In this document: positions 1 to 64,000 of the stretch, one piece after another
Layout of the letters: each line of letters starts with the position of its first letter
How positions within the stretch are numbered: the stretch's first letter is position 1
Source of the DNA: an uncultured candidatus Porisulfidus sp.
GTDB taxonomy: Bacteria > Pseudomonadota > Gammaproteobacteria > Poriferisulfidales > Poriferisulfidaceae
DNA: 64,000 bases
NCBI GenBank assembly: GCA_965116025.1
Contig: OZ220480.1
Span: 398,415 to 462,414, forward strand
Direction of reading: 5' to 3'
Notes under the pieces: generated by a model
Databases searched by the model: none
What the model saw: only the letters and a program-made list of their open reading frames with translations
What the model was told of the DNA's origin: nothing
Made by a program: the position numbers and the translations under genes

Positions 1-320
1 CGGAGATTCTCGAGGCCAAGGGAACAAAGGAGATGGAGGAGGGCTGCCTGTCGGTCCCGGAGTTCCGGGCGCTGGTGCGACGCGCCGAGAGAATTCGTTG
101 CCGAGCCCTGAACGAGAACGGCGAGGAGATCGAGATTGAGGCGGACGGCCTGCTCGCCGTGTGCATCCAGCACGAGATCGACCATCTCGACGGAAAACTG
201 TTCGTCGACTATCTTTCCCCACACAAACGCGAGCGGATCGCCGAACGCCTCCGGAAAATGGCCCGAACCGGGCGGATCCCGAGACGAACCCGGCGCCCAG
301 AGTCCTACGTTCACGCCTGA
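1..320 (+). CDS. def: peptide deformylase, C-terminal part (gene starts upstream of the window)
   Basis: The frame of ORF 33..320 is open back to the window start. It contains the EGCLSVPE and QHEIDHLDG metal-binding motifs of Def. Stop TGA at 318-320, and fmt follows immediately. Confidence 0.9.
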
Positions 321-330
321 CTCCGAAGGC

Positions 331-1272
331 GTGGAGCCTCTGCGACTAATTTTCGCTGGCAGCGGGCTCTTCGGCGCCTTGACGCTGGAGCGGCTACGGG
401 CCAGCCCCCACGCCGTCCAGGCGGTCCTGTCGCGACCGGACCGGCCCGCGGGCCGCGGGTTGCGGTCACGGTCCACTCCAGTCGCGGAAGCCGCTCGAGC
501 GGCGGAGCTGCCATTGCTGCGCCCCGACGCGCTGGACGCGCCGGCGCGCGACGAGCTCGCGTCCCTCCGTGCGGATGTGATGGTGGTCGCGGATTTCGGG
601 CGACTGATTCCGGAATCCTGGCTCTGGCTATGCCCGGGCGGCAGCTTGAACGTTCACGCCTCCCTGCTACCCCGGTGGCGCGGAGCGGCTCCGATCGCGC
701 GCGCGATCGAGGCCCGCGACCCCATCTTCGGATGCACCGTCATGCTGATGGACTCGGGGCTTGATACCGGGGATATCCTGACCCAAGAGTCCCTCCCGCT
801 CGCGCCCGACGAGACCACGGCCTCAGCGCGATCCCGTCTCGCCTCGCTAGGCGCGGACCTTCTGGCGCGGTATCTGTCCGATTTCGACCCGAAGCATCCG
901 ACTCGCCAACCGCAGGACGAAGCGCGGGCCTGCCATGCGCCCGCGCTCCGCAAGAGCGAGGCTTCGGTCATCTGGTCGGAATCGGCGCGCCGCGTCGCCG
1001 CCAAAATCCAGGCGTTCAACCCTCACCCCGTCGCCACCACGCGATACGGCGACGAGACCTTGCGACTGTGGCGGGCGCGGGCGAGCGCGTCGCCCGCTGA
1101 CGATCCACCAGGAACGGCGCTACGCTGCGACCACGATGGCCTGTGGGTCTCGTGCGGAGAGGGGCAGGTCGCTATCGCCGAGCTGCAACGCCCGGGCGGG
1201 CGAAGAATGTCGGCGCGGGATTTCTGCAACGCCCGTCCTATGACGGGGGCATTGCTGGGATGCCACGCTTAA
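331..1272 (+). CDS. fmt: methionyl-tRNA formyltransferase
   Basis: GTG at 331 lies in the frame of ORF 136..1272, just after the def stop. The product reads IFAGSG...LNVHASLLPRWRGAAPIARAIEA, typical of Fmt, and is about 313 aa. def-fmt synteny supports the call. Confidence 0.9.
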   Translation: MEPLRLIFAGSGLFGALTLERLRASPHAVQAVLSRPDRPAGRGLRSRSTPVAEAARAAELPLLRPDALDAPARDELASLRADVMVVADFGRLIPESWLWLCPGGSLNVHASLLPRWRGAAPIARAIEARDPIFGCTVMLMDSGLDTGDILTQESLPLAPDETTASARSRLASLGADLLARYLSDFDPKHPTRQPQDEARACHAPALRKSEASVIWSESARRVAAKIQAFNPHPVATTRYGDETLRLWRARASASPADDPPGTALRCDHDGLWVSCGEGQVAIAELQRPGGRRMSARDFCNARPMTGALLGCHA

Positions 1273-1280
1273 CGGCGCGC

Positions 1281-1304
1281 GGCCCCGGCTTGAACGCCGG
1301 GGCC
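1281..1304. terminator. GC-rich hairpin between the convergent genes fmt and autotransporter 1
   Basis: A 9-bp stem GGCCCCGGC / GCCGGGGCC with a 6-nt loop (TTGAAC) sits between the fmt stop (1272) and the autotransporter stop (1320). There is no T-run, as is common in high-GC genomes. Confidence 0.45.
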
Positions 1305-1319
1305 ACGATCACAAGCCGG

Positions 1320-4300
1320 TCAGAAGCGAACCTTCAGCAGGACGCTCGCGCCGTAATCGTGATTGTCGCCATCCGACGCCGCGTAGTACGCGTCCGCCGA
1401 GAGCGTCGACTCCCCCTGCGCGTCCAGCGTCATCACGCCCCCGACGCCCAATCGCGCCCACGTCGACTCCACTTCCGAGCGCAGCCGCGCTCCCGACGCC
1501 ATCACCTCCCGGCTCTCCGAGAGATCGCGTTCCAAATCCAGAGAAGCGTACGTCTGGCCATTCTCCAATAACGCCCCGATCCGCGCCCTCACGCTGTCCT
1601 CCGAGCGAAACGACACCCGACCGCTCCCAGTAACCCCCGACACGTCGGCGAAGCCATCAACGTCCACCCAAATCCACGTCAATCCCCCGCGCGGAACCAG
1701 CGCGAAGCCGTCCATCTCCAGTCGCCTGCCAACCTCCACGCCGATCGCGTGACCCTCTCCGTCCAGACCGGACGCCACCATCCCGCGCGCCTCCGAACTC
1801 AAGTCGACGTCCTTGAAACGCGTGTACGAGAACTCCCCGTCCGCGTACCAGCCGTCCTCTCCCCGCCAGGTCGCCGAAGCCCCAACACCAACGCCCGAGA
1901 CCTCGATCTTCCCGCCGCGCGCGACGTCCGCCTCGCCATCACGGTAGTGCGCGCTCACCCCCAGCATAAGCCCCGGCGCGTCCGTGGGAACGACGAAGCC
2001 CGTCTCCACGCCCCAGCGCTCGAAGTCCCAAGACAGCGCGCGACCCGCATCGTCCATCTCGGTCGTGGACATATCCGCCTCCCGCTCGCCGTCGCTCGCC
2101 AACACCCGCGCCCACGCGCGCCCACCATCTCGCGTCGCCGACAAGCGCGCCTGGCGACCGCCCGGAGCGCTCATCTCCAGCAGCACCGACGGCAACGCCT
2201 CGTACACCCGAGCCCGGGCGTGGTACGTCCGACTGATCTCCTTCTCGGAGTCCACCTGGAACTGGTGCCCGCCCGTGATCGACTTCAGCGTGACCATCCG
2301 CTCGAACACCGCGTCGTACACCCCATGCGTCCCCGTCTTCCCCGACGTCGCCTTCACCGCGTCCCCCACGGCTATCGTCTTCGCCATGCCGGCCGTCGAC
2401 TCGCGCTGGAAGACGTTCGGCGTTTTATCGCCACTATTCAGGAATTTCCCCTTGACGAACGCGATCTGCCCATGCGCGTTCTCCTTCAGGGTGACATGCA
2501 GCGCCTTGTCCGCGCTCACCGCGATCCCCGACGTCGCGCCAATCTCCGCCTTCGGCCCGATCACCAGCGTCCCGCCGTTCACCATCCGAACGCCGGCGTG
2601 CTCGCCGGCGCCGCCCATCACCTTGCCGTTGATCGTGACCGTCTGGTCGTATTGCCCTTTCCGGGCGTGGTCGGACGCGAAGGTCCGCATCCCCTTGACA
2701 TGCACCCCGTCCTTCTTGGCCCGGATCGTCGCCATCTCCCCCACCGTGACCGTGATCTTCCCGGCCGTGGGCGCTTCCATTTCCGTGTAGGCAGTGGCGG
2801 TCTCCGCGTAGACTCCGTATCCATCAGCCATGATCACACCGCCCGACACATCGATCATGATTGGGATGATCATCTTTCGAGCGTCACCATCATCCGAATC
2901 GTCCAGGTCTTTCACGTAGGCCAGAATGCCGTCGCCCCTCGACATGATGTCCGCCTTCGACATGATCTTGATCTCCCCGATCTCGGTGGTGTAGGTCTCG
3001 GGGTTCCCCTCATCGAGCTCCTTGCCGGGAAGTGGCTGGGACTCCGCGCCCCCATGGATGGCGAGAATGCCGGCGGTCCGATCCTTCAGGTCCGCCAGCT
3101 TCGTCTGGTGATCCGCCGAGAGCGAGGAGGAGGAGAATACGTCGGACAGGTCGCCCGCGGTGATCTTCCCCGCCAAATGCTTCACGTCCACCTCGCCCCA
3201 ACCGGTATGCAACGCGAAGACCCCGGAGCCTTTCGCGTGGATGAGGCCCTCGTTGGTAATCATGACGGGGATCTCGTTGTCCGAGGATATGGTCTCGGCG
3301 AACACGCCATGCCCGCCGACTGGAGCGCCGGCGGTCCCGATCCGCGCTCCCTCGGAGACGGTCACCCGAATCGTTCCCCCGTGGGTCTGGTGGAGGGCGT
3401 ACACGCCATGTCGACCCACGGTCGGCTCGTCTCCTTCCATACCGATCCGCGCCCCCGACTTCAGCGTCACCTCAATGTCTCGGTTGATGTCGCCGCGCTG
3501 GCTGTCGTCGTGCGTCGTGCCCCGGTAAACGTAGATCCCGTCCCCGCCAGTTCCCGTCGAAGCGATCTCGCCCGCGAGATCCACCTTGACCAGACCACCG
3601 TTGTGGCCAGCGGAATTAACGTAAATTCCGTCTCCCACGATCTCCGTGTTCCGCCCGCCCGCCGTGATGACGCCCCCCGTCACGTCGACCGTCACCGGAA
3701 CCACGGAATCGGAGTCCCCTTGCGTAGTGACGGAGATGCCATAAGTGCGGGCCCAAATATCTCCGCTCGAGGTGATCATGATCGTGCCGCTAGGAACCTC
3801 GGCGGCGCCCATGGTCGTGTCCCTATGATCAACGGTTATACCATTTTCGTGGATAAACGCGTTATCGGCTAAATCCAGCGTGGCCTCATCGCCCGAGAGC
3901 GTTCGCGGGTAGAGAGGCCATTGCCTCTTGCTGACAAGCGTCCCGTGGTTCGTGACGGTGATGTCGCCCCCCTTGAAGAGGTTGACTAGAATGCCCTTGC
4001 TGGTCACGCTGCCCTTCGCCGTCTCGATGGCGACGTCTCCAGACCCCTCGTTGTACACGTAGATTCCTCGGTAATATCCGTAAATCTCGCCCCGGTTCAT
4101 GATCGAGACGTCGCCCTCGGCGGACGCGTTTCTGTAATACGCGAACACCCCATAAAGCCCCACCGGAATCTCCTCAGTGCCGATCCGCGCCTCGGCCCCG
4201 ACCGTGATCTCGATCTTGTCCGCCCTGTTGGTTTTGGAGGCTTTCTTGTTCCAGACGGTGATCCCGTAGTTCCTGTTGCCCCGCTGATACTGGGGATCAA

Positions 4301-4834
4301 TGAACGTCCCACTGAGCCGCTGGCCATTCTCCGTGTACATGGCCGTGGTGGGCGGAGTCCAACCGCCCGCCTCGTTCACGATCCTCACCTTGCCTTCCAG
4401 ATTCACCGTCAGCGCCCCGTCGCCGACCACCGCGACCCCGGGATTCCGGCCTTGGGTGGGACTGTCGGCAGAAGTGGGAGTATTGCGAGGAAGGAACGAC
4501 TTGATGGTCGTCATCTCCCCGGAAGGCTTCACGGTCAGCGTCAAGCCGCCTGTCTGACCCGTGTACTCGATAGGATTGGGAGTGGCGCTGGTGCCGCCGT
4601 AGGTCGAGGCGGCGCAGGTGACCGTTTTGGTGGCGCCGACATCGCCGCACTGGTTCGCCTTGGCGGAATGCGGAATCAGTGGGATCGAGAGAGCGGCCGT
4701 CAGCCCGGCCAGAGCGATCAGGAAACGAGGGCTATGCCCCCCCCCCCCCCCCCCCCCCCCCCTACGCGGGAAGACGACGAGGCGACGCGACGCGCGGCGC
4801 GCACGGTATCAGAAAAATGCGGGTTGACTCTCAT
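1320..4834 (-). CDS. autotransporter (type Va) copy 1: repetitive beta-helix passenger plus C-terminal beta-barrel; reading frame interrupted at a poly-G tract in this assembly
   Basis: The ORF track gives 1320..4544 (TTG start), and the C terminus ...DYGASVLLKVRF has a terminal aromatic residue, which is typical of an autotransporter barrel. The frame stays open upstream of 4544 and encodes a classical signal peptide, HSPRFLIALAGLTAALSIPLIPHSA/KA, but has no start codon. An ATG at 4834 with an SD-like AGGA opens a leader MRVNPHFSDTVRAARRVASSSSRV that runs into 26 G (4762..4737). This leader is 1 nt out of frame with the signal peptide. Confidence 0.8.
4737..4762 (-). repeat. homopolymeric tract, 26 G on the coding strand (C on the plus strand), inside the 5' coding region of autotransporter 1
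   Basis: Counted directly as plus-strand C 4737..4762. With 26 G the ATG frame terminates as ...RVGGGGGGGGGIALVS*. With 27 or 24 G the leader fuses in frame to the signal peptide. Confidence 0.9.
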
Positions 4835-4870
4835 TGAGAAATCCTGATGGCGATGAATGATTGGAGCGGA

Positions 4871-5209
4871 TTATACCCAAAACCCACGCGCCCAAAAATC
4901 CTCACCGGATGGCCAGAGACCGATTCCATCCGAGCAGATCAGGTTTTCGAGGGCATGATTTGGCCCGTACTCTCTAAAGATCGGGACTTCCCACGCTTGC
5001 CCGGGTCGCGCCTCGTCAATCGCTGTTCGGATATCTTCAATCTTATGCCGCGCCCATGCCATGCCGTAGCCATCAGCACGATGATTTCCACCCTTCTTCC
5101 AGCCAAATTTCGCTGATACCGTATATTTTTCCGTGGCCACTATGACCTGATACTCGCCGTCTTCGGCTTTTTGCATCAGCTCCCCATTCTCAAGCGATTC
5201 CCAACCCAT
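4871..5209 (-). CDS. hypothetical protein (112 aa) directly upstream of, and co-oriented with, autotransporter 1; lower GC (about 52%)
   Basis: The ORF has protein-like composition. It ends 36 bp before the autotransporter ATG. I recognise no family. Its GC is clearly below the surrounding DNA. Confidence 0.5.
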   Translation of the reverse strand: MGWESLENGELMQKAEDGEYQVIVATEKYTVSAKFGWKKGGNHRADGYGMAWARHKIEDIRTAIDEARPGQAWEVPIFREYGPNHALENLICSDGIGLWPSGEDFWARGFWV

Positions 5210-5285
5210 CTCCGCGGATCCGTCTACGGAATATCCTGTCAGATGTCCGCGAGGTGCACTGGAACCCCATGGATCGAACAGGACT

Positions 5286-5699
5286 TTACTGCTTCATGAT
5301 TGCATTGAGGGACTCGATTTCGCGCTTGAGCGCCGCGGTCATTTGCCATGGCTTGACCTCGGGCTACCACTCCAAAAACTCTTTCACGGAAGCACCGCTC
5401 TCGAGGTTCTTGAAGAGCGCGCAAACAGGCGCCCTGGTTCCCGTGAAGGACAAGGCTCCGCTAATCTTGCGGGAATTGCGTTCCACCGCGGAACATGTCG
5501 TCCAGTCGGCTATTTCTTCATCTCTTGCCAGTTCGCGACCGGTCTTTGGCCAAGCGCGCCACTTTCCTCCCGTTTCGCCTCGAAAGCGGACGGATTCCGC
5601 GGGGATAGACTTCGCAAGTAATTGATTTTTCAACGTTCTCTTTTTTCGAGGTCCGATGCGGCAAATACGATAAAGACGAGAGCGCAACCCTCGCGCCAA
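5286..5699 (-). pseudogene. DUF433-like gene interrupted by an in-frame TAG
   Basis: ORF 5364..5699 ends ...ISGALSFTGTRAPVCALFKNLESGASVKEFLEW, matching the DUF433 core (GTRIPV...G.S.EEIL). The same frame continues after the TAG at 5364-5366 as PEVKPWQMTAALKREIESLNAIMKQ, resembling the usual FP.LT.E.I.AAL tail, and stops at 5286. Confidence 0.35.
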
Positions 5700-5963
5700 G
5701 AGACTCGTTCGTAAGACTATGTTTATACTAGAATTTTAATACGCTACAATACCTGCCCGGATCACGAGAACCCTCATGCGCGCGCTCAGGCCTTCGCTGT
5801 CGCTCTCGAGCGCGTCGCAACGCGTCGATCCCATCCGCGAGACCAGCCGAATCGCCCGATTCGGCCATCGGGAGCGCCAAGACTTCCTAGGCTTGACCGA
5901 AGCCTTGGCGCGTCTCAGTTGGTTGTCGAAAGACCTTGATCGATACCAGGGCGAGGCCCTCCG

Positions 5964-8189
5964 ATGGTTCCTGCCCTGAGGTGGTTCCTGGCCGGCCCCT
6001 GGCCGGTCCTCGGGATCTTCTTGCTGCTGGCCGGGTCGCTGGCGATCATGGCCGAGGCGACCCAAAGTTCCGGGCATTTCCATCGCTGGCAGTGGTGGGT
6101 GGCCGGTTTCAACGGCGCGCTGGCCCTGGCGCTTCTGGCGCTGATCGGGCTCAGCCTTTCCGGCTTGATCCGCAGGCTGCGCCTGCGCGAGGCCGGCTCG
6201 CGCCTATCGTTGCGCATGACGGCCATGTTCGCCGGCTTCACGCTGATCCCGACCGCGATGGTGTTCGGCTTCTCGGTCTGGCTGATCTCCAGCGGAATCG
6301 ACAGCTGGTTCGACGTGGGAGTCGACGATACCTTGGGCAAGGCGATGGAGTTGAGCCGAACGTCCATCGACATGCAGATGCGGGAGCGCCGCGGCCAGGT
6401 GGAGCGTCTGTTGCGAGAGCCAGCGGACGTGGGCGACCCCGAGACCATGGTCGTGCGCATGAACGACCTGGTGGTCCAGACCGGGGCGCTGGAGGCGACC
6501 CTGCTGGATTCCAGCAATAAGATCGTCGCCTCCCAAGGAGAGGTTCCGGACATTCTTCCAGACCTGCCAGGCGAGGCCCAGCTCCAGCTGTTGCGGGAAA
6601 GCGGCGTTTACATGGCGCAGGAAGAGCACCCGGAGCACGGCCCCATCGTCCGCGTCCTGGTTCAGGTCCCGTCGCTGGTCCAGGAACTGCCTCTGGCCAC
6701 CGAGGATTCGCCATTGTCCCTGAGTCGGGAAATGCCCCTGATGAACCAGGAGTTGCCCCTGACGCTGCAAATCCTGTACCCGGTGTCCGAATACATGCTG
6801 GGCCTGACCGACAGCGTCGAGAAGGCGTCCGACACGTATCGGTTGCTTCTGGAGCTTCGGGGCCCCCTGAAATACAACCTCACCTTCGCGATGTCCCTGG
6901 CGGTCCTGCTGGGACTGCTGTTCGCGATATGGGCGGCCCTTTATTCCGCGCAACGCATCCTCTCCCCGATCGCGGAACTCTCGCGAGGCATCGAGGCCGT
7001 GGCGGCGGGCGAGTACAGCCAGCGTCTTCCGGCCGGGCGGCGCGACGAGCTCGGCCAGATGACGCGCTCTTACAACGGCATGATCGAGCGCCTGGCCAAC
7101 GCCCGGTACGTGGCGGAGACCCGCCGCCTGCTGATCGAGCGCCAGCACGCCTACCTGCATACGGTGCTGGAGCATCTGTCTTCCGGAGTCATCAGCGTCA
7201 ATGATCGCGGCGAGGTGGTCACCGTCAACCACGCCGTTAGCTCGATTCTGGAACTGGAGATCGGGCGATACCTCAAGAAGCCCCTCGGTCTCCCGCGCCA
7301 GGAGCATCCCCGGCTGGAGCCGCTGTGGGATTTGATGGACCGCCAACAGCATAGCGACGACGACCTCGGGGAGCAAGTGCAGATCGACGACGAGCTCAAG
7401 ATTCTGCATTGCCATGGCGCGCGACTGCCGAACGAGGCCGGCTACATAGTGGTGTTTGAGGACATCACGGACCTGCGGCAGGCGCAGCGGCAGGCGGCCT
7501 GGGGCGAGGTGGCCCGGCGAATGGCGCACGAGATCAAGAATCCGCTGACCCCCATCCGCCTCTCGGCCGAACGAATGCGGAGCCGCCTCCAGCCGCTCCT
7601 CGCCGCGAAAGACTCCGAGATCCTGCTGCGCTCCACGCGAACCATCGTGCGCCAGGTGGAATCGATGAATACCATGATCGACGAGTTTCGCGAGCATGCC
7701 GCCGCGCGCTTCACGCCCGAGAGGATGGATCTGAACGCTTTGAGCAGGGAGGTCCTCGATCTGTACATGAGCGACCGCGCGCGAATCTCCATCCACGCCG
7801 ATCTGAGCCACGCCCCGGCCTGGATCCGGGGCGACCCGGACCGAATGCGCCAGTTGCTGCATAACCTGATCAAGAACGCCCGGGAAGCGCAGGAGCGGCA
7901 GGCTAAAGGGTCGATCATCCTGAGCACCCGAGCGCGAAAGGGCGTGGTGACGCTGAAGGTGCGCGACTCCGGCCCCGGCTTCGCGCCAGAAATCCTCGGC
8001 CGGGCTCTGGAGCCGTACGTCACCACCAAGACCAGCGGGCATGGCCTGGGGCTCGCCGTCGTGTTCCGCGTCACGGAAGATCATCAAGGACGGATTCGCG
8101 TATACAATGACCCGGACGGAGGCGGGTGCGTGGAAATCGAGTTCGACGCGGCATCGCGGGAAGATCTGAGCCAGACGAGTCTCTTCTGA
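5964..8189 (+). CDS. ntrY: NtrY-like sensor histidine kinase (N-terminal transmembrane block, HAMP, PAS, HisKA, HATPase)
   Basis: 741 aa. It has several N-terminal hydrophobic segments, the H-box HEIKNPLTPIRLSAERM, and a C-terminal G-box (GHGLGLAVV). It is followed by an NtrX-like regulator and trkA, as in the conserved fmt-(rsmB)-ntrY-ntrX-trkA neighbourhood. Confidence 0.8.
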   Translation: MVPALRWFLAGPWPVLGIFLLLAGSLAIMAEATQSSGHFHRWQWWVAGFNGALALALLALIGLSLSGLIRRLRLREAGSRLSLRMTAMFAGFTLIPTAMVFGFSVWLISSGIDSWFDVGVDDTLGKAMELSRTSIDMQMRERRGQVERLLREPADVGDPETMVVRMNDLVVQTGALEATLLDSSNKIVASQGEVPDILPDLPGEAQLQLLRESGVYMAQEEHPEHGPIVRVLVQVPSLVQELPLATEDSPLSLSREMPLMNQELPLTLQILYPVSEYMLGLTDSVEKASDTYRLLLELRGPLKYNLTFAMSLAVLLGLLFAIWAALYSAQRILSPIAELSRGIEAVAAGEYSQRLPAGRRDELGQMTRSYNGMIERLANARYVAETRRLLIERQHAYLHTVLEHLSSGVISVNDRGEVVTVNHAVSSILELEIGRYLKKPLGLPRQEHPRLEPLWDLMDRQQHSDDDLGEQVQIDDELKILHCHGARLPNEAGYIVVFEDITDLRQAQRQAAWGEVARRMAHEIKNPLTPIRLSAERMRSRLQPLLAAKDSEILLRSTRTIVRQVESMNTMIDEFREHAAARFTPERMDLNALSREVLDLYMSDRARISIHADLSHAPAWIRGDPDRMRQLLHNLIKNAREAQERQAKGSIILSTRARKGVVTLKVRDSGPGFAPEILGRALEPYVTTKTSGHGLGLAVVFRVTEDHQGRIRVYNDPDGGGCVEIEFDAASREDLSQTSLF

Positions 8190-8223
8190 TGACGAGACGT
8201 GAGCCTGAGAGAGAGATGGCGGC

Positions 8224-9573
8224 ATGAATCGGGAATCCATCCTGATCGTCGATGACGAATCCGACATTCGGACCCAAATCCAGGATATCCTTTCCGACCA
8301 GGGCTATCAGGTCCTGCAGGCCCCCTCCGCCGCCGTCGCCCGGGAGACCGCGAGGCGACAGTCGGTGGACCTGGCGTTGCTGGATATCTGGATGCCGGGC
8401 GAGGACGGGATGAGCCTGCTACGGTCCTGGCTCCACGACGACAGCCTGGAGTTCCCGATTCTCATGATGTCCGGACACGGCAACGTCGAGACCGCGCTGG
8501 AGGCCACCCGGCTCGGGGCCTGGCATTATCTGGAGAAGCCCTTCGCGATGGACAAGCTGCTGCTAAGCGTCGCGCGGGCTCTGGAGACCCACCGGCTTCG
8601 CCGACAAAACCAGAACCTGTTCGAGGACACGGCGGCCGCGGAGCGGCTCATCGGCGACAGCCCAGAGATCCGCCGCTTGCGAGAACGGGCGAAAGCGCTT
8701 GGCAACAGCGGGGATCCGGCCCTGATCCTGGGCGAGCCCGGCAGCGAGTTCCTGGCGCTCGCCAACTACATCCACCACAACGGCGCCCGCCACCACTGGC
8801 AGGTCGTCGTCGCCAGCGGGCAGAATCTGGATCAGGGACTGTTCGAGAGGTCGCTGGGCCACGACGCCCCCCTGCTGCTCGAGGCGCATGGCGGCACCCT
8901 GCTGATCGATCCGCTGGACCAATTGGCGATCACGACTCAGCGGCGCCTGCTCTCCGTGCTCGAGAACCGCCACCTCCTGCTGGAGGACGGCACGGCCACC
9001 CCCATCGACGCGCAACTCCTCGCCACCCTGCACCAGAGGCCCGAGACGGCCTTGGCGGCGAAGACGCTGGACCCCGCCCTGTACGCCCGGCTGGCGCCTC
9101 ACACACTGACCCTCCCGCCATTGCGCGAGCGCGCCCAGGACATCCCGCAACTGGTCGAGCATTACACCACCCGCTATTGCGCGCGGGACAACCTTAGCAT
9201 GCGAAGCTTTCCGCCCGACGTGCTGGAATTGCTGCGCCAGCACGACTGGCCGGACAACGCCCACGAGTTGCGCCGCGTCGTCTATCAGCTGCTGATCAGC
9301 GGCGAGGAGAGCGAGATCAGCCGGGAGCGAACCCGGAGCCTGCTGCGCCCGGCCCCATCCGACGACGCTCTCCCCAAAGAGATGGAGGATCTGGTGGATC
9401 TGCCCTATCGAGAGGCCCGCGCGCGGTTCGAGCGGATGTACTACCAATTCCAGATCGAGCGCTGCGGTGGCAGTATCAGCCGCCTGTCCGCCAGCACCAG
9501 CATGGAGCGCACCTATCTGTATCGGAAACTGCGTAGCCTCGGTATCGAGCGGCCAGGGGACTCCTCTTCCTGA
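8224..9573 (+). CDS. ntrX: NtrX-like response regulator (REC, degenerate sigma-54 interaction domain, Fis-type HTH)
   Basis: The receiver reads LIVDDESDIR...LDIWMPGEDG. The central AAA+ region has a degenerate Walker A (GEPGSEF rather than GESGTGKE). The C-terminal HTH reads ERTYLYRKLRSLGI. Confidence 0.75.
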   Translation: MNRESILIVDDESDIRTQIQDILSDQGYQVLQAPSAAVARETARRQSVDLALLDIWMPGEDGMSLLRSWLHDDSLEFPILMMSGHGNVETALEATRLGAWHYLEKPFAMDKLLLSVARALETHRLRRQNQNLFEDTAAAERLIGDSPEIRRLRERAKALGNSGDPALILGEPGSEFLALANYIHHNGARHHWQVVVASGQNLDQGLFERSLGHDAPLLLEAHGGTLLIDPLDQLAITTQRRLLSVLENRHLLLEDGTATPIDAQLLATLHQRPETALAAKTLDPALYARLAPHTLTLPPLRERAQDIPQLVEHYTTRYCARDNLSMRSFPPDVLELLRQHDWPDNAHELRRVVYQLLISGEESEISRERTRSLLRPAPSDDALPKEMEDLVDLPYREARARFERMYYQFQIERCGGSISRLSASTSMERTYLYRKLRSLGIERPGDSSS

Positions 9574-9600
9574 GCGGGAACTGACCCTCTCTCCCGACAC

Positions 9601-10962
9601 ATGAAGATCATCATTCTCGGGGCGGGCCGGATCGGTAGCTCGCTGGCGGTCGGACTGGCTCAGGAAAACAGCGAGATCACGCTGGTGGACCTGGAGGAGA
9701 GCAGCCTGAGCGCCGTCTCCAGCCACGTGGACCTGCGCGCCATCTGCGGCAACGGGGCGCACCCCAACATTCTGCGGCAGGCCGGCGCCGAGGATGCCGA
9801 CATGCTGGTCGCGCTGACCCGCAGCGACGAGGTCAACATGATCGCCTGCCAAGTCGCCTACAGCCTGTTCAACACGCCCCAGCGGATCGCCCGGGTGCGG
9901 GCCTCGGAGTACCTGACGCAGGGCGATCTGTTCATGACGGAGTCCCTGCCCATCGACGTTCTGATCAGTCCGGAGCAGATCGCGGCGCGCAACGTCGAGC
10001 AACTGATCCGCCATCCCGGCCCTCTGCAGGTGTTCGAGTTCGCCGACGGTCTGGTGAAGCTCGCTATGGTGCGCGTCTCCCCCGGCGCCGAGGCCGCCGG
10101 GCGCAGCCTGCTCGACCTGCGCCACAGCCTTCCGGACATCCAGCTGCGCGTGGCCGCCGTCTACCGGGACCAGCGACTCCTGAAGCCGGAGCCCGAGTTG
10201 CGCCTCAAGGCGCACGACGAGATCTTCGTTCTCGCGCGCGCGGAGCAGCTCGGCGCGGTCGTCAAGAAATTGCGCGTCCGGGTCGGTCGGAGCCGCCACA
10301 TCGTCATCGCCGGCGGCGGCAACGTCGGCCACGGCGTGGCCGCGCGGCTGGAGTCGGTCTGCCACGTCAAGATCATCGAGCACGACGAGCACCGCGCCCG
10401 CTATCTGTCGGAGCAGCTGTCCCGGGCCACGGTGCTGCAGGGCAACGCGACCGACGACAAGCTGCTGCTCGACGAGAACATCCGGGACATGGACGTTTTC
10501 TGCGCGCTGACCAACAACGAGGAAGCCAATATTCTGTCGGCCATGCAGGCCAAGCGCATGGGGGCGTCCACCACGATCGCCCTGATTGACCGGCCGATCT
10601 ACCTCGACCTGATCGAGCGCTCCATCGATATCGCGGTCTCTCCCCAGCAGGCCACGTTGAGCGAGCTGCTGACGCACATTCGCCAGGGAGACGTGCTCGC
10701 GGTGCACTCGCTGCGGCGCGGACGCGCCGAGGCTCTGGAGGCCAAGGCCCACCGCACGGCCGCGGCGATCGGCAAGCCGATCGGAGAGCTCGACCTTCCA
10801 GCTGGCGCCGCCATCATCGCGCTGGTCCGCGGCGGCGAGATGATTCTGCCGAACGCGCTCAGCGCGATTCAGCCAGATGATCGCGTCATCCTGTTCATCA
10901 GCGACAAGCGATACCTGAAGGACGTCGAGCGCCTGTTCCAGGTCAGCGCCACGTTTTTCTGA
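9601..10962 (+). CDS. trkA: Trk potassium uptake protein, NAD-binding subunit
   Basis: It starts MKIIILGAGRIGSSLA and carries two Rossmann-type GxGxxG segments (the second is IVIAGGGNVGHGVA). 453 aa. Confidence 0.9.
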   Translation: MKIIILGAGRIGSSLAVGLAQENSEITLVDLEESSLSAVSSHVDLRAICGNGAHPNILRQAGAEDADMLVALTRSDEVNMIACQVAYSLFNTPQRIARVRASEYLTQGDLFMTESLPIDVLISPEQIAARNVEQLIRHPGPLQVFEFADGLVKLAMVRVSPGAEAAGRSLLDLRHSLPDIQLRVAAVYRDQRLLKPEPELRLKAHDEIFVLARAEQLGAVVKKLRVRVGRSRHIVIAGGGNVGHGVAARLESVCHVKIIEHDEHRARYLSEQLSRATVLQGNATDDKLLLDENIRDMDVFCALTNNEEANILSAMQAKRMGASTTIALIDRPIYLDLIERSIDIAVSPQQATLSELLTHIRQGDVLAVHSLRRGRAEALEAKAHRTAAAIGKPIGELDLPAGAAIIALVRGGEMILPNALSAIQPDDRVILFISDKRYLKDVERLFQVSATFF

Positions 10963-10965
10963 CCC

Positions 10966-12432
10966 ATGCCGATCCAGTACCGGGTCGTCCAGCGCCTGCT
11001 CGGCTACCTGCTGACCGTTTTCAGTCTCGGAATGCTGCCTCCCTTGGCGCTGAGCCTGGCGCTGGACGACGGCGAGGCGTTCTCGTTCCTATACACGTTC
11101 TTCCTGCTGTCCCTCCTAGGCATCGCCCTGTGGGTCCAAGCCGCGCGCCGGGCCCCGCGCCGGCAACCTCTGCGACTGCGCGACGGCTTCGTGGTCGTCT
11201 CTCTGTTCTGGATCGGTCTGGGGCTGGCCGGGTCCATTCCCCTGTACATCTCGCCTTCTCTGCGACTCAGCGGAACCGACGCCGTGTTCGAGGCGGTCTC
11301 GGGGCTAACCACCACCGGCGCGACGGCGCTGTCGGGTCTGGACGGTATGCCTCCGTCCATCCTGTTCTACCGCCAGCTCCTGCAGTGGGTCGGCGGCCTC
11401 GGCATCATCGTGCTTGCGGTCGCCATCCTGCCTCTGGTCGGCATGGGGGGCGTGCAACTGTACCAGGCGGAAGCTCCGCACTCCCTAGCCGAGCGGCGTC
11501 TAACCCCGCGCATCGCCGAGACCGCCAAGGTGCTGCTGTATCTGTATTCCGGCCTGACCCTCGCCTGCGGACTCGCGTACTGGGGAGCCGGCATGAGCCC
11601 GTTCGACGCCGTCTGCCACGCGCTCTCCACCGTCGCCATCGGAGGCTTCTCCACCCACGACGCCAGCCTTGGACACTTCGACAGCGTTCTGATCGAGGCG
11701 ACCGCGATCATCTTCATGATCTTGGCCGGGGCGAATTTCGGGCTGCATTATCTGGCGCTGAGCCGGCGCGGCCTCCAACCGTACCTCCAAAACGGGGAAT
11801 TCCGCGCCTATATCACGGTGCTGGCCACGGTGGCCATCATCTGCGTCGGCTATCTTTGGGCCACGTCCTTCTCCGAAGACCCGCTCGAGACCGCGCGCCA
11901 CGGACTCTTCCAAGCCGTGTCCATCGCCACCACCACCGGATACGCCACGACCGGATACGACCACTGGCCCGCGTTCGCGTCCACGCTGCTCTTGCTCGCC
12001 AGCTTCATCGGCGGATGCGTCGGCTCCACTGGCGGCGGGATGAAGGTGATCCGATTCTTGCTGATGGTCAAGCACGGCGGCAAGGAACTGTACCGGATCA
12101 TCCACCCCTCCGTGCAGGTCACGGTCCGGATCGGAGACCGCGTGATGCCGCAAAGCGCCCTGCAGTCGGTCTGGGGATTCTTCGCCGCCTACATCACGAC
12201 CTTCACCGCGCTGTTTCTGCTGCTGATGATGACCGGGCTGGACCAAGTCAGCGCGTTCTCGGCGGTGGCCGCCACCCTCAACAACCTAGGGCCCGGACTC
12301 GGAGAGGTCAGCCAGAACTACGCCTCGGTGAGCGACTTCGGCAAGTGGCTGCTGTGCGCCAGCATGGTGTTCGGGCGCCTGGAGGTCTTCACCCTGCTGG
12401 TGATCCTGACACCGGCGTTCTGGCGCCGATAG
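10966..12432 (+). CDS. trkH: Trk potassium uptake permease
   Basis: 488-aa polytopic membrane protein beginning 3 nt after the trkA stop. It has the repeated GGxSTxD and GGCxGSTGGG pore-loop signatures of TrkH. Confidence 0.85.
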   Translation: MPIQYRVVQRLLGYLLTVFSLGMLPPLALSLALDDGEAFSFLYTFFLLSLLGIALWVQAARRAPRRQPLRLRDGFVVVSLFWIGLGLAGSIPLYISPSLRLSGTDAVFEAVSGLTTTGATALSGLDGMPPSILFYRQLLQWVGGLGIIVLAVAILPLVGMGGVQLYQAEAPHSLAERRLTPRIAETAKVLLYLYSGLTLACGLAYWGAGMSPFDAVCHALSTVAIGGFSTHDASLGHFDSVLIEATAIIFMILAGANFGLHYLALSRRGLQPYLQNGEFRAYITVLATVAIICVGYLWATSFSEDPLETARHGLFQAVSIATTTGYATTGYDHWPAFASTLLLLASFIGGCVGSTGGGMKVIRFLLMVKHGGKELYRIIHPSVQVTVRIGDRVMPQSALQSVWGFFAAYITTFTALFLLLMMTGLDQVSAFSAVAATLNNLGPGLGEVSQNYASVSDFGKWLLCASMVFGRLEVFTLLVILTPAFWRR

Positions 12433-12471
12433 CGCGACGAGTCTCCGCTTCCTGAAACGCGGCGGAAACGC

Positions 12472-13353
12472 TTATCGATACAGCGATTCGGGAGGAACCA
12501 GCCGCTTGCGAAAGCGCGGGTAGCTCCACCAGTACTGGGTCACGTCCTCGGCAATGGCCGTCTCCACCATGGCGTTGATCCCGGCCGCGGCCTCCTCCCG
12601 ATCCGGGGAGTAGACGCGCGGGTCGGCCGCGCGGAACGTGACATGGAACCCACCGCGGCGGCGGCTCGACTGAATCATGAGCGCGACGACATCCTGCCGC
12701 CGCGCCAGACGGGCGGCCAGACCGCCCGTGTTCGCCAGCACCCCGAAGAACGGCGCCATCACGCCGTCCTCCTTCCGGCGCGGGACGTGGTCCGGCAAGA
12801 TGCCGACCGCGCGCCCCTCCCGAAGCGCCTGCAAGAGCATGCGCACGCCGCCGCGGTCCGCGGGAACCAGAACCGCGCCGGTGTGCTGCCGTCCCTGGCG
12901 GACGAAGCCATCGATCCTGCGGTGCCTCAGCGGCCGGTACATGCTGCGCATGGCGACATGCCCGGTCAGGTACAGGCCGCTGAATTCCCAATTCCCGAAA
13001 TGCGGCGTCACCAGAACGATTCCCTTGCCGCTCGCCCGGGCCCGCTCCAGCAAATCCAGCCCCGTCACCCGAACCGCGAGAGACTCGATCCGCGCCGGCG
13101 ACAGGCGCCACAGGCGCGGCATCTCCAGCAGGGTGCGGGCCTCATGGATCAGACTCTTGCGCGCCACGCTCCAGCGCCAGGCATCGCTTTTCTCCGGGTA
13201 GCAGAGACGTAGATTCGCCAAGCAGATTTCGAGCCGGCGACCCGGCACGTAGCCGAGCCAGAGCCCCGCGAGGCCACCCAAAAGGCGCGACAGGGGCAAC
13301 GGCGCCAGCGAGAGAAGCCGTAGCAGAAACAGGGAAAAACGCGAATCGAGCAC
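12472..13353 (-). CDS. lipid A biosynthesis lauroyl/myristoyl acyltransferase family protein (LpxL/HtrB-like, LPLAT superfamily)
   Basis: It has an N-terminal hydrophobic anchor and the HFGNWE catalytic motif (HX4D/E type) found in the LpxL/LpxM family. 293 aa. Confidence 0.75.
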   Translation of the reverse strand: MLDSRFSLFLLRLLSLAPLPLSRLLGGLAGLWLGYVPGRRLEICLANLRLCYPEKSDAWRWSVARKSLIHEARTLLEMPRLWRLSPARIESLAVRVTGLDLLERARASGKGIVLVTPHFGNWEFSGLYLTGHVAMRSMYRPLRHRRIDGFVRQGRQHTGAVLVPADRGGVRMLLQALREGRAVGILPDHVPRRKEDGVMAPFFGVLANTGGLAARLARRQDVVALMIQSSRRRGGFHVTFRAADPRVYSPDREEAAAGINAMVETAIAEDVTQYWWSYPRFRKRLVPPESLYR

Positions 13354-13515
13354 GAAACTCTGGTCCCCGCGCGGCGGGTATAGGCTGGACTTCCCGGGAT
13401 TGATCGAGGCGGGATTCGTCCTAGCCGGAACGCGGTGTCGGCCAGCACGGGGCCATGGAACGGGCGGCCATGAGTCTTCCGTCCTCTTTGGTCATTTAGA
13501 GTCTAGAGTCGCGCC

Positions 13516-13629
13516 CTACGCGCCATACAAAACGTCCGTTATCAGATACGCGAGCCACGCGAACACCGCGAGGATCGGAGCGTACAGGCACAGCAATATT
13601 ATCGCCCAATGCCGCAGTTTCCGCATCAT
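13516..13629 (-). CDS. 37-aa hydrophobic peptide (predicted single transmembrane helix)
   Basis: An AGG sits before the ATGATG start. The product is MMRKLRHWAIILLCLYAPILAVFAWLAYLITDVLYGA. It is the third ORF of a tightly packed trio; see the findings. Confidence 0.35.
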   Translation of the reverse strand: MMRKLRHWAIILLCLYAPILAVFAWLAYLITDVLYGA

Positions 13630-13654
13630 ACCTACAACGTGGCCAGCTTGCGAC

Positions 13655-13861
13655 CTAGCGCCAGCGATTGTCGCAGGCACCAATCGTGCCGTCCGCGTGC
13701 GTGAGCAGCAGGTCGTGCTCAGCAGGCTTGAGCTGCTCCCCCGCGCGCCAGCACCGATGCAGAACTTGCACTCTCGATGCCTCGCCATTCCCCACCAGAC
13801 TGGGCGAGTCTTCGGGATCTTCCCGAAATTGAATAACGTCGTCGTGCTTGCCGCCCATCAT
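13655..13861 (-). CDS. 68-aa hypothetical protein whose start overlaps the stop of the upstream 47-aa ORF
   Basis: ORF track 13655..13861. Its ATG overlaps the TGA of the upstream ORF (ATGA). I recognise no family. Confidence 0.4.
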   Translation of the reverse strand: MMGGKHDDVIQFREDPEDSPSLVGNGEASRVQVLHRCWRAGEQLKPAEHDLLLTHADGTIGACDNRWR

Positions 13862-14001
13862 CCCAAGAAGTCAAAATCGGACTCGACCAACTCGTCCGCG
13901 CTCACGCCCATAAGCGTGACGCTCACGCCTTCCCGGCACTCGGTGATCACCGCGTTACTGGCTTCGCTGTCCGTGATCGTCAAGTCTTTGTATTTCGCCA
14001 T
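13858..14001 (-). CDS. 47-aa ORF ending in the C-terminal motif ...ELVESDFDFLG, which it shares with the two RTX-like proteins
   Basis: Manual translation of the minus strand gives MAKYKDLTITDSEASNAVITECREGVSVTLMGVSADELVESDFDFLG*. The stop is at 13860..13858 and overlaps the start of the next ORF. It falls below the length cutoff of the ORF track. Confidence 0.45.
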   Translation of the reverse strand: MAKYKDLTITDSEASNAVITECREGVSVTLMGVSADELVESDFDFLG

Positions 14002-14206
14002 ACTAATTTAGACGCGCTCCGCGAGGCCGGTGCTAGTGTAGCAGACTATCCCGACCGGGAATCCGCGCTAGGAAAACTTGGAATAAGCAACCTTGAAACT
14101 GGCTTTATGAACCGCGCGTGCCATCCACTCATCGATTAGCGTATCCGCGTCCAGCCCCGCCCCCGCGGGAACGCCGTTATAGAATGAGCGGCGCTCACCC
14201 ACCCCG

Positions 14207-15157
14207 ATGCTCTACCCCGCGATCCGCCCCTATTCGACCCGTCGCCTGCAGGTCGACGGGCGACATGCATTGCATGTGGAGGAGTGCGGCAGTCCAGAGG
14301 GCGTGCCGGTGGTGTTCCTGCACGGCGGCCCGGGCGCAGGTTGCGAGGACTACCATCGCCAGTTCTTCGATCCGGAGAAATACCGAATCGTGCTGTTCGA
14401 CCAGCGCGGCGCCGGACGCTCGACGCCCCACGCGGACTTGACCGACAACACCACGGCTCATCTAGTCGAGGACATCGAGAAGATCCGCGAGGAGCTGGGA
14501 ATCGACCGGTGGCTCGTGTTCGGCGGCTCCTGGGGCTCCACCCTCGGGCTGGCCTACGCCCAGAGCCACCCGAAACGCGCGCTGGGCCTGATCTTGCGCG
14601 GCATCTTCCTGTGCCGGCGGCGCGACCTCCTTTGGTTCTACCAGGAAGGCGCGGACAATATCTTCCCCGATTACTGGCGGGACTTCTTGGAGCCCATACC
14701 GGAAGCGGAGCGCGGCGACCTGATGCGGGCCTACCACCACCGACTGACCGGGCCTGACGAGCTGATCCGCATGAAGGCGGCCAAGGCCTGGGCGCTCTGG
14801 GAGGCGCGCTGCTCGAATCTGCAGCACGACGCCCGGGTCGTGGAGGCGTTCAGCGACCCGCACATGGCGCTCGGTCTGGCGCGCGTGGAGTGCCACTACT
14901 TCGTCAACCGAATCTTCCTGCCAGAGAACCAGTTGCTGAAGCGAATCGGGAAACTGACGGGGGTTCCGGGAATTCTGGTGCATGGACGCTACGATATCGT
15001 CTGCCCCATCGATCAGGCTTTCGCGCTGCATCGCGCCTGGCCCGGGTCGCGCCTGGACCTAATTGCCGAAGCGGGGCACTCGGCCCGAGAGCAGGGCATC
15101 ACCACCGCCCTGATCGCGGCCACCGAGGAGATGCACTCGCGCCTGACTCGGGCGTGA
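14207..15157 (+). CDS. pip: proline iminopeptidase
   Basis: It contains the LHGGPGAG and GGSWGSTLGLAY (GxSxG nucleophile) motifs of the alpha/beta-hydrolase Pip family. 316 aa. Confidence 0.9.
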   Translation: MLYPAIRPYSTRRLQVDGRHALHVEECGSPEGVPVVFLHGGPGAGCEDYHRQFFDPEKYRIVLFDQRGAGRSTPHADLTDNTTAHLVEDIEKIREELGIDRWLVFGGSWGSTLGLAYAQSHPKRALGLILRGIFLCRRRDLLWFYQEGADNIFPDYWRDFLEPIPEAERGDLMRAYHHRLTGPDELIRMKAAKAWALWEARCSNLQHDARVVEAFSDPHMALGLARVECHYFVNRIFLPENQLLKRIGKLTGVPGILVHGRYDIVCPIDQAFALHRAWPGSRLDLIAEAGHSAREQGITTALIAATEEMHSRLTRA

Positions 15158-15703
15158 GGCCTGGACGGCCTAGCCCAGCGCTAGTCCCCGCCTGTCCGGC
15201 GGCATCCGGTTCCGGTCGGCGACCCTCGCGGCGCGGTGCCAGCTGGAGGCCCTCTTGGGAAAAACTTCGCGGTCAGCTCGACTTCGCTCATGCCGACACC
15301 CATCCCACGGGAGGATTCTCAATTTCCGAGCTAACGCCGATTTTGAGGAAATTCCTAGATGGTTTCTCGCCTTCACGGACGCGCTAGGAAATGCGGGTAG
15401 GTATTTGGGGCGGCCGAGGACGGCTCGGGTAGATTTTCGCGAGAAAAACTCGGATTCCACCCGATTCTCGTAGAGCGTAGCTTGGCCTCTCGCGCGCCTA
15501 CGCGAGCCGCGTCTTCCAAATGGCCCGTCTTTTCCCTGAAAGCGCCAGCTTCGAGCGGTCAGAACGTGTCCCAAGCCGGAAGACCAGATATTCGGCGCGA
15601 CACGCTCCTGACATCCAGCACGTGATCCCTCCGGAAGCCCACCCACAACTTCCGGACTCGTCGGATCAGTTTCGCGCCGAGGCCGGCCGCGATCACAAGT
15701 CGG

Positions 15704-18700
15704 TCAGAAGCGAACCTTCAGCAGGACGCTCGCGCCGTAATCGTGATTGTCGCCGTCCGACGCCGCGTAGTGAGCGTCACCCGATAGCGTCGACTCCCCT
15801 TGCGCGTCCAAGACCATCACGCCCCCGCTGCCCAAACGCGCCCACGTGGACTCCACCTCCGAGCGCAGCCGCGACCCCGAAGCCATCACGTCCCGGCTCT
15901 CCGACAGCTCGCGCTCCACGTCCAATGAGGCGTACGTCTCGCCGTTCTCCAACAGTACCCCGATACGCGCCCGCGCGCTGTCCTCCGAGCGAAACGACAC
16001 CCGACCGCTTCCAGCAACGCCCGAAACGTCGGCGAAGTCGTCGACATCCACCCATGTCCACGTCAATCCTCCGCGCGGGATCAGCGCGAAGCCGTCCATC
16101 TCCATGCGCCTGCCGACCTCCACGCCGACCGCGTGACCCTCTCCGTCCAGACCGGACGCCACCATCCCCCGAGTCTCCGAGCTCAGGTCGACATCCTCGA
16201 AACGCGTGTACGAGAGCTCCCCGTCCGCGTACCAGCCGTCCTCCCCCCGCCAAGTCGCCGATGCCCCGACGCCCACGCCCGAGACCTCGATCTTCCCGCC
16301 CCGCGCGACGTCCGCCTCGCCGTCGCGGTAGTGCGCGCTCACGCCCAGCATCAGCCCCGGCGCGTCCGTAGGAACGACGATGCCCGTCTCCACGCCCCAG
16401 CGCTCGAAATCCCAAGACAGCGCGCGACCCGCATCGTCCATCTCGGTCGTGGATGTCTCCACCTCCCGCTCGCCGTCGCTCGCCAACACCCGCGCCCACG
16501 CGCCCCCGCCGTCCCGCGTCGCCGACAAACGCGCCTGACGACCGCCCGGCGCGCTCATCTCCAGCAGCACCGACGGCAGCGCCTCGTACACCCGAGCCCG
16601 GGCATGGTACGTCCGGCTGATCTCCTTCTCGGAGTCCACCTGGAACTGATGCCCGCCCGTGATCGACCTCAGCGTGACCATCCGCTCGAACACCGCGTCG
16701 TACACCCCATGCGTCCCCGTCTTCCCCGACGTCGCCTTCACCGCGTCCCCCACGGCGATCATCTTCTTCGCGCCGGCCATCAACTCCCGCTGGAAGACGT
16801 TCGGCGCGTCCTTTCCACTGTTCAGGAATTTCCCCATGACGAAAGCGATCTGCCCATGCTCGTTCTCCTTCAGGGTGACATGCAGCGCCTTGTCCGCGCT
16901 CACCGCGATCCCCGACGTCGCGCCGATCTCCGCCTTCGGCCCGATCATCAGCGTCCCGCCGTTCACCATCCGAACGCCGGCGTGCTCGCCGCCGCCGCCC
17001 ATCACCTTGCCGTTGATGGTGACCGTCTGGTCGTAGTGCCCCGCCCGGGTAGCGTGATCTTCCGCGAAGGTCCGCATGCCCTTGACATGCACCCCGTCCT
17101 TCTTGGCCCGGATCGTCGCCATCTCCCCTACCGTGACGCTGATCTTCCCGGCTTTCGGCGCGTCCTCGTCCTCGTAGGTGGTGGCCGTCTCCGCGTGCAC
17201 GCCATGCCCGTCCGCCATGATCGTTCCGCCAGCCACGTCGATCTTGATCGGGACGATCATCTCGATGTCCTGTACCCCCTCCGCGTCGTTCAAGTCTTTC
17301 ACATAGGCGAGAATGCCGTCGCCCTTCGACGTGACGCTCCCTTTCGACGTGATCTCGATCTTCCCGATCTTGGCCTCGTAGGTGGAGGGGGCTTGAGAGT
17401 CGACCGCCGTCTCGTCGGAAGCCGCCTGGGGCCGCGAACTCCCATGAACGGCGAGGATGCCGGCGGTCCTGCCTTTCAGGTCCGCCAATTCCATCTTTTC
17501 AGACTCCGTTATGGAATCCACGTCACTGTCCAAGATATCGAGCGCGTCGCCCGCGACGATCTCGCCCTTCAAGTGCTTCGCGACCACGTCGCCCCAGCCG
17601 CGATGCAGAGCGGCCACCCCCGAGCCCTTCGCGTGGATGAAGCCTTCGTTGGTGACCGTGATATCAGTCTCGTCAGTAGAATTGACCACATTAGTGAACA
17701 CGCCGTGTCCGCCAACCGGAGTCCCCGCGGTCCCGATCATCGCTCCCTCGGATACCGTCACCCGGATCGCTCCCCCGTAGATTTGCTGCTGGACGAGCAC
17801 GCCATGCCGACCCACGGTCGGCTCGTCTCCCTCCACGCCGATCCGCGCCCCGGACTTCAGCGTCACCTCAATGCCGCTGGGTTTCACGACGGCCGCCGGT
17901 TTGGTCGGTCGGAACCGATACGCATGGATGCCATCGCCACCTTCGCCAGCTGTGCCCGTCCGGGTGATCGCGCCCGCCAGATCCACCTTGACGAGACCCC
18001 CGTTATGCTCATGATGAATTTTGATCCCGTGGCCGTTCAATCCGCCCCCCATGAGGCTCCCTCCCGTCACGTTGATCGTGACCGGAACCACGGAATCGTC
18101 GTCCCCTTTCGTCGTGACTCGAATGCCTTCCGTCCACCAATAGGGCGCGACGCCCGGGTCCGTCACGACCTCGATGTCGCCGCTCGACGTGATCGAGACC
18201 TCGCTGCTGGCCTGCCCGTCCGCGGCCGGAGCGCTCTTGTCCTCGTGAAACACGTGAATCCCGGCGCGCGCGTACGCGCTTCGAGTTTCCACATGCCCGC
18301 TCTCCGTCGGATTCGCCATTTTCAGATAGCGGAGCGGATGGCTCTGAACCACGATCTTGCCCTCATGGACGATCGTGATGTCACCGCCGCCAGAAGACGA
18401 GCCCGGGGCTATCCAAACATCCCTAAGCCAGCGCTCTTCCAGACCCTCGTCCTGGAGATTCCCCGCCGACGCCCGGATCCCTTGCGAGGTCACGCTATTC
18501 TTCGCCGTCTTGATCACGGTGTCGCCCCCGCCCGAGCGATGCGCCAGTATCCCGGCATACGTCCCGTAAATCTCGCCCGCGTTCGTCACGCTGATGTCCG
18601 TGTCATGCTGAAAGTACGCTAGAACGCCGTACCCGCCCATCGGTTTGTCCTCGGTTCCGATCCGCGCCTCGTCTCCCACCATCACCTCGGCGCGGTCCTT

Positions 18701-19296
18701 CTGAGCGTCGGCGTCGCTTCCCAAGTGCTTCACGTAGACGCCGTGGTTGAGCCCCGCCCCGCGGTCCCTCGAATCAATGGCCTTCCCGATGCGCGTGACC
18801 GTCGTGGACAGCCCCGTCACGAGCCTCCGGGTCGCCCCGCTCTCAATGCGGACCCGCCCATCGAGAACGACTTTCTTCAGGGCGCCGGGCCCGCTCAGGA
18901 CGATCCCCGGCCGAGCGTCGCTCGCGCCACTGGGTATTCCACTGGACGTGATGGTGACCGTGCCCGCCCCGGAAGGCTGGACCGTCAGCGTCACGCTCCG
19001 GCCTGGCGCGGCGAGATCGTATCCGATCGGCGGGCCGTCGGCCTTGGTGTAGGTCGGGTCGTCGCAAGTGACTTCGGCGGCGCCCGAGCCGCTGGGAAGG
19101 TCGCCGCAGTTTCCCGTGTCCGCCGCCATGGCGGAGTGCGGAATCAGCGGAATGGAGAGAACGGCCGTCAATCCGGCCAGAACGGTCAGGAAACGGAGGC
19201 TATGCCCCCCCCCCCCCCCCCCCCCCCTACGCGGGAAGACGACGAGGCGACGCGAAACGCGGCGCGAATCTCGGAAACGGACAGGTTCTTGGTCAT
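15704..19296 (-). CDS. autotransporter (type Va) copy 2, paralogue of 1320..4834; reading frame interrupted at a poly-G tract in this assembly
   Basis: The ORF track gives 15704..19171 (TTG start inside the signal peptide, ...LTVLAGLTAVLSIPLIPHSAMA). Its C terminus ...LLKVRF is about 93% identical to copy 1 over roughly the last 600 aa. An ATG at 19296 opens the leader MTKNLSVSEIRAAFRVASSSSRV, followed by 23 G (19227..19205), and is 1 nt out of frame (ORF 19186..19371 in the track). Confidence 0.8.
19205..19227 (-). repeat. homopolymeric tract, 23 G on the coding strand, inside the 5' coding region of autotransporter 2
   Basis: Plus-strand C run 19205..19227. The count is consistent with the track ORF 19186..19371, which encodes ...RVGGGGGGGGIASVS*. 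24 or 21 G would restore the frame. Confidence 0.85.
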
Positions 19297-19409
19297 TATT
19301 CGTCCCTTTTCAAGGATCAATCTCGGATGGCCGCGCATTATACCCCCAGCGCCCGCGCGCTTCCAAACCAAAATAATCGCGCCGAATCGCCACCGCCGAG
19401 CGCGCCCTG

Positions 19410-19415
19410 TATAAT
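19410..19415 (+). promoter_or_regulatory. candidate -10 hexamer TATAAT for tRNA-Phe
   Basis: CTGTATAATGCC lies about 30 nt upstream of the mature tRNA 5' end. No strong -35 is evident. Confidence 0.3.
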
Positions 19416-19446
19416 GCCACGCTCCGGCTAGCGGCCCCGGACCAAA

Positions 19447-19522
19447 GGCCAGGTAGCTCAGTCGGTAGAGCAGGGGACTGAAAATCCCCGTGTCGGCGGT
19501 TCGATTCCGTCCCTGGCCACCA
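19447..19522 (+). tRNA. tRNA-Phe (GAA)
   Basis: A 76-nt cloverleaf GGCCAGGTAGCTCAGTCGGTAGAGCAGGGGACTGAAAATCCCC...TGGCCACCA, with anticodon loop CT-GAA-AA and an encoded CCA end. Confidence 0.95.
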
Positions 19523-19589
19523 GATCTCTCTCCGCAACCTCGTCAAGAGCCTCGTGGGCATCCTTCGATCGAGGTCCGGCCCGCGCCCT

Positions 19590-20979
19590 TCAAAATTCTT
19601 GCGAGAAGCTGATCTCGAGATCGAATTGATAGATCTCGATCTCGATCATTTGCGAGGGATCGAACGGATTCGGGCCTCTTTGCCGCTCCGTCGGAGAGTA
19701 CATGAAGGCGGCGCTGATCTCCCGATCACCGGACAATTTTTTGGCCAGGCCGATGGTGTAGTGGTTCTCCACGACCGCCGGTGCCAAGATGTTCAGCAAC
19801 GTCTCGTCGCGCGGAATGGGGTGCTCGGCGAAGCTCGCGCCCACGCGAAGCGTCAGGTCCGGAGAGATCGCGTACCGCGCGCCGATCCTGTACACATTCA
19901 TATCCTCCCAGCCGAACCCCGCTCCATGGTCGCCCCCGAGGCGGCTTTCCGGTCGTCCCCGCCCAGCGTCGGACAGCGGAAGACGTTCGAGACCGGATTC
20001 GCCACCGAATCGATCTCGCCGTACCAGATTTTCTGGAAATCGAAGACCAAGACCAGACCGCTTGATGATTTCAGGGCGAAGCCAGCCGTCATCGAGGGTG
20101 GAATGTCGAAATCCCCGTCCTCGGCGAACAAACTCGCGTAGTCGTCGAGCTCGGTCATGAACATCCGCGACTGATACGCCAAGCCGATGTCCAGATACGA
20201 GACCGGGCTCCACAGCATTCCCACCCTCGCTCCGTAGCCGAACGAGAAATCCCGGCCCTTGTCGGTGAGACCGTCGGGCCACTTCTCTCCGTCGCTTCGC
20301 GCGACATCCTCGGTATACCCGGTGAACGCGGAAAGCCCCTTCCCTCGGAACGCCTGGACCGCCAGTACCGGGCTCACGCCCAGCGAAAGTCGCTCGCCGA
20401 CCTTCCGCGAGTAGATGATCACCAGGAACAGCTGGGTCAGATCCACGCCGGCGACGCCCCTCCATACGTCCCTGGAAAGCTCTGGACAGGCTTGGGCCCG
20501 GAGCCATCCGGGTCGAACGTGGCGATTCCCTCGTTCCACACCGTGTTCATCCCGCCATTCGCGTACAGGGTGATGCCCAGCGAGCTTCGCTCGTCCAACG
20601 GGTGGTTGTAGCCGACTGGGGGGACCGGAAAGCAGTCGCGGTCGCTGTCCATGTCGTTGGGCCCCACCGTGAAAGCGACGCCCGGGCCATTCGCCGCGCT
20701 CGCGCCCTTCTCGTAGGCCTGCCGGGGGCTGAAAATGGCCAAGCCCGCGTCGAGTCTTCGTCCTAGATGGACCATTCCCGCGGGATTCGTCGCCGCCGCG
20801 ATCGCGTCTTGCGGAAGCATCACCCCCGCGCCCGCCATACCCTTGCTTTTCGTCCCGTATCCGTGCGCGAAATAGCCATTCGTCGCCATCGCGCACGGCA
20901 CCGCCAGCGCGCAAGCCACGCACGCCCACAAGACGCCAGGCCAGATCCCGTCGCGCATGACGTTCCTCCGCGCGCGCAT
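19590..20979 (-). pseudogene. FadL/TodX-family outer-membrane transporter gene carrying two frameshifts
   Basis: Three consecutive minus-strand ORFs in three different frames (20437..21336, 19898..20929, 19590..20507) encode, in order, the N-terminal, middle and C-terminal parts. The N-terminal part has a signal peptide and the motif ATNGYFAHGYGTKSKGMAGAG. The C-terminal part ends ...LEISFSQEF. The frame switches fall near 20470-20500 and 19930-19960. Confidence 0.6.
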
Positions 20980-21057
20980 CCCGGACGTCTCGAGTCTACC
21001 GAACGCCCCCCGCGAGTCAATTCTCGCCTCTGGCGTCCGCGCGCGCTCGGCCGCGCC

Positions 21058-21078
21058 TAATTGCAGACATCCTGACCT
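21058..21078. repeat. left terminal inverted repeat of the IS
   Basis: CAGACATCCTGACCT at 21064-21078 is the reverse complement of 23445-23459. Confidence 0.65.
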
Positions 21079-21195
21079 GGTAGTCTGATATCGCGGGCGG
21101 GCGGCCCCTCGAACCGCCTTGATTTTCCTGTTTTCTCTGGCGTTCCGGGTCGGCGCGCGCTGGCGTTTTTCCCGGTCTCGTGATATAATATTATT

Positions 21196-23424
21196 ATGAC
21201 GCATAATGTAGGAGATCGCGTGTCCGGACTTCCCCTCAGCCCGACCGAGGCCACCCCCATCAGCGGCTCCCTCTCGTGGGCCGTCATCGACGACATCGTC
21301 TGGTACTTCTCCGGTCTCCAGCCGATCGACTTCCATCTCGCCGGAGACCGGAAATCCCGGTTGCTGCGGGTGGCGAAGCTACGCCTGGCCAACCGGGTGC
21401 CAGAGGGCGATCTGGCGCGCGCCTTCGACCTATCGCGCTCGACGGTCACGCGGGCGGCGCGGAAGCTTCGCGAGCGGGGCGAGGCGGCGTTCCGGGAGCC
21501 GACGCTTCGGCCCGGGGCCGGGCGGCGGCGCAGCGTGGTGACCCCGGAGAAGGCGCGCCGCGCCGAGCGCATGCTGGCCGAGGGGGAGACCCGCGGCGCG
21601 TGCGCGGCGGCCCTCGGCATCCCGATCAGCACGTTCTACGAGAACCTGCGCGCCGGGGTCATCCACAAGCCGGCGCCCGACCCGGGGGCGTCCGAGCGCT
21701 CCGAGCGCGCGGAGCGAGACCGTAAGCCGGCGCGCGGGCGCGCCTGCCACGACGACGAGCGCCGGCGGCTCGCCGCCGCCGGAACGCTGGCCGAGGCCGC
21801 GCCCCGCTTCGACCGCCCGGCCCGCTCGGTCGCCGGCGGCGGCGTCCTCGCCGCCCTTCCCGCCCTGCTCCGGGAAGGACTGCTGGAGCCCGCCCGCCGC
21901 ATGCTCCGCCTGCCCGACGGCTACTACGGACTGTCCGCCGTGCTGCTCACCTGCGCCTTCCTGACCCTCTCCCGCGCCCGCGCCCCCGAGGCCCTGCGCC
22001 ACCAGGCGCCCGGAGAGTGGGGCCTCCCGCTCGGACTCGACCGCTGCCCCGAGGTCAAGACCCTGCGCCGGAAGACGGCCCTGATCACCGATGCCGAGGA
22101 GACCGTCCACGCTTGGCAGAGCGCCCTGGCGCGCGCCTGGATGGAGGACGAGCGCGACGACTGGATGACCTTGGCCGTGGACGGCCACGTCAAGGTCTAC
22201 CACGGACGAAAGGGGCGCTTGCCCAAGGGCTTCGTCTCGCGCCAGAAGCTGTGTCTGCCGGCGTCCGCCAGCTACTGGGTCAACGTCCTTGGCGGCAAGC
22301 CCCTGCTGTGCCTGCATAAGAAGCTGGACCCGAAGCTGACGCGCGCCCTGGAGGAGGACGTCCTGCCCGAGCTGGAGCGGATGGGTCAGGTTCCCGCGTC
22401 CGCGCCAGACCTGCGCCAGGGCGGGCGCCCGATGGCCACCCTGGCGTTCGACCGCGAGGGCTGGAGCCCGCAGCTGTTCGCGCGCCTGGCGCGCCGTGGC
22501 GTCGCCTGCGTGACCTGGCGCAAGGGCTCCCGAGAGGACGACTGGCCGCGCGCCGAGTTCCACTCATGCGCGGTTCCGGTTCACGGCCCGGTCGGGAGAG
22601 GCGGCTCGCTGACCGTCTCGCTGGCCGAGCGCCGGGTCGAGCTGCGCGACGGCCTTCAGGTTCGGGAGATCCGCCGCCTGCTGGAGAGTGGGCGGCAGGC
22701 GGCGCTGATCACGACCCACCCGGACATGCCGACCGAGGAGGTCGCCGGCGCCATGTTCTCGCGCTGGTCGCAGGAGAACTTCTTCAAATACATGCGCGAG
22801 GAGTTCCGGCTCGACGCCTTGCCGGAGCATGCCGTGGAGCCGCTCGACCCGGAGACCCGGGTGGTCAATCCCGAGCGGCGGGAGGCGCGGAAAGAAGTCG
22901 AGCGGATCAAGCGGAGGCTTCAGTCCGTCGAGACGCGGGCTCGCCGGAAGCGCGCGAGGGGAACGGACGCGACCGGGCTTGAGGCCGAGGCGCGCGCGCT
23001 TCGGAAGCGTCTTGAGGAAGAGACGCTCCGCCGCGACGGGCTGCCTGCCCACGTGCGCGCCGGGGAGCTCCCGAAAGAGCGGCGGCTCGACGCCTTGCCG
23101 GTCGCCCGGCGCCTGTTCGCCGATCTCATCCGCATGATCTGCTACCGCGCCGAGACCCGCATGATGGCGGCCTCGGTCGCGGCGCCGGGGCGGAAGCCCT
23201 TGGCGCGCAAAGCGCTCGCCGCCCTGATGCGGGCCGACGCCCATCTCCGGCCCGACCCGGAGCGCGGCGTCCTTGAGGTTGAGCTGCTCGGCTTCGCCAA
23301 CGCCGCCGCCGAGCGAGCCCTCCGCCCGCTGCTCGACGAGCTCAATCGAACCGAAACCCGCTACCCCGGAACCGACCTCCAGCTCGTCTATCGCGTCGCC
23401 GGCGAGCCGCCCACCGAGGAATAG
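21196..23424 (+). CDS. DDE transposase (IS4-superfamily-like), 742 aa
   Basis: It has an N-terminal HTH (DLARAFDLSRSTVTRAARKL), candidate catalytic D residues in LAVDGHVKVY and LAFDREGW, and the signature FSRWSQENFFKY, which matches the Y(2)R(3)E...K motif of the IS4-type DDE_Tnp_1 family. It is flanked by inverted repeats. Confidence 0.6.
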   Translation: MTHNVGDRVSGLPLSPTEATPISGSLSWAVIDDIVWYFSGLQPIDFHLAGDRKSRLLRVAKLRLANRVPEGDLARAFDLSRSTVTRAARKLRERGEAAFREPTLRPGAGRRRSVVTPEKARRAERMLAEGETRGACAAALGIPISTFYENLRAGVIHKPAPDPGASERSERAERDRKPARGRACHDDERRRLAAAGTLAEAAPRFDRPARSVAGGGVLAALPALLREGLLEPARRMLRLPDGYYGLSAVLLTCAFLTLSRARAPEALRHQAPGEWGLPLGLDRCPEVKTLRRKTALITDAEETVHAWQSALARAWMEDERDDWMTLAVDGHVKVYHGRKGRLPKGFVSRQKLCLPASASYWVNVLGGKPLLCLHKKLDPKLTRALEEDVLPELERMGQVPASAPDLRQGGRPMATLAFDREGWSPQLFARLARRGVACVTWRKGSREDDWPRAEFHSCAVPVHGPVGRGGSLTVSLAERRVELRDGLQVREIRRLLESGRQAALITTHPDMPTEEVAGAMFSRWSQENFFKYMREEFRLDALPEHAVEPLDPETRVVNPERREARKEVERIKRRLQSVETRARRKRARGTDATGLEAEARALRKRLEEETLRRDGLPAHVRAGELPKERRLDALPVARRLFADLIRMICYRAETRMMAASVAAPGRKPLARKALAALMRADAHLRPDPERGVLEVELLGFANAAAERALRPLLDELNRTETRYPGTDLQLVYRVAGEPPTEE

Positions 23425-23442
23425 CGCGTCATCCTATAATCA

Positions 23443-23775
23443 TTAGGTCAGGATGTCTGAATTGTGGCGCCCGCGCGGGACGTACCGTCCGTCCTCGAAT
23501 CCGCTGAAGATCTGGTCGACCAGCGGATGCCGGATCGGGCGCGGGTCCTCCTCCCGCTCCAAGTTGCGCTCCGCGACGTACGTCTCGACCGGCCGCTCGT
23601 CCACCAGAACCCGATACCAGGGCCGGTCCCGGGGTGGGCGGGACCGCGCGTTGCGCTCGTACCACTCGTCGCTCCCCCGGAACGTCGGGTCCACGTCGAA
23701 GACCACGCCCCGATAGCCGAACAGTCGGTGCGCGACCAGTTGTCCCGGGGCGAATAGCGCCTGACTCTCGCGCAT
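23443..23775 (-). CDS. hspQ: heat-shock protein HspQ (YccV-like hemimethylated-DNA-binding domain); 3' end fused into the IS inverted repeat
   Basis: The product reads ...GQLVAHRLFGYRGVVFDVDP...WYRVLVDERPVETYVAE, typical of HspQ. The likely start is the internal Met at 23775. The final 22 nt lie inside the IS right inverted repeat. Confidence 0.7.
   Translation of the reverse strand: MRESQALFAPGQLVAHRLFGYRGVVFDVDPTFRGSDEWYERNARSRPPRDRPWYRVLVDERPVETYVAERNLEREEDPRPIRHPLVDQIFSGFEDGRYVPRGRHNSDILT
23445..23465. repeat. right terminal inverted repeat of the IS
   Basis: AGGTCAGGATGTCTG at 23445-23459. It overlaps the last 7 codons of hspQ. Confidence 0.65.
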
Positions 23776-23835
23776 CTCCCTCAGCCCTGCTCCCGCCACT
23801 TGCTATACTGGCGAAAATCGCTAGGCGCGACGCTT

Positions 23836-24105
23836 ATGGAACGCACCGTCGAACAACGAGTTTTGGTCATGACGCGCAAGATTTTGGCACAGATCGTGCG
23901 GGAAGTCACGCCGCCTCCCGGCATGAAGAGTCCCTTGTCCCCCCAGACCATTCAGGACATACGGAAAGCGTTCGAGCTGATCTCCGCGCGGGAGCGAGAG
24001 TTGATGGAGGCCGCCGGGAACCCAACCCAGGAGCGGCCCCGATACGCGGACGAGCCGAAAACCGCGGCGACCGCGCCGATGCCCAAGCGAAAGCTGGACT
24101 CATGA
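23836..24105 (+). CDS. hypothetical protein (about 89 aa), first gene of an overlapping three-gene operon
   Basis: Protein-like ORF (MERTVEQRVLVMTRKILAQIVREV...). Its stop overlaps the next start as ATGA at 24102-24105. The start could also be 23800. Confidence 0.4.
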   Translation: MERTVEQRVLVMTRKILAQIVREVTPPPGMKSPLSPQTIQDIRKAFELISARERELMEAAGNPTQERPRYADEPKTAATAPMPKRKLDS

Positions 24106-24500
24106 TCGCCACGTCGGAATCGCGGGAGCGGATGGCGCGCCAGGCCATGGCGGCGCTCGACCAATGGCGCCTCAACACGGACGAGATCGTGGCCATTCTG
24201 GCGTTGCCGGAGAAGACCCGCGGCGCGCAGCTGGAGCGCTTCCGCCACGGCGAGGCCCTGCCGAACGACCCGCCCCTGATGACGCGCGCGGAGCACATCG
24301 TCGGCATCGCCGACGCCCTGCGCACATCGTTTCCCCGCAACAGCCGCATCGGGGCCCGCTGGCTGGTCACCCCGCATCGGCGGTTCCGCAAGCGCACCCC
24401 TCTGTCGCTGATGATCGAGGATGGCGTCAACGGCCTGTGCCGGGTGCGAGCGGAGCTGGACTGCTCCTTCTCCTGGACGCGGTCGCAGGAGGCCCCCTGA
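24102..24500 (+). CDS. DUF2384 (MbcA/ParS/Xre-antitoxin C-terminal-domain-like) protein
   Basis: The C-terminal region ARWLVTPHRRFRKRTPLSLMIEDGVNGLCRVRAELD matches the WL.TPN.ALGG.TPLELL...G...V core of the RES-toxin-binding DUF2384 domain. 132 aa. Confidence 0.55.
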   Translation: MIATSESRERMARQAMAALDQWRLNTDEIVAILALPEKTRGAQLERFRHGEALPNDPPLMTRAEHIVGIADALRTSFPRNSRIGARWLVTPHRRFRKRTPLSLMIEDGVNGLCRVRAELDCSFSWTRSQEAP

Positions 24501-24910
24501 TGTCCGAGATCTCCATTCCGGTGGTCGCCGAGGGGGTCGAGATCACCTTGGAGAACAAGTGCGGCTTCTGCACCAACTCCCTGTGCTGCCACTACGTCAC
24601 CCAGGAGATCGACACGCCTCGGTCCAAATACGACTACGAGCACCTGCTCTGGCAGGTCTCGCACGACCGGGTCAGCGCCTACAAGGACTCCGACGGCTGG
24701 ACCCTGATGTTCGAGACCGCCTGCGCGCACCTGCGGGAGGACGGGCGTTGCGGGATTTACGAGGCCCGCCCGCAAATCTGCCGCGATCATCGCAACGATT
24801 TCTGCGAGTACGACCAGCCGGCCGAGGAGGGCTTCGACCTGTACTTCCCGGACTATGAGAGTCTCCTCGCGTACTGCAAGAAGCGCTTCAAGCGATGGGA
24901 GCGGGGCTAG
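24500..24910 (+). CDS. YkgJ/UPF0153-family cysteine-cluster (CxxCxxCC) protein
   Basis: It contains CGFCTNSLCCHY and later CGIYEARPQICRDH, as in YkgJ-type zinc/iron-chelating domain proteins. Its start overlaps the previous stop (TGATG). Confidence 0.55.
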   Translation: MSEISIPVVAEGVEITLENKCGFCTNSLCCHYVTQEIDTPRSKYDYEHLLWQVSHDRVSAYKDSDGWTLMFETACAHLREDGRCGIYEARPQICRDHRNDFCEYDQPAEEGFDLYFPDYESLLAYCKKRFKRWERG

Positions 24911-25559
24911 GCGGCATGATCTCCGAGAAGTCCCGGATCGCGGGATACGGCAGGCTCCTCCGCTCCGGCTGGCCGCTGTCCGGACGCCGGACCGTGAGCA
25001 GGCAGCCGATGCCCGCCCTTCTCGCGTGCGCCAGAACGTCGACGTCGTCGTCCACCATGAGCGTGCGGGCCGGCTCGTGCGGCACCGCGTCCCGCAACGC
25101 CTTCCAGAATCCCGCGCTTTCCTTAGGCGTCTGGAACTCGTGGGAGCTGATGACCTTCCGGAAATAGGGACGGATCTGGGATTCCTCCAGCTTGATGTCG
25201 ACGAACTTCGGGTGCGAGTTGGTGACGAGGTAACAGGGCCTGCGACTGTCGTTGATCCGTCCCAGAAACTCCTCGATACGGGGCATCCGCGTCACCCGAT
25301 GGCGGATTTCCCGCTTCAGCGCGACCACGTCCAGACCCAGCTCCTCGCTCCAGTAGTCGGCGCAATACCACTGCAACGTGCCCCGGATCTCGCGGTAGCG
25401 CGCGGTCAGATTCGCCCGGGCTTCCGCAACGTCCATCCCGTACGCCTCGGCGAAGCGCCGCGGCAGATGGTGAAACCAGAAGTGGGAATCGAACCGCAGG
25501 TCCAGCAACGTCCCGTCCATGTCCAGAAAGACGGTGTCGATGGCCTCCCAGTCGATCAT
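24888..25559 (-). CDS. yrfG: HAD-family GMP/IMP nucleotidase (YrfG-like)
   Basis: It reads MIDWEAIDTVFLDMDGTLLDLRFD...LQWYCADYWSEELGLDV and is strongly similar in order and motifs to E. coli YrfG. The start is taken at the internal Met (25559). Confidence 0.75.
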   Translation of the reverse strand: MIDWEAIDTVFLDMDGTLLDLRFDSHFWFHHLPRRFAEAYGMDVAEARANLTARYREIRGTLQWYCADYWSEELGLDVVALKREIRHRVTRMPRIEEFLGRINDSRRPCYLVTNSHPKFVDIKLEESQIRPYFRKVISSHEFQTPKESAGFWKALRDAVPHEPARTLMVDDDVDVLAHARRAGIGCLLTVRRPDSGQPERRSLPYPAIRDFSEIMPPSPAPIA

Positions 25560-25633
25560 GCGTAATGGCGCTCCGCGCCGGATTCTACACTCCCTTCCGC
25601 CGCGATTTGCTACGATGGGCGCGAACTCGACCA

Positions 25634-26455
25634 ATGGATTCCGAACAGCTCTCCCGACTTCTGCCCGAGGCCAAGCGAATCGCCAAGGAGGCCGGCGCGC
25701 GCGTCCTAGCCACCCTCCGCGCGGGCTACGAGATCTTCGAGAAGGCCGATCGCTCTCCGGTCACCACGGTCGACCTGGAGGCCCACCGGCGCATCGTCGA
25801 GCGGTTGCGGGCGCTGAACGAGCGGTGGCCGGTTCTGTCCGAAGAGGCTTCCGTCCTTCCCGCCTGGAAAGTCCGCCGGGACTGGGAGACGTACTGGCTG
25901 GTCGACCCTCTGGACGGCACCCGCGAGCTGTTTCGGCGAAGCGGGGAATTCACCGTCAACATCGCCCTGATTCACCGTCGACGATCCGTGCTAGGGGTCG
26001 TCGGCGCCCCGGCTCTGGACCTCCTCTATCACGCGCGTCGCGGTGGCGGCGCCTGGCGGTCGCGGGCGGAAGAACCCCCGGTCGCCATCCGCGCCCGGCC
26101 CTTCCCCACCGATGGATCCGCCATCGTGGCGGCGAGCTTCCGTCACGCGCGCCCCGAAACTCAGCGGCTCCTCACGCGGCTGGGCCCGCACCGGGAGAGG
26201 CGCGTCGGGAGCTCGCTGAAGAGCTGTCAGGTCGCGGAAGGCTCCTTGGACCTGTATCCGCGCCACGGCCCCACTCACGAATGGGACACGGCGGCGGCCC
26301 AATGCGTCGTGGAGGAGGCGGGAGGCCAGGCGCTCGACTGGCGGCTGCGCCCGCTTCGCTACAACGCGGGACCGAGCTTGGTCAACCCCAGTTTTCTGGT
26401 GATCGGCGACCCCGGCCACGACTGGGCCTCCCTGCTGGATCCGGCGCCGCGATGA
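25634..26455 (+). CDS. cysQ: 3'(2'),5'-bisphosphate nucleotidase
   Basis: It has WLVDPLDGTRELF and the inositol-monophosphatase-fold motifs. The start is at the internal Met 25634 (the ORF track begins at 25565). Confidence 0.8.
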   Translation: MDSEQLSRLLPEAKRIAKEAGARVLATLRAGYEIFEKADRSPVTTVDLEAHRRIVERLRALNERWPVLSEEASVLPAWKVRRDWETYWLVDPLDGTRELFRRSGEFTVNIALIHRRRSVLGVVGAPALDLLYHARRGGGAWRSRAEEPPVAIRARPFPTDGSAIVAASFRHARPETQRLLTRLGPHRERRVGSSLKSCQVAEGSLDLYPRHGPTHEWDTAAAQCVVEEAGGQALDWRLRPLRYNAGPSLVNPSFLVIGDPGHDWASLLDPAPR

Positions 26456-26653
26456 CCGCGCGACCGGATCCACCGGCGAGGCGAGAAAGAGCCCCGCGTC
26501 GCCATCTCCGAGAAATCTGGACATCCGCCAAGAGAGGATCCGGGAATCGGCGTGGGACCCGGTACAATGCTGTCCCCGTGACCGCCCCCTTCCACGCCGC
26601 GGACTCCGCGAGCGTTCCGTGAAAGAGACGGCGCGTTCCCGCAAGCCGATCTC

Positions 26654-28408
26654 GTGACCGCCGCTCTCACCGCTGACTTGGCCCAGGCCTGGCGCGCCCT
26701 TCACCAGCAGGGACTATTGCCAGCCGCGAATCCAGACCGCATCGAGGTCACGCCGACCAAGGATCCGCGCCACGGCGACCACGCCTGCAACCTGGCTCTG
26801 ATCTTGGCGCGAGAAGCGAACGTCGACGCCCGGGAACTGGCTGAGAGGATCGCCGCGCGTCTCCCGGAGAACCCGGACGTGCAGGCCGTGGAGGTGGCTG
26901 GCCCAGGATTCCTCAACTTTCGGCTGCGGCCGGAAGCCAAGGCCGGGGTGGTGGACCGCGTCCTGGAGCGAGGCGCGAATTACGGCGCCCGCCCTCCCGG
27001 CAGCGAGCAGCGCGTCCTGATCGAGTACGTCTCCGCCAACCCGACCGGCCCTCTGCACGTCGGGCATGGCCGCGGAGCGGCGCTCGGCTCCTGCCTCGCC
27101 CGGATCCTCAGAGCGGCCGGCCACTCGGTCGAGAGCGAATATTTCATCAATGACGCCGGACGGCAGATCGACATCCTGGCGCTTTCCGTCTGGTTGCGCT
27201 ATCTGGAACTGTGCGGCGAGCCGGTCGTCTTCCCCGAGGCGGGCTACCGGGGAGACTATATTCTGGACATCGCGGCCGACCGCCATCGCGAGCGAGGCGA
27301 GGAGTGGCGCGCCTCTTTCGAGAACATCCAGGCGGGCGCGCCGGACGATGGCCCGGACGAGGACGGACGCGACGCGAGCTTGGACTTCCTGATCCTGCGG
27401 GCGCGGGATTTCCTGAGCGATTCGGCGTGGACCGAGCTCGCCTCGACCGCGACCGATACCCTGATCGAGCGCATCCGCCGCGATCTGGACCACTTCGGCG
27501 CGAGCTTCGACCAATGGCGGTCCGAGCGCGCGTTGCTGGACAGCGGCGCGGTCGAGCGGACGATCCGCCAGCTACGGGAGGCCGGCCACCTGTACGAGAT
27601 GGAAAGCGCCCTGTGGTTCCGCTCGAGCGAGTTCGGCGACGAGAAGGACCGGGTCGTCCAGAGAAGCGATGGGCGATGGACCTACTTCGCGACCGACATC
27701 GCATACCACGCCGACAAGATGGCGCGTGGCTACGGCACCGTCATCAATATCTGGGGAGCCGATCACCACGGCTACGCCGCGCGGATCCGCGCCGCCATCC
27801 AGGCGCTGGGGATCGACCCGGATCGGCTGGAAGTCCTGCTGGTCCAGTTCGCCAGCCTCCGTCGGGGCGAGCGGAAAATCTCGATGTCCACGCGCGAGGG
27901 AGAGTTCGTGCCCCTAGAGTCGTTGCGGCGCGAAATCGGACGAGACGCGGCGCGGTTCTTCTACGTCATGCGCAAGTCGGGGCAACATCTCGATTTCGAC
28001 TTGCGGCTCGCCGCCGAGCGAAGCGCGGACAACCCGGTCTACTACGCGCAGTACGCGCACGCGCGAATCTGCAGCATCCTCAAGCGGGCGGAAGACGAGG
28101 ATATCGACGTGCCCGACGCGCCTTGCGACCTTTCGCCCCTGACCGAGGCGGGCGAGCGCGCTCTGCAAAAACGTCTGTCACGCTACCCGGACCTGATCCT
28201 GCGCTCGGCCCGGGAGCGCGAGCCCCACCATCTGACCGTCTATCTGCGCGAGCTGGCGCAGGAGTTTCACTCGTACTACAACGCCATCGTGGTGCTCGCG
28301 GACGAGGCCCCGGTCCGTCGGGCCCGGCTTCGGCTGGTCTTGGCGGTGCGCCAGACGCTCGCCAACGGACTGAGCCTGTTGGGCGTCGACGCTCCCGAGA
28401 GCATGTGA
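26654..28408 (+). CDS. argS: arginine--tRNA ligase
   Basis: 584 aa with a class-I HIGH-type motif (PTGPLHVGHGRGA) and an ArgRS anticodon-binding C terminus. Confidence 0.9.
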   Translation: MTAALTADLAQAWRALHQQGLLPAANPDRIEVTPTKDPRHGDHACNLALILAREANVDARELAERIAARLPENPDVQAVEVAGPGFLNFRLRPEAKAGVVDRVLERGANYGARPPGSEQRVLIEYVSANPTGPLHVGHGRGAALGSCLARILRAAGHSVESEYFINDAGRQIDILALSVWLRYLELCGEPVVFPEAGYRGDYILDIAADRHRERGEEWRASFENIQAGAPDDGPDEDGRDASLDFLILRARDFLSDSAWTELASTATDTLIERIRRDLDHFGASFDQWRSERALLDSGAVERTIRQLREAGHLYEMESALWFRSSEFGDEKDRVVQRSDGRWTYFATDIAYHADKMARGYGTVINIWGADHHGYAARIRAAIQALGIDPDRLEVLLVQFASLRRGERKISMSTREGEFVPLESLRREIGRDAARFFYVMRKSGQHLDFDLRLAAERSADNPVYYAQYAHARICSILKRAEDEDIDVPDAPCDLSPLTEAGERALQKRLSRYPDLILRSAREREPHHLTVYLRELAQEFHSYYNAIVVLADEAPVRRARLRLVLAVRQTLANGLSLLGVDAPESM

Positions 28409-29010
28409 TGGCGACTCCCAAAACCCGAGCGACGGCTCCAAAACGCCACGCCGCGTCCCCCAAGCGCGGGGCGGCGACCAAGCGGCGACGCGAGACCCGC
28501 AAGCCCCTGCCCCCGTGGCTCCTGCTCGGCGTCGGCCTGTTCCTCGGCGTCATCTGCGCGCCGCTGGCGCTCAACGTGGCGAAGAAGGTGGACTGGGCCG
28601 GTCTCTGGAGCAAGGCGTCGGCTCCCGTAACGGCCATCGCGCCAGAGCTTCCGAGCGTCCCGCGATTCGACTTTTACACCATCCTTCCGAACCAAGAGGT
28701 CGTGGTGCCGGACCCGGCGCCCCCGGCCGAGCGAAAAGCGAAGCCGGACGAGAAGAAGGCCCCGGCCGCGCCCCAGGGCGTCTACTACCTTCAGGCGGGC
28801 TCTTTCCGAAAGATCGACGAGGCCAACGGCAGAAGGGCCCAAGTCATCCTGCTCGGAACCGAGGCGTCCATCCAATCCGTCACCATCGACCGCGACACCT
28901 GGCACCGGGTCCGGATCGGGCCCTACGGAGACCTGGAGCGGCTACGCGAGGCGCGGCGGCGGTTGCGCGAGAACAACATCGATACCTTGCTGATCCGCGC
29001 CCACCGGTAG
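28408..29010 (+). CDS. SPOR-domain cell-division protein (FtsN/DedD-like)
   Basis: Its start overlaps the argS stop. It has a basic N terminus, one TM helix, a Pro/Ala/Lys-rich linker and a C-terminal SPOR domain (VYYLQAGSFRKIDEANGRRA...RVRIGPYGDLE). Confidence 0.75.
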   Translation: MATPKTRATAPKRHAASPKRGAATKRRRETRKPLPPWLLLGVGLFLGVICAPLALNVAKKVDWAGLWSKASAPVTAIAPELPSVPRFDFYTILPNQEVVVPDPAPPAERKAKPDEKKAPAAPQGVYYLQAGSFRKIDEANGRRAQVILLGTEASIQSVTIDRDTWHRVRIGPYGDLERLREARRRLRENNIDTLLIRAHR

Positions 29011-29015
29011 CGCCG

Positions 29016-39097: not shown

Positions 39098-39463
39098 TTA
39101 CGGAGAGAACGACGACCCGCAACCGCACGTCGTGGTGGCGTTGGGATTGCGAATCACGAACTGCGCGCCTTCCAGCCCCTCGGTGTAGTCGATCTCGGCT
39201 CCCATCAGATACTGGAAGCTCATCGGGTCAATCAACAGGGTGACCCCCTCTTTCTCAACCCGGGTGTCTCCATCCTGCGTTTCCTCATCGAACGTGAACC
39301 CATACTGAAACCCGGAGCAGCCACCCCCGCTGACGAAAACGCGCAGTTTGAGCGCGTCGTTTTTTTCTTCCTCAATCAATTGTTTCACTTTCCGGGCGGC
39401 GGAATCGGTAAAGATCAAGGGCGCCGTCGAATCCGTCTCGACTGAGAGCATCGTTTCGGCCAT
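39098..39463 (-). CDS. erpA: iron-sulfur cluster insertion protein ErpA (HesB/IscA family)
   Basis: It has the ...[14 protein letters not shown]... and C-terminal CGCGSSF cysteine motifs. The start is taken at the internal Met 39463. Confidence 0.8.
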
Positions 39464-39933
39464 TATCGGTCCTCGGGGTTCTTTCGTCCAGAGAGAACAA
39501 TATAGCACACGGGCCAAGGTTCACGCGACTCGGACCGCGCTCCACGAACCATCTCTTCGTGAGATATTCGTCTGTAAGCCAGAAACCGGGATCACCGCGC
39601 GCCAGCGGGCATTCTCGCTATGGCGTCCAGGCTCTCGACAGTTTGGAAGCGCCGCGGTCTCAATACGCTCAAGCATCGAAAAATCTGGCAACGGAAACTT
39701 CCCGTCCAGCTCCACGAAATAATGGAAAATCGCTCCCATCCAGCTCCCGCGAGATCCGAAAGGCGGTATCGCTTCAGGCCCCCTCCGCGCGACCGTGCGG
39801 CGAAAAGATCATAGCAACCCACGACGACACTGGGATAATGTCTTTGGTAAAGAATCAGACGATATCCCGGTGCCCGCTTTCTACACCAACGAAAGCCTCC
39901 AGCGCGGCCAAGCCGCTGACGAAAGATGGAATC

Positions 39934-40962
39934 TCACGCTGGCAACGCGATCTGCGACAGCCCGGTCCGCTCTGGAAGATCAAACATCAGGTTCATGTTC
40001 TGGATCGCCTGCCCCGCCGCGCCCTTGACCAGATTGTCGATCACGGAAACGATCACCATCGGCTCGCCATCGCCAGGATGCAAGGCGATCCGGCAGACGT
40101 TCGATCCACGCGCGTTCTTGGTCTGCGGCAGACTCTCCGGCGGCATCACGTCGACGAATGGCTCTTCCGCGTAACGCCGCTCATACAGCGTCCGCGTCAC
40201 TTCCCCAGACAGATCGGTCCATGCGTACAAAGTCGCCAAGATGCCTCGGACCATCGGAGCCACGTGGGGCGTGAACGTCAATCGCGCTGATTGACCAGAG
40301 ATCTGCTCGAGAACTTGGGAGATTTCTGGGCCATGCCGGTGCTGATGGATTCCGTACGCCCGGAAGTTCTCCATCGCCTCGCTCATCAGCAGGGGCGTGC
40401 TAGCCTGGCGGCCAGCCCCGCTGATGCCGGATTTCGCGTCCGCGATCAATCGCTCGAAGTCCGCCGCGCCGGATTCCAGCAATGGCAAGAACCCTAAGAT
40501 CACGGCCGTCGGATAGCAACCTGGATTCGCCACCAGCCGCGCCTGGCGCACCCGCTCCCGGTTTAGCTCCGGTAGCCCATACACGGCTTCCCCCAGCAAA
40601 TCTGGGCAAGCGTGAGGCATTTGATAGACCGACTCCCAAACTTGCGGGTCTCGTAGACGAAAATCGGCCGCGAGATCAATCACCCGACGCCCTCGCTCCA
40701 GAAGCCTCGGGGCCTGCCGCATCGCGGTTCCGTTGGGCGTCGCGAAGAACGCGACCGCGCACTCCGTCTCATACAGTCGGCGGTGCGGCACATAGGAAAG
40801 ATCCACCCGTCCGCGCAAATGCGGATGCGCGTCCGCGACAGGCCTTCCCGCCTCGGAATCCGAGCTGACCGCCACCACCTCGACATCCGGGTGGTCGGTA
40901 AGCAGGCGGAGCAACTCCACGCCGGTATAGCCGGTCGCCCCCACGATGCCCGCTTTAATCAT
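39934..40962 (-). CDS. argC: N-acetyl-gamma-glutamyl-phosphate reductase
   Basis: It reads [21 protein letters not shown]... with an NAD-binding N terminus, and has the active-site Cys region ([11 protein letters not shown]). Confidence 0.85.
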
Positions 40963-41026
40963 CCGTTGACCCGATACAATGCAGGCGTTCATCTTATCCG
41001 ATTGGCCGCCGCTCAATACCGGGAAA

Positions 41027-41470
41027 ATGCTCTGGCTCAAGGCGTTGCACCTGATTTTCATGGTGACCTGGTTCGCCGGGCTGTTCTATCTGCCGCGCCT
41101 GTTCGTGTACCACGCGATGAGCGACGACGAGACCAGCCTCCAGCGCTTCCACGTCATGGAACGGAAACTGCTTTGGGGGATCGCCACCCCGGGCGGAGCG
41201 CTGACTCTGTTGTTCGGATTCTGGTTGCTCGCCGACTATCGGCCCGACCTGCTTTCCGCGGGATGGATGCAGTGGAAATTGATCTTGGTCGGGGCGCTGG
41301 TCGGATATCACGCGTGGTGCGTCCTCCTGCAACGAAGATTCGCGCGAGGAGAAAACCGGCATGGACATATCTGGTATCGCTGGTTCAACGAGGCTCCGGT
41401 CCTCATTCTGATCGCGACCGTGATCTTGGCCGTGCTGCGCCCGCAAGCGGGTTTCGACTTCTTTACCTGA
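41027..41470 (+). CDS. hemJ: protoporphyrinogen IX oxidase HemJ (UPF0093/CopD-like)
   Basis: It starts [30 protein letters not shown]. It is divergent from argC, as in Pseudomonas. Confidence 0.8.
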
Positions 41471-41623
41471 TATGCCCGATTGTTACAATAACGGCTGGGC
41501 GACTGGCGACCCCTCTTCTGGCCAGAACTCCCTCATGCCTCCGCGCCATTCCGCGCATCGCGAAAGAGAAATCTTAGACAAGCCGAAACGATCAACCCGA
41601 TAATTCAATCCGAGCCGAAGCAA

Positions 41624-42454
41624 GTGAGTCCCGTTCAAATTCCACCGTTGAAGATACAGGGAATCAAGACTAGAGCGATACCGTTTATTCGGGATCGTGT
41701 TGATTGGGAAGGTTCTGGCCGTTGGATAGAACCTTTTGTTGGTTCGGCCGTCGTCCCTTTCAACATAAAGCCGGACCGCGCTCTGCTTGGCGACGCCAAC
41801 CCGCATTTGATCCGCTTTTATAAATCCATACAGCGAGAGACCGTCACCAGCGCGACAGTCCGTATTTTCTTAGAACGAGAGGGCGCATATCTCCTACGCG
41901 ACGGACAAGAGCATTATCATCGAGTTCGGGAGCGCTTTAACGACGCGCATGATCCGCACGATTTCCTATTCCTGAATCGCGCCTGTTTCAATGGCATGAT
42001 GCGCTTCAACAAGAAAGGATACTTCAACACTCCCTTCTGCCGGAAGCCAGAGCGCTTTCGGCCCGCCTATGTAACGAAGATCTGCAATCAAGTTCAGAGA
42101 ATCGCGGATGTTATGGCCAATACATCATGGAAGTTCGTTTGCGCTGACTGGTCCGACATTATCAGCGAAGCGCGGGAAGGCGATTTTGTGTATTGCGATC
42201 CGCCATACGCTGGACGCTTCGCGGATTACTTCAACTCCTGGGATGACGGCGACGCATCGCGGCTAGAAGACGCTTTGAAGGCATTGCCATGCCCATTTCT
42301 TTATTCCATGTGGTCAGAAAACAAGTACCGGAAGAATGATCGGCTGCATGAATCGTTTTCCCAGTATCGAATTGAGACGTTCTCTCATTTCTATCATTTG
42401 GGCGCGACCGAGAACTTGCGCAACAGGATAATTGAAGCCTTGGTTTCTGGATGA
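41624..42454 (+). CDS. D12-class (Dam-like) N6-adenine DNA methyltransferase
   Basis: It has motif I PFVGSAVV near the N terminus and motif IV DPPY (YCDPPYAGRF) near the C terminus, the alpha-class order. It is the first gene of a lower-GC block. Confidence 0.8.
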   Translation: MSPVQIPPLKIQGIKTRAIPFIRDRVDWEGSGRWIEPFVGSAVVPFNIKPDRALLGDANPHLIRFYKSIQRETVTSATVRIFLEREGAYLLRDGQEHYHRVRERFNDAHDPHDFLFLNRACFNGMMRFNKKGYFNTPFCRKPERFRPAYVTKICNQVQRIADVMANTSWKFVCADWSDIISEAREGDFVYCDPPYAGRFADYFNSWDDGDASRLEDALKALPCPFLYSMWSENKYRKNDRLHESFSQYRIETFSHFYHLGATENLRNRIIEALVSG

Positions 42455-42708
42455 AAGATTATATTCTGAATGCGCTCGCGCAAATTCAAAACGGCTATTC
42501 TCAATGTGGAATCGCTGATCGTATAGTCTCGTGTTCATCCACTTGGTTTGGACGCGAAAGCATGTCCGAACGCATCAAGTCCTGGTTGAAAGAAAACTCT
42601 AGTGACGCGCGGCGACTTTCATCACGACCCTCACTCAGGTCCAAGAAGGCCATGATGCGAACGCCGATCAAGGAAGCGGATATCTGCCATTTATCTGGGC
42701 AGCCGTAA
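42451..42708 (+). CDS. 85-aa ORF that exactly bridges the MTase stop and the Res-like start
   Basis: Its ATG overlaps the upstream TGA (ATGA), and its TAA overlaps the downstream ATG (TAATG). It has low complexity and no recognisable fold. Confidence 0.35.
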   Translation: MKDYILNALAQIQNGYSQCGIADRIVSCSSTWFGRESMSERIKSWLKENSSDARRLSSRPSLRSKKAMMRTPIKEADICHLSGQP

Positions 42709-45344
42709 TGTACGGTTTGACCCTGTTCCGGGACTTAAAAGAAGCCACCATCTCGTGGCGCGAAAATGGCTACCCTTGCGAGGACCACCCCTACATCAGC
42801 TTCATTCTTTCGCACCAAACCAGAGATGCGCGAGAAACCCTCAAGGAGGACGAGGCCATTGAGTTGAAGTACCTGCGCGAGCCGCAGTTTCTAGCCCTGG
42901 AGATTTATTGGTATGTTCGATTGATCCTGAAAACCCCCAAGATCGTGGATTTGTACAAGCATTTTTACGGGAACGACAAAAGCGAATTCTTCGACGCCAT
43001 CGGACTCCCCTTGTCGCCAGACGCCTTCGACTACGCTACCATTGACCAGGTCATGGAAAAGGTCAAGCATGACCAGGAGTTCGTGAAAAGAAAAAGAGCG
43101 GACGCGCTACATGAATCAATTCGCCTGGAATATCCGAGCTACATTCTGGCCTTGGCTATGGGAGCGGGAAAGACCGTTCTGATCGGAACGATAATCTCGA
43201 CGGAATTCGCTATGTCGATCCGGTATCCTGACAGCGAAATCAAATTCATGAGAAACGCCCTCGTCTTCGCCCCGGGCACGACCATCATCGAAAGCCTGCG
43301 AGAGCTCAGCGACTTGGCATACGAAGAGATATTGCCGCCGGACGCACGGCGAGACTTTCTCGCGAACCTGAAAATCGAATACCCTGGAAAGGGAAAGGAT
43401 ATCCAAATCCAGGCCGGTAGCTCCTACAACTTGATCGTCACCAATACCGAGAAGATCAGCCTGCGGGCCAAAACGAGAAAGAATCGGACGGATTTCGAAC
43501 GCGACCAAGTGCTCGCGAATCTTCGGCTCCAGAAAATCGCGAGCCTGCCAAATCTCGGAGTGTTCTCGGATGAGGCGCACCACACTTTCGGAAACGCTTT
43601 CGAGAAAATCAAGAGAGTTCGAGAAACCATCGATTACATCAATGACCATGGCGCGCCGATCGTGGCGGTCGTGAACACGACCGGGACCCCGTACTACAAA
43701 AAGAAACCGCTAGTAGAAGTGATCGCATGGTATGGACTCGGAGAGGGAATCAAGGACAACATCCTCAAGTCTCTGACGAATGGAATCCACCGGTATGACA
43801 TGAGAAACGAGCCCGAAGAGACCGTGATCAACGATATCGTGCGCGAATTCTTCAAGACCTACGGGGACGTGACTCTTCCCGACGGTGCCAAAGCGAAGAT
43901 CGCCTTTTACTTCAAGACGCAAGAGCATTTGGAAACGTCCAAGAATTTTATCGAGAAGGCGATGACGGAAATCGGGGAAAGCGTCTCCCAAATACTGGTC
44001 AACACGCAGAAATCTGACAGCTGGCAGCTGGACGCCTTCCGGCGCCTCAATGACCCTGGTAGCCTAATGCGGGTGATTCTTCTTATTGGGAAGGGGGTCG
44101 AGGGCTGGAATTGCCCCAGCCTGTTCGCCTGCGCCCTGATCAAGCCGCAAACCAGCAAGACCTATGTGCTGCAGGCTTCCACGCGGTGCTTGCGGCAAGT
44201 ACCCGGAAATTCGCTCCCGGCGAAGATCTTTTTGGATCACCAGAACTCCGGCATCCTCAATCAGCAACTCCGGGACAGTTTCTCCACTGACCTGACAGAC
44301 CTTATGCTTGGAGCGAGCCAGAAGAAACACGTCGTCTTGCGCATCAGGAAGCCCGATCTACCAAAACTAGAAATCACCAGGAAAGTCAGAAAAGCCGTAA
44401 GAACACGCGAATCAAGCGCGCCCATCCATCTGGCGAGACCGAAATCCAAAGCTCCTCCCACGGTGCTTCGAAACATATTGACCCCCGCGTTCAGCAGCTC
44501 GTTCGATTTGCTCATGCCCACCGGCGAGACGAAAAAACTTGTCGTGGCGGAAAAATCCACGGATCGCTACACCGTCGCCAGAAGAATCGCTTCCAGATAC
44601 CATCTCCCCCTTCTGCAAGTCCTGCAAAGCTTGAGAAAACTCTATCCCAAGGGAACGATTCCGAATGGTCACCTGTATGGACTGCATAAGCAGGCCGAGC
44701 GGCAACAAGCGAACTATGAAATCGTTGAGGAGGATGTGACCGAGGTGATGGCGCTGATCCGGATTCAGGACGAGAACGGCAACAATTTATTCGAGACGGA
44801 AGCGGACGACGATGGCGGTAGCGTTTACGTTCACCGGCTACGCATGTTGCGGCGCACTTATGAAAGAATGGAGCAGCTCGACCTTTTTCAGGATGCGGCG
44901 ACATGCGCGGATCGTCACGACCTGAGCTATCACTACGTCCCGTACAATTTCGATAGCGGGCCGGAAAGCTCTTTGTTCAAGCAGACCCTGTCCGCGCTCA
45001 ACGCCGACCCTCGCGATGTCGAAGCTTTTCTTTTTACCGGGGGCCTGACGAATCCGAGCATGACCGACTTTCACTTTGAGTACATGGGGGAAAACGGGCA
45101 ATACCACCGCTACTTCCCTGATTTCGTGGTGGTCAAAAAGAAAACCCGGGAGTTTTACGTCGTCGAGGTCAAGTCTGAGCGCGATCGCGAAAACCCTACC
45201 GTTGAAGCGAAGAAAAAGGCTGTGGAACGATTGCGGAACATGCAGCCAGAGAAGTTCAAGTATCACATCGTCTACACTGGCGAGGGAGAGGTTCCACCTA
45301 ACGAGATTCAACATATTCTGGACTGGGCAGAATCACGGCGATGA
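42708..45344 (+). CDS. Type III restriction Res-like SF2 helicase with a C-terminal PD-(D/E)xK nuclease (878 aa)
   Basis: It has Walker A LAMGAGKT, DEAH box FSDEAHH, motif III TGTPYY, motif VI QASTRCLR, and a C-terminal YFPDFVVV...EFYVVEVKSE nuclease motif. Confidence 0.75.
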   Translation: MYGLTLFRDLKEATISWRENGYPCEDHPYISFILSHQTRDARETLKEDEAIELKYLREPQFLALEIYWYVRLILKTPKIVDLYKHFYGNDKSEFFDAIGLPLSPDAFDYATIDQVMEKVKHDQEFVKRKRADALHESIRLEYPSYILALAMGAGKTVLIGTIISTEFAMSIRYPDSEIKFMRNALVFAPGTTIIESLRELSDLAYEEILPPDARRDFLANLKIEYPGKGKDIQIQAGSSYNLIVTNTEKISLRAKTRKNRTDFERDQVLANLRLQKIASLPNLGVFSDEAHHTFGNAFEKIKRVRETIDYINDHGAPIVAVVNTTGTPYYKKKPLVEVIAWYGLGEGIKDNILKSLTNGIHRYDMRNEPEETVINDIVREFFKTYGDVTLPDGAKAKIAFYFKTQEHLETSKNFIEKAMTEIGESVSQILVNTQKSDSWQLDAFRRLNDPGSLMRVILLIGKGVEGWNCPSLFACALIKPQTSKTYVLQASTRCLRQVPGNSLPAKIFLDHQNSGILNQQLRDSFSTDLTDLMLGASQKKHVVLRIRKPDLPKLEITRKVRKAVRTRESSAPIHLARPKSKAPPTVLRNILTPAFSSSFDLLMPTGETKKLVVAEKSTDRYTVARRIASRYHLPLLQVLQSLRKLYPKGTIPNGHLYGLHKQAERQQANYEIVEEDVTEVMALIRIQDENGNNLFETEADDDGGSVYVHRLRMLRRTYERMEQLDLFQDAATCADRHDLSYHYVPYNFDSGPESSLFKQTLSALNADPRDVEAFLFTGGLTNPSMTDFHFEYMGENGQYHRYFPDFVVVKKKTREFYVVEVKSERDRENPTVEAKKKAVERLRNMQPEKFKYHIVYTGEGEVPPNEIQHILDWAESRR

Positions 45345-47098
45345 GCGAGAAAGCGATCAAGATACGGCCTATCAAAGGGCGCGCCATGCTTTCCTGGGTC
45401 GGAAAAAAGGTCTTGGATTCCGTTCGGTATTTTCCTCCTCAACTATGCGAAAGCGTCGGAGTGAAGACCCCACCCGCCGAACCTTCTTACAAAGAGTTTG
45501 AGCGTGGGGGATTCAATCTGCTTTTTCACGGAGACAACAAGGAGACGCTATCCTCTCTCATCAACCTTGGATTCCGGGCAAAAGTCGACTTGATCTACAT
45601 CGATCCTCCCTTCGATTCTGGCGCTGACTACGTCAGGAAAATCAAACTGCGTGGCACGAAGCGCGTTTATAGCGGAAAACTTGACGGAGCGGAACACACG
45701 GCGATAGAGCAGGCGCAGTACGAGGACATCTGGGCGAACGACAACTACCTTCAGTTCATGTACGAGCGCTTGATTTTGATGCGAGAGTTGCTGAGCGATC
45801 AAGGAAGCATCTATCTGCATTGCGACGAGCACAAGGGACATCAATTGCGTCTTTTGCTGGACGAGGTTTTTGGAGAGGAAAACTTCAAGCGGGAAATCGT
45901 CTGGGACATAACGGTTCTATCCGGCTTCAAGACAAAGGCCCGCAACTGGATTCGCGGACATGACACGATCCTTTTCTACACGAAAGGCCAGAGCCAGAAA
46001 TGGAATTCCCCCAGGATTCCGCACGATCAGAAATACTTGGCTCGTTTTGACCAGATAGATGAGGATGGCCGAAGGTATTTCGGGGGCAGAGGCCCGCGCC
46101 GATATCTGGATGAAGTCAAATCGAGGGGCAAGGCGGTCGGAGACGTATGGTCGGACATTATGTCCTTTCAGCAACAACCAACTTCCACGGAAAATGGGCA
46201 ATATCCCACGCAAAAGCCAGAGAAGCTGTTAGAGCGAATCATTCAAGCGTCCAGCGACGAGGGATCCATAGTTTTGGATTGCTTCTGCGGCTCCGGGACG
46301 ACGGCCGCCGTGGCGGAAAAACTTAATCGCCGCTGGATCATGGCGGATCTCAACAAGGGCGCCATCCAAACCACCGTCAAAAGACTGCAGAAGGCGCATG
46401 CGGAAAATGAGGGCGGCAAGTTGATTCATTACCGCGTCAACAACTATGACGCCACGAAGCAAAACGCTCTAAAGAAAGTCATTATCGCGAAATACGGCAT
46501 CCAGTCAGATCGCAAGGATCTGTTTTTTGATGGCACGGTGGGCGGGCAACTGGCCAAGATCGTGGAGCTGGACAAGCCATTGACCGTTTTGGATATCCAA
46601 AACATCAAAGAGGAAATTCGGAGCAATAGGCCAGAGGACACTCGGAACGTGGTCGTTTTCTGCAACGGGTCAGAAATAGAAACGCTGGAAGCTCTGGAAA
46701 AAGAGAAAAGCCCAATTAACCGGATCGTCGCTCTCGATATTCAGCGAGACTCGGTGTTCACGAATCAACCCGCGGAAGCGGAAGTTGAGGTACGCAAAGC
46801 CGGGAAGCGCGTCCAAATTGAAATCTCGGACTACATCAGCCCGACCATCCTCGCTCGATTGGACGTTGACCGAACACTGCTTGATGAGCAAATAGACGAT
46901 TTTCGAGCGCAAATCGATTATGTGCTGATCGACACGGATTACCGCGAAGAATATTTCCAAATAATGGAAAGCGATGTGCCACGCGCGAAGAGCGATTTGA
47001 TTAAAGGCGCATATGACCTGCCTCTGCCTCGAGCCAACGCGACCGTGGCCGTGAAAATCGTGGATATGGTCGGAGAGGAAGTCCTAGTCGTGAAATAG
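45341..47098 (+). CDS. Type III Mod-like beta-class N6-adenine DNA methyltransferase (585 aa)
   Basis: Motif IV DPPF (LIYIDPPFDSGADY) precedes motif I FCGSGTT (beta-class order). Its start overlaps the Res stop (ATGA). Confidence 0.75.
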   Translation: MSEKAIKIRPIKGRAMLSWVGKKVLDSVRYFPPQLCESVGVKTPPAEPSYKEFERGGFNLLFHGDNKETLSSLINLGFRAKVDLIYIDPPFDSGADYVRKIKLRGTKRVYSGKLDGAEHTAIEQAQYEDIWANDNYLQFMYERLILMRELLSDQGSIYLHCDEHKGHQLRLLLDEVFGEENFKREIVWDITVLSGFKTKARNWIRGHDTILFYTKGQSQKWNSPRIPHDQKYLARFDQIDEDGRRYFGGRGPRRYLDEVKSRGKAVGDVWSDIMSFQQQPTSTENGQYPTQKPEKLLERIIQASSDEGSIVLDCFCGSGTTAAVAEKLNRRWIMADLNKGAIQTTVKRLQKAHAENEGGKLIHYRVNNYDATKQNALKKVIIAKYGIQSDRKDLFFDGTVGGQLAKIVELDKPLTVLDIQNIKEEIRSNRPEDTRNVVVFCNGSEIETLEALEKEKSPINRIVALDIQRDSVFTNQPAEAEVEVRKAGKRVQIEISDYISPTILARLDVDRTLLDEQIDDFRAQIDYVLIDTDYREEYFQIMESDVPRAKSDLIKGAYDLPLPRANATVAVKIVDMVGEEVLVVK

Positions 47099-47179
47099 CC
47101 CTCGATTTCGGAACCCTCCAAGATCGCGATAAGGCATGAGCCCGCGCGTCCTGCCCCGTCCCATCTCGCGCACGTCCGC

Positions 47180-47869
47180 ATGAACGCGACCGCCTTCTAC
47201 GATTTGGACCACACGCTGATCGGTTGCGACAGCGATTACGAGTGGGGACAGTTTCTGGCGGACTCCGGGGAGATCGATGGAGATGCCTACCGTTCGCGCA
47301 ATCAGGCTTTCTACGACGATTACCTCGGAGGAAGACTGGACTCCCTCGCGTATCTGGAATTCGTCCTGACTCCGCTTGGGCAAATCGATGGGCGACGTCT
47401 GCTGGAGCTTCGCGCGCGATTCATGGAAGAGCGGATCCGGCCAGCTTTGCGACCAAAAGCGGAACGGCTGATCGCGAAGCATCGCGCGCGCGGCTTTCGT
47501 CAGATTGTCGTGACCTCGACCAACGCTTTCATCGCGGAACCGATCACGAGGATATTGGGCATCCCAACCTTGATCGCGCCACGACCCAAACTACAGTCGG
47601 GACGATACACCGGAGAGTTGCTCGACGCGCCGTGCTTCGCCGCCGACAAGCCAAAGCGAATTCGAGCCTGGGCGGAGCGCGCGGGGATCCAGTTGGAGGA
47701 AACCTGGGGGTATTCCGATTCCTTCAACGACATCCCGTTGCTGGAGTTCGTCGATCATCCGGTGGCCGTGGACCCGGACCCATCCCTGCGCGCGCGCGCC
47801 CAGGAGCGGAAGTGGGAAATTATCAGCCTGAGCGAAGCTACTCCGGGGAATACCCGAACGCCTCCTTGA
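47180..47869 (+). CDS. HAD-superfamily subfamily IB hydrolase (phosphoserine-phosphatase-like)
   Basis: It reads FYDLDHTLIGCDSD (DxD motif) ...WGYSDSFNDIPLLEFV (HAD motif IV). Confidence 0.7.
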   Translation: MNATAFYDLDHTLIGCDSDYEWGQFLADSGEIDGDAYRSRNQAFYDDYLGGRLDSLAYLEFVLTPLGQIDGRRLLELRARFMEERIRPALRPKAERLIAKHRARGFRQIVVTSTNAFIAEPITRILGIPTLIAPRPKLQSGRYTGELLDAPCFAADKPKRIRAWAERAGIQLEETWGYSDSFNDIPLLEFVDHPVAVDPDPSLRARAQERKWEIISLSEATPGNTRTPP

Positions 47870-48773
47870 AGCGCTCCCTCATCTCCTCCAGCGACAGGGT
47901 ATGGTTTTGCGCGCCCTGGCGTCGCGCCTTGCAGGCCCCCATCAGGGAACCGACCCGCCCACAAGTTCCCCAATCCATGTCGCTCAGGATGCCGTACAGC
48001 AAACCGGCCCGATAGGCATCGCCGCACCCTGTCGGATCCACGTCCTCTTCCACCGGCACCGCCGGGATCTCGAGAATCGGCTTTCCTTCGCGGTAGATGC
48101 GGGAGCCCTGCTCGGAGTGCGTCACGACGACCGCGTCCAGCCGTTCCGCCAGCTTCTCGATCGTCAATCCGCTTTTCTCCCGCATCATCTCGGCCTCGAA
48201 GCCATTGAACGCGGCCCAAGTCGCCAGTTCCACGAACCGCAGGAGATCCTCTTTCTGGAACATTGGCATCCCTTGGCCGGGGTCGAAAAGAAAGGGCATG
48301 CCCCGATCCGACATCTGCTCGGCGTGCTGGATCATCCCCACGCGGCCCTCTGGAGAGATCAGGCCCAGCCGAACGTCGGCCGGATCCACTTCCTGCTCGT
48401 GGCAGAAATCCATCGCGCCGGGATGGAACAGGGTGATCTGGTTGTCGTCCAGGTCCGTCGAGATGAACGCTTGGGACGTGAACATGCTTTCCAAAGTCTT
48501 CACTCGGCTTCGCGAGACCCCCTTTTGATCCATCCACGTGGCGTAGTCCTGGAAGTCCCGGCCCACCGTCGCCATCGGATAGCCCGTCACGCCCAAGAGA
48601 TTCAGGTTGTAGGCGATATTCCCGGCGCATCCCCCGAATTCGCGACGCATGTGGGCGGCCAAGAACGAGACGTTCAGGTGGTCCGCCGCTTCTGGGAGAA
48701 TGTTCTCCCGGAAGCGACCATCGAACCGCATGATGGTGTCGTAGGCCAGAGAGCCGCAGATCAGGACGGACAT
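47838..48773 (-). CDS. PfkB-family carbohydrate/nucleoside kinase
   Basis: It has an N-terminal GG dipeptide region and the C-terminal DPTGCGDAYRAGLLYG (DTxGAGD) anion-hole motif. The start is taken at Met 48773. Confidence 0.75.
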   Translation of the reverse strand: MSVLICGSLAYDTIMRFDGRFRENILPEAADHLNVSFLAAHMRREFGGCAGNIAYNLNLLGVTGYPMATVGRDFQDYATWMDQKGVSRSRVKTLESMFTSQAFISTDLDDNQITLFHPGAMDFCHEQEVDPADVRLGLISPEGRVGMIQHAEQMSDRGMPFLFDPGQGMPMFQKEDLLRFVELATWAAFNGFEAEMMREKSGLTIEKLAERLDAVVVTHSEQGSRIYREGKPILEIPAVPVEEDVDPTGCGDAYRAGLLYGILSDMDWGTCGRVGSLMGACKARRQGAQNHTLSLEEMRERFKEAFGYSPE

Positions 48774-48858
48774 GGAATGATTAGAATTCCGGCGAAGCCG
48801 GGGCAATTATAGAGAAGCCCGTTCCTCACGGTCTCAGATCCTCGCGATAGCGCGCGGG

Positions 48859-50208
48859 CTATCGACTCCCCGACACGAACCCGCCGGTTCGCTCGATTTT
48901 CCAACTGTAATACCCAAGCGTCGCGCCGCGCGCGACCATGAAGCCGATCAACGCCAGCCACAAGCCGTGATTTTCCAGACTCTCCGCCGTCGCGAACCAA
49001 AGAGACAGATACGCCAGAATCGAGAGGACCATGCTGTCGCGGATCTCTCGAGTTCGCGTGGCGCCGATGAACAGGCCGTCCAGCAGAAAGGGTGGAAGAC
49101 AGAACGCGGGCAACGCGATCAGCCAGGGAAGATACAGAGCCGCCGCGTCCCGAACGTCGGGCAGTGAGGTGAGCCAGCCGATCAGGATCGCCCCGGCTGT
49201 CGCGAAAATCCCGACCAGCAGAACCCCGATCAGCGCGCACCAGAGCGACGCGGCCACGACGACGCGCTCAAGCCGTCGTCGATCTCGCGTTCCGACGGCC
49301 TGGCCGCAAAGCGCCTCCAGACCATGGGCGAAGCCGTCCATGCCATAGGCCGTGATGTAGAAGAAGTTGATGAGCACGGCGTTGGCGGCCAGCGTGACCG
49401 CCCCGAAACTCGCCCCCTGAGCCATGAAGAACGCGAAGGCGAAGAGCAGCAGAACCGTGCGCGCGAACAGATGATGGTTGACCGTGAACAGCTTTTTCCA
49501 TGCTGGCGCGCTCCACAAGTCGCGCCGCGTCATCCGCGGCATCGGCCGGAGCATGCGCCACAGGATCCAAGCGCCCAGGAGCGCGCCGCTGTAGTTCGCC
49601 ACCAGAAAGGCGTACGCCACTCCCCGCGTTCGCAAGTCGAAGTGAAACACCAAGATCACGTCCAGCAGCATATTGACGACGTTGATCCACAGGGCCAAGC
49701 ACAGCGGGGCTTTCGCGTTCCGCATCCCCAGACACCAGCCCCAGATCACCATATTCAGCAACACCGCCGGCATGCTCCAGATACTGATCTCGAAATACAG
49801 TCGAGAGCGCGAGTCGATCTCCTCCTCCAGAGCCAAAAAACCATAGCTGAACTCCTGTATGGGCTCCCTCAGAAGCAGCGCCGTCGCCGAAATTAACGCG
49901 GCGGACAACAAGCCTCGCGACAGCGCCAAGCGAGTCTCGTCGGGATCATGCGATGCCTGCGCGGCCAGCGCGGTCGAGCTCATTCGAAGGAACCCGAATC
50001 CCCAGAACAGCAACTGGATCAGGGACGACCCCACGGCTACCGCGCCCAAATAGTGGGCCGCGTCCAGATGCCCCATCACGAACGTGTCGACCATCCCGAG
50101 CATCGGGGTGGCGAGCCCGGCCAGAGTCATCGGCCCGGCGATTCGCCACAAGCGCGCGTGGTCGTCCCGCGTCGGCAGGCGGGCGCGAAGCGCCGCTGGC
50201 GAGATCAC
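48859..50208 (-). CDS. MATE-family efflux transporter (DinF/NorM-like)
   Basis: 449-aa 12-TM protein with MATE N- and C-lobe duplication. Confidence 0.75.
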   Translation of the reverse strand: MISPAALRARLPTRDDHARLWRIAGPMTLAGLATPMLGMVDTFVMGHLDAAHYLGAVAVGSSLIQLLFWGFGFLRMSSTALAAQASHDPDETRLALSRGLLSAALISATALLLREPIQEFSYGFLALEEEIDSRSRLYFEISIWSMPAVLLNMVIWGWCLGMRNAKAPLCLALWINVVNMLLDVILVFHFDLRTRGVAYAFLVANYSGALLGAWILWRMLRPMPRMTRRDLWSAPAWKKLFTVNHHLFARTVLLLFAFAFFMAQGASFGAVTLAANAVLINFFYITAYGMDGFAHGLEALCGQAVGTRDRRRLERVVVAASLWCALIGVLLVGIFATAGAILIGWLTSLPDVRDAAALYLPWLIALPAFCLPPFLLDGLFIGATRTREIRDSMVLSILAYLSLWFATAESLENHGLWLALIGFMVARGATLGYYSWKIERTGGFVSGSR

Positions 50209-50314
50209 GCCATTCCGCCGTTCCGGCCAGCTCTTCTACAATACGGGGTCATGCTTTTCTGGAACCCCGGCCGGCGCCATTCTGCGAGGCGATGTCCAGA
50301 GAGATTTAGAGCCC

Positions 50315-64000: not shown

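What the first reader, a model, noticed from the sequence alone, without database searches (positions are those of the whole stretch)
1320..19296. Two autotransporter paralogues with an identity gradient: nearly identical barrel and distal passenger, diverged N-terminal passenger
The roughly 600 C-terminal residues, and even about 15 nt beyond the stop codon, are about 90% or more identical between 1320..3100 and 15704..17500. The N-terminal passenger repeats (ARIGTE...HGV.A...GD.SI.N.G beta-helix units) are clearly homologous but substantially diverged. Copy 2 also carries extra repeat units (1155 versus 1074 aa). This pattern fits gene conversion or recombination homogenising the 3' halves while the exposed N-terminal passenger diversifies. 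Combined with the poly-G switches, it looks like an antigenic-variation gene family.
Basis: seen in the sequence. Interest (0 to 1): 0.6.

Follow-up and report, generated by a model that had tools for sequence, protein, structure and literature searches.

The report
Phase-variable autotransporter family with homogenised tails
The two genes belong to a family of at least 23 surface-protein genes in a 2-Mb bacterial genome: each carries a long run of G's that can switch it on or off, the membrane-anchor ends are kept alike by copying between genes while the exposed ends differ, and this pathogen-style surface-variation system sits in a bacterium whose nearest relatives come from sponge metagenomes.

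Summary
Copy 1 (1320..4834, -) and copy 2 (15704..19296, -) are classical type Va autotransporters. The last about 487 codons, not about 600, are 90.8% identical in DNA. The mid passenger is 71% identical and the N-terminal passenger 50%. Homology stops about 20 nt after the stop codon.

The gradient also holds at silent sites. Four-fold-site identity is 49%, 68% and 84% (p = 9e-11). Barrel dS is 0.32, against 1.08 in the N-terminal passenger.

The pair is part of a family of at least 23 paralogues on one 2,018,984-bp chromosome. Their barrels cluster strictly by genome. Their passenger types are as old as the split between genomes, and passenger modules reassort. This is concerted evolution plus segmental recombination.

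Every member examined carries a homopolymer between a 23-24-codon leader and the signal peptide. It is a G-tract of 19-26 nt in the window copies and their nearest relatives, shorter in more distant ones, and poly-C in one. Both wrong frames meet conserved stop codons at once. As assembled, both window copies are OFF, and 4 of the 23 are clearly ON.

The true difference is 28 aa, from loop insertions.

This is a new member of a known kind, comparable to Opa or PmpG contingency families, in an unusual ecological setting.

The parts
1301..4891 (-). Copy 1: the whole unit homologous to copy 2, from about the -10 box to about 20 nt past the stop codon.
   Evidence: blastn alignment 4891..1301 versus 19358..15685. 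Identity profile.
4870..4875 (-). Copy 1: TATAAT, a -10-like hexamer 36 nt upstream of the ATG.
   Evidence: Read from the sequence. The same hexamer sits at the matching place in copy 2, and relatives have TAGAAT or CAGAAT there. The promoter scanner found no full -35/-10 match, so promoter function is inferred.
4763..4834 (-). Copy 1: start codon (4834..4832) and 24-codon leader MRVNPHFSDTVRAARRVASSSSRV.
   Evidence: The last 28 nt are identical to copy 2.
4737..4762 (-). Copy 1: poly-G tract of 26 nt (poly-C on the + strand). The frame is +2, which is OFF. Reading from the ATG gives a 38-aa peptide that ends at the conserved TGA.
   Evidence: The gene is in frame only when the tract length is a multiple of 3.
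4656..4736 (-). Copy 1: signal peptide HSPRFLIALAGLTAALSIPLIPHSAKA.
   Evidence: Read from the translation: a basic n-region, a hydrophobic core and an A-x-A site. No signal-peptide predictor was available.
2780..4655 (-). Copy 1: variable beta-helix passenger, with the N-terminal part 50% and the mid part 71% identical in DNA to copy 2.
1320..2779 (-). Copy 1: homogenised 3' block, made of the distal passenger, the linker helix (about 2169..2219), the 12-strand barrel (about 1323..2120) and the stop codon (1322..1320).
   Evidence: 90.8% DNA identity, and four-fold sites 84% identical. PF03797. Positions mapped from the model of P0001.
1278..1307 (-). Copy 1: GC-rich hairpin with a 12-bp stem, 15 nt after the stop codon and without a U-tail.
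   Evidence: RNA fold gives -36.9 kcal/mol, z = -3.7. Copy 2 has no equivalent (z = -0.7).
15685..19358 (-). Copy 2: the whole homologous unit.
19337..19342 (-). Copy 2: TATAAT, a -10-like hexamer 41 nt upstream of the ATG.
   Evidence: Read from the sequence. Aligned with copy 1.
19228..19296 (-). Copy 2: start codon (19296..19294) and 23-codon leader MTKNLSVSEIRAAFRVASSSSRV.
19205..19227 (-). Copy 2: poly-G tract of 23 nt. The frame is +2, which is OFF. Reading from the ATG gives a 36-aa peptide that ends at the conserved TGA.
19124..19204 (-). Copy 2: signal peptide HSLRFLTVLAGLTAVLSIPLIPHSAMA.
17167..19123 (-). Copy 2: variable beta-helix passenger, carrying 23-aa and 10-aa loop insertions relative to copy 1.
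   Evidence: The 23-aa insertion falls in a low-confidence loop of the model.
15704..17166 (-). Copy 2: homogenised 3' block, made of the distal passenger, the linker helix (16553..16603), the barrel (15707..16504) and the stop codon (15706..15704).

Best explanation
The two genes are members of a dispersed family of at least 23 classical (type Va) autotransporters with adhesin-like beta-helix passengers. Each member is a complete expression unit with its own -10-like box, ATG and 23-24-codon leader. A poly-G tract follows the leader: 23 and 26 nt in the two window copies, and about 16-24 nt inferred from the glycine runs of the in-frame paralogues. After the tract come the signal peptide, passenger, linker helix and barrel.

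Inferred switch. Slipped-strand mispairing at the tract changes its length. When the tract is in frame it encodes a short glycine run and the protein is exported. In either wrong frame, translation stops within 1-7 codons at a conserved TAG or TGA, so no signal peptide is made and nothing reaches the surface. Each gene therefore switches independently, and a population displays changing subsets of the repertoire.

Shown by sequence comparison. Non-reciprocal recombination between paralogues keeps the membrane-proximal roughly 490 codons nearly uniform within a genome. The same process shuffles passenger modules, so old and divergent tip types persist and are recombined.

The selective agent is not known. 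It could be host phagocytes, another form of host recognition, or phage.
For: Architecture:
- PF03797 and TIGR01414 match the C-terminus.
- The AlphaFold2 model (pLDDT 78.5) shows a beta-rich passenger at residues 17-841, a helix at 843-859 and a 12-strand barrel.

Switch:
- The tracts are 26 and 23 nt, with identical flanks. The chance expectation is 8e-7.
- The downstream sequence CATAGyCCyCGTTTCCTGA is conserved in most of the six loci from three assemblies. It places TAG in the +1 frame and TGA in the +2 frame.
- Tract lengths are 19-26 nt in these relatives. One relative (L027, 19 nt) is in frame and the others are out of frame.
- Among the 23 paralogues, 4 are called from the canonical ATG with a Gly5-8 run, 1 is ambiguous, and 18 are truncated calls that start after the tract.
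- In a Paracoccaceae metagenome-assembled genome, members with the same ATG context have tracts of 9 and 12 nt (ON) and 10, 10, 11 and 11 nt (OFF).

Concerted evolution:
- Silent-site gradient.
- Barrel dS 0.32 and dN 0.04 within the genome, against 0.57-0.78 and 0.27-0.42 between genomes. N-terminal passenger dS 1.08 within, against 0.78-0.99 between.
- Complete clustering of barrels by genome.
- The same gradient appears in the 20 family copies of the Paracoccaceae metagenome-assembled genome (MAG), and low within-genome barrel divergence in the ERZ25068685 assembly.

Mosaicism:
- The nearest neighbour of P0001 changes from P0002/P0003 to P0016 to P0004/P0005. That of P0010 changes from P0019 to P0018 to P0007.
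- The three types of segment 730-825 combine freely with the N-terminal types.
Against: - No switching was observed. There are no reads, and the assemblies are probably from HiFi data, in which homopolymers of 20 nt or more are error-prone. The ON or OFF state of any single gene is therefore uncertain.
- DNA of the other 21 paralogues could not be fetched. Tracts in 18 of them are inferred from truncated gene calls, and recombination among them is shown only at the protein level.
- dS in the N-terminal passenger is near saturation, and alignment there is uncertain.
- Only a few outgroup genomes were available.
- No full sigma-70 promoter match was found.
- The source organism and host are unknown.
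Confidence: 0.8

Rival explanations
1. This is a simple old duplication. The barrel and distal passenger look alike only because purifying selection on the protein is stronger there, and no gene conversion occurred.
For: dN is very low in the barrel (0.01-0.08), so constraint is real and adds to the contrast.
Against: Silent sites show the same gradient: four-fold-site identity is 49% against 84%, p = 9e-11. Barrel dS within the genome is half the between-genome value, whereas passenger dS is equal to or above it. Barrels cluster perfectly by genome.
Confidence: 0.04
2. The family arose by a recent burst of duplication within this lineage, followed by very fast diversifying selection on the exposed N-terminal passenger. 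The 3' end is simply the part that has not yet diverged.
For: N-terminal dN/dS is fairly high, at about 0.54. Two mid-passenger windows have dN at or above dS (0.39/0.31 and 0.43/0.32). One patch (3116..2937) has 13 of 13 four-fold sites identical despite many amino-acid changes.
Against: N-terminal silent sites are as diverged within the genome as between genomes. Passenger types are shared across genomes, with up to 77% identity against a within-genome median of 44%. Modules reassort, which point mutation alone cannot do. Diversifying selection may still act in addition to recombination.
Confidence: 0.08
3. The frameshifted genes are pseudogenes or artefacts of homopolymer sequencing. The poly-G tract would then be a mutational scar or an error, not a switch.
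For: Both window copies, and most family members, are out of frame as assembled. Long homopolymers are hard to sequence.
Against: Apart from the tract, the ORFs are intact for 1138 and 1166 codons, with dN much lower than dS in the barrel. The tract sits at the same codon position in at least three assemblies and in an alphaproteobacterial family. The stop codons in both wrong frames are conserved. In-frame members exist.
Confidence: 0.05
4. The tract works mainly at the RNA or ribosome level. Transcriptional slippage or frameshifting on the long G run would give a fixed low fraction of in-frame product from every copy. It would be an expression throttle rather than a heritable ON/OFF switch.
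For: Tracts of 19-26 nt are much longer than the 8-14 nt typical of DNA-level switches (background knowledge). Long homopolymers are known to cause RNA polymerase slippage, which is best documented for A/T runs.
Against: Tract lengths differ between paralogues and orthologues in a way that changes the frame. That shows DNA-level length change does occur. The two mechanisms do not exclude each other.
Confidence: 0.1

Closest known systems
Neisseria Opa (opacity protein) family
   Same: About 11 dispersed, complete genes. Each is switched independently by a repeat inside the signal-peptide coding region, and few are in frame at any time. Recombination and gene conversion between loci create mosaics and near-identical alleles (PMC3745409 abstract; PMC13183285).
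   Different: Opa proteins are small 8-strand barrels whose variable parts are loops, and the repeat is the pentamer CTCTT. Here the proteins are autotransporters of 1140-1170 aa, the repeat is a G homopolymer, there are at least 23 copies, and the setting is not a human pathogen.
Chlamydia polymorphic membrane proteins, PmpG subfamily
   Same: An expanded paralogous autotransporter family with poly-G (sometimes poly-C) tracts of varying length, frameshifts at the tract, and suggested gene conversion (10.1101/506121).
   Different: There is no Chlam_PMP (GGA/FxxN) repeat match in Pfam, so this is not a Pmp family member. Here the tract sits at a fixed place between the leader and the signal peptide, with conserved stop codons in both wrong frames. 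The organism is a high-GC proteobacterium.
Helicobacter pylori Hop/Bab outer-membrane protein family (from background knowledge, not checked here)
   Same: Paralogues have near-identical 5' and 3' ends and a divergent middle. Gene conversion occurs between babA, babB and babC. 5' dinucleotide repeats give phase variation.
   Different: These are not autotransporters, they use CT repeats, and far fewer members carry a repeat.
Single phase-variable autotransporters such as Neisseria NalP and AutA (from background knowledge)
   Same: Type Va autotransporters switched by a coding-region homopolymer or short repeat. The NalP barrel is a structural match.
   Different: They are single genes, not a recombining family, and their passengers are proteases or other functional domains.
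Bordetella Vag8, pertactin and BrkA, and E. coli UpaB
   Different: No sequence-level relationship was found: the PDB profile search gave no hit. Passenger function here is unknown.

Membership tests
Type Va (classical) autotransporter | C-terminal 12-strand beta-barrel translocator domain | tested here: met
Type Va (classical) autotransporter | Alpha-helical linker between passenger and barrel | tested here: met
   Predicted helix at residues 843-859 of P0001. This is a prediction only.
Type Va (classical) autotransporter | N-terminal Sec signal peptide | tested here: met
   HS(L/P)RFL, then a hydrophobic core, then PHSA(M/K)A, read directly after the tract. Judged by eye, because no predictor was available.
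Type Va (classical) autotransporter | Beta-helical passenger | tested here: met
Simple-sequence contingency locus (slipped-strand phase variation) | Hypermutable repeat inside the reading frame or promoter, far beyond chance | tested here: met
   G26 and G23 lie between the leader and the signal peptide. The expected number of such runs is 8e-7.
Simple-sequence contingency locus (slipped-strand phase variation) | Repeat length differs among homologous loci and sets the frame in or out | tested here: met
   Tracts are 19-26 nt in six loci, one of them in frame. They are 9-14 nt in the Paracoccaceae copies, with a mix of ON and OFF. Four of the 23 paralogues are in frame.
Simple-sequence contingency locus (slipped-strand phase variation) | Out-of-frame states abolish the product | tested here: met
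   A conserved TAG in the +1 frame and TGA in the +2 frame lie within 7 codons. Downstream start codons would lack the signal peptide.
Simple-sequence contingency locus (slipped-strand phase variation) | Reversible, heritable switching, or length heterogeneity within a population | not testable with these tools
   This needs the raw reads or cultures.
Multigene family under concerted evolution (gene conversion) | A segment is more alike among paralogues within a genome than between genomes, while other segments are not | tested here: met
   Barrel identity is 0.79-0.96 within the genome and at most 0.65 between genomes. The N-terminal passenger has a within-genome median of 0.44 and a best between-genome value of 0.77.
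Multigene family under concerted evolution (gene conversion) | The pattern holds at synonymous sites | tested here: met
Multigene family under concerted evolution (gene conversion) | Segment relationships are discordant (mosaics) | tested here: met
   at the protein level only. Formal DNA tests on all 23 genes were not possible.
Chlamydial Pmp family | Chlam_PMP (GGA[ILV]/FxxN) repeats in the passenger | tested here: not met
   The Pfam scan returned only PF03797.
Autotransporter extended signal peptide region (ESPR, PF13018) | Match to the ESPR motif in the N-terminal extension | tested here: not met
   Reconstructed in-frame N-termini gave no Pfam hit at E <= 10. The leader resembles ESPR only in its position.
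Silent-cassette antigenic variation (pilE/pilS or msp2 type) | One expression site plus promoterless partial cassettes | tested here: not met
   Both window copies are full-length, each with its own -10-like box, ATG and leader. tblastn finds no partial copies elsewhere in the window. The rest of the genome was not examined.

The most novel reading that the evidence does not exclude
The G-tract may be more than a frame switch. As a run of 19 or more G's on the non-template strand just downstream of the promoter, it could fold into a G-quadruplex during transcription and start the inter-paralogue gene conversion, as the pilE G4 does in Neisseria. That would couple ON/OFF switching to module shuffling. 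The whole leader-tract-autotransporter module would also have spread horizontally among sponge-associated Gamma- and Alphaproteobacteria, as a surface-variation device used by symbionts.
Probability: 0.1. Interest if true: 0.8.

Novelty: new member of a known kind. Interest (0 to 1): 0.55.

Why it matters
Families of surface proteins that combine stochastic switching with gene conversion are a textbook trait of small-genome pathogens facing adaptive immunity. Here, at least 23 such genes take up about 4% of a 2.0-Mb genome. The only relatives found come from long-read assemblies deposited at ENA. They include metagenome-assembled genomes labelled Gammaproteobacteria, Candidatus Poriferihabitaceae (a family reported from a sponge metagenome) and Paracoccaceae.

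If the host is an invertebrate without adaptive immunity, the pressure must be something else, such as phagocyte recognition or phage. That question becomes testable with the existing read sets.

There is also a practical point. Automatic gene calling gave 18 of the 23 members a start downstream of the tract, and the short-read-derived collections searched here contain no relatives. Families like this are therefore easy to miss.

Tried and rejected
- Fetching the other paralogues' DNA: the look-up of encoding contigs has no record for P0001 or P0002. All family-wide recombination analysis is therefore at the protein level.
- The GTDB genome scan did not contain the source genome. It gave only relatives at 32-46% identity.
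- JGI metagenomes gave no hit, either with the tract-flank DNA motif or with the protein profile.
- A profile search of the PDB gave no sequence relative.
- Pfam and NCBIfam found no passenger domain and no ESPR match.
- A tblastx synteny comparison of the relatives' flanks with the window gave only noise. A cleaner ORF blastp showed no shared housekeeping genes. The taxonomy of the source therefore stays unresolved.
- The promoter and terminator scan found nothing on the gene strand.
- Literature searches found no report of phase variation or of this family in sponge symbionts, and no paper citing the accession numbers.
- I considered a silent-cassette system and rejected it, because both copies are complete expression units.
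- I considered an assembly collapse or duplication artefact and rejected it, because the copies differ at 135 of 1460 positions in the 3' block.
Full report

**Real gene starts and the G-tract.**
- The ORF-finder starts (TTG) are not the real starts. Upstream of each gene lie a TATAAT hexamer, an ATG (4834 in copy 1, 19296 in copy 2) and a leader of 24 or 23 codons ending in ...ASSSSRV.
- A poly-G run of 26 nt (4762..4737) or 23 nt (19227..19205) follows. Directly after it comes a typical signal peptide, HS(P/L)RFL...AGLTA..SIPLIPHSA(K/M)A.
- The 28 nt before the tract are identical in the two copies and occur nowhere else in the window.
- A G or C run of 23 nt or more is expected 8e-7 times in this window.
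- The gene is in frame only when the tract length is a multiple of three. With 26 and 23 G's, both copies are in the +2 frame and end after 38 and 36 codons.
- The sequence after the tract, CATAGyCCyCGTTTCCTGA, is conserved in most of six loci from three assemblies. It puts TAG in the +1 frame and TGA in the +2 frame.
- Any downstream start codon would lack the signal peptide, so an out-of-frame copy cannot place protein on the surface.

- DNA homology spans 4891..1301 against 19358..15685.
- DNA identity by region:

| Region (copy 1 coordinates) | DNA identity |
|---|---|
| Promoter and 5'UTR | 51% |
| Leader | 73% |
| Signal peptide | 67% |
| N-terminal passenger | 49.8% |
| Mid passenger (3470..2780) | 70.6% |
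| 3' block (2779..1323) | 90.8% |

- Homology then continues for about 20 nt past the stop codon with 2 mismatches and ends.
- The high-identity block is therefore about 487 codons (about 91% amino-acid identity), not about 600.
- The reported 81-aa length difference comes from the ORF start positions. From the first codon after the tract, the proteins are 1138 and 1166 aa. The difference is made of scattered loop insertions (23, 10 and 6 aa and others), not added repeat units.

**Constraint or recent exchange?**
- I computed Nei-Gojobori distances in 50-codon windows. dS is mostly 0.7 to above 2 in the first 650 codons and 0.05-0.57 in the last 490.
- At four-fold degenerate sites, identity is 48.7% (58/119) in the N-terminal part, 67.9% (55/81) in the middle and 84.0% (221/263) in the 3' block. 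Composition-based chance values are 37-46%. Fisher p = 9e-11.
- The 3' similarity is therefore not explained by protein constraint alone.
- Within the block, similarity is uneven. The longest identical run is 88 nt (permutation p = 0.02). Identity peaks in the distal passenger at about 2680..2285, not in the barrel.

**The pair is part of a large family.**
- A protein search found 23 paralogues (P0001-P0023, 53-100% identical to copy 2), all on one contig of 2,018,984 bp. Copy 2 is P0001 and copy 1 is P0010. Together they make up about 4% of that genome.
- Seven further relatives (47-51% identical) come from two ENA assemblies.
- A scan of one genome per GTDB species found more distant relatives. 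These were in metagenome-assembled genomes (MAGs) labelled Gammaproteobacteria, Candidatus Poriferihabitaceae and Paracoccaceae; the last has about 20 copies.
- Candidatus Poriferihabitaceae belongs to the Arenicellales in the Gammaproteobacteria. It is reported from the Phakellia ventilabrum sponge metagenome, a HiFi/metaMDBG assembly (PMC12859430).
- The source organism of the window itself could not be identified. The flanking genes are ordinary housekeeping genes: fmt, ntrYX-like, trkA, trkH, lpxL-like and pip.
- The passenger is rare. A profile search of 1.84 billion representative proteins gave 81 hits, and only 4 of them span the whole passenger. JGI metagenomes gave none.

**Concerted evolution.**
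- In the barrel (P0001 residues 825-1141), within-genome identity is 0.79-0.96 and between-genome identity never exceeds 0.65.
- In the N-terminal passenger (residues 20-380), the within-genome median is 0.44 while the best between-genome match reaches 0.77. There, 65% of within-genome pairs are less alike than a protein's best foreign match.
- At the DNA level, the two window copies are as far apart in the N-terminal passenger (dS 1.08, dN 0.58) as either is from the other assemblies (dS 0.78-0.99, dN 0.52-0.61). In the barrel they are much closer (dS 0.32, dN 0.04, against 0.57-0.78 and 0.27-0.42).
- The three paralogues from assembly ERZ25068685 have equally low barrel divergence (barrel dS 0.13-0.24). 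The Paracoccaceae copies show the same identity gradient as the window pair.
- Passenger types are thus at least as old as the split between these genomes, whereas the 3' part is repeatedly homogenised inside each genome.

**Mosaicism.**
- The nearest paralogue changes along the gene. For P0001 it is P0002/P0003 over residues 1-470 (up to 98%), P0016 over 471-648 (81-91%), and P0004/P0005 over 729-920 (97-100%, where the family median is 43%).
- For P0010 it is P0019/P0011/P0020, then P0018 (96%), then P0007 (96-99%).
- Segments were clustered at 80% identity. The distal passenger (650-730) and the barrel each form a single cluster. Segment 730-825 has three types (11, 6 and 6 members), which combine freely with the nine N-terminal types.
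- Exchange is therefore segmental along the whole gene, not just a homogenised 3' half.
- No partial copies or silent cassettes occur elsewhere in the window.

**Phase states.**
- Among the 23 gene calls, four (P0003, P0014, P0015, P0022) begin at the canonical leader and contain Gly5-8 followed by HSLRFL, so they are in frame.
- P0005 is ambiguous, because an upstream ATG in the shifted frame gives an alternative reading.
- The other 18 calls begin inside or after the signal peptide, as expected for out-of-frame copies.
- Four of 23 is below the one-third expected at random, but not significantly so (P = 0.076). The same tendency is reported for gonococcal opa genes (PMC13183285).
- In the relatives, L027 (G19) is in frame, and L024 (G25), L025 (G23) and L026 (G20) are not.
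- In the Paracoccaceae MAG, members sharing the same ATG context have G9 and G12 (in frame) and G10, G10, G11 and G11 (out of frame).
- One member there uses poly-C19 instead. The Gammaproteobacteria MAG copy has only G6 at the same site, in frame.
- Exact lengths of such homopolymers in long-read consensus sequences are unreliable, so the state of any individual gene is provisional. The presence, position and length variability of the tract are robust.

**Mechanism and standing of each step.**
- Shown: the architecture, the tract in the reading frame with conserved stop codons in both wrong frames, length variation that sets the frame across paralogues and orthologues, homogenisation of the 3' block at silent sites, and reassortment of modules.
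- Inferred: that slipped-strand mispairing changes tract length at high rate and reversibly; that gene conversion rather than reciprocal exchange is the process; that the TATAAT boxes are promoters; and that the benefit is escape from host recognition or phage.
- A contribution from RNA-level slippage on such long tracts cannot be excluded.

**Comparison with known systems.** In function this most resembles two known families.
- The Neisseria Opa family has dispersed complete genes, a repeat in the signal-peptide coding region, few genes in frame, and inter-locus recombination and gene conversion (PMC3745409; PMC13183285).
- The chlamydial PmpG autotransporters have poly-G tracts, many paralogues and suggested gene conversion (10.1101/506121).

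It is not a member of the Pmp family, since it has no Chlam_PMP repeats. It is not a pilE/pilS-type cassette system, and its leader is not a recognisable ESPR.

I found no description of this family, or of phase variation in sponge-associated bacteria, in the searchable literature.

**Verdict.** It should be reframed as two members of a 23-gene, poly-G-switched, recombining autotransporter family. It is a new member of a known kind, of moderate interest mainly because of its size, its very long tracts, and its likely non-pathogen, invertebrate-associated setting.

Noticed in passing
window 42708..47098 (+): This low-GC segment (0.51-0.56, against about 0.65 elsewhere) encodes a ResIII-type helicase with a TnsA-like nuclease C-terminus, followed by an N6/N4 DNA methylase. 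It is probably a type III-like restriction-modification island.
   Followed up: partly
window 34436..35608 (-): A 390-aa protein made almost entirely of RTX calcium-binding nonapeptide repeats (9 matched stretches, E = 4e-62). It is another likely secreted or surface protein.
   Followed up: no
window 31216..32193 (+): A strong match to the MbnB/TglH/ChrH family of RiPP precursor-modifying enzymes (E = 9e-97). This hints at a peptide natural-product locus next to the tRNA cluster at 29406..29764.
   Followed up: no
window 19447..19522 (+): tRNA-Phe lies about 100 nt upstream of, and divergent from, the copy 2 promoter region. Homology with copy 1 ends just before it.
   Followed up: no
window 4871..5209 (-): A 112-aa ORF with no Pfam or NCBIfam match lies directly upstream of copy 1, in a lower-GC stretch (0.587).
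   Followed up: partly
window 3116..2937 and about 3524..3375 (-): In these mid-passenger patches, silent sites are conserved (13 of 13 four-fold sites identical; dS 0.31-0.32) but amino acids differ (dN 0.39-0.43). This could mean diversifying selection on recently exchanged segments, but the samples are small.
   Followed up: partly
L010 4255..4273; L001 4891..4896: One Paracoccaceae family member has poly-C19 (which would encode Pro) at the switch position instead of poly-G. The Gammaproteobacteria metagenome-assembled genome copy has only G6 there, in frame, and may be a fixed-ON version.
   Followed up: partly
L025 6610..8124; L027 1..2828; L025 8598..9249; L026 1..2598; L001 about 1163..4000: In relatives, family members sit next to IS transposases (DDE_Tnp_1_4 and IS4) and often next to a second family member.
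   Followed up: no
L024 2843..2953; L025 2838..2930: Gene callers annotated 36-aa and 30-aa 'genes' that are really the leader plus tract plus the out-of-frame tail of switched-off autotransporters. In the source genome, 18 of the 23 members were likewise given wrong starts.
   Followed up: yes
window 56966..56973 and 58831..58838: These are the only other G/C runs of 8 nt or more in the window (C8 each). About 10 such runs are expected from base composition, so homopolymers are otherwise depleted.
   Followed up: no

Follow-up and report, generated by a model that had tools for sequence, protein, structure and literature searches.

A poly-G tract of 26 nucleotides (nt) separates a short leader open reading frame (ORF) from the start-less signal-peptide coding region of a large autotransporter gene (autotransporter 1, AT1), and this tract probably acts as a hypermutable simple-sequence repeat that gates AT1 translation by slipped-strand mispairing. 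The locus lies in the window, by which we mean the whole 64,000-nt stretch of DNA that was analyzed and to which all positions refer unless a locus is named. Comparison supports such a switch, in that tract length and reading frame vary among paralogues and relatives whose flanks are nearly the same. An earlier note on this DNA had raised a slipped-strand ON/OFF switch as a candidate, and the proposal has since gained support from a second copy in the window with a 23-nt tract (AT2), from 23 paralogues in the source genome, from the mixture of lengths and frames among relatives, from a relative that lacks the tract and from purifying selection. Slippage at the AT1 tract itself, its rate, its reversibility and its benefit to the organism are what we infer from these sequence comparisons.

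In the proposed mechanism, ribosomes would start at the ATG at position 4834, the sole available start codon, and translate the 24 leader codons up to and into the G run, beyond which a Sec signal peptide and a 1138-codon autotransporter would follow without a start of their own. Run lengths that are multiples of three (24 or 27) would yield a linker of eight or nine glycines, and the in-frame precursor, consisting of leader, Gly(n), signal peptide, passenger and barrel, would then be made, exported and displayed. Any other run length would lead to termination within 1–7 codons of the run and to no exportable protein. Slipped-strand mispairing at replication would add or remove G residues, giving random and reversible ON/OFF states in each cell lineage, and each paralogue would be switched independently by its own run. 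Since the same gate stands before at least 23 paralogues with differing passengers and conserved barrels, a population should show shifting combinations of surface proteins. The G residues are always on the sense strand, so that in-frame runs encode a flexible glycine linker that joins the leader to the n-region of the signal peptide; length changes in steps of three should be tolerated at this position. Slippage of RNA polymerase or of the ribosome at tracts of 20–26 nt could blur a clean ON/OFF outcome.

The tract and the 5′ anatomy of AT1

A homopolymer scan placed 26 consecutive C residues on the plus strand at 4737–4762, exactly as the earlier note had described, corresponding to G26 on the coding (minus) strand; this is the length as assembled, and the call for so long a homopolymer may be off by one, in which case the true modal length could be 27. 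In the 64-kb window (63.4% G+C), the only homopolymers longer than 8 nt are this C26 and a C23 at 19205–19227, which belongs to AT2. Independent base composition predicts ~3e-8 runs of at least 26 C residues for a 64-kb sequence.

On the minus strand, the elements occur in the following order: TATAAT, AGGA, ATG, 24 leader codons, G26 and CAT AGC CCT CGT TTC CTG. The TATAAT (4870–4875, minus strand) is a −10-like hexamer, identified by consensus match only; it is conserved with AT2 as part of GGGTATAAT, and no good −35 element is present upstream of it in AT1. The AGGA (4842–4845, minus strand), a putative Shine–Dalgarno-like motif identified by reading the sequence, lies 7 nt upstream of the leader ATG (4834–4832). 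From this ATG, the leader ORF (4763–4834, minus strand) runs for 24 codons (MRVNPHFSDTVRAARRVASSSSRV) into the tract.

The assembled tract leaves this leader out of frame with the autotransporter. The ATG frame continues through eight GGG codons and a GGC, formed by the last two G residues and C4736, into an out-of-frame tail (GGC ATA GCC CTC GTT TCC TGA; 4718–4736, minus strand) that encodes GIALVS and stops at 4720–4718, producing a 38-aa abortive peptide of the length given in the earlier note. The remaining wrong frame meets an immediate stop downstream of the tract (GCA TAG). The long frame, which is one base back from the ATG frame, is open from 4763 as far as a stop at 1320 and has 1138 codons downstream of the tract. 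The claim that 27 or 24 G residues would fuse the two frames agrees with the frame arithmetic, the leader and autotransporter being joined via Gly9 or Gly8. The placement of the repeat sets the frame: tract lengths divisible by three are in frame, and other lengths stop within 1–7 codons.

Directly downstream of the tract is a start-less signal-peptide coding region (4662–4736, minus strand; HSPRFLIALAGLTAALSIPLIPHSA, with predicted cleavage before KA), in which a charged n-region, a hydrophobic core and an A-x-A-like end were judged by eye and which, as assembled, is joined to no start codon. Going downstream from the preceding stop, the first canonical start in this frame is a TTG at 4544, which is codon 64 counted from the tract. 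The earlier note had stated that the frame has no start of its own before a TTG deep inside the signal peptide; the first part stands, but the TTG lies ~39 codons past the predicted cleavage site. A product begun at this codon, in the mature passenger, would be without the whole signal peptide, which strengthens the point that the signal peptide is start-less. A hidden signal-peptide start codon was rejected as a candidate for both copies: AT1 has none before codon 64, and a TTG at codon 11 of AT2, which falls within the hydrophobic core, would give a truncated signal without an n-region. A role for mRNA structure around the tract was likewise dropped, as the predicted fold of the 5′ region was no better than that of shuffled sequences (z = +2.1).

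The AT1 coding frame (1320–4736, minus strand; 1138 codons plus stop) was characterized by Pfam search, structure prediction and structural comparison. It matches the autotransporter beta-domain (PF03797, E = 1.6e-25) at residues 891–1106. An AlphaFold model, built from a 24-sequence family alignment (mean pLDDT 77), contains a disordered segment (residues 1–27), short repeated beta-strands (residues ~38–800, pLDDT mostly 80–97), a linker helix (840–856) and a 12-strand-type barrel (873–1137). The best Foldseek matches in the PDB were the translocators of EstA, EspP, AIDA-I, BrkA, Hbp and NalP (E = 6e-8 to 6e-6), and the passenger had no Pfam or PDB sequence match. With a C-terminal 12-stranded barrel (PF03797) and a helical linker after a beta-rich passenger, which in this class is usually a beta-helix, AT1 is, by its modeled fold, a classical (type Va) autotransporter whose passenger lacks a family match. 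The leader recalls the extended signal peptide region (ESPR, PF13018) in being an N-terminal extension of ~25 residues ahead of a classical signal peptide, but ESPR is without a glycine run or repeat. A Pfam scan of four in-frame leaders for PF13018 (E ≤ 10) returned no match, and an ESPR-type extended signal peptide was ruled out on this basis.

AT2 and the paralogue family of the source genome

Exactly two family members, AT1 and AT2, were found within the window by tblastn. The AT2 coding frame (15704–19204, minus strand; 1166 codons plus stop) is 65% identical to AT1, and its tract (G23; 19205–19227, minus strand) occupies the same position as that of AT1 and is one G short of the in-frame length of 24. 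The AT2 leader ORF (19228–19296, minus strand) begins at an ATG at 19296–19294 and comprises 23 codons (MTKNLSVSEIRAAFRVASSSSRV); a promoter-like site, TTGGAA-18-TATAAT (19337–19366, minus strand; consensus match only), lies upstream of it. The sequence after G23 begins with CATAGCC and encodes HSLRFLTVLAGLTAVLSIPLIPHSA followed by MA, and wrong-frame stops occur here as well (19186–19204; GCA TAG, and TCC TGA after six codons). A divergent tRNA-Phe gene (19447–19522, plus strand) is located just upstream of AT2.

Upstream homology between the two copies begins at the TATAAT-containing element noted above. The 28 nt before the tract, which form the 3′ end of each leader, and the 7 nt after it (CATAGCC) are identical in AT1 and AT2, while the passengers are only 65% identical and dS just past the signal peptide is about 0.5. 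Identical tract flanks beside this level of downstream divergence imply that the 5′ cassette is either strongly constrained or homogenized among copies.

Although AT1 and AT2 are both out of frame as assembled, their dN/dS ratios (Nei–Gojobori method, AT1 versus AT2) were 0.13 for the barrel, 0.45 for residues 641–840 and 0.49 for the variable passenger. These values indicate that the out-of-frame copies are under purifying selection, which would require expression that is at least intermittent. They also bear on whether the out-of-frame copies might be decaying pseudogenes, that is, dead members of an expanded family. While the consensus sequence does show the majority of copies out of frame, each copy carries one lesion only, which is located at the tract in all cases, and the frames of 1138 and 1166 codons are otherwise intact; the chance of such an open frame is ~1e-14 at ~0.028 stops per random codon, as estimated for this composition. 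Together with the barrel ratio of 0.13 between two out-of-frame copies and the retention of the leader ORF, its ATG and its Shine–Dalgarno-like motif in every copy, this makes decay a very improbable account of the family.

A protein search identified 23 paralogues (60–100% identity), all on one contig of 2,018,984 bp, and at ~3.4 kb per copy the family makes up ~4% of this 2.02-Mb contig. The leader was called in frame in four of the 23 paralogues: P0005 (Gly8), P0020 (Gly7), P0022 (Gly7) and P0019 (Arg plus Gly5). P0008 was called in a shifted frame, for which homology implies G20, one short of in-frame. P0017 begins with MSRFLTVLAG, the very start of the signal peptide, and may have its own start codon, and the other paralogues were called from internal starts, so that the signal peptide is missing from them wholly or in part. 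Tract lengths in this genome were 26 and 23 nt from DNA and 24, 21, 21, ~20 and ~17 nt as inferred from proteins. Overall, public gene calls are shifted or internal in 19 of the 23 paralogues (P0001–P0023), which are annotated wrongly as N-terminally truncated or shifted because gene callers cannot bridge the tract.

Sequence identity is distributed unevenly along the protein. Among 18 same-genome paralogues, mean pairwise identity was 0.39–0.61 over passenger residues 80–640, 0.81–0.88 over residues 641–720 and 0.84–0.95 over the linker and barrel (residues 841–1120), a profile that has the pattern expected of a variable exposed domain on a conserved anchor. We found no second assembly or strain of the source organism by protein search, which returned the source contig alone, in GTDB representative genomes, from which the source genome is absent, or in JGI metagenomes, where neither a DNA pattern nor a protein query gave a match. 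P0001, P0020 and the 112-aa ORF upstream had no record in exact look-ups, and nothing scored against an N-terminal 115-aa protein query.

Tract lengths in relatives and alternative explanations

Closer relatives (~50% identity) were found in two ENA metagenome assemblies, in ERZ25068685 on contigs of 1.05 and 1.07 Mb and in ERZ24894574 on one of 3.0 Mb. These relatives and those from GTDB genomes described below have a junction in common that consists of a short ATG leader with a Shine–Dalgarno-like motif, a G run and a start-less signal peptide. Six copies taken from ERZ25068685 had tracts of G19–G25: two were in frame (L001, G25; L026, G19) and four were not, with L025 (G25) and L029 (G23) one G short and L028 (G25) and L030 (G22) one G long. 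The copy from ERZ24894574 (L027, G20) was one G short. The two closest long-tract genomes keep the wrong-frame stops at every one of their eight loci (AT1, AT2, L001, L025, L026 and L028–L030). The leader of L028 (L028:1300–1365) is 2 nt shorter than that of L025, the difference falling within a (CG)n-like run (GCCGCGCGCGCGGGCG), so that this dinucleotide run and G25 together determine the frame of L028. Near L001, an intergenic C29 (L001:2900–2928; G29 on the other strand) lies about 72 nt from the autotransporter ATG and is flanked on its other side by a divergent 186-aa gene, after which comes a UbiB-like (ABC1) gene. This autotransporter may thus have a homopolymer at the promoter level as well as the G25 in its coding sequence.

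A scan of GTDB representatives recovered 20 paralogues (34–46% identity) in a Paracoccaceae metagenome-assembled genome (MAG; OZ220486.1) and single copies in one Gammaproteobacteria MAG and one Candidatus Poriferihabitaceae MAG, the last of these families being named in a sponge genome note with associated metagenomes (PMC12859430). In OZ220486.1, the junction carries G9–G14 in 17 of the 20 loci, and an 18th (L013, G10) has its tract further upstream. Among copies with the leader MGYSEQSGY and near-identical flanks, L012 (G9) and L009 (G12) are ON, and L003 and L010 (both G10) and L017 and L022 (both G11) are OFF; a pair with another common leader consists of L007 (G10), which is ON, versus L021 (G11), which is OFF. 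About four of the 18 copies are ON, and the OFF states are divided 6:6 between +1 and −1. In L002, a family member that lacks the tract, the ATG, a long leader and the signal peptide are all in one frame.

Two Paracoccaceae paralogues have tracts ahead of their own ATG: a C19 ~15 nt before it in one (L014:2624–2642) and a G13 1 nt before it in the other (L018:2798–2810). Some members therefore carry the tract in the 5′ untranslated or ribosome-binding region, not in a coding leader. The flanks of Paracoccaceae loci also contain G/C runs of 11–16 nt (L005:995–1006, L014:7436–7446 and L015:974–986, 1071–1081 and 2486–2501), two of which are inside a repeated sequence (...KPLFRQGGGG...), which suggests that further loci of this genome bear homopolymers. 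Searched with a profile, a set of 1.84 billion representative proteins yielded 1502 relatives; in the best 150 of these, seven of 147 new relatives combined a leader, a glycine run of at least four and a signal peptide.

The same data can be used to weigh an assembly miscall, according to which the true AT1 tract would be 27 (or 24) G and the gene would be in frame and steadily expressed with a poly-glycine linker. AT1, AT2, L025, L029, L027 and, by protein inference, P0008 are all one G short, accounting for six of the eight OFF copies in the long-tract genomes, an excess that is compatible with a mild under-call bias. The contig names of the relatives (ctg6866_22x_l type) suggest long-read metagenome assemblies at 22–24x, a source of data also indicated by PMC12859430. 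However, other copies with tracts of similar length come out in frame in these assemblies (G25 and G19; inferred G24, G21 and G21), L028 and L030 are called one G too long, and ~19 of the 23 copies in the source genome would all need to be wrong. The Paracoccaceae tracts, which at G9–G14 are easily called, display the same ON/OFF mix with +1 and −1 states balanced 6:6, and C8 runs within housekeeping ORFs of the window are without frameshifts. We consider a miscall unlikely on balance, though it carries more weight than the other alternatives. Even a run of 27 G is hypermutable, so that a miscall would alter the current state of AT1 and not the mechanism.

The excess of −1 states among long tracts is also a point in favor of recoding, in which RNA polymerase slippage, or a ribosomal −1 or +1 shift on G GGG GGG, would restore the frame in a fraction of products. 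In a variant of this explanation, tract length would set a low level of expression, acting as a dial rather than a switch. Identical GGG codons permit perfect tRNA re-pairing in either shifted frame, and long homopolymers are known sites of RNA polymerase slippage; in bacteria, transcriptional slippage is best documented on A/T runs and not on G/C runs, which counts against recoding here. Poly(A) tracts in Buchnera give rise to heterogeneous mRNAs, according to work cited in a passage of PMC2831843. Both wrong frames stop within 1–7 codons, leaving little room for late ribosomal shifts, and no stimulatory RNA structure is evident, the 5′ fold being at z = +2.1 relative to shuffles. Recoding does not account for the DNA length differences among paralogues, although it can coexist with DNA slippage, and as the explanation of the gate we judge it improbable. 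The idea that copies are always one G short, as would follow from programmed recoding or systematic under-calling, was set aside: it was true of the first five OFF copies and was weakened by L028, L030 and the balanced Paracoccaceae set.

Comparison with known switches and wider implications

Slipped-strand switching of AT1, as we propose it, resembles several established systems. One is Neisseria pilC, in which a homo-G tract in the signal-peptide coding region undergoes frameshifts that lead to RecA-independent ON/OFF switching (PMC5354566). As in AT1, the poly-G lies within the N-terminal leader or signal-peptide coding region of a surface-protein gene, but PilC is a pilus tip protein with two copies, in contrast to an autotransporter with 23, and the G26 of AT1 separates a distinct leader ORF from a start-less signal peptide. 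Tracts in pilC are roughly 10–15 G long. The Neisseria opa genes, up to 12 in number, have CTCTT repeats in the leader-peptide region and are switched independently, so that none to several variants are shown (PMC5354566). They share with the present family a multigene outer-membrane repertoire with conserved and hypervariable parts and a repeat in the leader-peptide coding region, whereas the repeat is a pentamer and the products are 8-strand barrels, compared with a homopolymer and autotransporters here, and the present family has about double the number of members, the genomes being of comparable size.

Phase-variable autotransporters are also established, including NalP and MspA of N. meningitidis, with homopolymeric tracts in the coding sequence (PMC3723659), and Lav of H. 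influenzae, with GCAA(n) in the coding sequence (PMC9022572). All three are type Va autotransporters switched by simple-sequence repeats in the coding sequence; unlike the present family, they are single genes of pathogens with shorter tracts, and they have no detectable sequence relationship to it beyond the barrel fold. Most of what is known of the contingency strategy comes from pathogens of human mucosae (Neisseria, Haemophilus, Campylobacter and Bordetella), and known bacterial switch tracts are usually 8–15 nt long. In the source genome, by comparison, tracts span 17–26 nt, and in relatives they reach 25 nt in coding position. General surveys have found poly(G)/poly(C) tracts to be under-represented in prokaryotic genes (PMC2831843).

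Literature searches found no poly-G-gated autotransporter families in sponge-associated or other symbionts. The mechanism is a textbook one, and the novelty lies in the family of proteins, in how long the tracts are, in how large the repertoire is and in the occurrence in uncultured, animal-associated lineages. A wider reading, which we put forward tentatively and as somewhat less probable than its negation, joins three elements: a set of random switches that spans the genome (at least 23 gates on ~4% of a 2-Mb genome, with tracts of 17–26 nt), a general surface-coat strategy of symbionts and a per-generation randomizer or dial. In its first part, coding homopolymers of 17–26 nt would be far longer than usual in known switches. 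In its second, conservation of the gate in sponge-metagenome relatives, including the Paracoccaceae lineage (~20 copies), would extend stochastic surface-coat variation beyond the classical pathogens. In its third, switching might be so fast, and RNA slippage so likely, that the tract would serve as a randomizer or dial and not as a heritable switch.

If the proposed switch is real, the family would be an extensive and clear-cut case of contingency loci in a small-genome bacterium that is uncultured and has relatives in sponge microbiomes. About 4% of the genome would be spent on one surface-protein family, each copy behind its own random switch, and the strategy would extend from mucosal pathogens to animal-associated symbionts. 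It would also imply that the cell surface is under strong and fluctuating selection, which host phagocytosis or recognition, or else phages, might impose. The wrong annotation of 19 of the 23 copies further implies that homopolymer lengths in long-read MAGs carry biological information, which polishing may erase.

Apart from the two autotransporters, the window contains ordinary housekeeping genes of proteobacterial type, with a few additional features. A 390-aa ORF at 34436–35608 (minus strand) matches RTX-type calcium-binding repeat proteins (NF033943, E = 2e-44) and may be another secreted or surface protein. Two adjacent ORFs at 42708–47098 (plus strand), one of 878 aa that weakly matches the BPTD_3080-family restriction endonuclease and one of 585 aa for an adenine-specific DNA methyltransferase, look like a restriction-modification pair. 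Lastly, four tRNA genes (Lys-CTT, His-GTG, Arg-TCT and Pro-TGG) are clustered at 29406–29764 (minus strand).

Follow-up and report, generated by a model that had tools for sequence, protein, structure and literature searches.

Three predicted proteins of very different lengths in a 64-kb stretch of DNA (hereafter the window) from Candidatus Porisulfidus, a sponge-associated sulfur oxidiser, share the ending ...VS.D.L.ESDFDF[LM]G. This is the conserved end of a module of about 70 residues that follows calcium-binding nonapeptide repeats in a large RTX family. Two of the proteins are RTX proteins of 390 and 229 residues. The third, p47, is a 47-residue open reading frame (ORF) that stands in a trio with two further small ORFs, p68 and p37. 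The most likely overall reading is that the ending belongs to a known secretion module, that p47 is an orphaned half-module lying in a lineage-specific insertion, and that the trio is not a functional unit.

The locus carries a caution, in that a striking C-terminal motif found across very different protein lengths is the end of a common but poorly modelled RTX secretion or capping module. It also records how RTX-family genes turn over in a sponge symbiont with a reduced genome. A bioRxiv preprint (10.1101/605386) reports horizontally acquired toxin-related genes in sulfur-oxidising symbionts, a background that the turnover at this locus fits.

The shared ending and the module behind it

The six-frame translation of the window contains DFDF three times, and every occurrence is followed by [LM]G and a stop codon. 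In 100 Markov-random sequences of 64 kb the mean number of DFDF occurrences was 0.11, and DFDF[LM]G-stop did not occur at all. The ending common to p47 and both RTX proteins, to which the initial annotation had drawn attention, is therefore real. The three proteins that carry it are:

13858..14001, minus strand: p47, a 47-aa ORF (translation MAKYKDLTITDSEASNAVITECREGVSVTLMGVSADELVESDFDFLG)
34436..35608, minus strand: 390-aa RTX protein (Pfam HemolysinCabind, 206 bits, 12 stretches)
35658..36347, minus strand: 229-aa RTX protein (Pfam HemolysinCabind, 94 bits)

In alignment, residues 4-47 of p47 show 40% identity to the C-terminal 44 residues of the 229-aa RTX protein. As judged by alignment and profile, p47 and the 229-aa and 390-aa proteins are homologous across the whole C-terminal module and not just in the terminal tag, and they are not unrelated proteins. 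Because p47 is a cut-off copy of the RTX C-terminal module, the ending they have in common is a matter of ordinary homology, not of a new sorting signal. The probability that p47 resembles the RTX tails by chance is negligible, given three DFDF occurrences where 0.11 would be expected and a score for p47 of 51.6 bits against an HMM made from relatives only, with no window sequence in it, in which homology begins at about the ATG of p47. It had been proposed that confinement of the motif to these three places, together with an absence of conservation of the 47-aa ORF in related genomes, would point to such a chance match. Only half of this picture was observed: p47 is missing at the syntenic site in 12 related genomes, but the motif is widespread.

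To define the family we built a profile of 70 positions from the three window tails and searched it against 1.84 billion representative proteins. The search returned 239 protein clusters at E <= 1e-3, of which 46 were at E <= 1e-10. Thus, even by this narrow profile the DFxF-ending module is found in 239 clusters, and it is often reiterated inside giant proteins. The module forms the protein C-terminus in about 70 of the best 150 of the 239 matches, and the module-ending proteins among these best 150 have the terminal consensus ...F.DLTI....G.AVIT......SITLxGV.AS.LT.SDFxF, followed by 0-3 residues. Where modules are internal and reiterated they alternate with RTX nonapeptides; P0005, for example, has 7 copies, P0003 has 10 and P0004 has 13. 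Because the module occurs in this internal, reiterated form between RTX repeats as well as at protein ends, DFxF is to be seen as the final strand of a unit that folds and can be reused. In 51 family tails both phenylalanines are invariant, and the preceding aspartate and the leucine of the TL motif are nearly so. In intact family members module positions 1-71 are always preceded by RTX repeats.

Type I secretion substrates have RTX repeats and a hydrophobic five-residue motif, VTLIG, in common (PMC3430570). The location of a VTLIG-type motif upstream of the C-terminus is attributed to Omori 2001 and Kuwahara 2011, and a free C-terminal end with hydrophobic residues after an acidic one to Ghigo and Wandersman 1994, in each case as cited in PMC3430570. 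The module consensus has counterparts of both elements, namely the VTLIG-like hydrophobic stretch S-I-T-L-x-G-V and an acidic-then-hydrophobic extreme C-terminus, here D-F-D-F-[LM]-G. All three window proteins end in this way, with D-F-D-F-[LM]-G directly followed by the stop. At the VTLIG-type site the two large proteins have degenerate versions (ITLEN in the 390-aa protein and IELWI in the 229-aa protein), and p47, with VTLMG at residues 28-32 and its DFDFLG end, carries both published type I signal elements. RTX repeats are present in the 390-aa and 229-aa proteins and absent from p47.

The C-terminal module of the 390-aa protein lies at about 34436..34693 (profile match to residues 331-415 of the open frame) and that of the 229-aa protein at about 35658..35876. 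The ATG of the 229-aa gene (36347) has an AGGAG 11 nt ahead of it, and the encoded protein matches positions 508-611 of 616 in the NCBIfam PueAB esterase model, at its C-terminal end. From a 15-sequence alignment, AlphaFold predicts a beta-roll with a folded cap for the 229-aa protein (mean pLDDT 84.9), the last 70 residues having pLDDT values of 88-94. Foldseek searches with the predicted structure retrieved CyaA RTX blocks IV-V, PML lipase and alkaline proteases at E values of 7e-6 to 1e-3. AlgE R-modules were also among the best PDB matches, all of which are type I secretion substrates. In sequence and in predicted fold, the C-terminal region is thus related to those of experimentally secreted substrates. 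The two proteins at 34-36 kb are ordinary small RTX beta-roll proteins bearing the module.

Type I secretion and the known relatives of the module

A second profile, of 52 sequences (A2), matched residues 550-612 of the 617 residues of the family I.3 lipase PML (2z8x, E 7e-4), with further matches to serralysin-type proteases, a LapA-like adhesin and AlgE R-modules. As in family I.3 lipases (PML of Pseudomonas sp. MIS38, TliA and Serratia LipA) and serralysins (AprA and PrtA/B/C/G), the module follows RTX nonapeptides. The resemblance to these enzymes, seen by both profile and fold, extends to the linkage of family relatives to a PrtD-type ABC transporter and an HlyD adaptor. At the level of the signal itself, PML has SVTLVGV where p47 has SVTLMGV, about 15 residues ahead of the acidic-then-hydrophobic end. 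The window's proteins differ from the lipases and serralysins in lacking a catalytic domain, being composed of repeats and module only, and they end in DFDF[LM]G and not in the EGVLIS of TliA (PMC3430570).

Curated models recognise the family at its edge. The close relative P0037 lies above the cut-offs of both Pfam Peptidase_M10_C (PF08548; 33.5 bits versus 20.7) and NCBIfam TIGR03661, the type I secretion C-terminal target domain (21.1 bits versus 17.6, residues 137-199), and the relatives P0005 and P0014 also pass the PF08548 cut-off. Unlike the serralysin family, p47 and the 229-aa and 390-aa proteins fall below the PF08548 threshold. The parallel with TIGR03661 (VC_A0849 subclass) comes from P0037, which ends in ...LTDADFDFLGG, a C-terminus identical to that of the remnant P0060 described below. 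However, the P0037 match is itself marginal, and none of the window's three proteins matches TIGR03661 at E <= 1. Because the Pfam and NCBIfam models capture the DFxF module only marginally, a dedicated profile would improve the annotation of type I substrates. The module also resembles the AlgE C5-epimerase R-modules and the Bordetella CyaA RTX blocks, in which a beta-roll with a C-terminal cap forms a reiterable unit (up to 13 copies in the module family), although here sequence similarity is low (E 0.04-0.7) and the window's proteins contain neither an epimerase nor a toxin domain.

No type I secretion genes were found within the 64-kb window. Its sole ABC exporter (52214..54307) scores best against MsbA and reaches 173 bits against PrtD, for which the cut-off is 510. 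At an outside locus (L086/L087), a PrtD-type ABC transporter and an HlyD adaptor are encoded between RTX genes that carry the module; in L087 the transporter scores 578 bits against TIGR01842 (cut-off 510) and the adaptor 325 bits against TIGR01843 (cut-off 209). Export of the 390-aa and 229-aa proteins would depend on a PrtD/HlyD/TolC-type system with its genes beyond the window.

The initial annotation had read the ending as an export-related signal that could belong either to a type I secretion C-terminal module or to an unrecognised sorting or processing system. The first option is upheld. The second is not supported, in view of the matches of the module to lipase, serralysin and AlgE C-termini and to TIGR03661, and of the outside locus at which PrtD and HlyD are encoded alongside. 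We regard it as very improbable that DFDF[LM]G marks substrates of a system other than type I secretion. Such a system would account for the absence of T1SS genes from the window and for the failure of any Pfam or NCBIfam model to reach threshold on the C-termini of the window's proteins, but it is hard to reconcile with a module that is homologous by profile and fold to the C-termini of proven type I substrates, is always preceded by RTX repeats in intact members and is genetically linked to PrtD/HlyD in L086 and L087. In addition, internal tandem copies suit a structural module and not a terminal sorting tag. Because the profile, curated-model, fold, literature and exporter-linkage lines agree, the motif is best described as a subfamily version of the known T1SS signal or cap, and we hold with high confidence that it is a known type I secretion module.

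A lineage-specific insertion and the origin of p47

Re-reading the sequence reproduced all of the coordinates and translations previously given for the trio. p47, p68 and p37 all lie in an insertion between a lipid A acyltransferase gene and pip:

12472..13353, minus strand: lipid A acyltransferase gene, one flank of the insertion
13367..13390, plus strand: left copy of the ancestral intergenic motif (CCTCGCGGCAAGTATAGAATGA in relatives); local alignment score 12, reached in 3/500 shuffles
13391..14160, no strand: insertion of about 0.77 kb containing all three ORFs, missing in 12 related genomes
13516..13629, minus strand: p37, a 37-aa hydrophobic ORF beginning 25 nt past p68
13655..13861, minus strand: p68, a 68-aa ORF whose ATG overlaps the p47 stop (ATGA)
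14161..14196, plus strand: right copy of the same CCTCGCGGCAAGTATAGAATGA motif, beside pip; local alignment score 13, reached in 1/500 shuffles
14207..15157, plus strand: pip, the other flank of the insertion

The pip gene is 79-87% identical to its counterparts in 13 species-level Candidatus Porisulfidus genomes. In 12 related genomes of this group the acyltransferase gene and pip are adjacent, about 60-100 nt apart. No tblastn match to p47, p68 or p37 was found in the acyltransferase/pip loci of the related genomes, and the module was not found in any of 80 pip loci. The GC content of the insertion is 0.595, against 0.68 and 0.66 for the flanking genes. The left and right copies of the CCTCGCGGCAAGTATAGAATGA motif appear from their alignments to bracket the insertion in the manner of a target duplication. 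Scans of the insertion found no promoter-like or terminator-like sites, no Rfam family and no tRNA, and a repeat search found no transposon-type terminal inverted repeats. When the insertion was compared, as DNA and in translation, with the window and with loci L081-L087, the p47 segment alone gave matches. Metagenome scans with alignments A3 and A5 gave pattern matches of which none was confirmed by tblastn, and no sister copy of the insertion was found.

The statement that none of the trio appears in gene calls is correct for p37, the exact sequence of which is absent from a collection of 15 billion proteins, but not for p47 and p68, which are called proteins in NCBI/ENA, each as a singleton. 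Shine-Dalgarno analysis was uninformative, most genes here being without a clear site at the longest-ORF start.

p47 matches profile positions 26-71 of 71 only, with an A2 score of 56 bits, and neither the module profile nor the relatives-only HMM recognised RTX repeats or a module half upstream of it. The opening half of the module and every RTX repeat are thus missing from p47. A 44-aa ORF in the p47 frame (14202..14068, ...GAGLDADTLIDEW...) was considered as a decayed first module half and rejected, being undetected by A2 and the relatives-only HMM even in a three-frame search space.

The nearest relative of p47 is P0030, which comes from a different, larger genome and is 66% identical over 44 aa. 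No p47 orthologue was found among 5.8 billion clustered proteins. When p47, p68 or the final 82 residues of the 229-aa protein served as query in a word-index protein search, nothing other than the query itself was retrieved, and a look-up of contigs encoding exact p47, pip or P0031 found none.

Stand-alone mini-ORFs of this kind occur elsewhere, and all three that were examined are fragments of disrupted RTX genes. P0114 (46 aa) is what follows an in-frame stop at the end of a multi-module gene; in P0030 a nonsense codon interrupts the gene, whose own stop is gone; and P0060 (60 aa) derives from a P0037-type gene truncated by IS66 and lies directly upstream of a PrtD-type ABC transporter and an HlyD adaptor. 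P0060 keeps profile positions 26-71, exactly as p47 does. p47 resembles these remnants of RTX arrays (loci L083-L087) in being a short called ORF, within a class of 46-147 aa, that contains the module tail only. It differs from them in that, at those loci, both the cause of the disruption and the remainder of the gene can be seen, whether as IS66, an in-frame stop or upstream RTX repeats.

The most economical reading, and the most likely one, takes p47 for the 3' remnant of an RTX-family gene, and a fairly recent one. A 3' piece of such a gene would have been brought in, or left behind, by rearrangement, with its ATG and open frame kept fortuitously; as there are only 44 homologous codons, the frame could easily survive a recent truncation by chance. 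No decayed RTX repeats are detectable upstream of p47, so that truncation, context and analogy are what the remnant reading is built on. Among the features expected of a remnant, p47 shows a partial domain and a lack of conservation at the syntenic site (12 genomes). It does not show relaxed selection or a disrupted frame, its reading frame being intact from ATG to stop. On balance, p47 is probably a remnant rather than a functional gene.

An alternative is that p47 is a functional stand-alone mini-protein that is either exported itself or, by binding the ABC transporter or adaptor, modulates RTX export or competes with it. Several properties of p47 would suit such a role. Its ORF is intact and is called as a gene by NCBI, its codons are gene-like (log-likelihood 0.49 per codon versus a gene mean of 0.42), and it retains every position that is strongly conserved in the 51 family tails, including VTLMG and the acidic/hydrophobic end. 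Isolated C-terminal type I fragments have been tested as secretion tags, a 104-residue fragment being the most efficient (PMC3430570), and P0060 has the identical half-module extent (positions 26-71) at another locus. Nevertheless, p47 is missing at this site in 12/12 related genomes and has no orthologue among the clustered proteins, all comparable mini-ORFs examined can be shown to be pieces of disrupted genes, and the p47 locus has no promoter-like site and no exporter nearby in the 64-kb window. We therefore judge a functional mini-protein to be unlikely.

The dN/dS of p47 against its relatives is 0.23-0.32, and that of its own branch is about 0.26, a three-point estimate from 44 codons with no sister copy. 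The branch value indicates that p47 has not drifted for long as a pseudogene. It also favours the mini-protein alternative, but the dN/dS data do not separate a recent truncation from selection on a p47 mini-ORF.

A broader form of the mini-protein alternative is that half-modules (positions 26-71, about 45 residues, with VTLxG and DFxF) are recurrent expressed mini-proteins in sponge symbionts, either exported by themselves or acting as decoys for the PrtD-type transporter or as regulators of RTX export, in which case p47 would be domesticated and not debris. This is improbable, and more so than a role for p47 by itself.

The remaining ORFs and the bacteriocin reading

The remnant reading of p47 leaves p68 and p37, which are most likely chance ORFs in the remainder of the insertion and not partners in a three-gene module. 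p68 has a codon log-likelihood of 0.085 per codon, under the 5th percentile of gene segments (0.10), and p37 has one of 0.18. The sole match to p68 among 5.8 billion clusters is p68 itself, and it gives no hit to the module profile. In 3 kb of this GC-rich sequence there are 41 ORFs of at least 20 aa, and ORFs of the size of p68 and p37 are therefore expected by chance. Thus, p68 is probably not a gene, and neither, probably, is p37. We infer that p47, p68 and p37 are all non-functional.

The initial annotation had likened the trio to a bacteriocin or immunity module, with one secreted peptide, one soluble partner and an immunity peptide in the membrane. What speaks for this is the arrangement: the three ORFs are on the same strand, with the ATGA overlap between p47 and p68, a 25-nt gap to p37 and one hydrophobic stretch in p37. 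However, ORFs this small arise by chance, p68 and p37 combine a weak codon signal with a lack of homologues in the searches, none of the three ORFs matches a family in Pfam, NCBIfam, PHROGs or PADLOC, and the loci of p47 relatives contain no p68-like or p37-like neighbours. The comparison is therefore not borne out, and we give a bacteriocin-like module very little credence.

We also asked whether p68 might be another decayed RTX tail or a following tandem gene, and rejected both, as its whole-length score was reached by 115/2000 shuffles and is not significant. The first 11 residues of p68 (MMGGKHDDVIQ) nevertheless resemble a degenerate RTX nonapeptide, LYGGKGDDTIK (p ~0.01 by shuffling), and this start may hint at more scrambled RTX-gene DNA in the insertion.

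Repeats bracketing the insertion

The 0.77-kb insertion (13391..14160), the lineage-specific DNA between the lipid A acyltransferase gene and pip, is flanked by two diverged copies of an intergenic motif of about 22 nt (13367-13390 and 14161-14196). This motif is conserved (CCTCGCGGCAAGTATAGAATGA) between the two genes in relatives, the Candidatus Porisulfidus genomes in which they are adjacent, and it contains a -10-like element, TATAGAAT/TATACT, that reads on either strand. The pair resembles a target duplication of unusual length, which appears to have given each of the divergent genes its own copy of the motif.

A possible breakpoint and RTX gene arrays

What remains of the RTX C-terminal secretion module is exactly profile positions 26-71, beginning at F/Y-x-D-L-T-I, both in p47, the 47-aa ORF within the insertion (13858-14001, minus strand), and in P0060, a remnant mini-ORF truncated by IS66 (L087, 4452-5180). 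This agreement may be a coincidence, or it may mark a preferred breakpoint or the boundary of a sub-unit.

The closest relatives of p47 (loci L081-L087, from contigs of 5.5 and 6.2 Mb in samples ERZ25068685 and ERZ26693861 and from GCA_965204935.1) lie within arrays in which small RTX genes are arranged in tandem. Surrounding these arrays are IS66, IS21, DDE_Tnp_1 and a group II intron reverse transcriptase, together with a phage integrase and conjugation genes. Several of the RTX copies carry nonsense codons or are interrupted by an IS, and this breakage indicates that the arrays turn over rapidly.

Start site of the smaller RTX gene

The longest ORF for the smaller RTX gene of the window starts at a TTG at 36437 and encodes 259 aa. 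However, the product is likely to be the 229-aa form, because an AGGAG lies 11 nt 5' of the ATG at 36347 and the alignment of the orthologue P0031 likewise begins at that ATG.

Other genes in the window

Two large autotransporter proteins are encoded, each with an Autotransporter beta-domain scoring about 90 bits; one of the genes sits just past pip.

1320-4544, minus: autotransporter protein, 1074 aa
15704-19171, minus: autotransporter protein, 1155 aa

At 19447-26622, a tRNA-Phe precedes an island that consists of ORFs lacking family matches and a Transposase_29 gene; this may be an integrated element.

19447-19522: tRNA-Phe, ahead of the island
21196-23424: Transposase_29 gene, GC 0.73

A bufferin-type RiPP operon occupies 31059-32966 (plus strand).

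31059-31343, plus: DUF2282 precursor (PF10048, 77 bits) with a signal peptide and Cys-rich core
within 31216-32193, plus: MbnB/TglH/ChrH-family enzyme (324 bits)
32190-32966, plus: DUF2063 partner, the third member of the operon

A restriction-modification-like cluster lies at 41624-47098 (plus strand).

41624-42454, plus: D12 adenine methylase
42708-45344, plus: protein weakly similar to BPTD_3080-family restriction endonucleases (sub-threshold, 54.8 bits against a cut-off of 800)
45341-47098, plus: N6_N4 DNA methylase

Follow-up and report, generated by a model that had tools for sequence, protein, structure and literature searches.

The 23-nt run of G that separates a short leader from the signal peptide of an autotransporter gene probably serves as a phase-variation switch that works by slipped-strand mispairing, in a contingency gene family with analogues in the Opa and PilC systems of Neisseria. 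The gene, here called copy 2, is one of two related autotransporter genes on the minus strand of the window, which is the whole 64-kb stretch of DNA that was analysed.

In the mechanism proposed here, the tract would act as a hypermutable simple-sequence repeat (SSR) placed between a leader of about 23 codons, which carries the only usable start codon, and a Sec signal peptide. Slipped-strand mispairing during replication would add or remove G residues, and in living cells such length changes would be frequent and reversible. At lengths that are multiples of three (21, 24 or 27) the leader, a polyglycine stretch, the signal peptide, the passenger and the barrel would all be translated, the ON state, with 7–9 glycines ahead of the n-region of the signal peptide. 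At any other length translation would end 1–6 codons past the tract, the OFF state, and the assembled 23-G state would be that of the majority of cells. With each of at least 24 mosaic paralogues of a recombining family carrying its own, independent switch, changing subsets of surface proteins would be displayed across the population, and this may serve to evade host recognition, phagocytosis or phage.

Tract, start codon and leader

The features of the two loci are collected in Table 1. The original prediction had placed 23 C at 19205–19227, and this is read directly from the plus strand, the coding strand thus carrying 23 G. Translation from the ATG at 19296–19294 gives MTKNLSVSEIRAAFRVASSSSRV, again as had been predicted, followed by glycine codons. 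Past the tract, the frame set by 23 G continues as GGC ATA GCC TCC GTT TCC and meets a TGA at 19188–19186, while a typical signal peptide stands directly behind the tract in another frame, with a 1,166-codon open reading frame following it uninterrupted to 15704. When tract lengths of 19–27 G were simulated in silico, 21, 24 and 27 G gave proteins of 1,196–1,198 residues and the other lengths gave products of 30–37 residues; the repeat number thus toggles, in silico, between a full-length and a truncated product. The simulation agrees with the earlier claim that 21 or 24 G would reach the signal-peptide frame, and adds 27 G; the predicted Sec signal peptide is joined to the start codon only at multiples of three. 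The tract begins 69 nt past the ATG, downstream of both the promoter-like site and the Shine-Dalgarno-like motif, and lies within the open reading frame, as repeats do in SSR phase-variable genes of the translational type.

Table 1. Features of the two autotransporter loci (window positions; all on the minus strand).
Feature	Position	Strand	Description
Copy 1 leader ORF	4763..4834	-	24 codons, MRVNPHFSDTVRAARRVASSSSRV; ATG at 4834
Copy 1 poly-G tract	4737..4762	-	26 nt; in frame at 24, 27 or 30 G
Copy 1 signal peptide, passenger and beta-domain	1320..4736	-	65% identical overall to copy 2
Copy 2 promoter-like site	19337..19366	-	TTGGAA, 18-nt spacer, TATAAT; 10 of 12 matches; sigma-70-like
Shine-Dalgarno-like AAGGGA	19303..19308	-	6 nt 5' of the ATG; consensus resemblance only
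Copy 2 leader ORF	19228..19296	-	23 codons, MTKNLSVSEIRAAFRVASSSSRV; homologous leaders in frame in P0003, P0012, P0013, P0019, L053 and L054
Copy 2 poly-G tract	19205..19227	-	23 nt; poly-C on the plus strand; poly-Gly when read; sets the frame between leader and signal peptide
Leader-frame TGA in the 23-G state	19186..19188	-	36-codon product; formed when the conserved codons CGT TTC CTG A (RFL) are read at +1
Copy 2 signal peptide	19124..19204	-	HSLRFLTVLAGLTAVLSIPLIPHSAMA; Arg n-region, hydrophobic core, A-x-A before ADTGNCG; by inspection
Copy 2 passenger and translocator	15704..19123	-	uninterrupted; stop 15704-15706
Copy 2 autotransporter beta-domain	15806..16453	-	PF03797, E=1.8e-25; residues 949-1164 of the frame-restored protein

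The tracts of the two copies were predicted to occupy the same position and to be in the same frame state. They do lie at homologous places, 72 nt (copy 1) and 69 nt (copy 2) after the ATG, and each needs one further base (+1). The leader frame of copy 1 ends at a TGA at 4720–4718, the counterpart of the copy 2 TGA, which is also found in L056, a relative from another assembly. Between the two copies the 24-nt upstream flank is identical and the downstream flank near-identical, yet the tracts measure 26 and 23 G.

Apart from these two tracts, whose presence is far beyond chance, no homopolymer in the window exceeds 8 nt, so that none of 9–22 nt occurs. Nine of the eleven homopolymers of 7–8 nt lie within uninterrupted open reading frames and the other two are intergenic or at the edges of open reading frames; as a control on assembly quality, these short runs have little bearing on runs of 23–26 nt.

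A scan of the copy 2 region for promoter-like sites returned two, against 0.1 expected from shuffled sequences. The -10 motif GGGTATAAT also occurs 5' of copy 1 (4875–4870) and of the relative L057; upstream of copy 1 the scan gave no full -35/-10 match. The promoter-like site and AAGGGA precede the leader ATG, and the tract is intragenic rather than a promoter spacer. In copy 1 the signal-peptide frame offers no ATG, GTG or TTG from the tract until roughly codon 65 of the mature protein. Copy 2 has a TTG at 19171, a start at which would remove the n-region, but copy 1 has CTG there, which leaves the leader ATG as the sole start able to supply the signal peptide. An in-frame path from the homologous ATG through polyglycine to the signal peptide is seen in P0003, P0012, P0013 and P0019 of the same genome and in the relatives L053 and L054. 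The geometry of promoter and Shine-Dalgarno motifs, the lack of another start in copy 1 and the in-frame paralogues all support the view that the leader is translated and is not a mere promoter spacer, and the reading of a translated leader followed by a frame-setting poly-G tract holds.

The case for selection on the leader peptide is another matter. It had been claimed that, upstream of the shared block, the nucleotide sequences of the two leaders diverge while the peptides stay similar. Instead, the residues common to both leaders (RAA and RVASSSSRV) come from identical nucleotides (CGCGCCGCG and CGCGTCGCCTCGTCGTCTTCCCGCGTA, respectively), and over the last 14 leader codons the DNA of the two copies is almost identical. 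The differences between the copies across the 23-codon leader fall 6/6/6 on the three codon positions, and of the nine codon changes, none of which lies within or past the identical block, eight are non-synonymous and one is synonymous. Across genomes, differences by codon position stand at 83:100:120, a weak third-position excess, and the leaders follow a loose pattern, M-x-K/N-N-x-S-[VI]-S...AA. Selection at the peptide level was accordingly set aside, the codon-position test being negative between the copies and weak across genomes. What is kept among leaders is the ATG, an open leader of 22–25 codons and the position of the tract. Four leader/signal-peptide sequences searched against Pfam, ESPR (PF13018) included, gave no match even at E<=10.

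The encoded autotransporters and their family

By sequence and by structural model, both genes encode classical type Va autotransporters, on the strength of the PF03797 match, the Foldseek results and the architecture of an in-frame paralogue. Both frame-restored copies match PF03797 (E=1.8e-25 and 1.7e-25). The AlphaFold model of the paralogue P0003 has a mean pLDDT of 71.5; residues 1–60, comprising leader, polyglycine and signal peptide, are disordered, and are followed by an all-beta passenger of short strands, a linker helix at residues 888–904 and the long strands of a barrel. In Foldseek searches of the C-terminus the top match is full-length EstA, and BrkA, NalP, EspP, Hbp and AIDA-I are matched in their beta-domains; the beta-domain matches have target-normalised TM-scores of 0.64–0.77 at a probability of 1.00 and an identity of 13–21%. 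The elements of type Va secretion are thus all present, namely a barrel domain, a linker helix with a beta-rich passenger and, by inspection, a Sec signal peptide. In the latter the n-region HSLRF, the h-region LTVLAGLTAVLSIPLI and a cleavage site between PHSAMA and AD (A-x-A) can be picked out by eye, and the core of the copy 2 signal peptide aligns with the LAGLT cores of all relatives. The proteins are far removed from any solved structure, no sequence relative having been found in the PDB, and full-length matches are confined to about five clusters among 1.84 billion representatives, indicating a narrow family.

The two proteins share 65% identity overall and ~95% over the last ~450 residues. 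Both copies have open reading frames of more than 1,130 codons without an internal stop, and dN/dS between them is 0.09–0.13 in the beta-domain and 0.30–0.87 along the passenger. As the reading frames are uninterrupted and dN/dS is below 1, the out-of-frame copies are maintained as coding genes, and decay into pseudogenes was rejected on the same two grounds. Intact and constrained frames of this kind would fit intermittent expression, or genes that are in fact ON. The gene order ntrY-ntrX-trkA-trkH was also observed in the window, an order suggestive of an alphaproteobacterium.

The original prediction called for a search for other poly-G autotransporter paralogues in the genome. A protein search places at least 24 members, the two window copies included, on one contig of 2,018,984 bp, so that with ~3.4 kb for each of the 24 genes about 4% of a 2-Mb genome is a mosaic autotransporter family. 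The window's TrkH likewise maps to a contig of this length. The tract states of the 22 paralogues outside the window are known from annotated N-termini only. Four of the 24 are annotated in frame through a homologous leader, polyglycine and signal peptide: P0003 and P0013 with seven glycines each, P0019 with eight, and P0012 with an arginine followed by five. Seventeen, among them P0001 (copy 2) and P0010 (copy 1), are annotated from an internal Met, Val or Leu, which fits out-of-frame tracts. The annotated start of P0005 is an ATG farther upstream that shares the frame of the signal peptide, which implies 20 G and again a need for +1; P0007 and P0024, as far as their protein N-termini show, start with MSRFL at a position just past the tract of other copies. 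Annotation pipelines thus truncate or mis-start most members.

The family is mosaic. The identity of P0004 to copy 2 rises from 34–54% in the N-terminal passenger to 96–100% over the final ~500 residues, in P0003 the pattern is the opposite, and P0016 is closest in the middle. Dispersed paralogues with a leader repeat of their own and a mixture of ON and OFF states are what characterises an Opa-like family, and this is the arrangement seen here: 4 members are in frame, 18 are annotated as truncated or are out of frame, and 2 start at an ATG of their own.

Tract lengths in relatives and alternative readings

Closer relatives in two ENA assemblies, whose contig names are of the metaMDBG style, have the same layout, with 19–28 G at the homologous site. 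Two are in frame, L053 with 25 G and L054 with 19 G, and L056 (25 G) needs +1. In L057, which has 28 G, joining the homologous leader takes -1, and an overlapping ATG in another frame puts the annotated protein P0029 in frame. L055, with 20 G, has an ATG-rich leader for which it needs +1, and is annotated from a distant in-frame GTG. The comparison of tract lengths between loci and genomes that had been suggested therefore gives 23 and 26 G in the window and 19–28 G in relatives, both in and out of frame. Loss of the tract in orthologues, which would have spoken against the prediction, was not seen: all close relatives carry it, and only the 41%-identical homologue P0030/L001 has no tract, with a plain signal peptide and its own ATG. 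A search of JGI metagenomes with a DNA pattern of poly-G plus LAGLT core and with a protein profile gave no relatives.

Distant homologues in a scan of reference genomes came only from MAGs of the Sanger 'cobiont' type with complete chromosomes, one of which is labelled Candidatus Poriferihabitaceae. The sponge Phakellia ventilabrum has yielded MAGs of this name, obtained from PacBio HiFi reads with metaMDBG (PMC12859430). To judge from these relatives, the setting of the window genome is probably invertebrate-associated, in a sponge or some other invertebrate. The Paracoccaceae MAG OZ220486.1 has about 20 analogous genes with G9–G14 between a short leader (e.g. MKE..MGYSEQSGY) and a signal peptide lacking its own Met. 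By their homologous leaders, 4 of these short tracts are in frame, 6 need -1 and 10 need +1. Paralogues of this MAG with identical 30-nt flanks have G9 (L009), G10 (L004, L011) and G11 (L017, L022), and L006 (G10) and L020 (G11) likewise differ; repeat number thus varies between conserved flanks among paralogues and relatives. More distant autotransporters in other MAGs have a sense-strand poly-C upstream of the ATG.

The tract lengths in the window are consensus values, which to judge from the relatives probably derive from PacBio HiFi reads by racon-like POA polishing after homopolymer compression. In metaMDBG, reads are homopolymer-compressed and run lengths are set by a racon-like POA consensus (PMC11392814). 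Since an error of one base either way is plausible in a run of 23–26 nt, no individual long tract can be called ON or OFF with certainty, and the population is probably a mixture of tract lengths of which the assembled one is at best the commonest. It is conceivable, if rather unlikely, that the switch is real but the consensus is in error, the modal lengths being 24 G in copy 2 and 27 G in copy 1 and both genes ON. The related MAGs do come from PacBio HiFi and metaMDBG, with homopolymer compression and a racon-like consensus; both window reading frames are intact and under purifying selection; and of seven out-of-frame long tracts six need +1 and one needs -1. However, this ratio is not significant (binomial p=0.125), and a systematic one-base-short bias of long tracts was not upheld on it, though some scope for undercalling is left. 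Among all 13 tracts of at least 19 nt with an assignable state, from this genome and its relatives, 6 are in frame, 6 need +1 and 1 needs -1, with no significant departure from a third each (chi-square p=0.146). Needing +1 is the same frame state as having two bases too many, and two copies would both fall in this one out-of-frame state by chance about once in nine cases. Undercalling of every long tract is ruled out by the in-frame copies in the same genome; with four paralogues, L053 and L054 in frame, it would have to be intermittent. The G9–G14 tracts, for which the consensus is likely more reliable, also show both out-of-frame states, with only 4 of 20 in frame, and the pipeline of the window genome is itself deduced from relatives.

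The intact frames of the out-of-frame copies could also be accounted for by recoding, in which slippage of RNA polymerase or of the ribosome on the G run would express these genes and the tract would tune their level instead of switching them at the level of DNA. All codons of the run are GGG, so that re-pairing in another frame is free, and runs of 19–28 nt are far longer than the roughly 8–14 nt typical of phase-variable tracts. Yet intermittent ON phases explain the intact frames equally well, and the signs of programmed recoding, a conserved out-of-frame arrangement and a stimulatory RNA structure, were both missing: 6 of the 13 long tracts are in frame and both out-of-frame states occur, and no such structure was predicted (folding z-scores +1.25, +1.27, -0.27 and +1.53). 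With frame relations that vary and no predicted structure, recoding is disfavoured and we consider it improbable. The end of the leader is rich in pyrimidines, a trait confined to close relatives, and an RNA hairpin in which it would pair with the G run folded no better than shuffled sequences. It is more improbable still, to the point of being hardly credible, that the tract is a spacer in a promoter or 5'-UTR with the start downstream, or that both copies are decaying pseudogenes. Annotation does start P0001 and P0010 at an internal Met or Val, P0007 and P0024 begin with MSRFL where the tract ends in other copies, and poly-C precedes the ATG in the distant autotransporters of other MAGs. But the internal starts delete the signal peptide that an autotransporter needs, the promoter-like and Shine-Dalgarno-like motifs stand ahead of the leader ATG, copy 1 offers no start until about codon 65 and has CTG in place of the TTG of copy 2, and the frames have no internal stops and a dN/dS well below 1.

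Significance and comparison with known systems

If the tracts are phase-variation switches, the finding may reach beyond this genome. We consider the chances about even that invertebrate (probably sponge) symbionts of at least two to three proteobacterial lineages carry mosaic autotransporter families of 20 genes or more that are gated, in the manner of Opa, by G/C homopolymers at the 5' end. The homopolymers are seen in two layouts, an intragenic poly-G tract after a short leader and a poly-C tract just upstream of the ATG, and analogous families occur in unrelated MAGs of the Sanger-type invertebrate-associated ('cobiont') assemblies. The searchable literature gave no account of autotransporter families in sponge symbionts that are phase-variable. 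Most known cases of surface proteins that vary in phase through repeats come from vertebrate pathogens and commensals, and adaptive immunity and bottlenecks are invoked to explain them. Its presence here would mean contingency or antigenic variation in symbionts of animals without adaptive immunity, and would point to strong fluctuating selection on symbiont surfaces, for example by phage, phagocytosis or recognition by the host. The proposal is directly testable, since MAGs of this kind rest on publicly available HiFi reads, each of which gives the tract length of one cell. Single consensus lengths of 20–28-nt homopolymers are unfit as ON/OFF calls.

The Opa proteins form a multigene family with a CTCTT repeat in the region of the leader peptide and with conserved, semivariable and hypervariable segments (PMC5354566). 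As in the present case, a dispersed family of outer-membrane proteins has a repeat in the leader of each gene, the repeat number sets the frame, and none to several members are expressed. The repeat differs, being a pentamer in Opa and a homopolymer here, and switching of Opa has been shown by experiment in a human pathogen, whereas here it is predicted from sequence. Opa proteins are small beta-barrels, as opposed to the autotransporters of ~1,200 residues described here. There is no homology to Opa, since Pfam gives only PF03797, and the likeness is one of analogy.

PilC of Neisseria gonorrhoeae is closer as to the repeat. Frameshifts in a homo-G tract of the signal-peptide region are described as turning PilC expression on or off without a requirement for RecA (PMC5354566, citing Jonsson et al. 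1991). Both the type of repeat and the kind of position are those found here. PilC comprises two genes for a pilus tip adhesin, in contrast with a family of 24 autotransporters, and in the present genes the tract lies upstream of the n-region, after a separate leader of ~23 residues. The PilC tract has about a dozen G, compared with 19–28.

Among autotransporters, Campylobacter capD has a poly-G tract within the open reading frame and capC one upstream of the start codon (PMC7168839). The tracts of CapD/CapA and CapC range from G4 to G10 or more, and much of their inactivation has been put down to gene decay, as opposed to the length of the tract (PMC7168839). Intragenic and upstream placements are both represented among the MAG autotransporters as well. 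There are few such genes per genome in Campylobacter; the present reading frames are intact and the tracts two to three times longer. For OipA of Helicobacter pylori, slipped-strand mispairing at a 5' repeat is described as leading to frame-shift phase variation (PMC10564699). Slippage in a repeat at the 5' end of an outer-membrane protein gene is thus common to both; the OipA repeat is a CT dinucleotide and the protein is not an autotransporter. HopZ and SabA of Helicobacter pylori are grouped with OipA.

When in frame, the pre-sequence of ~58 residues comprises leader, polyglycine and a classical signal peptide, and both in length and in its two-part layout it is like the extended signal peptides of autotransporters (ESPR). 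It differs from ESPR in having no PF13018 match, and ESPR has neither polyglycine nor a repeat. BrkA, NalP, EspP, Hbp and AIDA-I share the PF03797 barrel and superpose on the model, but at only 13–21% identity. Opa, PilC, capD/capC and OipA are not homologous to the autotransporter family described here. Families of outer-membrane proteins under the control of simple-sequence repeats are thus known already; it is the setting and the scale that are unusual here.

Mosaic paralogues and their surroundings

The 24 autotransporter paralogues of the contig (P0001-P0024), which include the two window copies (1320-4834 and 15704-19296), have a mosaic structure, with blocks of 96-100% identity alternating with blocks of 25-55%. 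The combination of blocks differs from one paralogue to another, as is seen when P0004, P0003 and P0016 are compared with copy 2. Because high- and low-identity blocks are combined differently, the alignments suggest gene conversion or cassette shuffling among the 24 paralogues. Two of them, P0007 and P0024 (known from protein sequence alone), start MSRFL..., where the other paralogues have (G)n-HSLRFL; with an ATG directly after the tract position, they may be independent of the switch.

The transposase family found upstream of copy 2 also flanks the autotransporter in the related locus L057 (1-1123), and IS4-type DDE transposases flank that of L054 (1-2828). The gene order ntrY-ntrX-trkA-trkH, present between the two copies, is associated with Alphaproteobacteria and gives the sole hint at the taxonomy of the window genome. 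The 112-codon ORF next to copy 1 has no Pfam match; the DNA in which it sits is visibly lower in G+C than the sequence on either side.

Features of the window and of distant autotransporter loci
Feature	Position	Strand	Remarks
Transposase_29 (PF21804) gene	window 21196-23424	+	on the far side of the divergent tRNA-Phe, ~2 kb upstream of copy 2
tRNA-Phe (GAA)	window 19447-19522	+	divergent, ~80 nt from copy-2 promoter-like site
tRNA-Lys, His, Arg, Pro cluster	window 29406-29764		
ntrY-like kinase, ntrX-like sigma-54 activator, trkA, trkH (in that order)	window 5964-12432	+	
112-codon ORF	window 4871-5209	-	immediately upstream of copy 1; low GC3 (0.55)
Poly-C, distant autotransporter gene	L031 425-456	sense	precedes GAGGAG ribosome-binding-site-like motif
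Poly-C, distant autotransporter gene	L039 769-784	sense	
Poly-C, distant autotransporter gene	L044 780-794	sense	
Poly-C, distant autotransporter gene	L051 469-488	sense	
Poly-C, distant autotransporter gene	L010 1755-1773	sense	Paracoccaceae MAG

Leader ends and starts at related loci

Pyrimidines make up 11-13 of the 16 nt that precede the G run in both window copies (19228-19243 and 4763-4778) and in the close relatives L053, L054 and L056; this pyrimidine-rich stretch encodes leader ends rich in Ser, Phe and Leu. It is confined to close relatives and was not seen in the other families. Folding predicts no stable RNA structure for the pyrimidine-rich leader end together with the G run.

In L057, the 28-G tract is preceded by two overlapping ATGs in different frames (2998-3006; ATGAATGATT), so that a full-length ORF is predicted in two of the three tract phases; the annotated protein of this locus, P0029, starts from the non-homologous ATG of the pair. 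L053 carries a second, intergenic homopolymer of 29 C (2900-2928), ~40 nt upstream of the -10-like TACAAT of its autotransporter, which has no counterpart in window copies 1 and 2. At L040 (3870-3902), C14 and G14 are separated by 5 nt, a perfect palindrome or long hairpin that lies directly upstream of a 756-codon, lipoprotein-like ORF starting MFVSGGSLEVLMAASKHFPVLVCAALLALGAC.

Homopolymers in the wider autotransporter family

Five of 143 representatives of the wider family (P0053, P0087, P0144, P0044 and P0098) are annotated with a run of Pro or Gly residues at the N-terminus, either ahead of the signal peptide or close to it; in P0053 the order is leader, PPPPPP, signal peptide. Given these runs, poly-C tracts may be used in the same way as poly-G. 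In distant autotransporter genes from alphaproteobacterial MAGs, sense-strand poly-C tracts of 15-32 nt lie ~16-35 nt upstream of the ATG or likely start. The position of the five tracts tabulated is not intragenic but that of a 5'-UTR or promoter.

Follow-up and report, generated by a model that had tools for sequence, protein, structure and literature searches.

A probably decayed fadL gene next to tRNA-Phe in a relative of the sponge symbiont genus Candidatus Porisulfidus

A gene of the FadL family of outer-membrane channels for fatty acids and hydrophobic compounds that lies beside tRNA-Phe in the DNA studied here is broken by two deletions of one base each, and our comparisons make it probable that this is genuine decay: the gene would be a young pseudogene that has kept its ancestral chromosomal position. 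The window (the whole stretch of 64,000 nucleotides that was analysed) differs from the related loci in three changes that are specific for this lineage, i.e. an inserted autotransporter segment, an insertion sequence (IS) and the two fadL deletions. Taken together, the locus looks like an ordinary case of genome reduction and of evolution by mobile elements in a relative of sponge symbionts. An earlier note had likened the region, with its tRNA-Phe as a classical integration hotspot, to a remnant genomic island, and this idea found only partial support.

Results

Just 3' of tRNA-Phe, three overlapping open reading frames, each in a different frame of the minus strand, jointly encode a complete and collinear FadL/TodX-like protein (Table 1), as had been proposed from the bare sequence. 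When the intact homologue P0001 (454 amino acids) was used as the tblastn query, it was recovered in three collinear pieces (E values of 2e-146 and 6e-55). The frame-corrected protein has 456 amino acids, of which 94-100% are covered in the alignments with 120 homologues of 440-469 amino acids; homologues of 450-460 amino acids are matched with a coverage of 98%, and the best identity is 75%. The corrected protein scores 68.1 bits against the Pfam family Toluene_X (PF03349; cut-off 29.7), whereas the separate open reading frames reach 23.5 bits, 28.4 bits and no score at all, thus none of them passes the cut-off. It also matches the TodX structures 6z38, 6z37 and 3brz over residues 237-456 (E values of 3e-11 to 7e-11). 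The individual segments are 72-76% identical to the best homologue, and a signal peptide, the N-terminal plug motif NGYFxHGYG and the terminal phenylalanine are all present. In length, collinearity, plug motif and terminal phenylalanine the protein is therefore like the FadL/TodX/OMPP1 family (PF03349; TodX structures 3BRZ/3BS0 and 6Z37/6Z38), from which it differs by a frame that is broken twice and by the replacement of family-invariant residues (R80Q, C340R); its identity to the characterised members of the family is low.

Table 1. Features of the locus, with positions in the window
Feature	Position	Strand	Evidence or remarks
pip (prolyl aminopeptidase), conserved left neighbour	14207..15157	+	TIGR01249, 413 bits; synteny
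Lineage-specific inserted segment, about 4.24 kb	15160..19400		absent in seven related genomes
Autotransporter copy 2	15704..19296	-	PF03797, 90.6 bits; TIGR01414; C-terminal beta-barrel domain
Poly-G tract of copy 2 (C23 on the plus strand)	19205..19227	-	frame analysis
tRNA-Phe promoter-like site	19387..19415	+	-10 TATAAT as in relatives; -35 is new sequence from the insert
tRNA-Phe (GAA)	19447..19522	+	ARAGORN; Rfam tRNA, 71.8 bits
fadL, probable pseudogene (FadL/TodX/OMPP1 family)	19590..20958	-	tblastn, Pfam, orthologue alignment
fadL N-terminal segment	20958-20460	-	one of three frames
fadL middle segment	20459-19953	-	one of three frames
fadL C-terminal segment	19952-19590	-	one of three frames
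fadL tblastn piece 1	20928-20461	-	P0001 amino acids 9-164; frame -2
fadL tblastn piece 2	20458-19916	-	P0001 amino acids 166-346; frame -1
fadL tblastn piece 3	19952-19593	-	P0001 amino acids 335-454; frame -3
Frameshift site 1 (C4 run on the plus strand)	20457..20460	-	1-nt deletion in a G run
Frameshift site 2 (base lost between 19952 and 19953)	19951..19953	-	orthologue alignment
fadL promoter-like site TTGACT-16-TAGACT, between IS and ATG	20993..21020	-	consensus match only
Intact IS, 2396 bp	21064..23459	+	15-bp terminal inverted repeats, target-site duplication, transposase
Transposase, 742 amino acids	21196..23424	+	Pfam Transposase_29, 337 bits; N-terminal HTH domains
yccV/hspQ-like gene	23443..23799	-	PF08755, 88 bits

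The likely start codon of the gene is the ATG at 20958, closely preceded by the Shine-Dalgarno sequence GGAGGA; the ATG at 20979, the outer limit given for the gene previously (19590..20979), is not the start. Conceptual translation from 20958 yields 173 amino acids and ends at a TGA codon (20437-20439). An uninterrupted reading frame for the complete barrel is absent, since the two deletions break the frame. Their number and nature follow from an alignment of 1.34 kb of fadL DNA from the window against ten orthologues that are intact, which contains exactly two gaps in the window sequence, both of a single nucleotide and 507 nt apart. The two frameshifts seen earlier are thus real features of the assembled sequence. 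At site 1 the window reads TATGGAG-GGGCGTC where the orthologues have GGAG[C/G]GGG (with G5 in L004 and L011); at site 2 it reads GACGA-CCGGAAAG, so that the Asp codon (GAY) before CCG is left without its third base. The guess of the earlier note for the second site (19930-19960) includes the position found here, whereas the first site is 10-40 nt outside the range that had been named for it (20470-20500).

The organism that carries this locus has no close match at hand: no conspecific genome was found in the databases searched, exact-protein look-ups returned no identical YccV or Pip protein, the best Pip homologue among 5.8 billion proteins is 86% identical, and a scan of JGI metagenomes gave only relatives with 69-76% identity. 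The proteins encoded near fadL are about 82-86% identical to their counterparts in Ca. Porisulfidus, a genus that is among the known sponge symbionts (PMC12988363). The backbone of the window is collinear with the Ca. Porisulfidus metagenome-assembled genomes L002, L003 and L006 in tblastx comparisons with the related loci; the order is fmt, ntrY, a response regulator gene, trkA, trkH, lpxL, pip and tRNA-Phe, followed by fadL, yccV, orf101 and genes for an Xre-like, a CxxCxxCC and a HAD protein, and suhB. These identities and the gene order indicate an uncultured gammaproteobacterium related to Ca. Porisulfidus. The arrangement pip, tRNA-Phe, fadL, yccV is common to the window and to L001, L002, L003 and L006, and comparison of these loci points to pip > tRNA-Phe > < fadL < yccV as the ancestral state. 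In L001-L003 fadL stands tail-to-tail with tRNA-Phe just as in the window; in L006 the distance between the two is greater by 1.8 kb. The order fadL-yccV-orf101-Xre is kept in at least nine relatives.

The position of tRNA-Phe given in the earlier note was recovered both by ARAGORN and with Rfam, and autotransporter copy 2 does lie immediately upstream of it, i.e. on its 5' side. The copy, which has its own promoter, is part of a segment that spans from the stop codon of pip to the -10 box of the tRNA gene. In seven relatives (L001, L002, L003, L006, L017, L019 and L020) the gap between pip and tRNA-Phe measures just 47-90 nt, and the -35 box of the tRNA gene is located within the last codons of pip. 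The insert has split this ancestral promoter, and the -35 box TTGACC at the end of pip has been parted from the conserved -10 box TATAAT.

Copy 2 starts with the ATG at 19296, and in the assembled form the frame closes after 36 codons. A tract of G21 or G24 would open a frame of 1196 or 1197 amino acids, respectively; the assembled G23 corresponds to the OFF state. A paralogue, copy 1, is present at 1320-4834 (ATG at 4834; PF03797, 90.5 bits), with which copy 2 shares 78-87% of its DNA sequence; here the tract (G26 at 4737-4762) is also one base short, and only G24 or G27 would give an uninterrupted frame, of 1170 or 1171 amino acids. As compared with L002 and L003, copy 1 is an insertion, too. 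Similarity searches with the non-coding stretches of the inserts (15158-15703, 4800-5963 and 13354-14206) gave no match. In both copies the ATG and about 23 codons precede the poly-G tract; the hydrophobic signal-peptide core comes after the tract and is encoded in a different frame. Judged by sequence, this pair has the architecture of phase-variable autotransporters. The designation of copy 2 as phase-variable thus holds for the hallmarks, the beta-domain and the poly-G tract that sets the frame, and the two paralogues differ in tract length (23 versus 26).

The IS between fadL and yccV is intact. Its terminal inverted repeats are perfect (15 of 15 bp: CAGACATCCTGACCT), and it is flanked by two copies of AATTG (21059-21063 and 23460-23464), a target-site duplication of 5 bp. 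No NCBIfam model matched it for a family assignment, and tblastn found no match in plasmids; a megablast search of the whole locus against plasmids returned the tRNA match only. An open reading frame at 5964-8189 had been considered as a second copy of the IS, and it turned out to encode an NtrY-type sensor kinase. The element has inserted cleanly at the stop codon of yccV: the last five codons and the stop codon of this gene are now supplied by the right end of the IS, and in silico removal of the IS together with one copy of the duplication restores the YccV end RHN plus stop codon that is found in the relatives. On the upstream side of fadL, the insertion site is separated from the ATG by 105 nt, which include the promoter-like site. 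The IS is therefore a neighbour of fadL, as the earlier note had it, and it had no role in the damage: the insertion hit the yccV stop codon, and the IS is not the cause of the fadL lesions. The clean insertion with its target-site duplication shows mobile-element activity in the source genome.

The fadL orthologues of two related sponge-symbiont genomes are affected as well. The gene of L010 carries one frameshift, caused by a 1-nt deletion that is not in a homopolymer, and the gene in the 1.76-Mb Ca. Porisulfidus chromosome L013 has five lesions (-72, +1, -1, -4 and -11 nt) as well as stop codons. A lesion common to the window and L013, which would have proved inheritance, was looked for and rejected: site 2 is intact in L013. 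The +1 in L013 is only a few bases away from site 1 of the window, a proximity that is compatible with chance. No fadL adjoins tRNA-Phe in L017, L019 or L020. As a separate observation, an autotransporter-like open reading frame with a C23 tract adjoins the decayed fadL of L013.

Discussion

If the three stop-free segments are read at face value, fadL might be intact in the organism, with two bases dropped from short G/C runs in the consensus. Both lesions are indeed 1-nt deletions within G/C runs, no in-frame stop codon is present in any of the three segments, and their identity to the best homologue has stayed at 72-76%. In addition, fadL has kept its Shine-Dalgarno sequence, its promoter-like site and the codon for the terminal phenylalanine, which counts against decay. 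Moreover, both autotransporter poly-G tracts are one base short of the in-frame length, a pattern that under-calling of homopolymers would produce; the assembly may have called G/C runs systematically too short. However, the runs in question are short, having gone from five to four bases and from three to two, and the 44 other genes of the window contain 430 G/C runs of at least four bases (106 of at least five), including runs of six to eight, that are undisturbed. A codon-usage frame scan and Pfam scans of these 44 genes (55.5 kb) detected no other split gene; two candidates, a pair of thioredoxin and ABC transporter reading frames and a pair of RTX reading frames, proved to be separate genes in each case. 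For two indels placed at random, the probability to fall into the same gene is 0.031, and the probability that both fall into fadL is 0.0006, so that the clustering in a single gene also speaks against errors (p about 0.03). Base-calling indels can furthermore not explain the substitutions R80Q and C340R, which are unique to the window and affect columns without any variation among the 120 homologues. The window is also alone in having A47M, in a column conserved in 119 of the 120, and it deviates at seven of 86 highly conserved columns, as compared to a median of zero; differences at other conserved columns are G94V, G143E, F219V and F389L. The demonstrable decay of the orthologue in L013 points in the same direction. 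Errors in the assembly are thus a rather improbable explanation for the state of the gene.

Four observations favour genuine decay, as the earlier note had suspected: (i) the other 44 genes are free of frameshifts, (ii) residues that are invariant in the 120 homologues have been substituted in the window, (iii) the window FadL is further away from the outgroup orthologues than the Ca. Porisulfidus copies, and (iv) the orthologue is degraded in L013 and frameshifted in L010. For the third point, the p-distances are 0.31-0.35 for the window and 0.24-0.31 for Ca. Porisulfidus, values that refer to fadL alone and are uncalibrated by other genes. The ratio dN/dS was left aside since saturation of synonymous sites is expected at the approximately 70% nucleotide identity to the nearest orthologue. 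The fact that three frames jointly encode a complete and collinear FadL might also be taken to mean that the full-length protein arises by recoding, through either two -1 frameshifts of the ribosome or slippage during transcription. Yet, direct reading of the two sites, ACGTATGGAGGGGCG and GACGACCGGAAAG, reveals a slippery X XXY YYZ heptamer at neither of them, a long A/T run for transcriptional slippage is absent, the 13 orthologous loci with an intact copy use a single frame, and the 120 homologues listed are full-length proteins. Such recoding is hardly conceivable for this gene.

According to the idea of a remnant island, an element that had integrated at tRNA-Phe would have left decaying cargo, consisting of fadL and perhaps also of yccV, the IS and the autotransporter. 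The tRNA-Phe (pheV/pheU) islands of Enterobacteriaceae are well-known tRNA-linked genomic islands, and the present locus resembles them in that tRNA-Phe is bordered by DNA that differs among the relatives: the 3' side is occupied by fadL-yccV in L001-L003 and L006, by a gene for a cadherin/Calx-beta protein of 5305 amino acids (an adhesin) in L017, by an AAA_14 gene and an RND efflux system in L019, and by nothing before orf101 in L020. The autotransporter segment, too, is lineage-specific. In contrast to the pheV/pheU islands, the locus has neither an integrase nor an attachment-site duplication nor a compositional shift, and its unique insert is 5' of the tRNA gene. Pfam scans of the open reading frames between 1 and 29 kb identified no tyrosine or serine integrase. 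The search for a direct repeat of the tRNA-Phe 3' end, which the earlier note had recommended, was run with 25-nt and 17-nt patterns of the tRNA ends over the 64 kb (up to three mismatches) and hit tRNA-Phe itself and one further sequence at chance level; thus, there is no tRNA-end direct repeat in the window, nor in 21 related loci. The GC content of the fadL region (0.635-0.642) falls into the range of the backbone (0.63-0.68), and only the IS deviates (0.71-0.73).

Cargo status is also at odds with the gene order: fadL-yccV-orf101-Xre recurs in at least nine relatives, and since pip-tRNA-Phe-fadL-yccV is shared with the Ca. Porisulfidus genomes, fadL most likely belongs to the backbone and not to island cargo. 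The autotransporter is an intragenomic paralogue of copy 1, and its insertion argues against an integrase because it is 5' of the tRNA gene and inside the promoter, which is not the side at which tRNA-targeting integrases insert; the IS has arrived by simple transposition with its own target duplication. An island remnant is thus very unlikely. The comparison with related genomes that had been called for accordingly gave a divided answer: it places fadL in the syntenic backbone, against the island, and it confirms that the content 3' of tRNA-Phe varies. Since this content differs among the relatives, the tRNA-Phe site is plastic, without the signatures of an integrase-borne island; the differences in fadL-yccV may stem from gain as well as from loss.

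Three changes thus set this locus apart, listed here in no order of time. An autotransporter paralogue with its own promoter and poly-G tract has come to lie between pip and the -10 box of tRNA-Phe, the 2.4-kb IS has transposed into the yccV stop codon, leaving the 5-bp duplication, and, on the preferred reading of genuine decay, fadL has lost one base at each of the two sites. Ribosomes that start at 20958 would then make a product of 173 amino acids that breaks off a few strands after the signal peptide and the plug (hatch); no 14-strand barrel would form, and the channel for hydrophobic substrates would thus be lost. We infer that FadL is dispensable in a host-associated lifestyle, which is suggested here by the relatives, and that the gene is eroding as in the sister lineages. 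The locus shares several traits with host-restricted genome reduction, as in a sulfur-oxidising sponge symbiont (PMC5361782): a surface or uptake gene broken by small indels, an active IS nearby and the parallel loss of the same gene in sister lineages. As compared to such reduced genomes (PMC5361782), the erosion in the window is mild, with one pseudogene among about 46 genes. Among the relatives, genomes are small as well, with contigs of 1.26-2.76 Mb.

The autotransporter pair is a by-product of this analysis that may be of more interest than the pseudogene and that should be regarded as a separate finding. Phase-variable autotransporters of this architecture include NalP and MspA (PMC3723659), and Campylobacter autotransporters are subject to homopolymeric tract variation and lineage-specific decay (PMC7168839). 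Like these, the proteins encoded in the window have a type V beta-domain and a G/C homopolymer in the 5' part of the coding region; unlike the known systems, which are from vertebrate pathogens, they belong to a relative of sponge symbionts and are known from sequence alone. In Neisseria, the tracts that mediate phase variation are roughly 8-14 nt long, and the G23 and G26 tracts of the window are much longer. The pair would suggest stochastic switching of surface proteins in an invertebrate symbiont.

For annotation, our results mean that a single fadL pseudogene should be entered here in place of three hypothetical open reading frames, and that tRNA-Phe should carry no island-attachment-site flag here. 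One may ask whether fadL has been lost repeatedly and independently across sponge-associated sulfur oxidisers as a selected, host-adaptive remodelling of the cell surface. If so, the cell would rid itself, for example, of a phage receptor or of a route by which lipids or toxins of the host enter. On this view, surface-protein genes have been gained at the same locus: an autotransporter with a poly-G tract in the window and L013, and a giant adhesin in L017. We regard this selective scenario as doubtful; neutral erosion is the alternative. The probable loss of fadL is one more data point on how sponge-associated sulfur oxidisers lose genes and on the activity of their IS elements; it would also show that several lineages of these bacteria can do without an outer-membrane uptake channel.

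Autotransporter genes and the region around fadL

Both autotransporter paralogues carry a very long poly-G tract, which lies between the ATG and the core of the signal peptide. Each of these tracts lacks one base for an in-frame length: the full open reading frame is obtained solely at G24/G27 for copy 1 (1170/1171 amino acids) and solely at G21/G24 for copy 2 (1196/1197 amino acids). Relative to Ca. Porisulfidus genomes, both genes are insertions.

In L013, a related Ca. Porisulfidus chromosome of 1.76 Mb, the heavily decayed fadL directly adjoins an autotransporter-like ORF with a poly-C tract. This fadL orthologue is a multi-lesion pseudogene: it has lost 72 nt in the plug region, and it carries changes of +1, -1, -4 and -11 nt as well as stop codons. 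The orthologue at the related locus L010 has a single 1-nt deletion (about 10186-10198).

The content just 3' of tRNA-Phe is different in every related lineage (L017, L019 and L020), and an att-like repeat is absent from all three loci. In the window, the insertion sequence (IS) entered at the stop codon of yccV with a 5-bp duplication (AATTG), and five IS-encoded codons now form the end of this gene. The element has a GC content of 0.71-0.73 as compared to about 0.65 for the backbone; it gave no match in searches against NCBIfam and against plasmids.

Coordinates of the features in the window and at the related loci
Feature	Sequence	Position	Strand	Details
Autotransporter copy 1	window	1320-4834	minus	G26 at 4737-4762
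lpxL-pip spacer	window	13354-14206		850 nt
Autotransporter copy 2	window	15704-19296	minus	G23 at 19205-19227
Intact IS, Transposase_29 type	window	21059-23464 (with duplications)		2396 bp; perfect 15-bp inverted repeats
Bufferin-like RiPP operon	window	31059-32966		Cys-rich ORF, MbnB/TglH/ChrH-family enzyme, DUF2063 protein
Cys-rich ORF	window	31059-31343		94 aa, signal peptide
Two adjacent RTX nonapeptide-repeat protein genes	window	34436-36437		390 and 259 aa
Low-GC block	window	41624-47098		GC 0.50-0.55
Autotransporter-like ORF	L013	6325-9231		C23 (23 nt) at 6478-6500, near 5' end
fadL orthologue	L013	10040-11254		pseudogene
3' of tRNA-Phe	L017	9124-16951		5305-aa cadherin/Calx-beta protein
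3' of tRNA-Phe	L019	9123-16214		AAA_14 gene, RND efflux system
3' of tRNA-Phe	L020	9073-9113		nothing

Other gene clusters

The lpxL-pip spacer, which measures about 50 nt in relatives, contains three small minus-strand ORFs, and a similarity search with the spacer revealed no homology. One of these ORFs ends with ...SDFDFLG, a terminus similar to that of the RTX protein encoded at 35658-36437 (...SDFDFMG). The 27-nt periodic repeats in the RTX region are present because RTX nonapeptide-repeat proteins are encoded there; a single split RTX gene was considered and rejected in favour of two separate genes.

The RiPP operon begins with the Cys-rich ORF, followed by the MbnB/TglH/ChrH-family enzyme (324 bits) and then by the DUF2063 protein. 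Finally, the low-GC block (backbone about 0.65) encodes a Dam-type methyltransferase, an N6/N4 methyltransferase and a ResIII helicase of 878 aa that carries a TnsA-like endonuclease end. The block appears to be a restriction-modification module of horizontal origin.

Follow-up and report, generated by a model that had tools for sequence, protein, structure and literature searches.

The window analysed here, a stretch of 64,000 nucleotides, carries a long open reading frame (ORF) bounded by inverted repeats (IRs) between a FadL-like gene and hspQ. We asked what kind of element this is, where its ends lie and what its arrival did to hspQ. We hold with high confidence that positions 21064-23459 of the window are one intact, 2.4-kb, single-gene bacterial insertion sequence (IS), which encodes a DDE transposase of the PF21804 family and is inserted on the hspQ stop codon. 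Its ends, the target-site duplication (TSD) that adjoins them and a promoter-like site within it are as follows.

21059-21063, no strand: left TSD copy, AATTG, read directly and identical to 23460-23464
21064-21078, plus strand: left IR (IRL), CAGACATCCTGACCT, perfect over 15 bp
21180-21207, plus strand: putative promoter-like site GTGATA-16-CATAAT (consensus scan), 5' of the transposase gene and within the IS
23445-23459, minus strand: right IR (IRR), exact reverse complement of IRL
23460-23464, no strand: right TSD copy, AATTG, read directly and identical to 21059-21063

The IS spans 2396 bp and has one transposase gene; the other ORFs listed inside the element do no more than overlap this gene. 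Its termini, CAGACATCCTGACCT and the exact reverse complement of this sequence, are perfect 15-bp IRs, as the initial annotation had reported for these 15 nucleotides, and nowhere else in the 64-kb window is there an exact 15-nt inverted pair at a spacing of 1.5-3.5 kb. An exact direct repeat, AATTG, adjoins both IRs. The generic features of a bacterial IS were all found, namely IRs at both ends, a short flanking TSD, transposition functions as the sole coding content, and several copies at different sites. We rejected a composite transposon or passenger genes, because the element has a single gene and the window no other copies of the IR. We likewise rejected a genomic island targeted to a tRNA, as the nearest tRNA (Phe, 19447-19522) is 1.5 kb off, beyond the FadL-like gene. 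No outward-facing promoter was found in the IS ends by a promoter consensus scan.

The initial annotation had drawn the ends differently. It proposed imperfect IRs of about 20 bp that took in AATT across a 1-nt indel, an element spanning 21058-23465, and an hspQ gene whose last seven codons came from the IS and whose native 3' end had been replaced. An ungapped inverted match can indeed be extended to 26 nt with 85% complementarity (21053-21078 / 23445-23470). However, this extension is made up of the AATTG direct repeat, which is the TSD rather than part of the IRs, and a small target palindrome (GCGCC...GGCGC). In addition, the sequence outside CAGAC/GTCTG varies by copy and is directly duplicated in 77 other copies, and hspQ homologues end in ...HN exactly at the TSD position. 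We consider the longer, imperfect ends extremely improbable and delimit the element by its 15-bp IRs.

These 77 copies were examined along with other relatives of the element. In a scan of a genome collection with one genome per species, at least 551 stretches encode a relative, with no more than 61% identity among the matches listed. Of the best 80 of these at least 551 loci, at least 31 are from a single marine Rhodobacterales metagenome-assembled genome (MAG) and 11 are from a single Arenicellales MAG. The initial annotation had staked its reading on the recurrence of the IRs at other copies, and they do recur: the termini CAGAC...GTCTG are common to 77 distinct related insertions from other genomes. 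The family IR consensus is CAGAC(A/T/G)TCCTGACCTC and most relatives have perfect IRs of 13-18 bp. Of these 77 insertions, 62 are flanked by exact 5-bp TSDs that occupy a constant position next to CAGAC/GTCTG, and the target consensus across related insertions is the palindrome C-Y-A-R-N-Y-T-R-G. The exact TSD is missing at the other 15; several of these have flanks exchanged between copies, which is compatible with recombination between IS copies.

The composition of the TSD bears on whether the duplication is 5 bp in length. Position 1 is A in 60 of the 62 insertions with exact TSDs and position 5 is T in the same proportion (60/62). There is a T to the left of CAGAC and an A to the right of GTCTG in 60 of the 62 exact cases, as would be the case if the true ends were T-CAGAC...GTCTG-A, with 16-bp IRs and a 3-bp duplication within an A-NNN-T target. 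For those copies the 3-bp and the 5-bp models are indistinguishable. The four departures from A...T, namely AATTG in the window, GAGAT at locus L056, GATTT at L060 and AAATC at L069, are informative, and each is identical on both sides. All four thus show the same non-A or non-T base at both flanks, which favours a 5-bp TSD over a 3-bp TSD plus one extra IR base, since the 3-bp model needs two independent coincidences per informative insertion whereas a 5-bp duplication expects this pattern. The 16-bp ends are therefore very unlikely, and we take the TSD to be 5 bp.

The right TSD copy falls at the end of hspQ.

23443-23775, minus strand: hspQ (yccV family), 110 aa from the ATG at 23775, of which residues 1-105 are native

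As first described, hspQ is convergent with the transposase gene and terminates inside the right IR. Its product matches the HspQ model TIGR02097 (E=1.4e-28, 99.1 bits against a cut-off of 38) and also Pfam YccV-like. The right end of the IS supplies the residues S-D-I-L-T and a TAA stop codon (23443-23460), the first base of the Ser codon being TSD base 23460. The TAA sits on the inner border of the right IR and shares its last base with it, as the innermost IR base. The IS contribution is five codons and the stop rather than the seven codons and stop counted before, as R-H-N is native. Comparison with relatives further argues against the replacement of the 3' end: all 13 HspQ homologues end in ...HN with an invariant N105, and 12 of them have a length of exactly 105 aa. 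The native residues 1-105 align with these homologues over their full length, and the SDILT tail is unique to the window copy.

Reconstruction of the empty site gives a predicted junction of ...GCCGCGCCTAATTGTGGCGCCCGC... and restores a 105-aa hspQ ORF that ends CAC AAT TAG, compared with CAC AAC TAG and CAT AAC TAG in two relatives. On this reconstruction, the IS appears to have entered at the native TAG stop and split it, with no apparent loss of native coding sequence. HspQ retains its 105 native residues and carries the SDILT tail because the AATTG target overlaps both the last codon and the TAG. The gene would be better annotated as intact with a five-residue, IS-derived tail than as truncated. 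This C-terminal extension could alter HspQ function; Salmonella HspQ with a C-terminal Flag tag has served in pull-down assays (PMC6719616).

The features of the transposase gene and its product are listed below, with residues in the numbering of the 742-aa ORF.

21209-21213, plus strand: Shine-Dalgarno-like AGGAG, 6 nt 5' of the GTG at 21220
21220-23424, plus strand: transposase gene, 734 aa from the probable GTG start; the longest ORF (21196-23424, 742 aa) begins at the ATG at 21196
Residues 1-40: predicted beta strands
Residues ~57-100 and 111-152: helix-turn-helix (HTH) motifs
Residues 183-734: PF21804 core
22180-82, plus strand: candidate catalytic D329
22450-52, plus strand: candidate catalytic D419
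22774-76, plus strand: candidate catalytic E527

Translation probably starts at GTG 21220, which would give a protein of 734 rather than 742 aa. This is where most transposase homologues begin and where the gene call in the protein collection starts (P0122, 734 aa). The 742-aa ORF of the initial annotation is present, but the length it regarded as unusual is ordinary in a family whose members have ~720-830 aa. The FSRWSQENFFKY signature and the N-terminal HTH matches it had recognized are both found in this ORF. The protein matches Pfam PF21804 (Transposase_29), a family described as 'Transposase protein', from end to end (profile positions 3-560 of 562), with E=2e-100 and 337.1 bits against a 27-bit cut-off. 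The family numbers 3560 clusters (50% identity) when the limit is E<=1e-3 and 464 when it is E<=1e-30, and the close homologues of the window transposase all have the PF21804 domain along with N-terminal HTHs. A search of PHROGs returned nothing useful. Since a search of PDB sequences with the family profile yielded only HTH and coiled-coil noise, a fold comparison was needed. The predicted fold has a Tn5-like RNase-H catalytic core with a beta-rich insertion domain, such that both the acidic triad and the insertion domain of Tn5-type DDE transposases are seen in the model. On the C-terminal side of E527 there are a coiled coil and an alpha/beta domain. Across sequences down to ~30% identity, neither D329 nor D419 varies, and conservation of E527 is 90% or more. 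The PF21804 match and the predicted fold agree with the original proposal of an IS that has IRs at its ends and encodes a DDE transposase, and they identify the protein as a transposase and not a regulator.

A related possibility is that the ORF encodes a domesticated or inactive, transposase-derived regulator in a fossil element that is no longer mobile. The protein has several N-terminal HTH motifs, and one intact copy is seen in the window, the other copy in this genome being decayed. This second copy, known from its encoded protein fragments alone, is on the same 2.02-Mb contig and encodes two fragments, of 452 aa (97% identical) and 137 aa (96% identical). The window element, on the other hand, combines perfect IRs and an exact TSD with an uninterrupted ORF that has the conserved D, D and E, all of which point to a recent insertion. 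Moreover, a genome with close family members can contain dozens of identical copies, and every copy has a TSD of its own, which is the behaviour of a mobile element and not of a host gene. A fossil regulator is highly improbable in light of these observations, and an IS that may still be active is the reading we prefer.

By analogy with Tn5, we propose the following mechanism of transposition. The HTH region would bind the 15-bp terminal IRs, and a transposase multimer would bring the two IS ends together. The putative D329/D419/E527 site would then cut the IS out in a cut-and-paste reaction, possibly via hairpins as in Tn5. The freed 3'-OH ends would attack the target 5 bp apart, preferably at the palindrome C-Y-A-R-N-Y-T-R-G, and gap repair would lead to the 5-bp duplication. 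In this genome, the insertion would have occurred at the AATTG that overlapped the last codon and TAG stop of hspQ. Both the activity in transposition and the hairpins are inferred from a likeness of folds between proteins that share only ~11% sequence identity.

Points of likeness to Tn5/IS50 and IS4 (PMC2266710) are the single unframeshifted DDE transposase gene, the 5'-CA termini, a D-90-D-108-E spacing in which a beta-rich insertion lies after the second D and before the E, and an R-(3)-E-(6)-R motif that includes the catalytic E. Of 45 family members, 16 also match the NCBIfam IS4 model weakly, with E=8.9e-8 at best. The earlier designation 'IS4-like' is correct at the level of superfamily or fold only, whereas the tests for the IS4 family itself (the Y of YREK, TSD length and model scores) failed. 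Unlike IS4 proper, the window protein lacks the Y of the Y-(2)-R-(3)-E-(6)-K signature (PMC2266710): in M520-F-S-R523-W-S-Q-E527-N-F-F-K-Y-M-R534, the R, the E and a basic residue at +7 are present and the Y is absent (M520/F521). The TSDs of IS4 proper are 8-13 bp (PMC2266710, Table 1), compared with 5 bp in the window and 62 relatives. The window protein scores 18.2 bits with the NCBIfam IS4 model NF033592, below its 115-bit cut-off, and has no match to Pfam DDE_Tnp_1 (PF01609) at E<=0.1. Sizes differ as well, as IS4 subgroups are mostly ~1.2-1.65 kb and the matched Tn5 transposase chains ~455-460 aa, in contrast to 2.4 kb and ~734 aa here. The window protein further differs from Tn5/IS4 in its additional N-terminal region, with beta strands and a double HTH, and in the long coiled coil on its C-terminal side.

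ISH3 and IS1634 are 'emerging' families related to IS4 (PMC2266710), and each shares some properties with the window element. The A-R-N-Y-T of the window family fits the direct-repeat pattern of ISH3 (PMC2266710). The ISH3 ends are CRGT (PMC2266710) and the window end, CAGA, also begins CRG and matches at three of four positions. The R-(3)-E-(3)-basic arrangement of ISH3 is seen in R523, E527 and K531. ISH3 elements, however, are 1225-1500 bp and reported only from archaea (PMC2266710), compared with 2396 bp here, and their transposases keep the Y of Y-(2)-R (PMC2266710) that is missing from the window protein. The NCBIfam ISH3 model had no match to this protein (E<=0.1), nor did it appear in a list of the 25 families that the 45 family members matched most often. 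As for IS1634, the likeness lies in a large transposase, AT-rich target duplications of 5-6 bp and ends that start with C (PMC2266710). The length of its transposase is due to a long N3-C1 spacer (PMC2266710), whereas the D419-E527 spacer of the window protein is not enlarged (108 residues) and the additional residues are found towards the N and C termini. IS1634 transposases mostly lack the YREK arginine (PMC2266710), which the window protein has. The NCBIfam IS1634 model (NF033559) had no match to the window protein and weak ones in 3 of 45 family members.

The window element is an ordinary intact IS of a poorly described, Tn5-related family. Our literature search found no description of the PF21804 family, its accession appearing nowhere but in a single list of transposase Pfam accessions, and a search with the IR sequences gave unrelated papers only. 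PF21804 is also without a named IS family in the NCBIfam models behind NCBI genome annotation. For PF21804 elements, this analysis is the source of the IRs, 5-bp TSD, target consensus and copy numbers reported above. At somewhat less than even confidence, we suggest that these elements are an IS family of their own, not formally described, and an 'emerging family' lineage of the IS4/Tn5 superfamily. It would be marked by an incomplete YREK, a 5-bp TSD, a palindromic CYARNYTRG target, CAGAC(N)TCCTGACC termini, and a 720-830-aa transposase with N-terminal beta and double-HTH regions and a C-terminal coiled coil. Its large bursts, of dozens of identical copies, would be in marine MAGs (Rhodobacterales, Arenicellales, Spirochaetia and other Alphaproteobacteria), and the window copy would be one intact member. 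The findings matter mostly for annotation, since they establish the true ends of the IS, its TSD and the target it prefers, and they are of modest interest for classifying ISs; with the IR and TSD rules, hundreds of copies in IS-rich MAGs could be delimited automatically. No match at E<=1e-5 came out of a tblastn search of 72,556 plasmids. At E<=10 there were only weak matches to IS4-family transposases and to one Streptomyces plasmid protein labelled 'putative transposase' at NCBI, which is a distant member of the PF21804 family (hhalign probability 100%).

The insertion also changed the surroundings of the gene on the far side of the left IR.

19590-20959, minus strand: FadL/Toluene_X-like outer-membrane transporter gene, broken up across three reading frames by two apparent frameshifts (ORF list)
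20993-21020, minus strand: putative promoter-like site TTGACT-16-TAGACT (consensus match), between the IS and the FadL-like gene and outside the IS

The matches of this gene to Pfam Toluene_X, at profile positions 149-236 and 312-382, fall in separate frames. The gene is on the same strand as hspQ and downstream of it, now 104 bp beyond IRL, and the IS insertion has placed 2.4 kb between these two co-directional genes. The initial annotation had stated that the FadL-like gene was separated from its upstream region. This holds for hspQ read-through, from which the gene is severed, but its nearest promoter-like site (21020-20993) is retained.

The window carries a genuine, intact insertion sequence (IS) at 21064-23459 (2396 bp), and the insertion is probably recent. 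The initial annotation was right in this main call. The inverted-repeat arms, CAGACATCCTGACCT at 21064-21078 (left, IRL) and its exact reverse complement at 23445-23459 (right, IRR), are the sole exact 15-nt inverted pair spaced 1.5-3.5 kb in the whole 64-kb window. AATTG lies directly outside both arms in direct orientation (21059-21063 and 23460-23464). The AATT shared by the two ends had been taken for an imperfect extension of the inverted repeats across a 1-nt indel, and is better read as belonging to a 5-bp target-site duplication (TSD). A repeat finder extends the ungapped inverted match at the ends to 26 nt (85%), an effect of the target having been a small palindrome in its own right, GCGCC-TAATTGT-GGCGC. 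The G+C content is 71.6% in the IS and 63.0% elsewhere in the window, consistent with acquisition of the IS from a donor of higher GC. The element and the gene that it struck comprise:

21196-23424, plus strand, transposase ORF of 742 aa, the one real gene between the IS arms
23443-23775, minus strand, hspQ (TIGR02097, E=1.4e-28; Pfam YccV-like)

The effect of the insertion on hspQ was examined by comparison with homologues. The best match of the window HspQ in the protein collection was its own entry, P0143 (110 aa), on the same contig as the window transposase's own entry, P0122; the homologues ranked next share 73-80% identity and are, without exception, 105 aa long. Every aligned homologue has the C-terminus ...HN, with N105 invariant. 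In the window the frame reads on as CAC AAT T|CA GAC ATC CTG ACC TAA, and taking out the IS with one TSD copy in silico gives CAC AAT TAG and a 105-aa HspQ. The homologue ends together with this restored site indicate that the IS went into the hspQ stop codon. The gene ends in CAC AAC TAG and CAT AAC TAG in two relatives compared at the DNA level. Thus hspQ lost none of its coding sequence and was extended by SDILT (five residues) before a new stop. The initial annotation had the native 3' end replaced and the last seven codons supplied by the IS; the IS supplied five and the stop, R-H-N being native. [quoted passage not shown] Beyond hspQ as seen from the IS, 23800-26455 is syntenic with a relative (L084, HspQ 73% identical), the block encoding a small protein, an Xre_MbcA_ParS_C-like protein, a CxxCxxCC protein, a HAD hydrolase and an inositol monophosphatase. 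Towards the IS, synteny with L084 is absent.

One genome per species was scanned for related transposases, and at least 551 encoding stretches were found. At least 31 of the best 80 are in a single Rhodobacterales metagenome-assembled genome (MAG) and 11 in an Arenicellales MAG, with others of these 80 in Spirochaetia, Paracoccaceae, Thalassobaculaceae and further Alphaproteobacteria MAGs. The same termini, with the consensus CAGAC(A/T/G)TCCTGACCTC, occur in 77 distinct insertions of 2.35-2.9 kb, most variants having perfect inverted repeats of 13-18 bp. An exact 5-bp direct repeat adjoins CAGAC/GTCTG in 62 of the 77, and none reaches 6 bp. In the 62 exact cases the duplicated pentamer is A (60/62)-R-N-Y-T (60/62), and the target consensus including flanks is the palindrome C-Y-A-R-N-Y-T-R-G. 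Since TSD positions 1 and 5 are almost always A and T, the inverted repeats might instead be one base longer and the duplication only 3 bp. However, the four insertions without A...T (AATTG in the window, GAGAT at L056, GATTT at L060 and AAATC at L069) show the identical departure on both sides, as a 5-bp duplication predicts and contrary to the prediction of a 3-bp one. The 15 insertions with an imperfect 5-bp TSD include copies with left and right flanks common to other copies (e.g. L033, L034, L070), which fits recombination between IS copies in IS-rich genomes. At L033, L034, L070, L042, L046 and L047 (Rhodobacterales and Alphaproteobacteria MAGs), some copies without matching TSDs have one flank in common with another copy, and L034 and L070 have the identical left flank AGGGGAAATT; such one-flank sharing suggests inversions or deletions via recombination between IS copies. 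Extra end sequences adjoin full copies at L047 (5408, 5865), L011 (5245, 5427) and L074 (2804/2856; 5350/5577), and point to partial copies, nested or in tandem, or to solo inverted repeats of the same IS family. At L001 (1-1587) the closest relative of the window IS (transposase 65% identical) has two further IS4-type transposase genes (DDE_Tnp_1, Nterm_IS4) beside it, in an IS-rich neighbourhood.

The transposase likely starts at GTG 21220 and not at ATG 21196. AGGAG lies 6 nt upstream of this GTG, most aligned homologues begin at its position, and the gene call P0122 (734 aa) is identical to the window protein from there on. In the large protein collection 927 homologues were scored at E<=1e-5; the 120 listed, most of them 720-830 aa long, all have PF21804 and nearly all have N-terminal HTH domains too. 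The 742 aa (or rather 734) first described as unusually long are therefore normal within the family. The P0122 contig (2,018,984 bp) also encodes transposase fragments of 452 aa (97% identical, residues 186-625 in the 742-aa numbering used here unless stated) and 137 aa (96%, residues 617-741), the remains of a second copy that has decayed. Within the transposase gene of the window, the 19-bp sequence CGGCTCGACGCCTTGCCGG recurs exactly and in direct orientation, at 22807-22825 and 23083-23101; both copies encode RLDALP, one on either side of a predicted coiled coil.

Residues 183-734 match Pfam PF21804 (Transposase_29; E=2e-100) over the full model, preceded by HTH_28/HTH_23 (residues ~57-100) and HTH_7 (~111-148). 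In a homologue alignment down to ~30% identity, conservation is complete at D329 (AVDGH) and D419 (FDREGWS) and at least 90% at E527 (SRWSQENFFKY). The AlphaFold2 model built from this alignment is a confident prediction (pLDDT 90.9, pTM 0.80), and the top solved structures in Foldseek were Tn5 transposase (4dm0, 3ecp, 1muh; E=4e-8 to 9e-8), then piggyBac. D329 is predicted within a beta strand (317-326) and D419 directly after another (406-410), followed by a beta-rich insertion (448-498; all three ranges in 734-aa numbering) and a helical region holding E527; as modelled, this layout is the Tn5 arrangement. The family numbers 3560 clusters (50% identity) at E<=1e-3 and 464 at E<=1e-30. No member was found at E<=1e-5 among 72,556 plasmids; the single distant member on a plasmid comes from Streptomyces and carries the bare annotation 'putative transposase'.

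The element is thus a PF21804 member and belongs to the Tn5/IS4 superfamily by fold, so that the original label 'IS4-like' holds at that level but not for IS4 proper. None of the NCBIfam IS-family models matched the window transposase at cut-off; the top one, IS4_1, scored 18 against a cut-off of 115 bits, over residues 478-545 surrounding the catalytic glutamate. Across 45 diverse family members IS4_1 was the commonest core-region model (16/45, best E=8.9e-8) and IS1634 matched three, while no ISH3 model featured in the list of 25 families. Matches to IS630 and IS481 among these members most likely arise from the HTH region, as does the IS630 match of the window protein (residues 55-123). By published criteria, a complete Y-(2)-R-(3)-E-(6)-K signature goes with direct repeats of ~10 bp in the IS4 family, and an incomplete one with direct repeats of ~5 bp in the related families IS701, ISH3 and IS1634 (De Palmenaer et al. 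2008, PMC2266710). The window transposase has R523-(3)-E527-(6)-R534 and lacks the tyrosine, which together with the 5-bp TSD groups the element with the incomplete-signature type. A large transposase and an AT-rich target of 5 bp recall IS1634, but the element matches neither the IS1634 nor the ISH3 model, and the added length of its transposase sits at the N and C termini and not in the D-E spacer as in IS1634. Membership in any named IS family is not demonstrable, as judged by NCBIfam models and the PMC2266710 criteria. The biology of the window insertion is ordinary and its stop-codon hit tidy; the IS family has expanded greatly in marine MAGs and yet seems under-described.

The region on the other side of the IS contains:

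19590-20959, minus strand, FadL/Toluene_X-like outer-membrane transporter gene, downstream of hspQ on the same strand
20437-20959, 19898-~20500 and 19590-~20120, minus strand, fragments of this gene as three overlapping ORFs in different frames
21020-20993, minus strand, promoter-like site TTGACT-16-TAGACT, between the IS and the FadL-like gene

The FadL-like gene starts at 20959, 104 bp from IRL. The insertion thus cut off possible read-through from hspQ and spared the nearest promoter-like site. Toluene_X matches were found in two of the three frames, and the three-frame arrangement implies two frameshifts; either the gene has decayed to a pseudogene or the assembly is in error here. A different gene lies downstream of hspQ in two relatives, so the adjacency of hspQ and the FadL-like gene is not conserved. 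A tRNA-Phe gene (19447-19522, plus strand) is located just 3' of the FadL-like gene, and four tRNA genes (Lys, His, Arg, Pro; 29406-29764, minus strand) form a cluster 6 kb rightward of the IS. Further to the left, 15704-19171 (minus strand) holds an ORF of 1155 aa rich in Gly/Ser/Thr/Val repeats, the C-terminal region of which resembles an autotransporter beta-barrel.

What the first reader, a model, noticed from the sequence alone, without database searches (positions are those of the whole stretch)
41480..47100. Lower-GC four-gene restriction-modification-like operon with atypical composition and order: Dam-like MTase, 85-aa bridge ORF, Type III Res-like helicase-nuclease, Type III Mod-like MTase, all joined by overlapping stop/start codons
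Canonical Type III systems are mod then res. Here the res-like gene precedes the beta-class Mod-like MTase. An additional alpha-class D12 MTase leads the operon. An 85-aa ORF spans exactly from ATGA (42451-42454) to TAATG (42706-42710), implying translational coupling of all four genes. Two MTases of different classes plus one SF2 helicase-nuclease could be a Type III system with an extra orphan MTase or an uncharacterised defence architecture. The block sits between hemJ and a HAD hydrolase gene and has reduced GC, consistent with a mobile defence island.
Basis: partly seen in the sequence, partly recalled or inferred. Interest (0 to 1): 0.6.

Follow-up and report, generated by a model that had tools for sequence, protein, structure and literature searches.

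The report
Two restriction systems fused, one decayed
The supposed four-gene defence operon is two unrelated restriction-modification systems joined end to end: an EcoRV-type system that kept its methylase but lost its nuclease (the 85-aa ORF is the nuclease gene's broken stump), and an intact Type III-like res-mod pair from a family common in sponge-symbiont genomes.

Summary
Four same-strand ORFs lie at 41624-47098 with ATGA/TAATG/ATGA overlaps. GC is 0.52 against 0.645 in the flanks, and the block sits between hemJ and a HAD gene. It is not one four-gene system.

- **Gene 1** is an M.EcoRV-family methylase, 49% identical to M.EcoRV of pLG13. Its closest relatives (81% identity) are followed, across the same ATGA overlap, by a 252-aa EcoRV orthologue.
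- **The 85-aa ORF** is that nuclease gene's stump: 36 codons with a +1 frameshift, then about 148 nt of unknown origin. It has no homologue and was never called as a gene.
- **Genes 3 and 4** are an intact Type III-like pair. Res has an SF2 ATPase and a C-terminal PD-(D/E)xK nuclease. Mod is beta-class, EcoP15I-Mod-like, with a central variable TRD.

In 68 related genome loci, nearly all sponge-symbiont MAGs from many phyla, res precedes mod in 59 of the 62 that hold both. None carries the Dam-like gene or the 85-aa ORF.

Some interest remains. The Res family matches no PADLOC model and is only remotely like EcoP1I/EcoP15I Res. Its relatives also carry variable defence cargo between res and mod.

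The parts
41575..41604 (+). Promoter-like site (TAGACA-18-GATAAT, 10 of 12) about 20 nt upstream of the methylase start. It is a candidate promoter for the whole block.
   Evidence: This is a consensus match only. The number of such sites in the region is not above the shuffled expectation.
41624..42454 (+). Intact M.EcoRV-family (Dam/D12, alpha-class) N6-adenine DNA methyltransferase, now without a partner endonuclease.
   Evidence: PF02086 2e-36 and TIGR00571 above cutoff. PADLOC MTase_II PDLC03264 2.8e-120. 48.9% identical over 99% of its length to M.EcoRV of pLG13, which lies next to R.EcoRV. 81% identical to 276-aa relatives that are followed by EcoRV-family endonucleases. Motifs PFVGS (37) and DPPY (192) are present.
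42451..42559 (+). Pseudogene stump of an EcoRV-family restriction endonuclease. It keeps about 36 of 252 codons, with a 1-nt insertion (frameshift) near 42526.
   Evidence: ORF85 residues 1-24 are 75% identical to the N-terminus of the L075 endonuclease. The DNA alignment extends the homology to about 42559 in the +1 frame: RVHPLGLDAK against RVYPLGSDTK. The full-length partner enzyme matches R.EcoRV at 6.6e-75.
42451..42708 (+). The 85-aa 'bridge' ORF. It is a chimeric reading frame made of the R stump (in frame, then out of frame) and filler, and it ends at the TAATG overlap with res.
   Evidence: No Pfam, PADLOC or NCBIfam hit. No homologue among 5.8 billion proteins, and the ORF itself was not called in the source annotation although its three neighbours were. 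Exhaustive HMMER gave only two spurious hits to repeat proteins.
42560..42707 (.). About 148 nt of unknown origin between the R stump and the res start. It replaces the conserved res leader seen in the nearest relatives.
   Evidence: No match by blastn or tblastx to the 75 loci held, or by blastn-short to the five nearest res upstream regions. It does not align to the roughly 100-nt TACAAT-containing leader shared by L069, L070, L160 and L161.
42708..45344 (+). Res-like subunit: N-terminal domain, SF2 ATPase/translocase core, middle domain and C-terminal PD-(D/E)xK nuclease.
45341..47098 (+). Mod-like beta-class N6-adenine methyltransferase with a central variable target-recognition region.
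   Evidence: PF01555 1.6e-50. PADLOC MTase_III PDLC03633 1.6e-58. Best solved relative is EcoP15I Mod 4zcf_A at 1.8e-24. Residues 181-280 are hypervariable (identity 0.20-0.36) between DPPF(88) and FCGSG(315), while the rest is conserved. It sits near res in 62 of 68 loci.
40979..41470 (+). Left flank: host hemJ-family gene (GC about 0.6).
   Evidence: PF03653 1.6e-43.
47180..47869 (+). Right flank: host HAD-family hydrolase gene.
   Evidence: PF12710 1.5e-35.

Best explanation
The block is a composite of two independently acquired restriction-modification modules.

**Module A (41624-42559)** is what remains of an EcoRV-type Type II system. The alpha-class methylase is intact and probably still methylates GATATC. 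Its endonuclease gene has been cut down to a frameshifted 36-codon stump, so the methylase is now an orphan.

**Module B (42708-47098)** is an intact two-gene Type III-like system written res then mod. Mod presumably recognises a short asymmetric site through its central variable domain and methylates adenine. Res, docked on Mod, would use its SF2 ATPase to communicate along the DNA and its C-terminal PD-(D/E)xK domain to cut unmodified DNA.

Module B, without the conserved leader of its nearest relatives, lies immediately behind the stump. The 85-aa ORF is the accidental reading frame that runs from the old R start codon through the junction to the res start.

*Shown:* the homologies, the stump and its frameshift, the absence of genes 1 and 2 from every relative, the conserved res-mod pairing and order, and the intact catalytic motifs.

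*Inferred:* enzymatic activity and specificities, the order of events (insertion into R, or a deletion between neighbouring systems), and transcription of res-mod by read-through from the methylase promoter.
For: 1. M identity: 49% identical to M.EcoRV of pLG13. Relatives at 81% identity are followed, across an ATGA overlap, by a 252-aa enzyme that matches R.EcoRV at 6.6e-75. In the wider family, 61 of 66 loci with enough flank carry an adjacent EcoRV-family R.
2. Stump: 75% identity over codons 1-24, then homology continues in the +1 frame to about 42559 and stops. No other R-derived sequence is in the window.
3. ORF85 is an orphan.
4. Res-mod is a self-contained unit. Res and mod are paired in 62 of 68 genome loci, with mod downstream in 59. 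The four closest relatives (72-74% identity) are res-mod only, at another chromosomal site. No relative carries the Dam-like gene or ORF85.
5. Mod is Type III-like. Res has the helicase-then-nuclease order, with all family-invariant motifs intact, and its fold is nearest to restriction motor subunits.
6. The native res leader is missing.
7. Both modules have GC 0.50-0.53 against 0.645 for the host flanks.
8. Orphan MTases arising by decay of the R gene is an established pattern (PMC3424554). Locus L074 shows an independent decay of the same R family, split into 157 and 85 aa.
Against: - Nothing here shows activity for any of the three intact genes.
- The origin of 42560-42707 is unknown, so the recombination event cannot be reconstructed.
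- No target-site duplication, integrase or transposase marks either module.
- GATATC is not depleted in the window (31 observed, 27 expected), so there is no trace of past EcoRV-type restriction pressure.
- REBASE could not be consulted.
Confidence: 0.8

Rival explanations
1. One reading: one integrated four-gene defence system in which two methylases of different classes and the helicase-nuclease cooperate, and the 85-aa protein is a functional bridge or regulatory subunit.
For: All four ORFs are on the same strand and joined by start/stop overlaps. The GC content is uniformly low.
Against: Genes 1 and 2 are absent from all 68 related loci and from the four closest relatives. None of 84 loci of the methylase family has res or mod beside it. 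ORF85 is a frameshifted stump of R.EcoRV type with no homologues. The M-ORF85 and res-mod overlaps are each present in relatives of the two separate modules.
Confidence: 0.04
2. An addition to the main explanation. The 85-codon frame is kept open because its translation, not its peptide, matters. Having lost its own leader and promoter, res is expressed by read-through from the methylase promoter, and ribosomes terminating at TAATG reinitiate on res.
For: The native res leader with its TACAAT box is absent. The only reasonable promoter-like site lies upstream of the methylase. The frame ends exactly at the res start. An open run of this length has a chance probability of about 0.06.
Against: p of 0.06 is weak and was computed after the fact. 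There is a single locus, so no comparative test is possible. No clear Shine-Dalgarno sequence precedes res. A weak promoter-like site at 42498-42527 could serve instead. The frameshift in the stump shows the sequence has been drifting.
Confidence: 0.2
3. The res-mod pair is not a classical restriction-modification system. The helicase-nuclease might be a stand-alone or modification-dependent defence nuclease, or a Type I-like motor, that merely travels with a methylase.
Against: Res is tightly linked with a Type III-Mod-like methylase over 42-74% Res identity and many phyla. The Mod has a hypervariable central TRD with conserved N- and C-terminal parts, as expected if specificity lies in Mod and a conserved surface holds Res. 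No HsdS-like gene was seen among the annotated or Pfam-scanned neighbours. The nuclease is C-terminal as in Type III Res, not N-terminal as in HsdR.
Confidence: 0.12
4. The junction is an assembly artefact that joins two unrelated contigs.
For: The source is evidently a metagenome-type assembly. All window proteins are singletons on one 2.02-Mb contig.
Against: The 1.1-kb module A would need two chimeric joins inside a contig with ordinary host genes on both sides. The stump carries its own frameshift, which is typical of real decay.
Confidence: 0.03

Closest known systems
EcoRV Type II restriction-modification system (pLG13: R.EcoRV plus M.EcoRV)
   Same: The methylase is 48.9% identical over 99% of its length to M.EcoRV. 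The partner enzyme in 81%-identical relatives is a full-length R.EcoRV orthologue that keeps the PD...D-I-K and GSGNT loops visible in the alignment. The first 36 codons of that gene are still recognisable in the window.
   Different: The endonuclease gene is destroyed, leaving an orphan methylase. In these relatives M and R are co-directional with an ATGA overlap. In pLG13 they are divergent and an HTH regulator is present.
Type III restriction-modification systems (EcoP1I, EcoP15I)
   Different: The gene order is res then mod. It is mod then res in P1 and EcoP15I (PMC12707154). The Res sequence is only marginally related to EcoP1I Res (hhalign probability 50%) and is missed by all PADLOC models. 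Relatives often carry 0.2-5.4 kb of cargo genes between the two subunit genes.
Orphan (solitary) DNA methyltransferases derived from decayed R-M systems
   Same: An intact methylase sits next to a degraded endonuclease gene, the pattern proposed as the origin of many orphan MTases (PMC3424554).
   Different: Here the decay coincides with the arrival or juxtaposition of a second, unrelated R-M system. That system now sits where the R gene was.
Type I HsdR motor subunits
   Different: HsdR has its nuclease at the N-terminus and needs HsdM and HsdS. Here the nuclease is C-terminal, no HsdS-like gene was seen among the annotated or Pfam-scanned neighbours, and the methylase is Mod-like.

Membership tests
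Type III R-M (EcoP1I/EcoP15I kind) | Two linked genes, one Mod methylase and one Res ATPase-nuclease, that travel together | tested here: met
   Res and mod are in the same locus in 62 of 68 genome loci. The other 6 are short or truncated contigs. The pair is also seen in L069-L071, L160, L161 and the Ideonella plasmid.
Type III R-M (EcoP1I/EcoP15I kind) | Mod is a beta-class N6-adenine MTase (motif IV before motif I) with the TRD between them, homologous to known Type III Mods | tested here: met
   DPPF at 88 and FCGSG at 315. Hypervariable block at residues 181-280. EcoP15I Mod 1.8e-24. Thirteen of the 25 PADLOC hits listed are MTase_III models, the best at 1.6e-58, although the single best hit is an MTase_II model at 9.9e-65.
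Type III R-M (EcoP1I/EcoP15I kind) | Res has an SF2 helicase-like ATPase core followed by a C-terminal PD-(D/E)xK endonuclease | tested here: met
   Walker A 152-156, DEAH 288-291, motif III 325-328, motif VI 489-496, and PD 804-805 ... ExK 820-822 are all family-invariant. Pfam ResIII plus TnsA-like/VRR-NUC.
Type III R-M (EcoP1I/EcoP15I kind) | Res is recognisably homologous in sequence to characterised Type III Res proteins | tested here: inconclusive
Type III R-M (EcoP1I/EcoP15I kind) | Gene order mod then res | tested here: not met
   The order is res then mod in the window and in 59 of 62 loci. It is mod then res in only 3 (L029, L062, L068) and in the distant plasmid triplets. Gene order is a habit of the archetypes rather than a strict definition.
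Type III R-M (EcoP1I/EcoP15I kind) | One-strand methylation of an asymmetric site; ATP-dependent cleavage that needs two inversely oriented unmodified sites and cuts 25-27 bp away | not testable with these tools
   This needs methylome data and biochemistry (features as in PMC3874151 and PMC12707154).
EcoRV-type Type II R-M | Dam-family methylase homologous to M.EcoRV | tested here: met
   48.9% identity over 99% of the length to the pLG13 methylase, which lies next to 'type-2 restriction enzyme EcoRV'.
EcoRV-type Type II R-M | Intact EcoRV-family endonuclease (PF09233) next to the methylase | tested here: not met
   Only codons 1-36 remain, with a frameshift. No other R-derived sequence is in the window.
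EcoRV-type Type II R-M | GATATC specificity | not testable with these tools
   Inferred from homology only. GATATC counts (31 observed, 27 expected) are uninformative.
DpnII-like two-methylase Type II systems (considered) | A Dam-like MTase and an N6_N4 MTase serving one Type II endonuclease and co-inherited with it | tested here: not met
   The two methylases never co-occur in relatives of either one. The nuclease is an ATPase-nuclease, not a DpnII-type enzyme.
Controller (C) protein of R-M systems (considered for the 85-aa ORF) | Small helix-turn-helix protein, conserved and encoded upstream of R | tested here: not met
   No Pfam, NCBIfam or PADLOC hit. No homologues. The sequence derives from an R gene stump.

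The most novel reading that the evidence does not exclude
The res-mod pair may belong to a large and so far undescribed lineage of Type III-like systems. Its Res subunit is missed by PADLOC and not named as a restriction subunit by PGAP, and its usual gene order is res then mod. In most relatives the space between the two subunit genes serves as a hotspot for same-strand defence cargo: ThsB-like TIR proteins, 8xMP membrane proteins, DUF1828/DUF6978, SDH-type proteases, DUF5343 plus Ymh, and extra Mods. The lineage has spread horizontally across at least ten phyla of sponge symbionts. In this window it may have displaced the nuclease of a resident EcoRV-type system and taken over that system's expression signals.
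Probability: 0.35. Interest if true: 0.55.

Novelty: new variant of a known kind. Interest (0 to 1): 0.3.

Why it matters
For this locus, the practical point is annotation. A four-gene reading would invent a system that does not exist. The correct call is an orphan M.EcoRV-like methylase, an R pseudogene, and a two-gene Type III-like R-M system. The locus is a clear example of one restriction system ending up where another system's nuclease gene used to be, which is one route to orphan methylases.

The wider value lies in the res-mod family. It is abundant, with thousands of homologues, and it crosses phyla within sponge microbiomes. PADLOC has no model for its Res subunit. It also frames a variable cargo slot rich in TIR-type and other defence genes. 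If confirmed, that adds a family to Type III-like diversity and gives a handle for finding new defence genes in symbiont genomes.

Tried and rejected
- **Origin of 42560-42707.** blastn and tblastx against the 75 loci held at the time, and short-word blastn against the five nearest res upstream regions, found nothing. It does not align with the conserved res leader. It is not a 3' remnant of the R gene.
- **ORF85 as a real family.** The word-indexed search found nothing. The exhaustive HMMER search found only two repeat proteins, judged spurious.
- **Tying Res to solved or catalogued families by sequence.** PDB phmmer and profile searches found nothing. PADLOC at E<=10 found nothing. NCBIfam gave only a sub-threshold partial hit to the BPTD_3080 family restriction endonuclease (54.8 bits, cutoff 800), and no paper mentions that name.
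- **Mobility signatures.** No flanking direct repeats, integrase or transposase. No RNA genes in the block.
- **GATATC or GATC avoidance.** None.
- **Naming the host.** All window proteins are singleton clusters on an unnamed 2.02-Mb contig, and the exact-protein look-up found no record.
- **DpnII-like two-methylase and C-protein readings.** Rejected (see the membership tests).
- **Literature on res-first Type III systems.** The reviews consulted describe the mod-then-res archetypes and do not discuss a res-first family.
Full report
**1. What is there**

Four same-strand ORFs occupy 41624-47098:
- 41624-42454, 276 aa, GTG start
- 42451-42708, 85 aa
- 42708-45344, 878 aa
- 45341-47098, 585 aa

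The junctions read ATGA (42451-42454), TAATG (42706-42710) and ATGA (45341-45344). The block has GC 0.521 against 0.645 for the rest of the window. It lies between a HemJ-family gene (PF03653) and a HAD hydrolase gene (PF12710). The only correction is that the first gene starts at 41624, and 41471-41623 is intergenic.

**2. Gene 1 and the 85-aa ORF are the remains of an EcoRV-type Type II system**

Gene 1 is a Dam/D12 alpha-class methylase (PF02086 2e-36; TIGR00571 above cutoff; PFVGS at residue 37, DPPY at 192). It is 48.9% identical over 99% of its length to the methylase of pLG13, the original EcoRV plasmid, where that gene lies beside 'type-2 restriction enzyme EcoRV'.

Its closest relatives are 276-aa proteins, 81% identical. 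In L072, L073 and L075 each is followed, across the same 4-nt overlap, by a 252-aa PF09233 protein. That protein matches R.EcoRV over its full length at 6.6e-75. In a wider sample of the family (47-61% identity, 80 metagenome loci plus these), 61 of the 66 loci with at least 800 nt of flank carry an EcoRV-family endonuclease next to the methylase. None carries res or mod.

In the window, the gene after the ATGA overlap is the 85-aa ORF:
- Its first 24 residues are 75% identical to the N-terminus of those endonucleases.
- A DNA alignment shows a 1-nt insertion near 42526. After it, the homology continues in the +1 frame (RVHPLGLDAK against RVYPLGSDTK) to about 42559 and then stops.
- No other part of the endonuclease gene is present anywhere in the window.

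So the ORF is made of 24 in-frame stump codons, about 12 out-of-frame stump codons and about 49 codons of filler.

The ORF has no Pfam, PADLOC or NCBIfam hit. It has no homologue among 5.8 billion proteins. It was not itself called as a gene in the source record, although the three neighbouring proteins of the same 2.02-Mb contig are in the collection. An exhaustive HMMER scan of 1.8 billion representatives returned only two weak hits to internally repetitive proteins. The chance that the 61 codons after codon 24 stay open is about 0.06.

The 85-aa ORF is therefore a pseudogene-derived reading frame, not a conserved bridge gene. Locus L074 shows the same endonuclease family decaying independently, split into 157 and 85 aa. 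Decay of the R gene is a proposed origin of many orphan methylases (PMC3424554).

**3. Genes 3 and 4 are a self-contained Type III-like pair**

*Res-like protein.* The 878-aa protein has more than 2,900 homologues. An alignment of 30 of them keeps these motifs invariant:
- Walker A: GAGKT 152-156
- DEAH: 288-291
- Motif III: TGTP 325-328
- Motif VI: QxxxRxxR 489-496
- C-terminal PD (804-805) ... ExK (820-822)

Pfam gives ResIII just above its gathering score, plus TnsA-like and VRR-NUC matches at the C-terminus.

*Mod-like protein.* The 585-aa protein is a beta-class N6-adenine methylase (PF01555 1.6e-50; DPPF at 88, FCGSG at 315). Its best solved relative is EcoP15I Mod (1.8e-24), and it hits many PADLOC MTase_III models. 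Across 53 homologues, residues 181-280 between motifs IV and I are hypervariable (identity 0.20-0.36). The N-terminal part, the catalytic motifs and the C-terminal 230 residues are conserved. That is the layout expected of a Type III Mod with a central target-recognition domain.

*Neighbourhoods.* In 68 genome loci that encode a relative of Res:
- 62 also encode a Mod relative.
- Mod is downstream of res in 59 and upstream in 3.
- The other 6 are short or truncated contigs.

The four closest relatives (72-74% identity; L069, L070, L160, L161) are res-mod pairs only. L069 and L070 lie at a different chromosomal site, and three of the four have the same 4-nt overlap. None of these loci contains the Dam-like gene or anything like the 85-aa ORF. 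The res-then-mod order is thus the family norm, and genes 1 and 2 are not part of the system.

**4. How far it is from canonical Type III**

The domain order, helicase then C-terminal PD-(D/E)xK nuclease, and the Mod partner match Type III. The Res sequence does not:
- PADLOC has no model that hits it even at E<=10. The same holds for its plasmid homologues.
- It has no PDB match by sequence, alone or as a profile.
- A profile-sequence comparison with EcoP1I Res from phage P1 gives only 50% probability, over helicase motifs V-VI.

PGAP names the homologues 'DEAD/DEAH box helicase family protein' or 'TnsA endonuclease N-terminal domain-containing protein'. I therefore describe it as working like a Type III system. 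I count it as a divergent variant, not a demonstrated member. The archetypes P1 and EcoP15I are mod then res (PMC12707154).

**5. The junction**

The four nearest relatives share a conserved leader of about 100 nt upstream of res, with a TACAAT box. The window sequence 42560-42707 does not align to it, and homology starts at the res ATG. The origin of these 148 nt is unknown.

So module B lacks the leader its nearest relatives share and sits directly behind the R stump. The best promoter-like site in the block is upstream of the methylase (41575-41604). It is a reasonable but untested inference that res-mod is now expressed by read-through from there. Translation of the accidental 85-codon frame, ending at TAATG, may then help ribosomes reach res. 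This rests on a single locus with a chance probability of about 0.06 for the open frame, so I give it 0.2.

The data cannot say whether module B inserted into the R gene or a deletion fused two neighbouring systems. There are no flanking repeats, no integrase or transposase, and no RNA genes in the block.

**6. Context**

Nearly all 68 genome loci are MAGs of sponge-associated lineages: Poribacteria, Latescibacterota, Spongiihabitans, Poriferihabitaceae, Arenicellales, Nitrospirales, Thermodesulfobacteriota, Limisphaerales, Acidimicrobiia, Rhodothermaceae, Binatia and Spirochaetia. Res identity is 42-64%, which indicates horizontal spread. The scan used peptide patterns taken from the query, so this sample is biased towards close relatives. 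Enrichment of R-M systems in sponge symbionts is already known (PMC5099237, PMC9531527).

Cultured relatives exist. An Ideonella dechloratans plasmid has the same res-mod pair (38.5% identity) inside a defence island. Enterococcus and Nitrosomonas plasmids carry a UvrD-PD-(D/E)xK helicase, a Mod and a Res-like protein.

**7. Verdict**

The locus is an orphan M.EcoRV-like methylase, an R pseudogene stump, and an intact but divergent Type III-like res-mod pair. The specific claims that made it look unusual do not survive: a four-gene unit, a bridge ORF, and two cooperating methylases.

What remains of interest is the uncatalogued Res family and the cargo slot between res and mod in its relatives. 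Confidence in the composite explanation is 0.8, and interest is 0.3.

Noticed in passing
L001-L068, between the end of res (about 10580 in locus coordinates) and mod: In 42 of 59 loci the two subunit genes are separated by 0.2-5.4 kb (median gap 1,054 nt) filled almost entirely with same-strand ORFs. Pfam on 111 of them found ThsB-like TIR (12), TIR_2 (9), 8xMP membrane protein (8), extra N6_N4 methylases (7), DUF1828 (7), DUF6978 (6), SDH-type ClpP-like protease (5), TIR-TPR proteins (4) and DUF5343 plus Hypoth_Ymh pairs. PADLOC found ThsB (9) and PDC-M24B (7). This looks like a defence-cargo hotspot inside the operon. The window itself has no cargo.
   Followed up: partly
L001-L068 (record titles): Res homologues at 42-64% identity occur in MAGs of at least ten phyla, nearly all sponge-associated. 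This points to extensive horizontal transfer within sponge microbiomes. The search was pattern-based and so biased towards close relatives.
   Followed up: partly
L069:7860-8000, L160:111-251, L161:1-136, L070:7860-8000: A conserved leader of about 100 nt with a TACAAT box lies upstream of res in the four nearest relatives. It is probably the native res promoter and 5' UTR, and it is absent from the window.
   Followed up: partly
L070:7308-7841 and L157:4256-4985: A ParD/ParE or Phd/RelE toxin-antitoxin pair sits immediately upstream of res, both in a marine metagenome relative and on the Ideonella plasmid.
   Followed up: no
L158:220-7463 (Enterococcus pEC369) and L159:1-7526 (Nitrosomonas eutropha p2): Distant Res-like homologues (28-32% identity) on conjugative plasmids form a three-gene set: a UvrD-family helicase with a C-terminal PD-(D/E)xK/Cas4-like nuclease, a Type III-like Mod, and the Res-like protein. 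PADLOC recognises only the helicase (as GajB-like) and the Mod.
   Followed up: partly
L157:9659-12393 (Ideonella dechloratans plasmid): The res-mod pair there is followed by an AAA ATPase, a DUF4276 protein and an Mrr-family gene, which makes it a defence island.
   Followed up: no
L074:6828-7597: An independent case of decay of the EcoRV-family endonuclease next to an intact 81%-identical methylase. The gene is split into 157-aa and 85-aa ORFs.
   Followed up: partly
window 29409-29764 (-) and 19447-19519 (+): A cluster of four tRNA genes and one separate tRNA gene. They are unrelated to the finding.
   Followed up: no
window 42679, 43398, 43833, 46101, 46592: Five GATATC sites lie inside the 5.7-kb block, one of them in the filler part of the 85-aa ORF. 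These would be substrates of the orphan methylase. Across the whole window GATATC is not depleted (31 observed, 27 expected).
   Followed up: no
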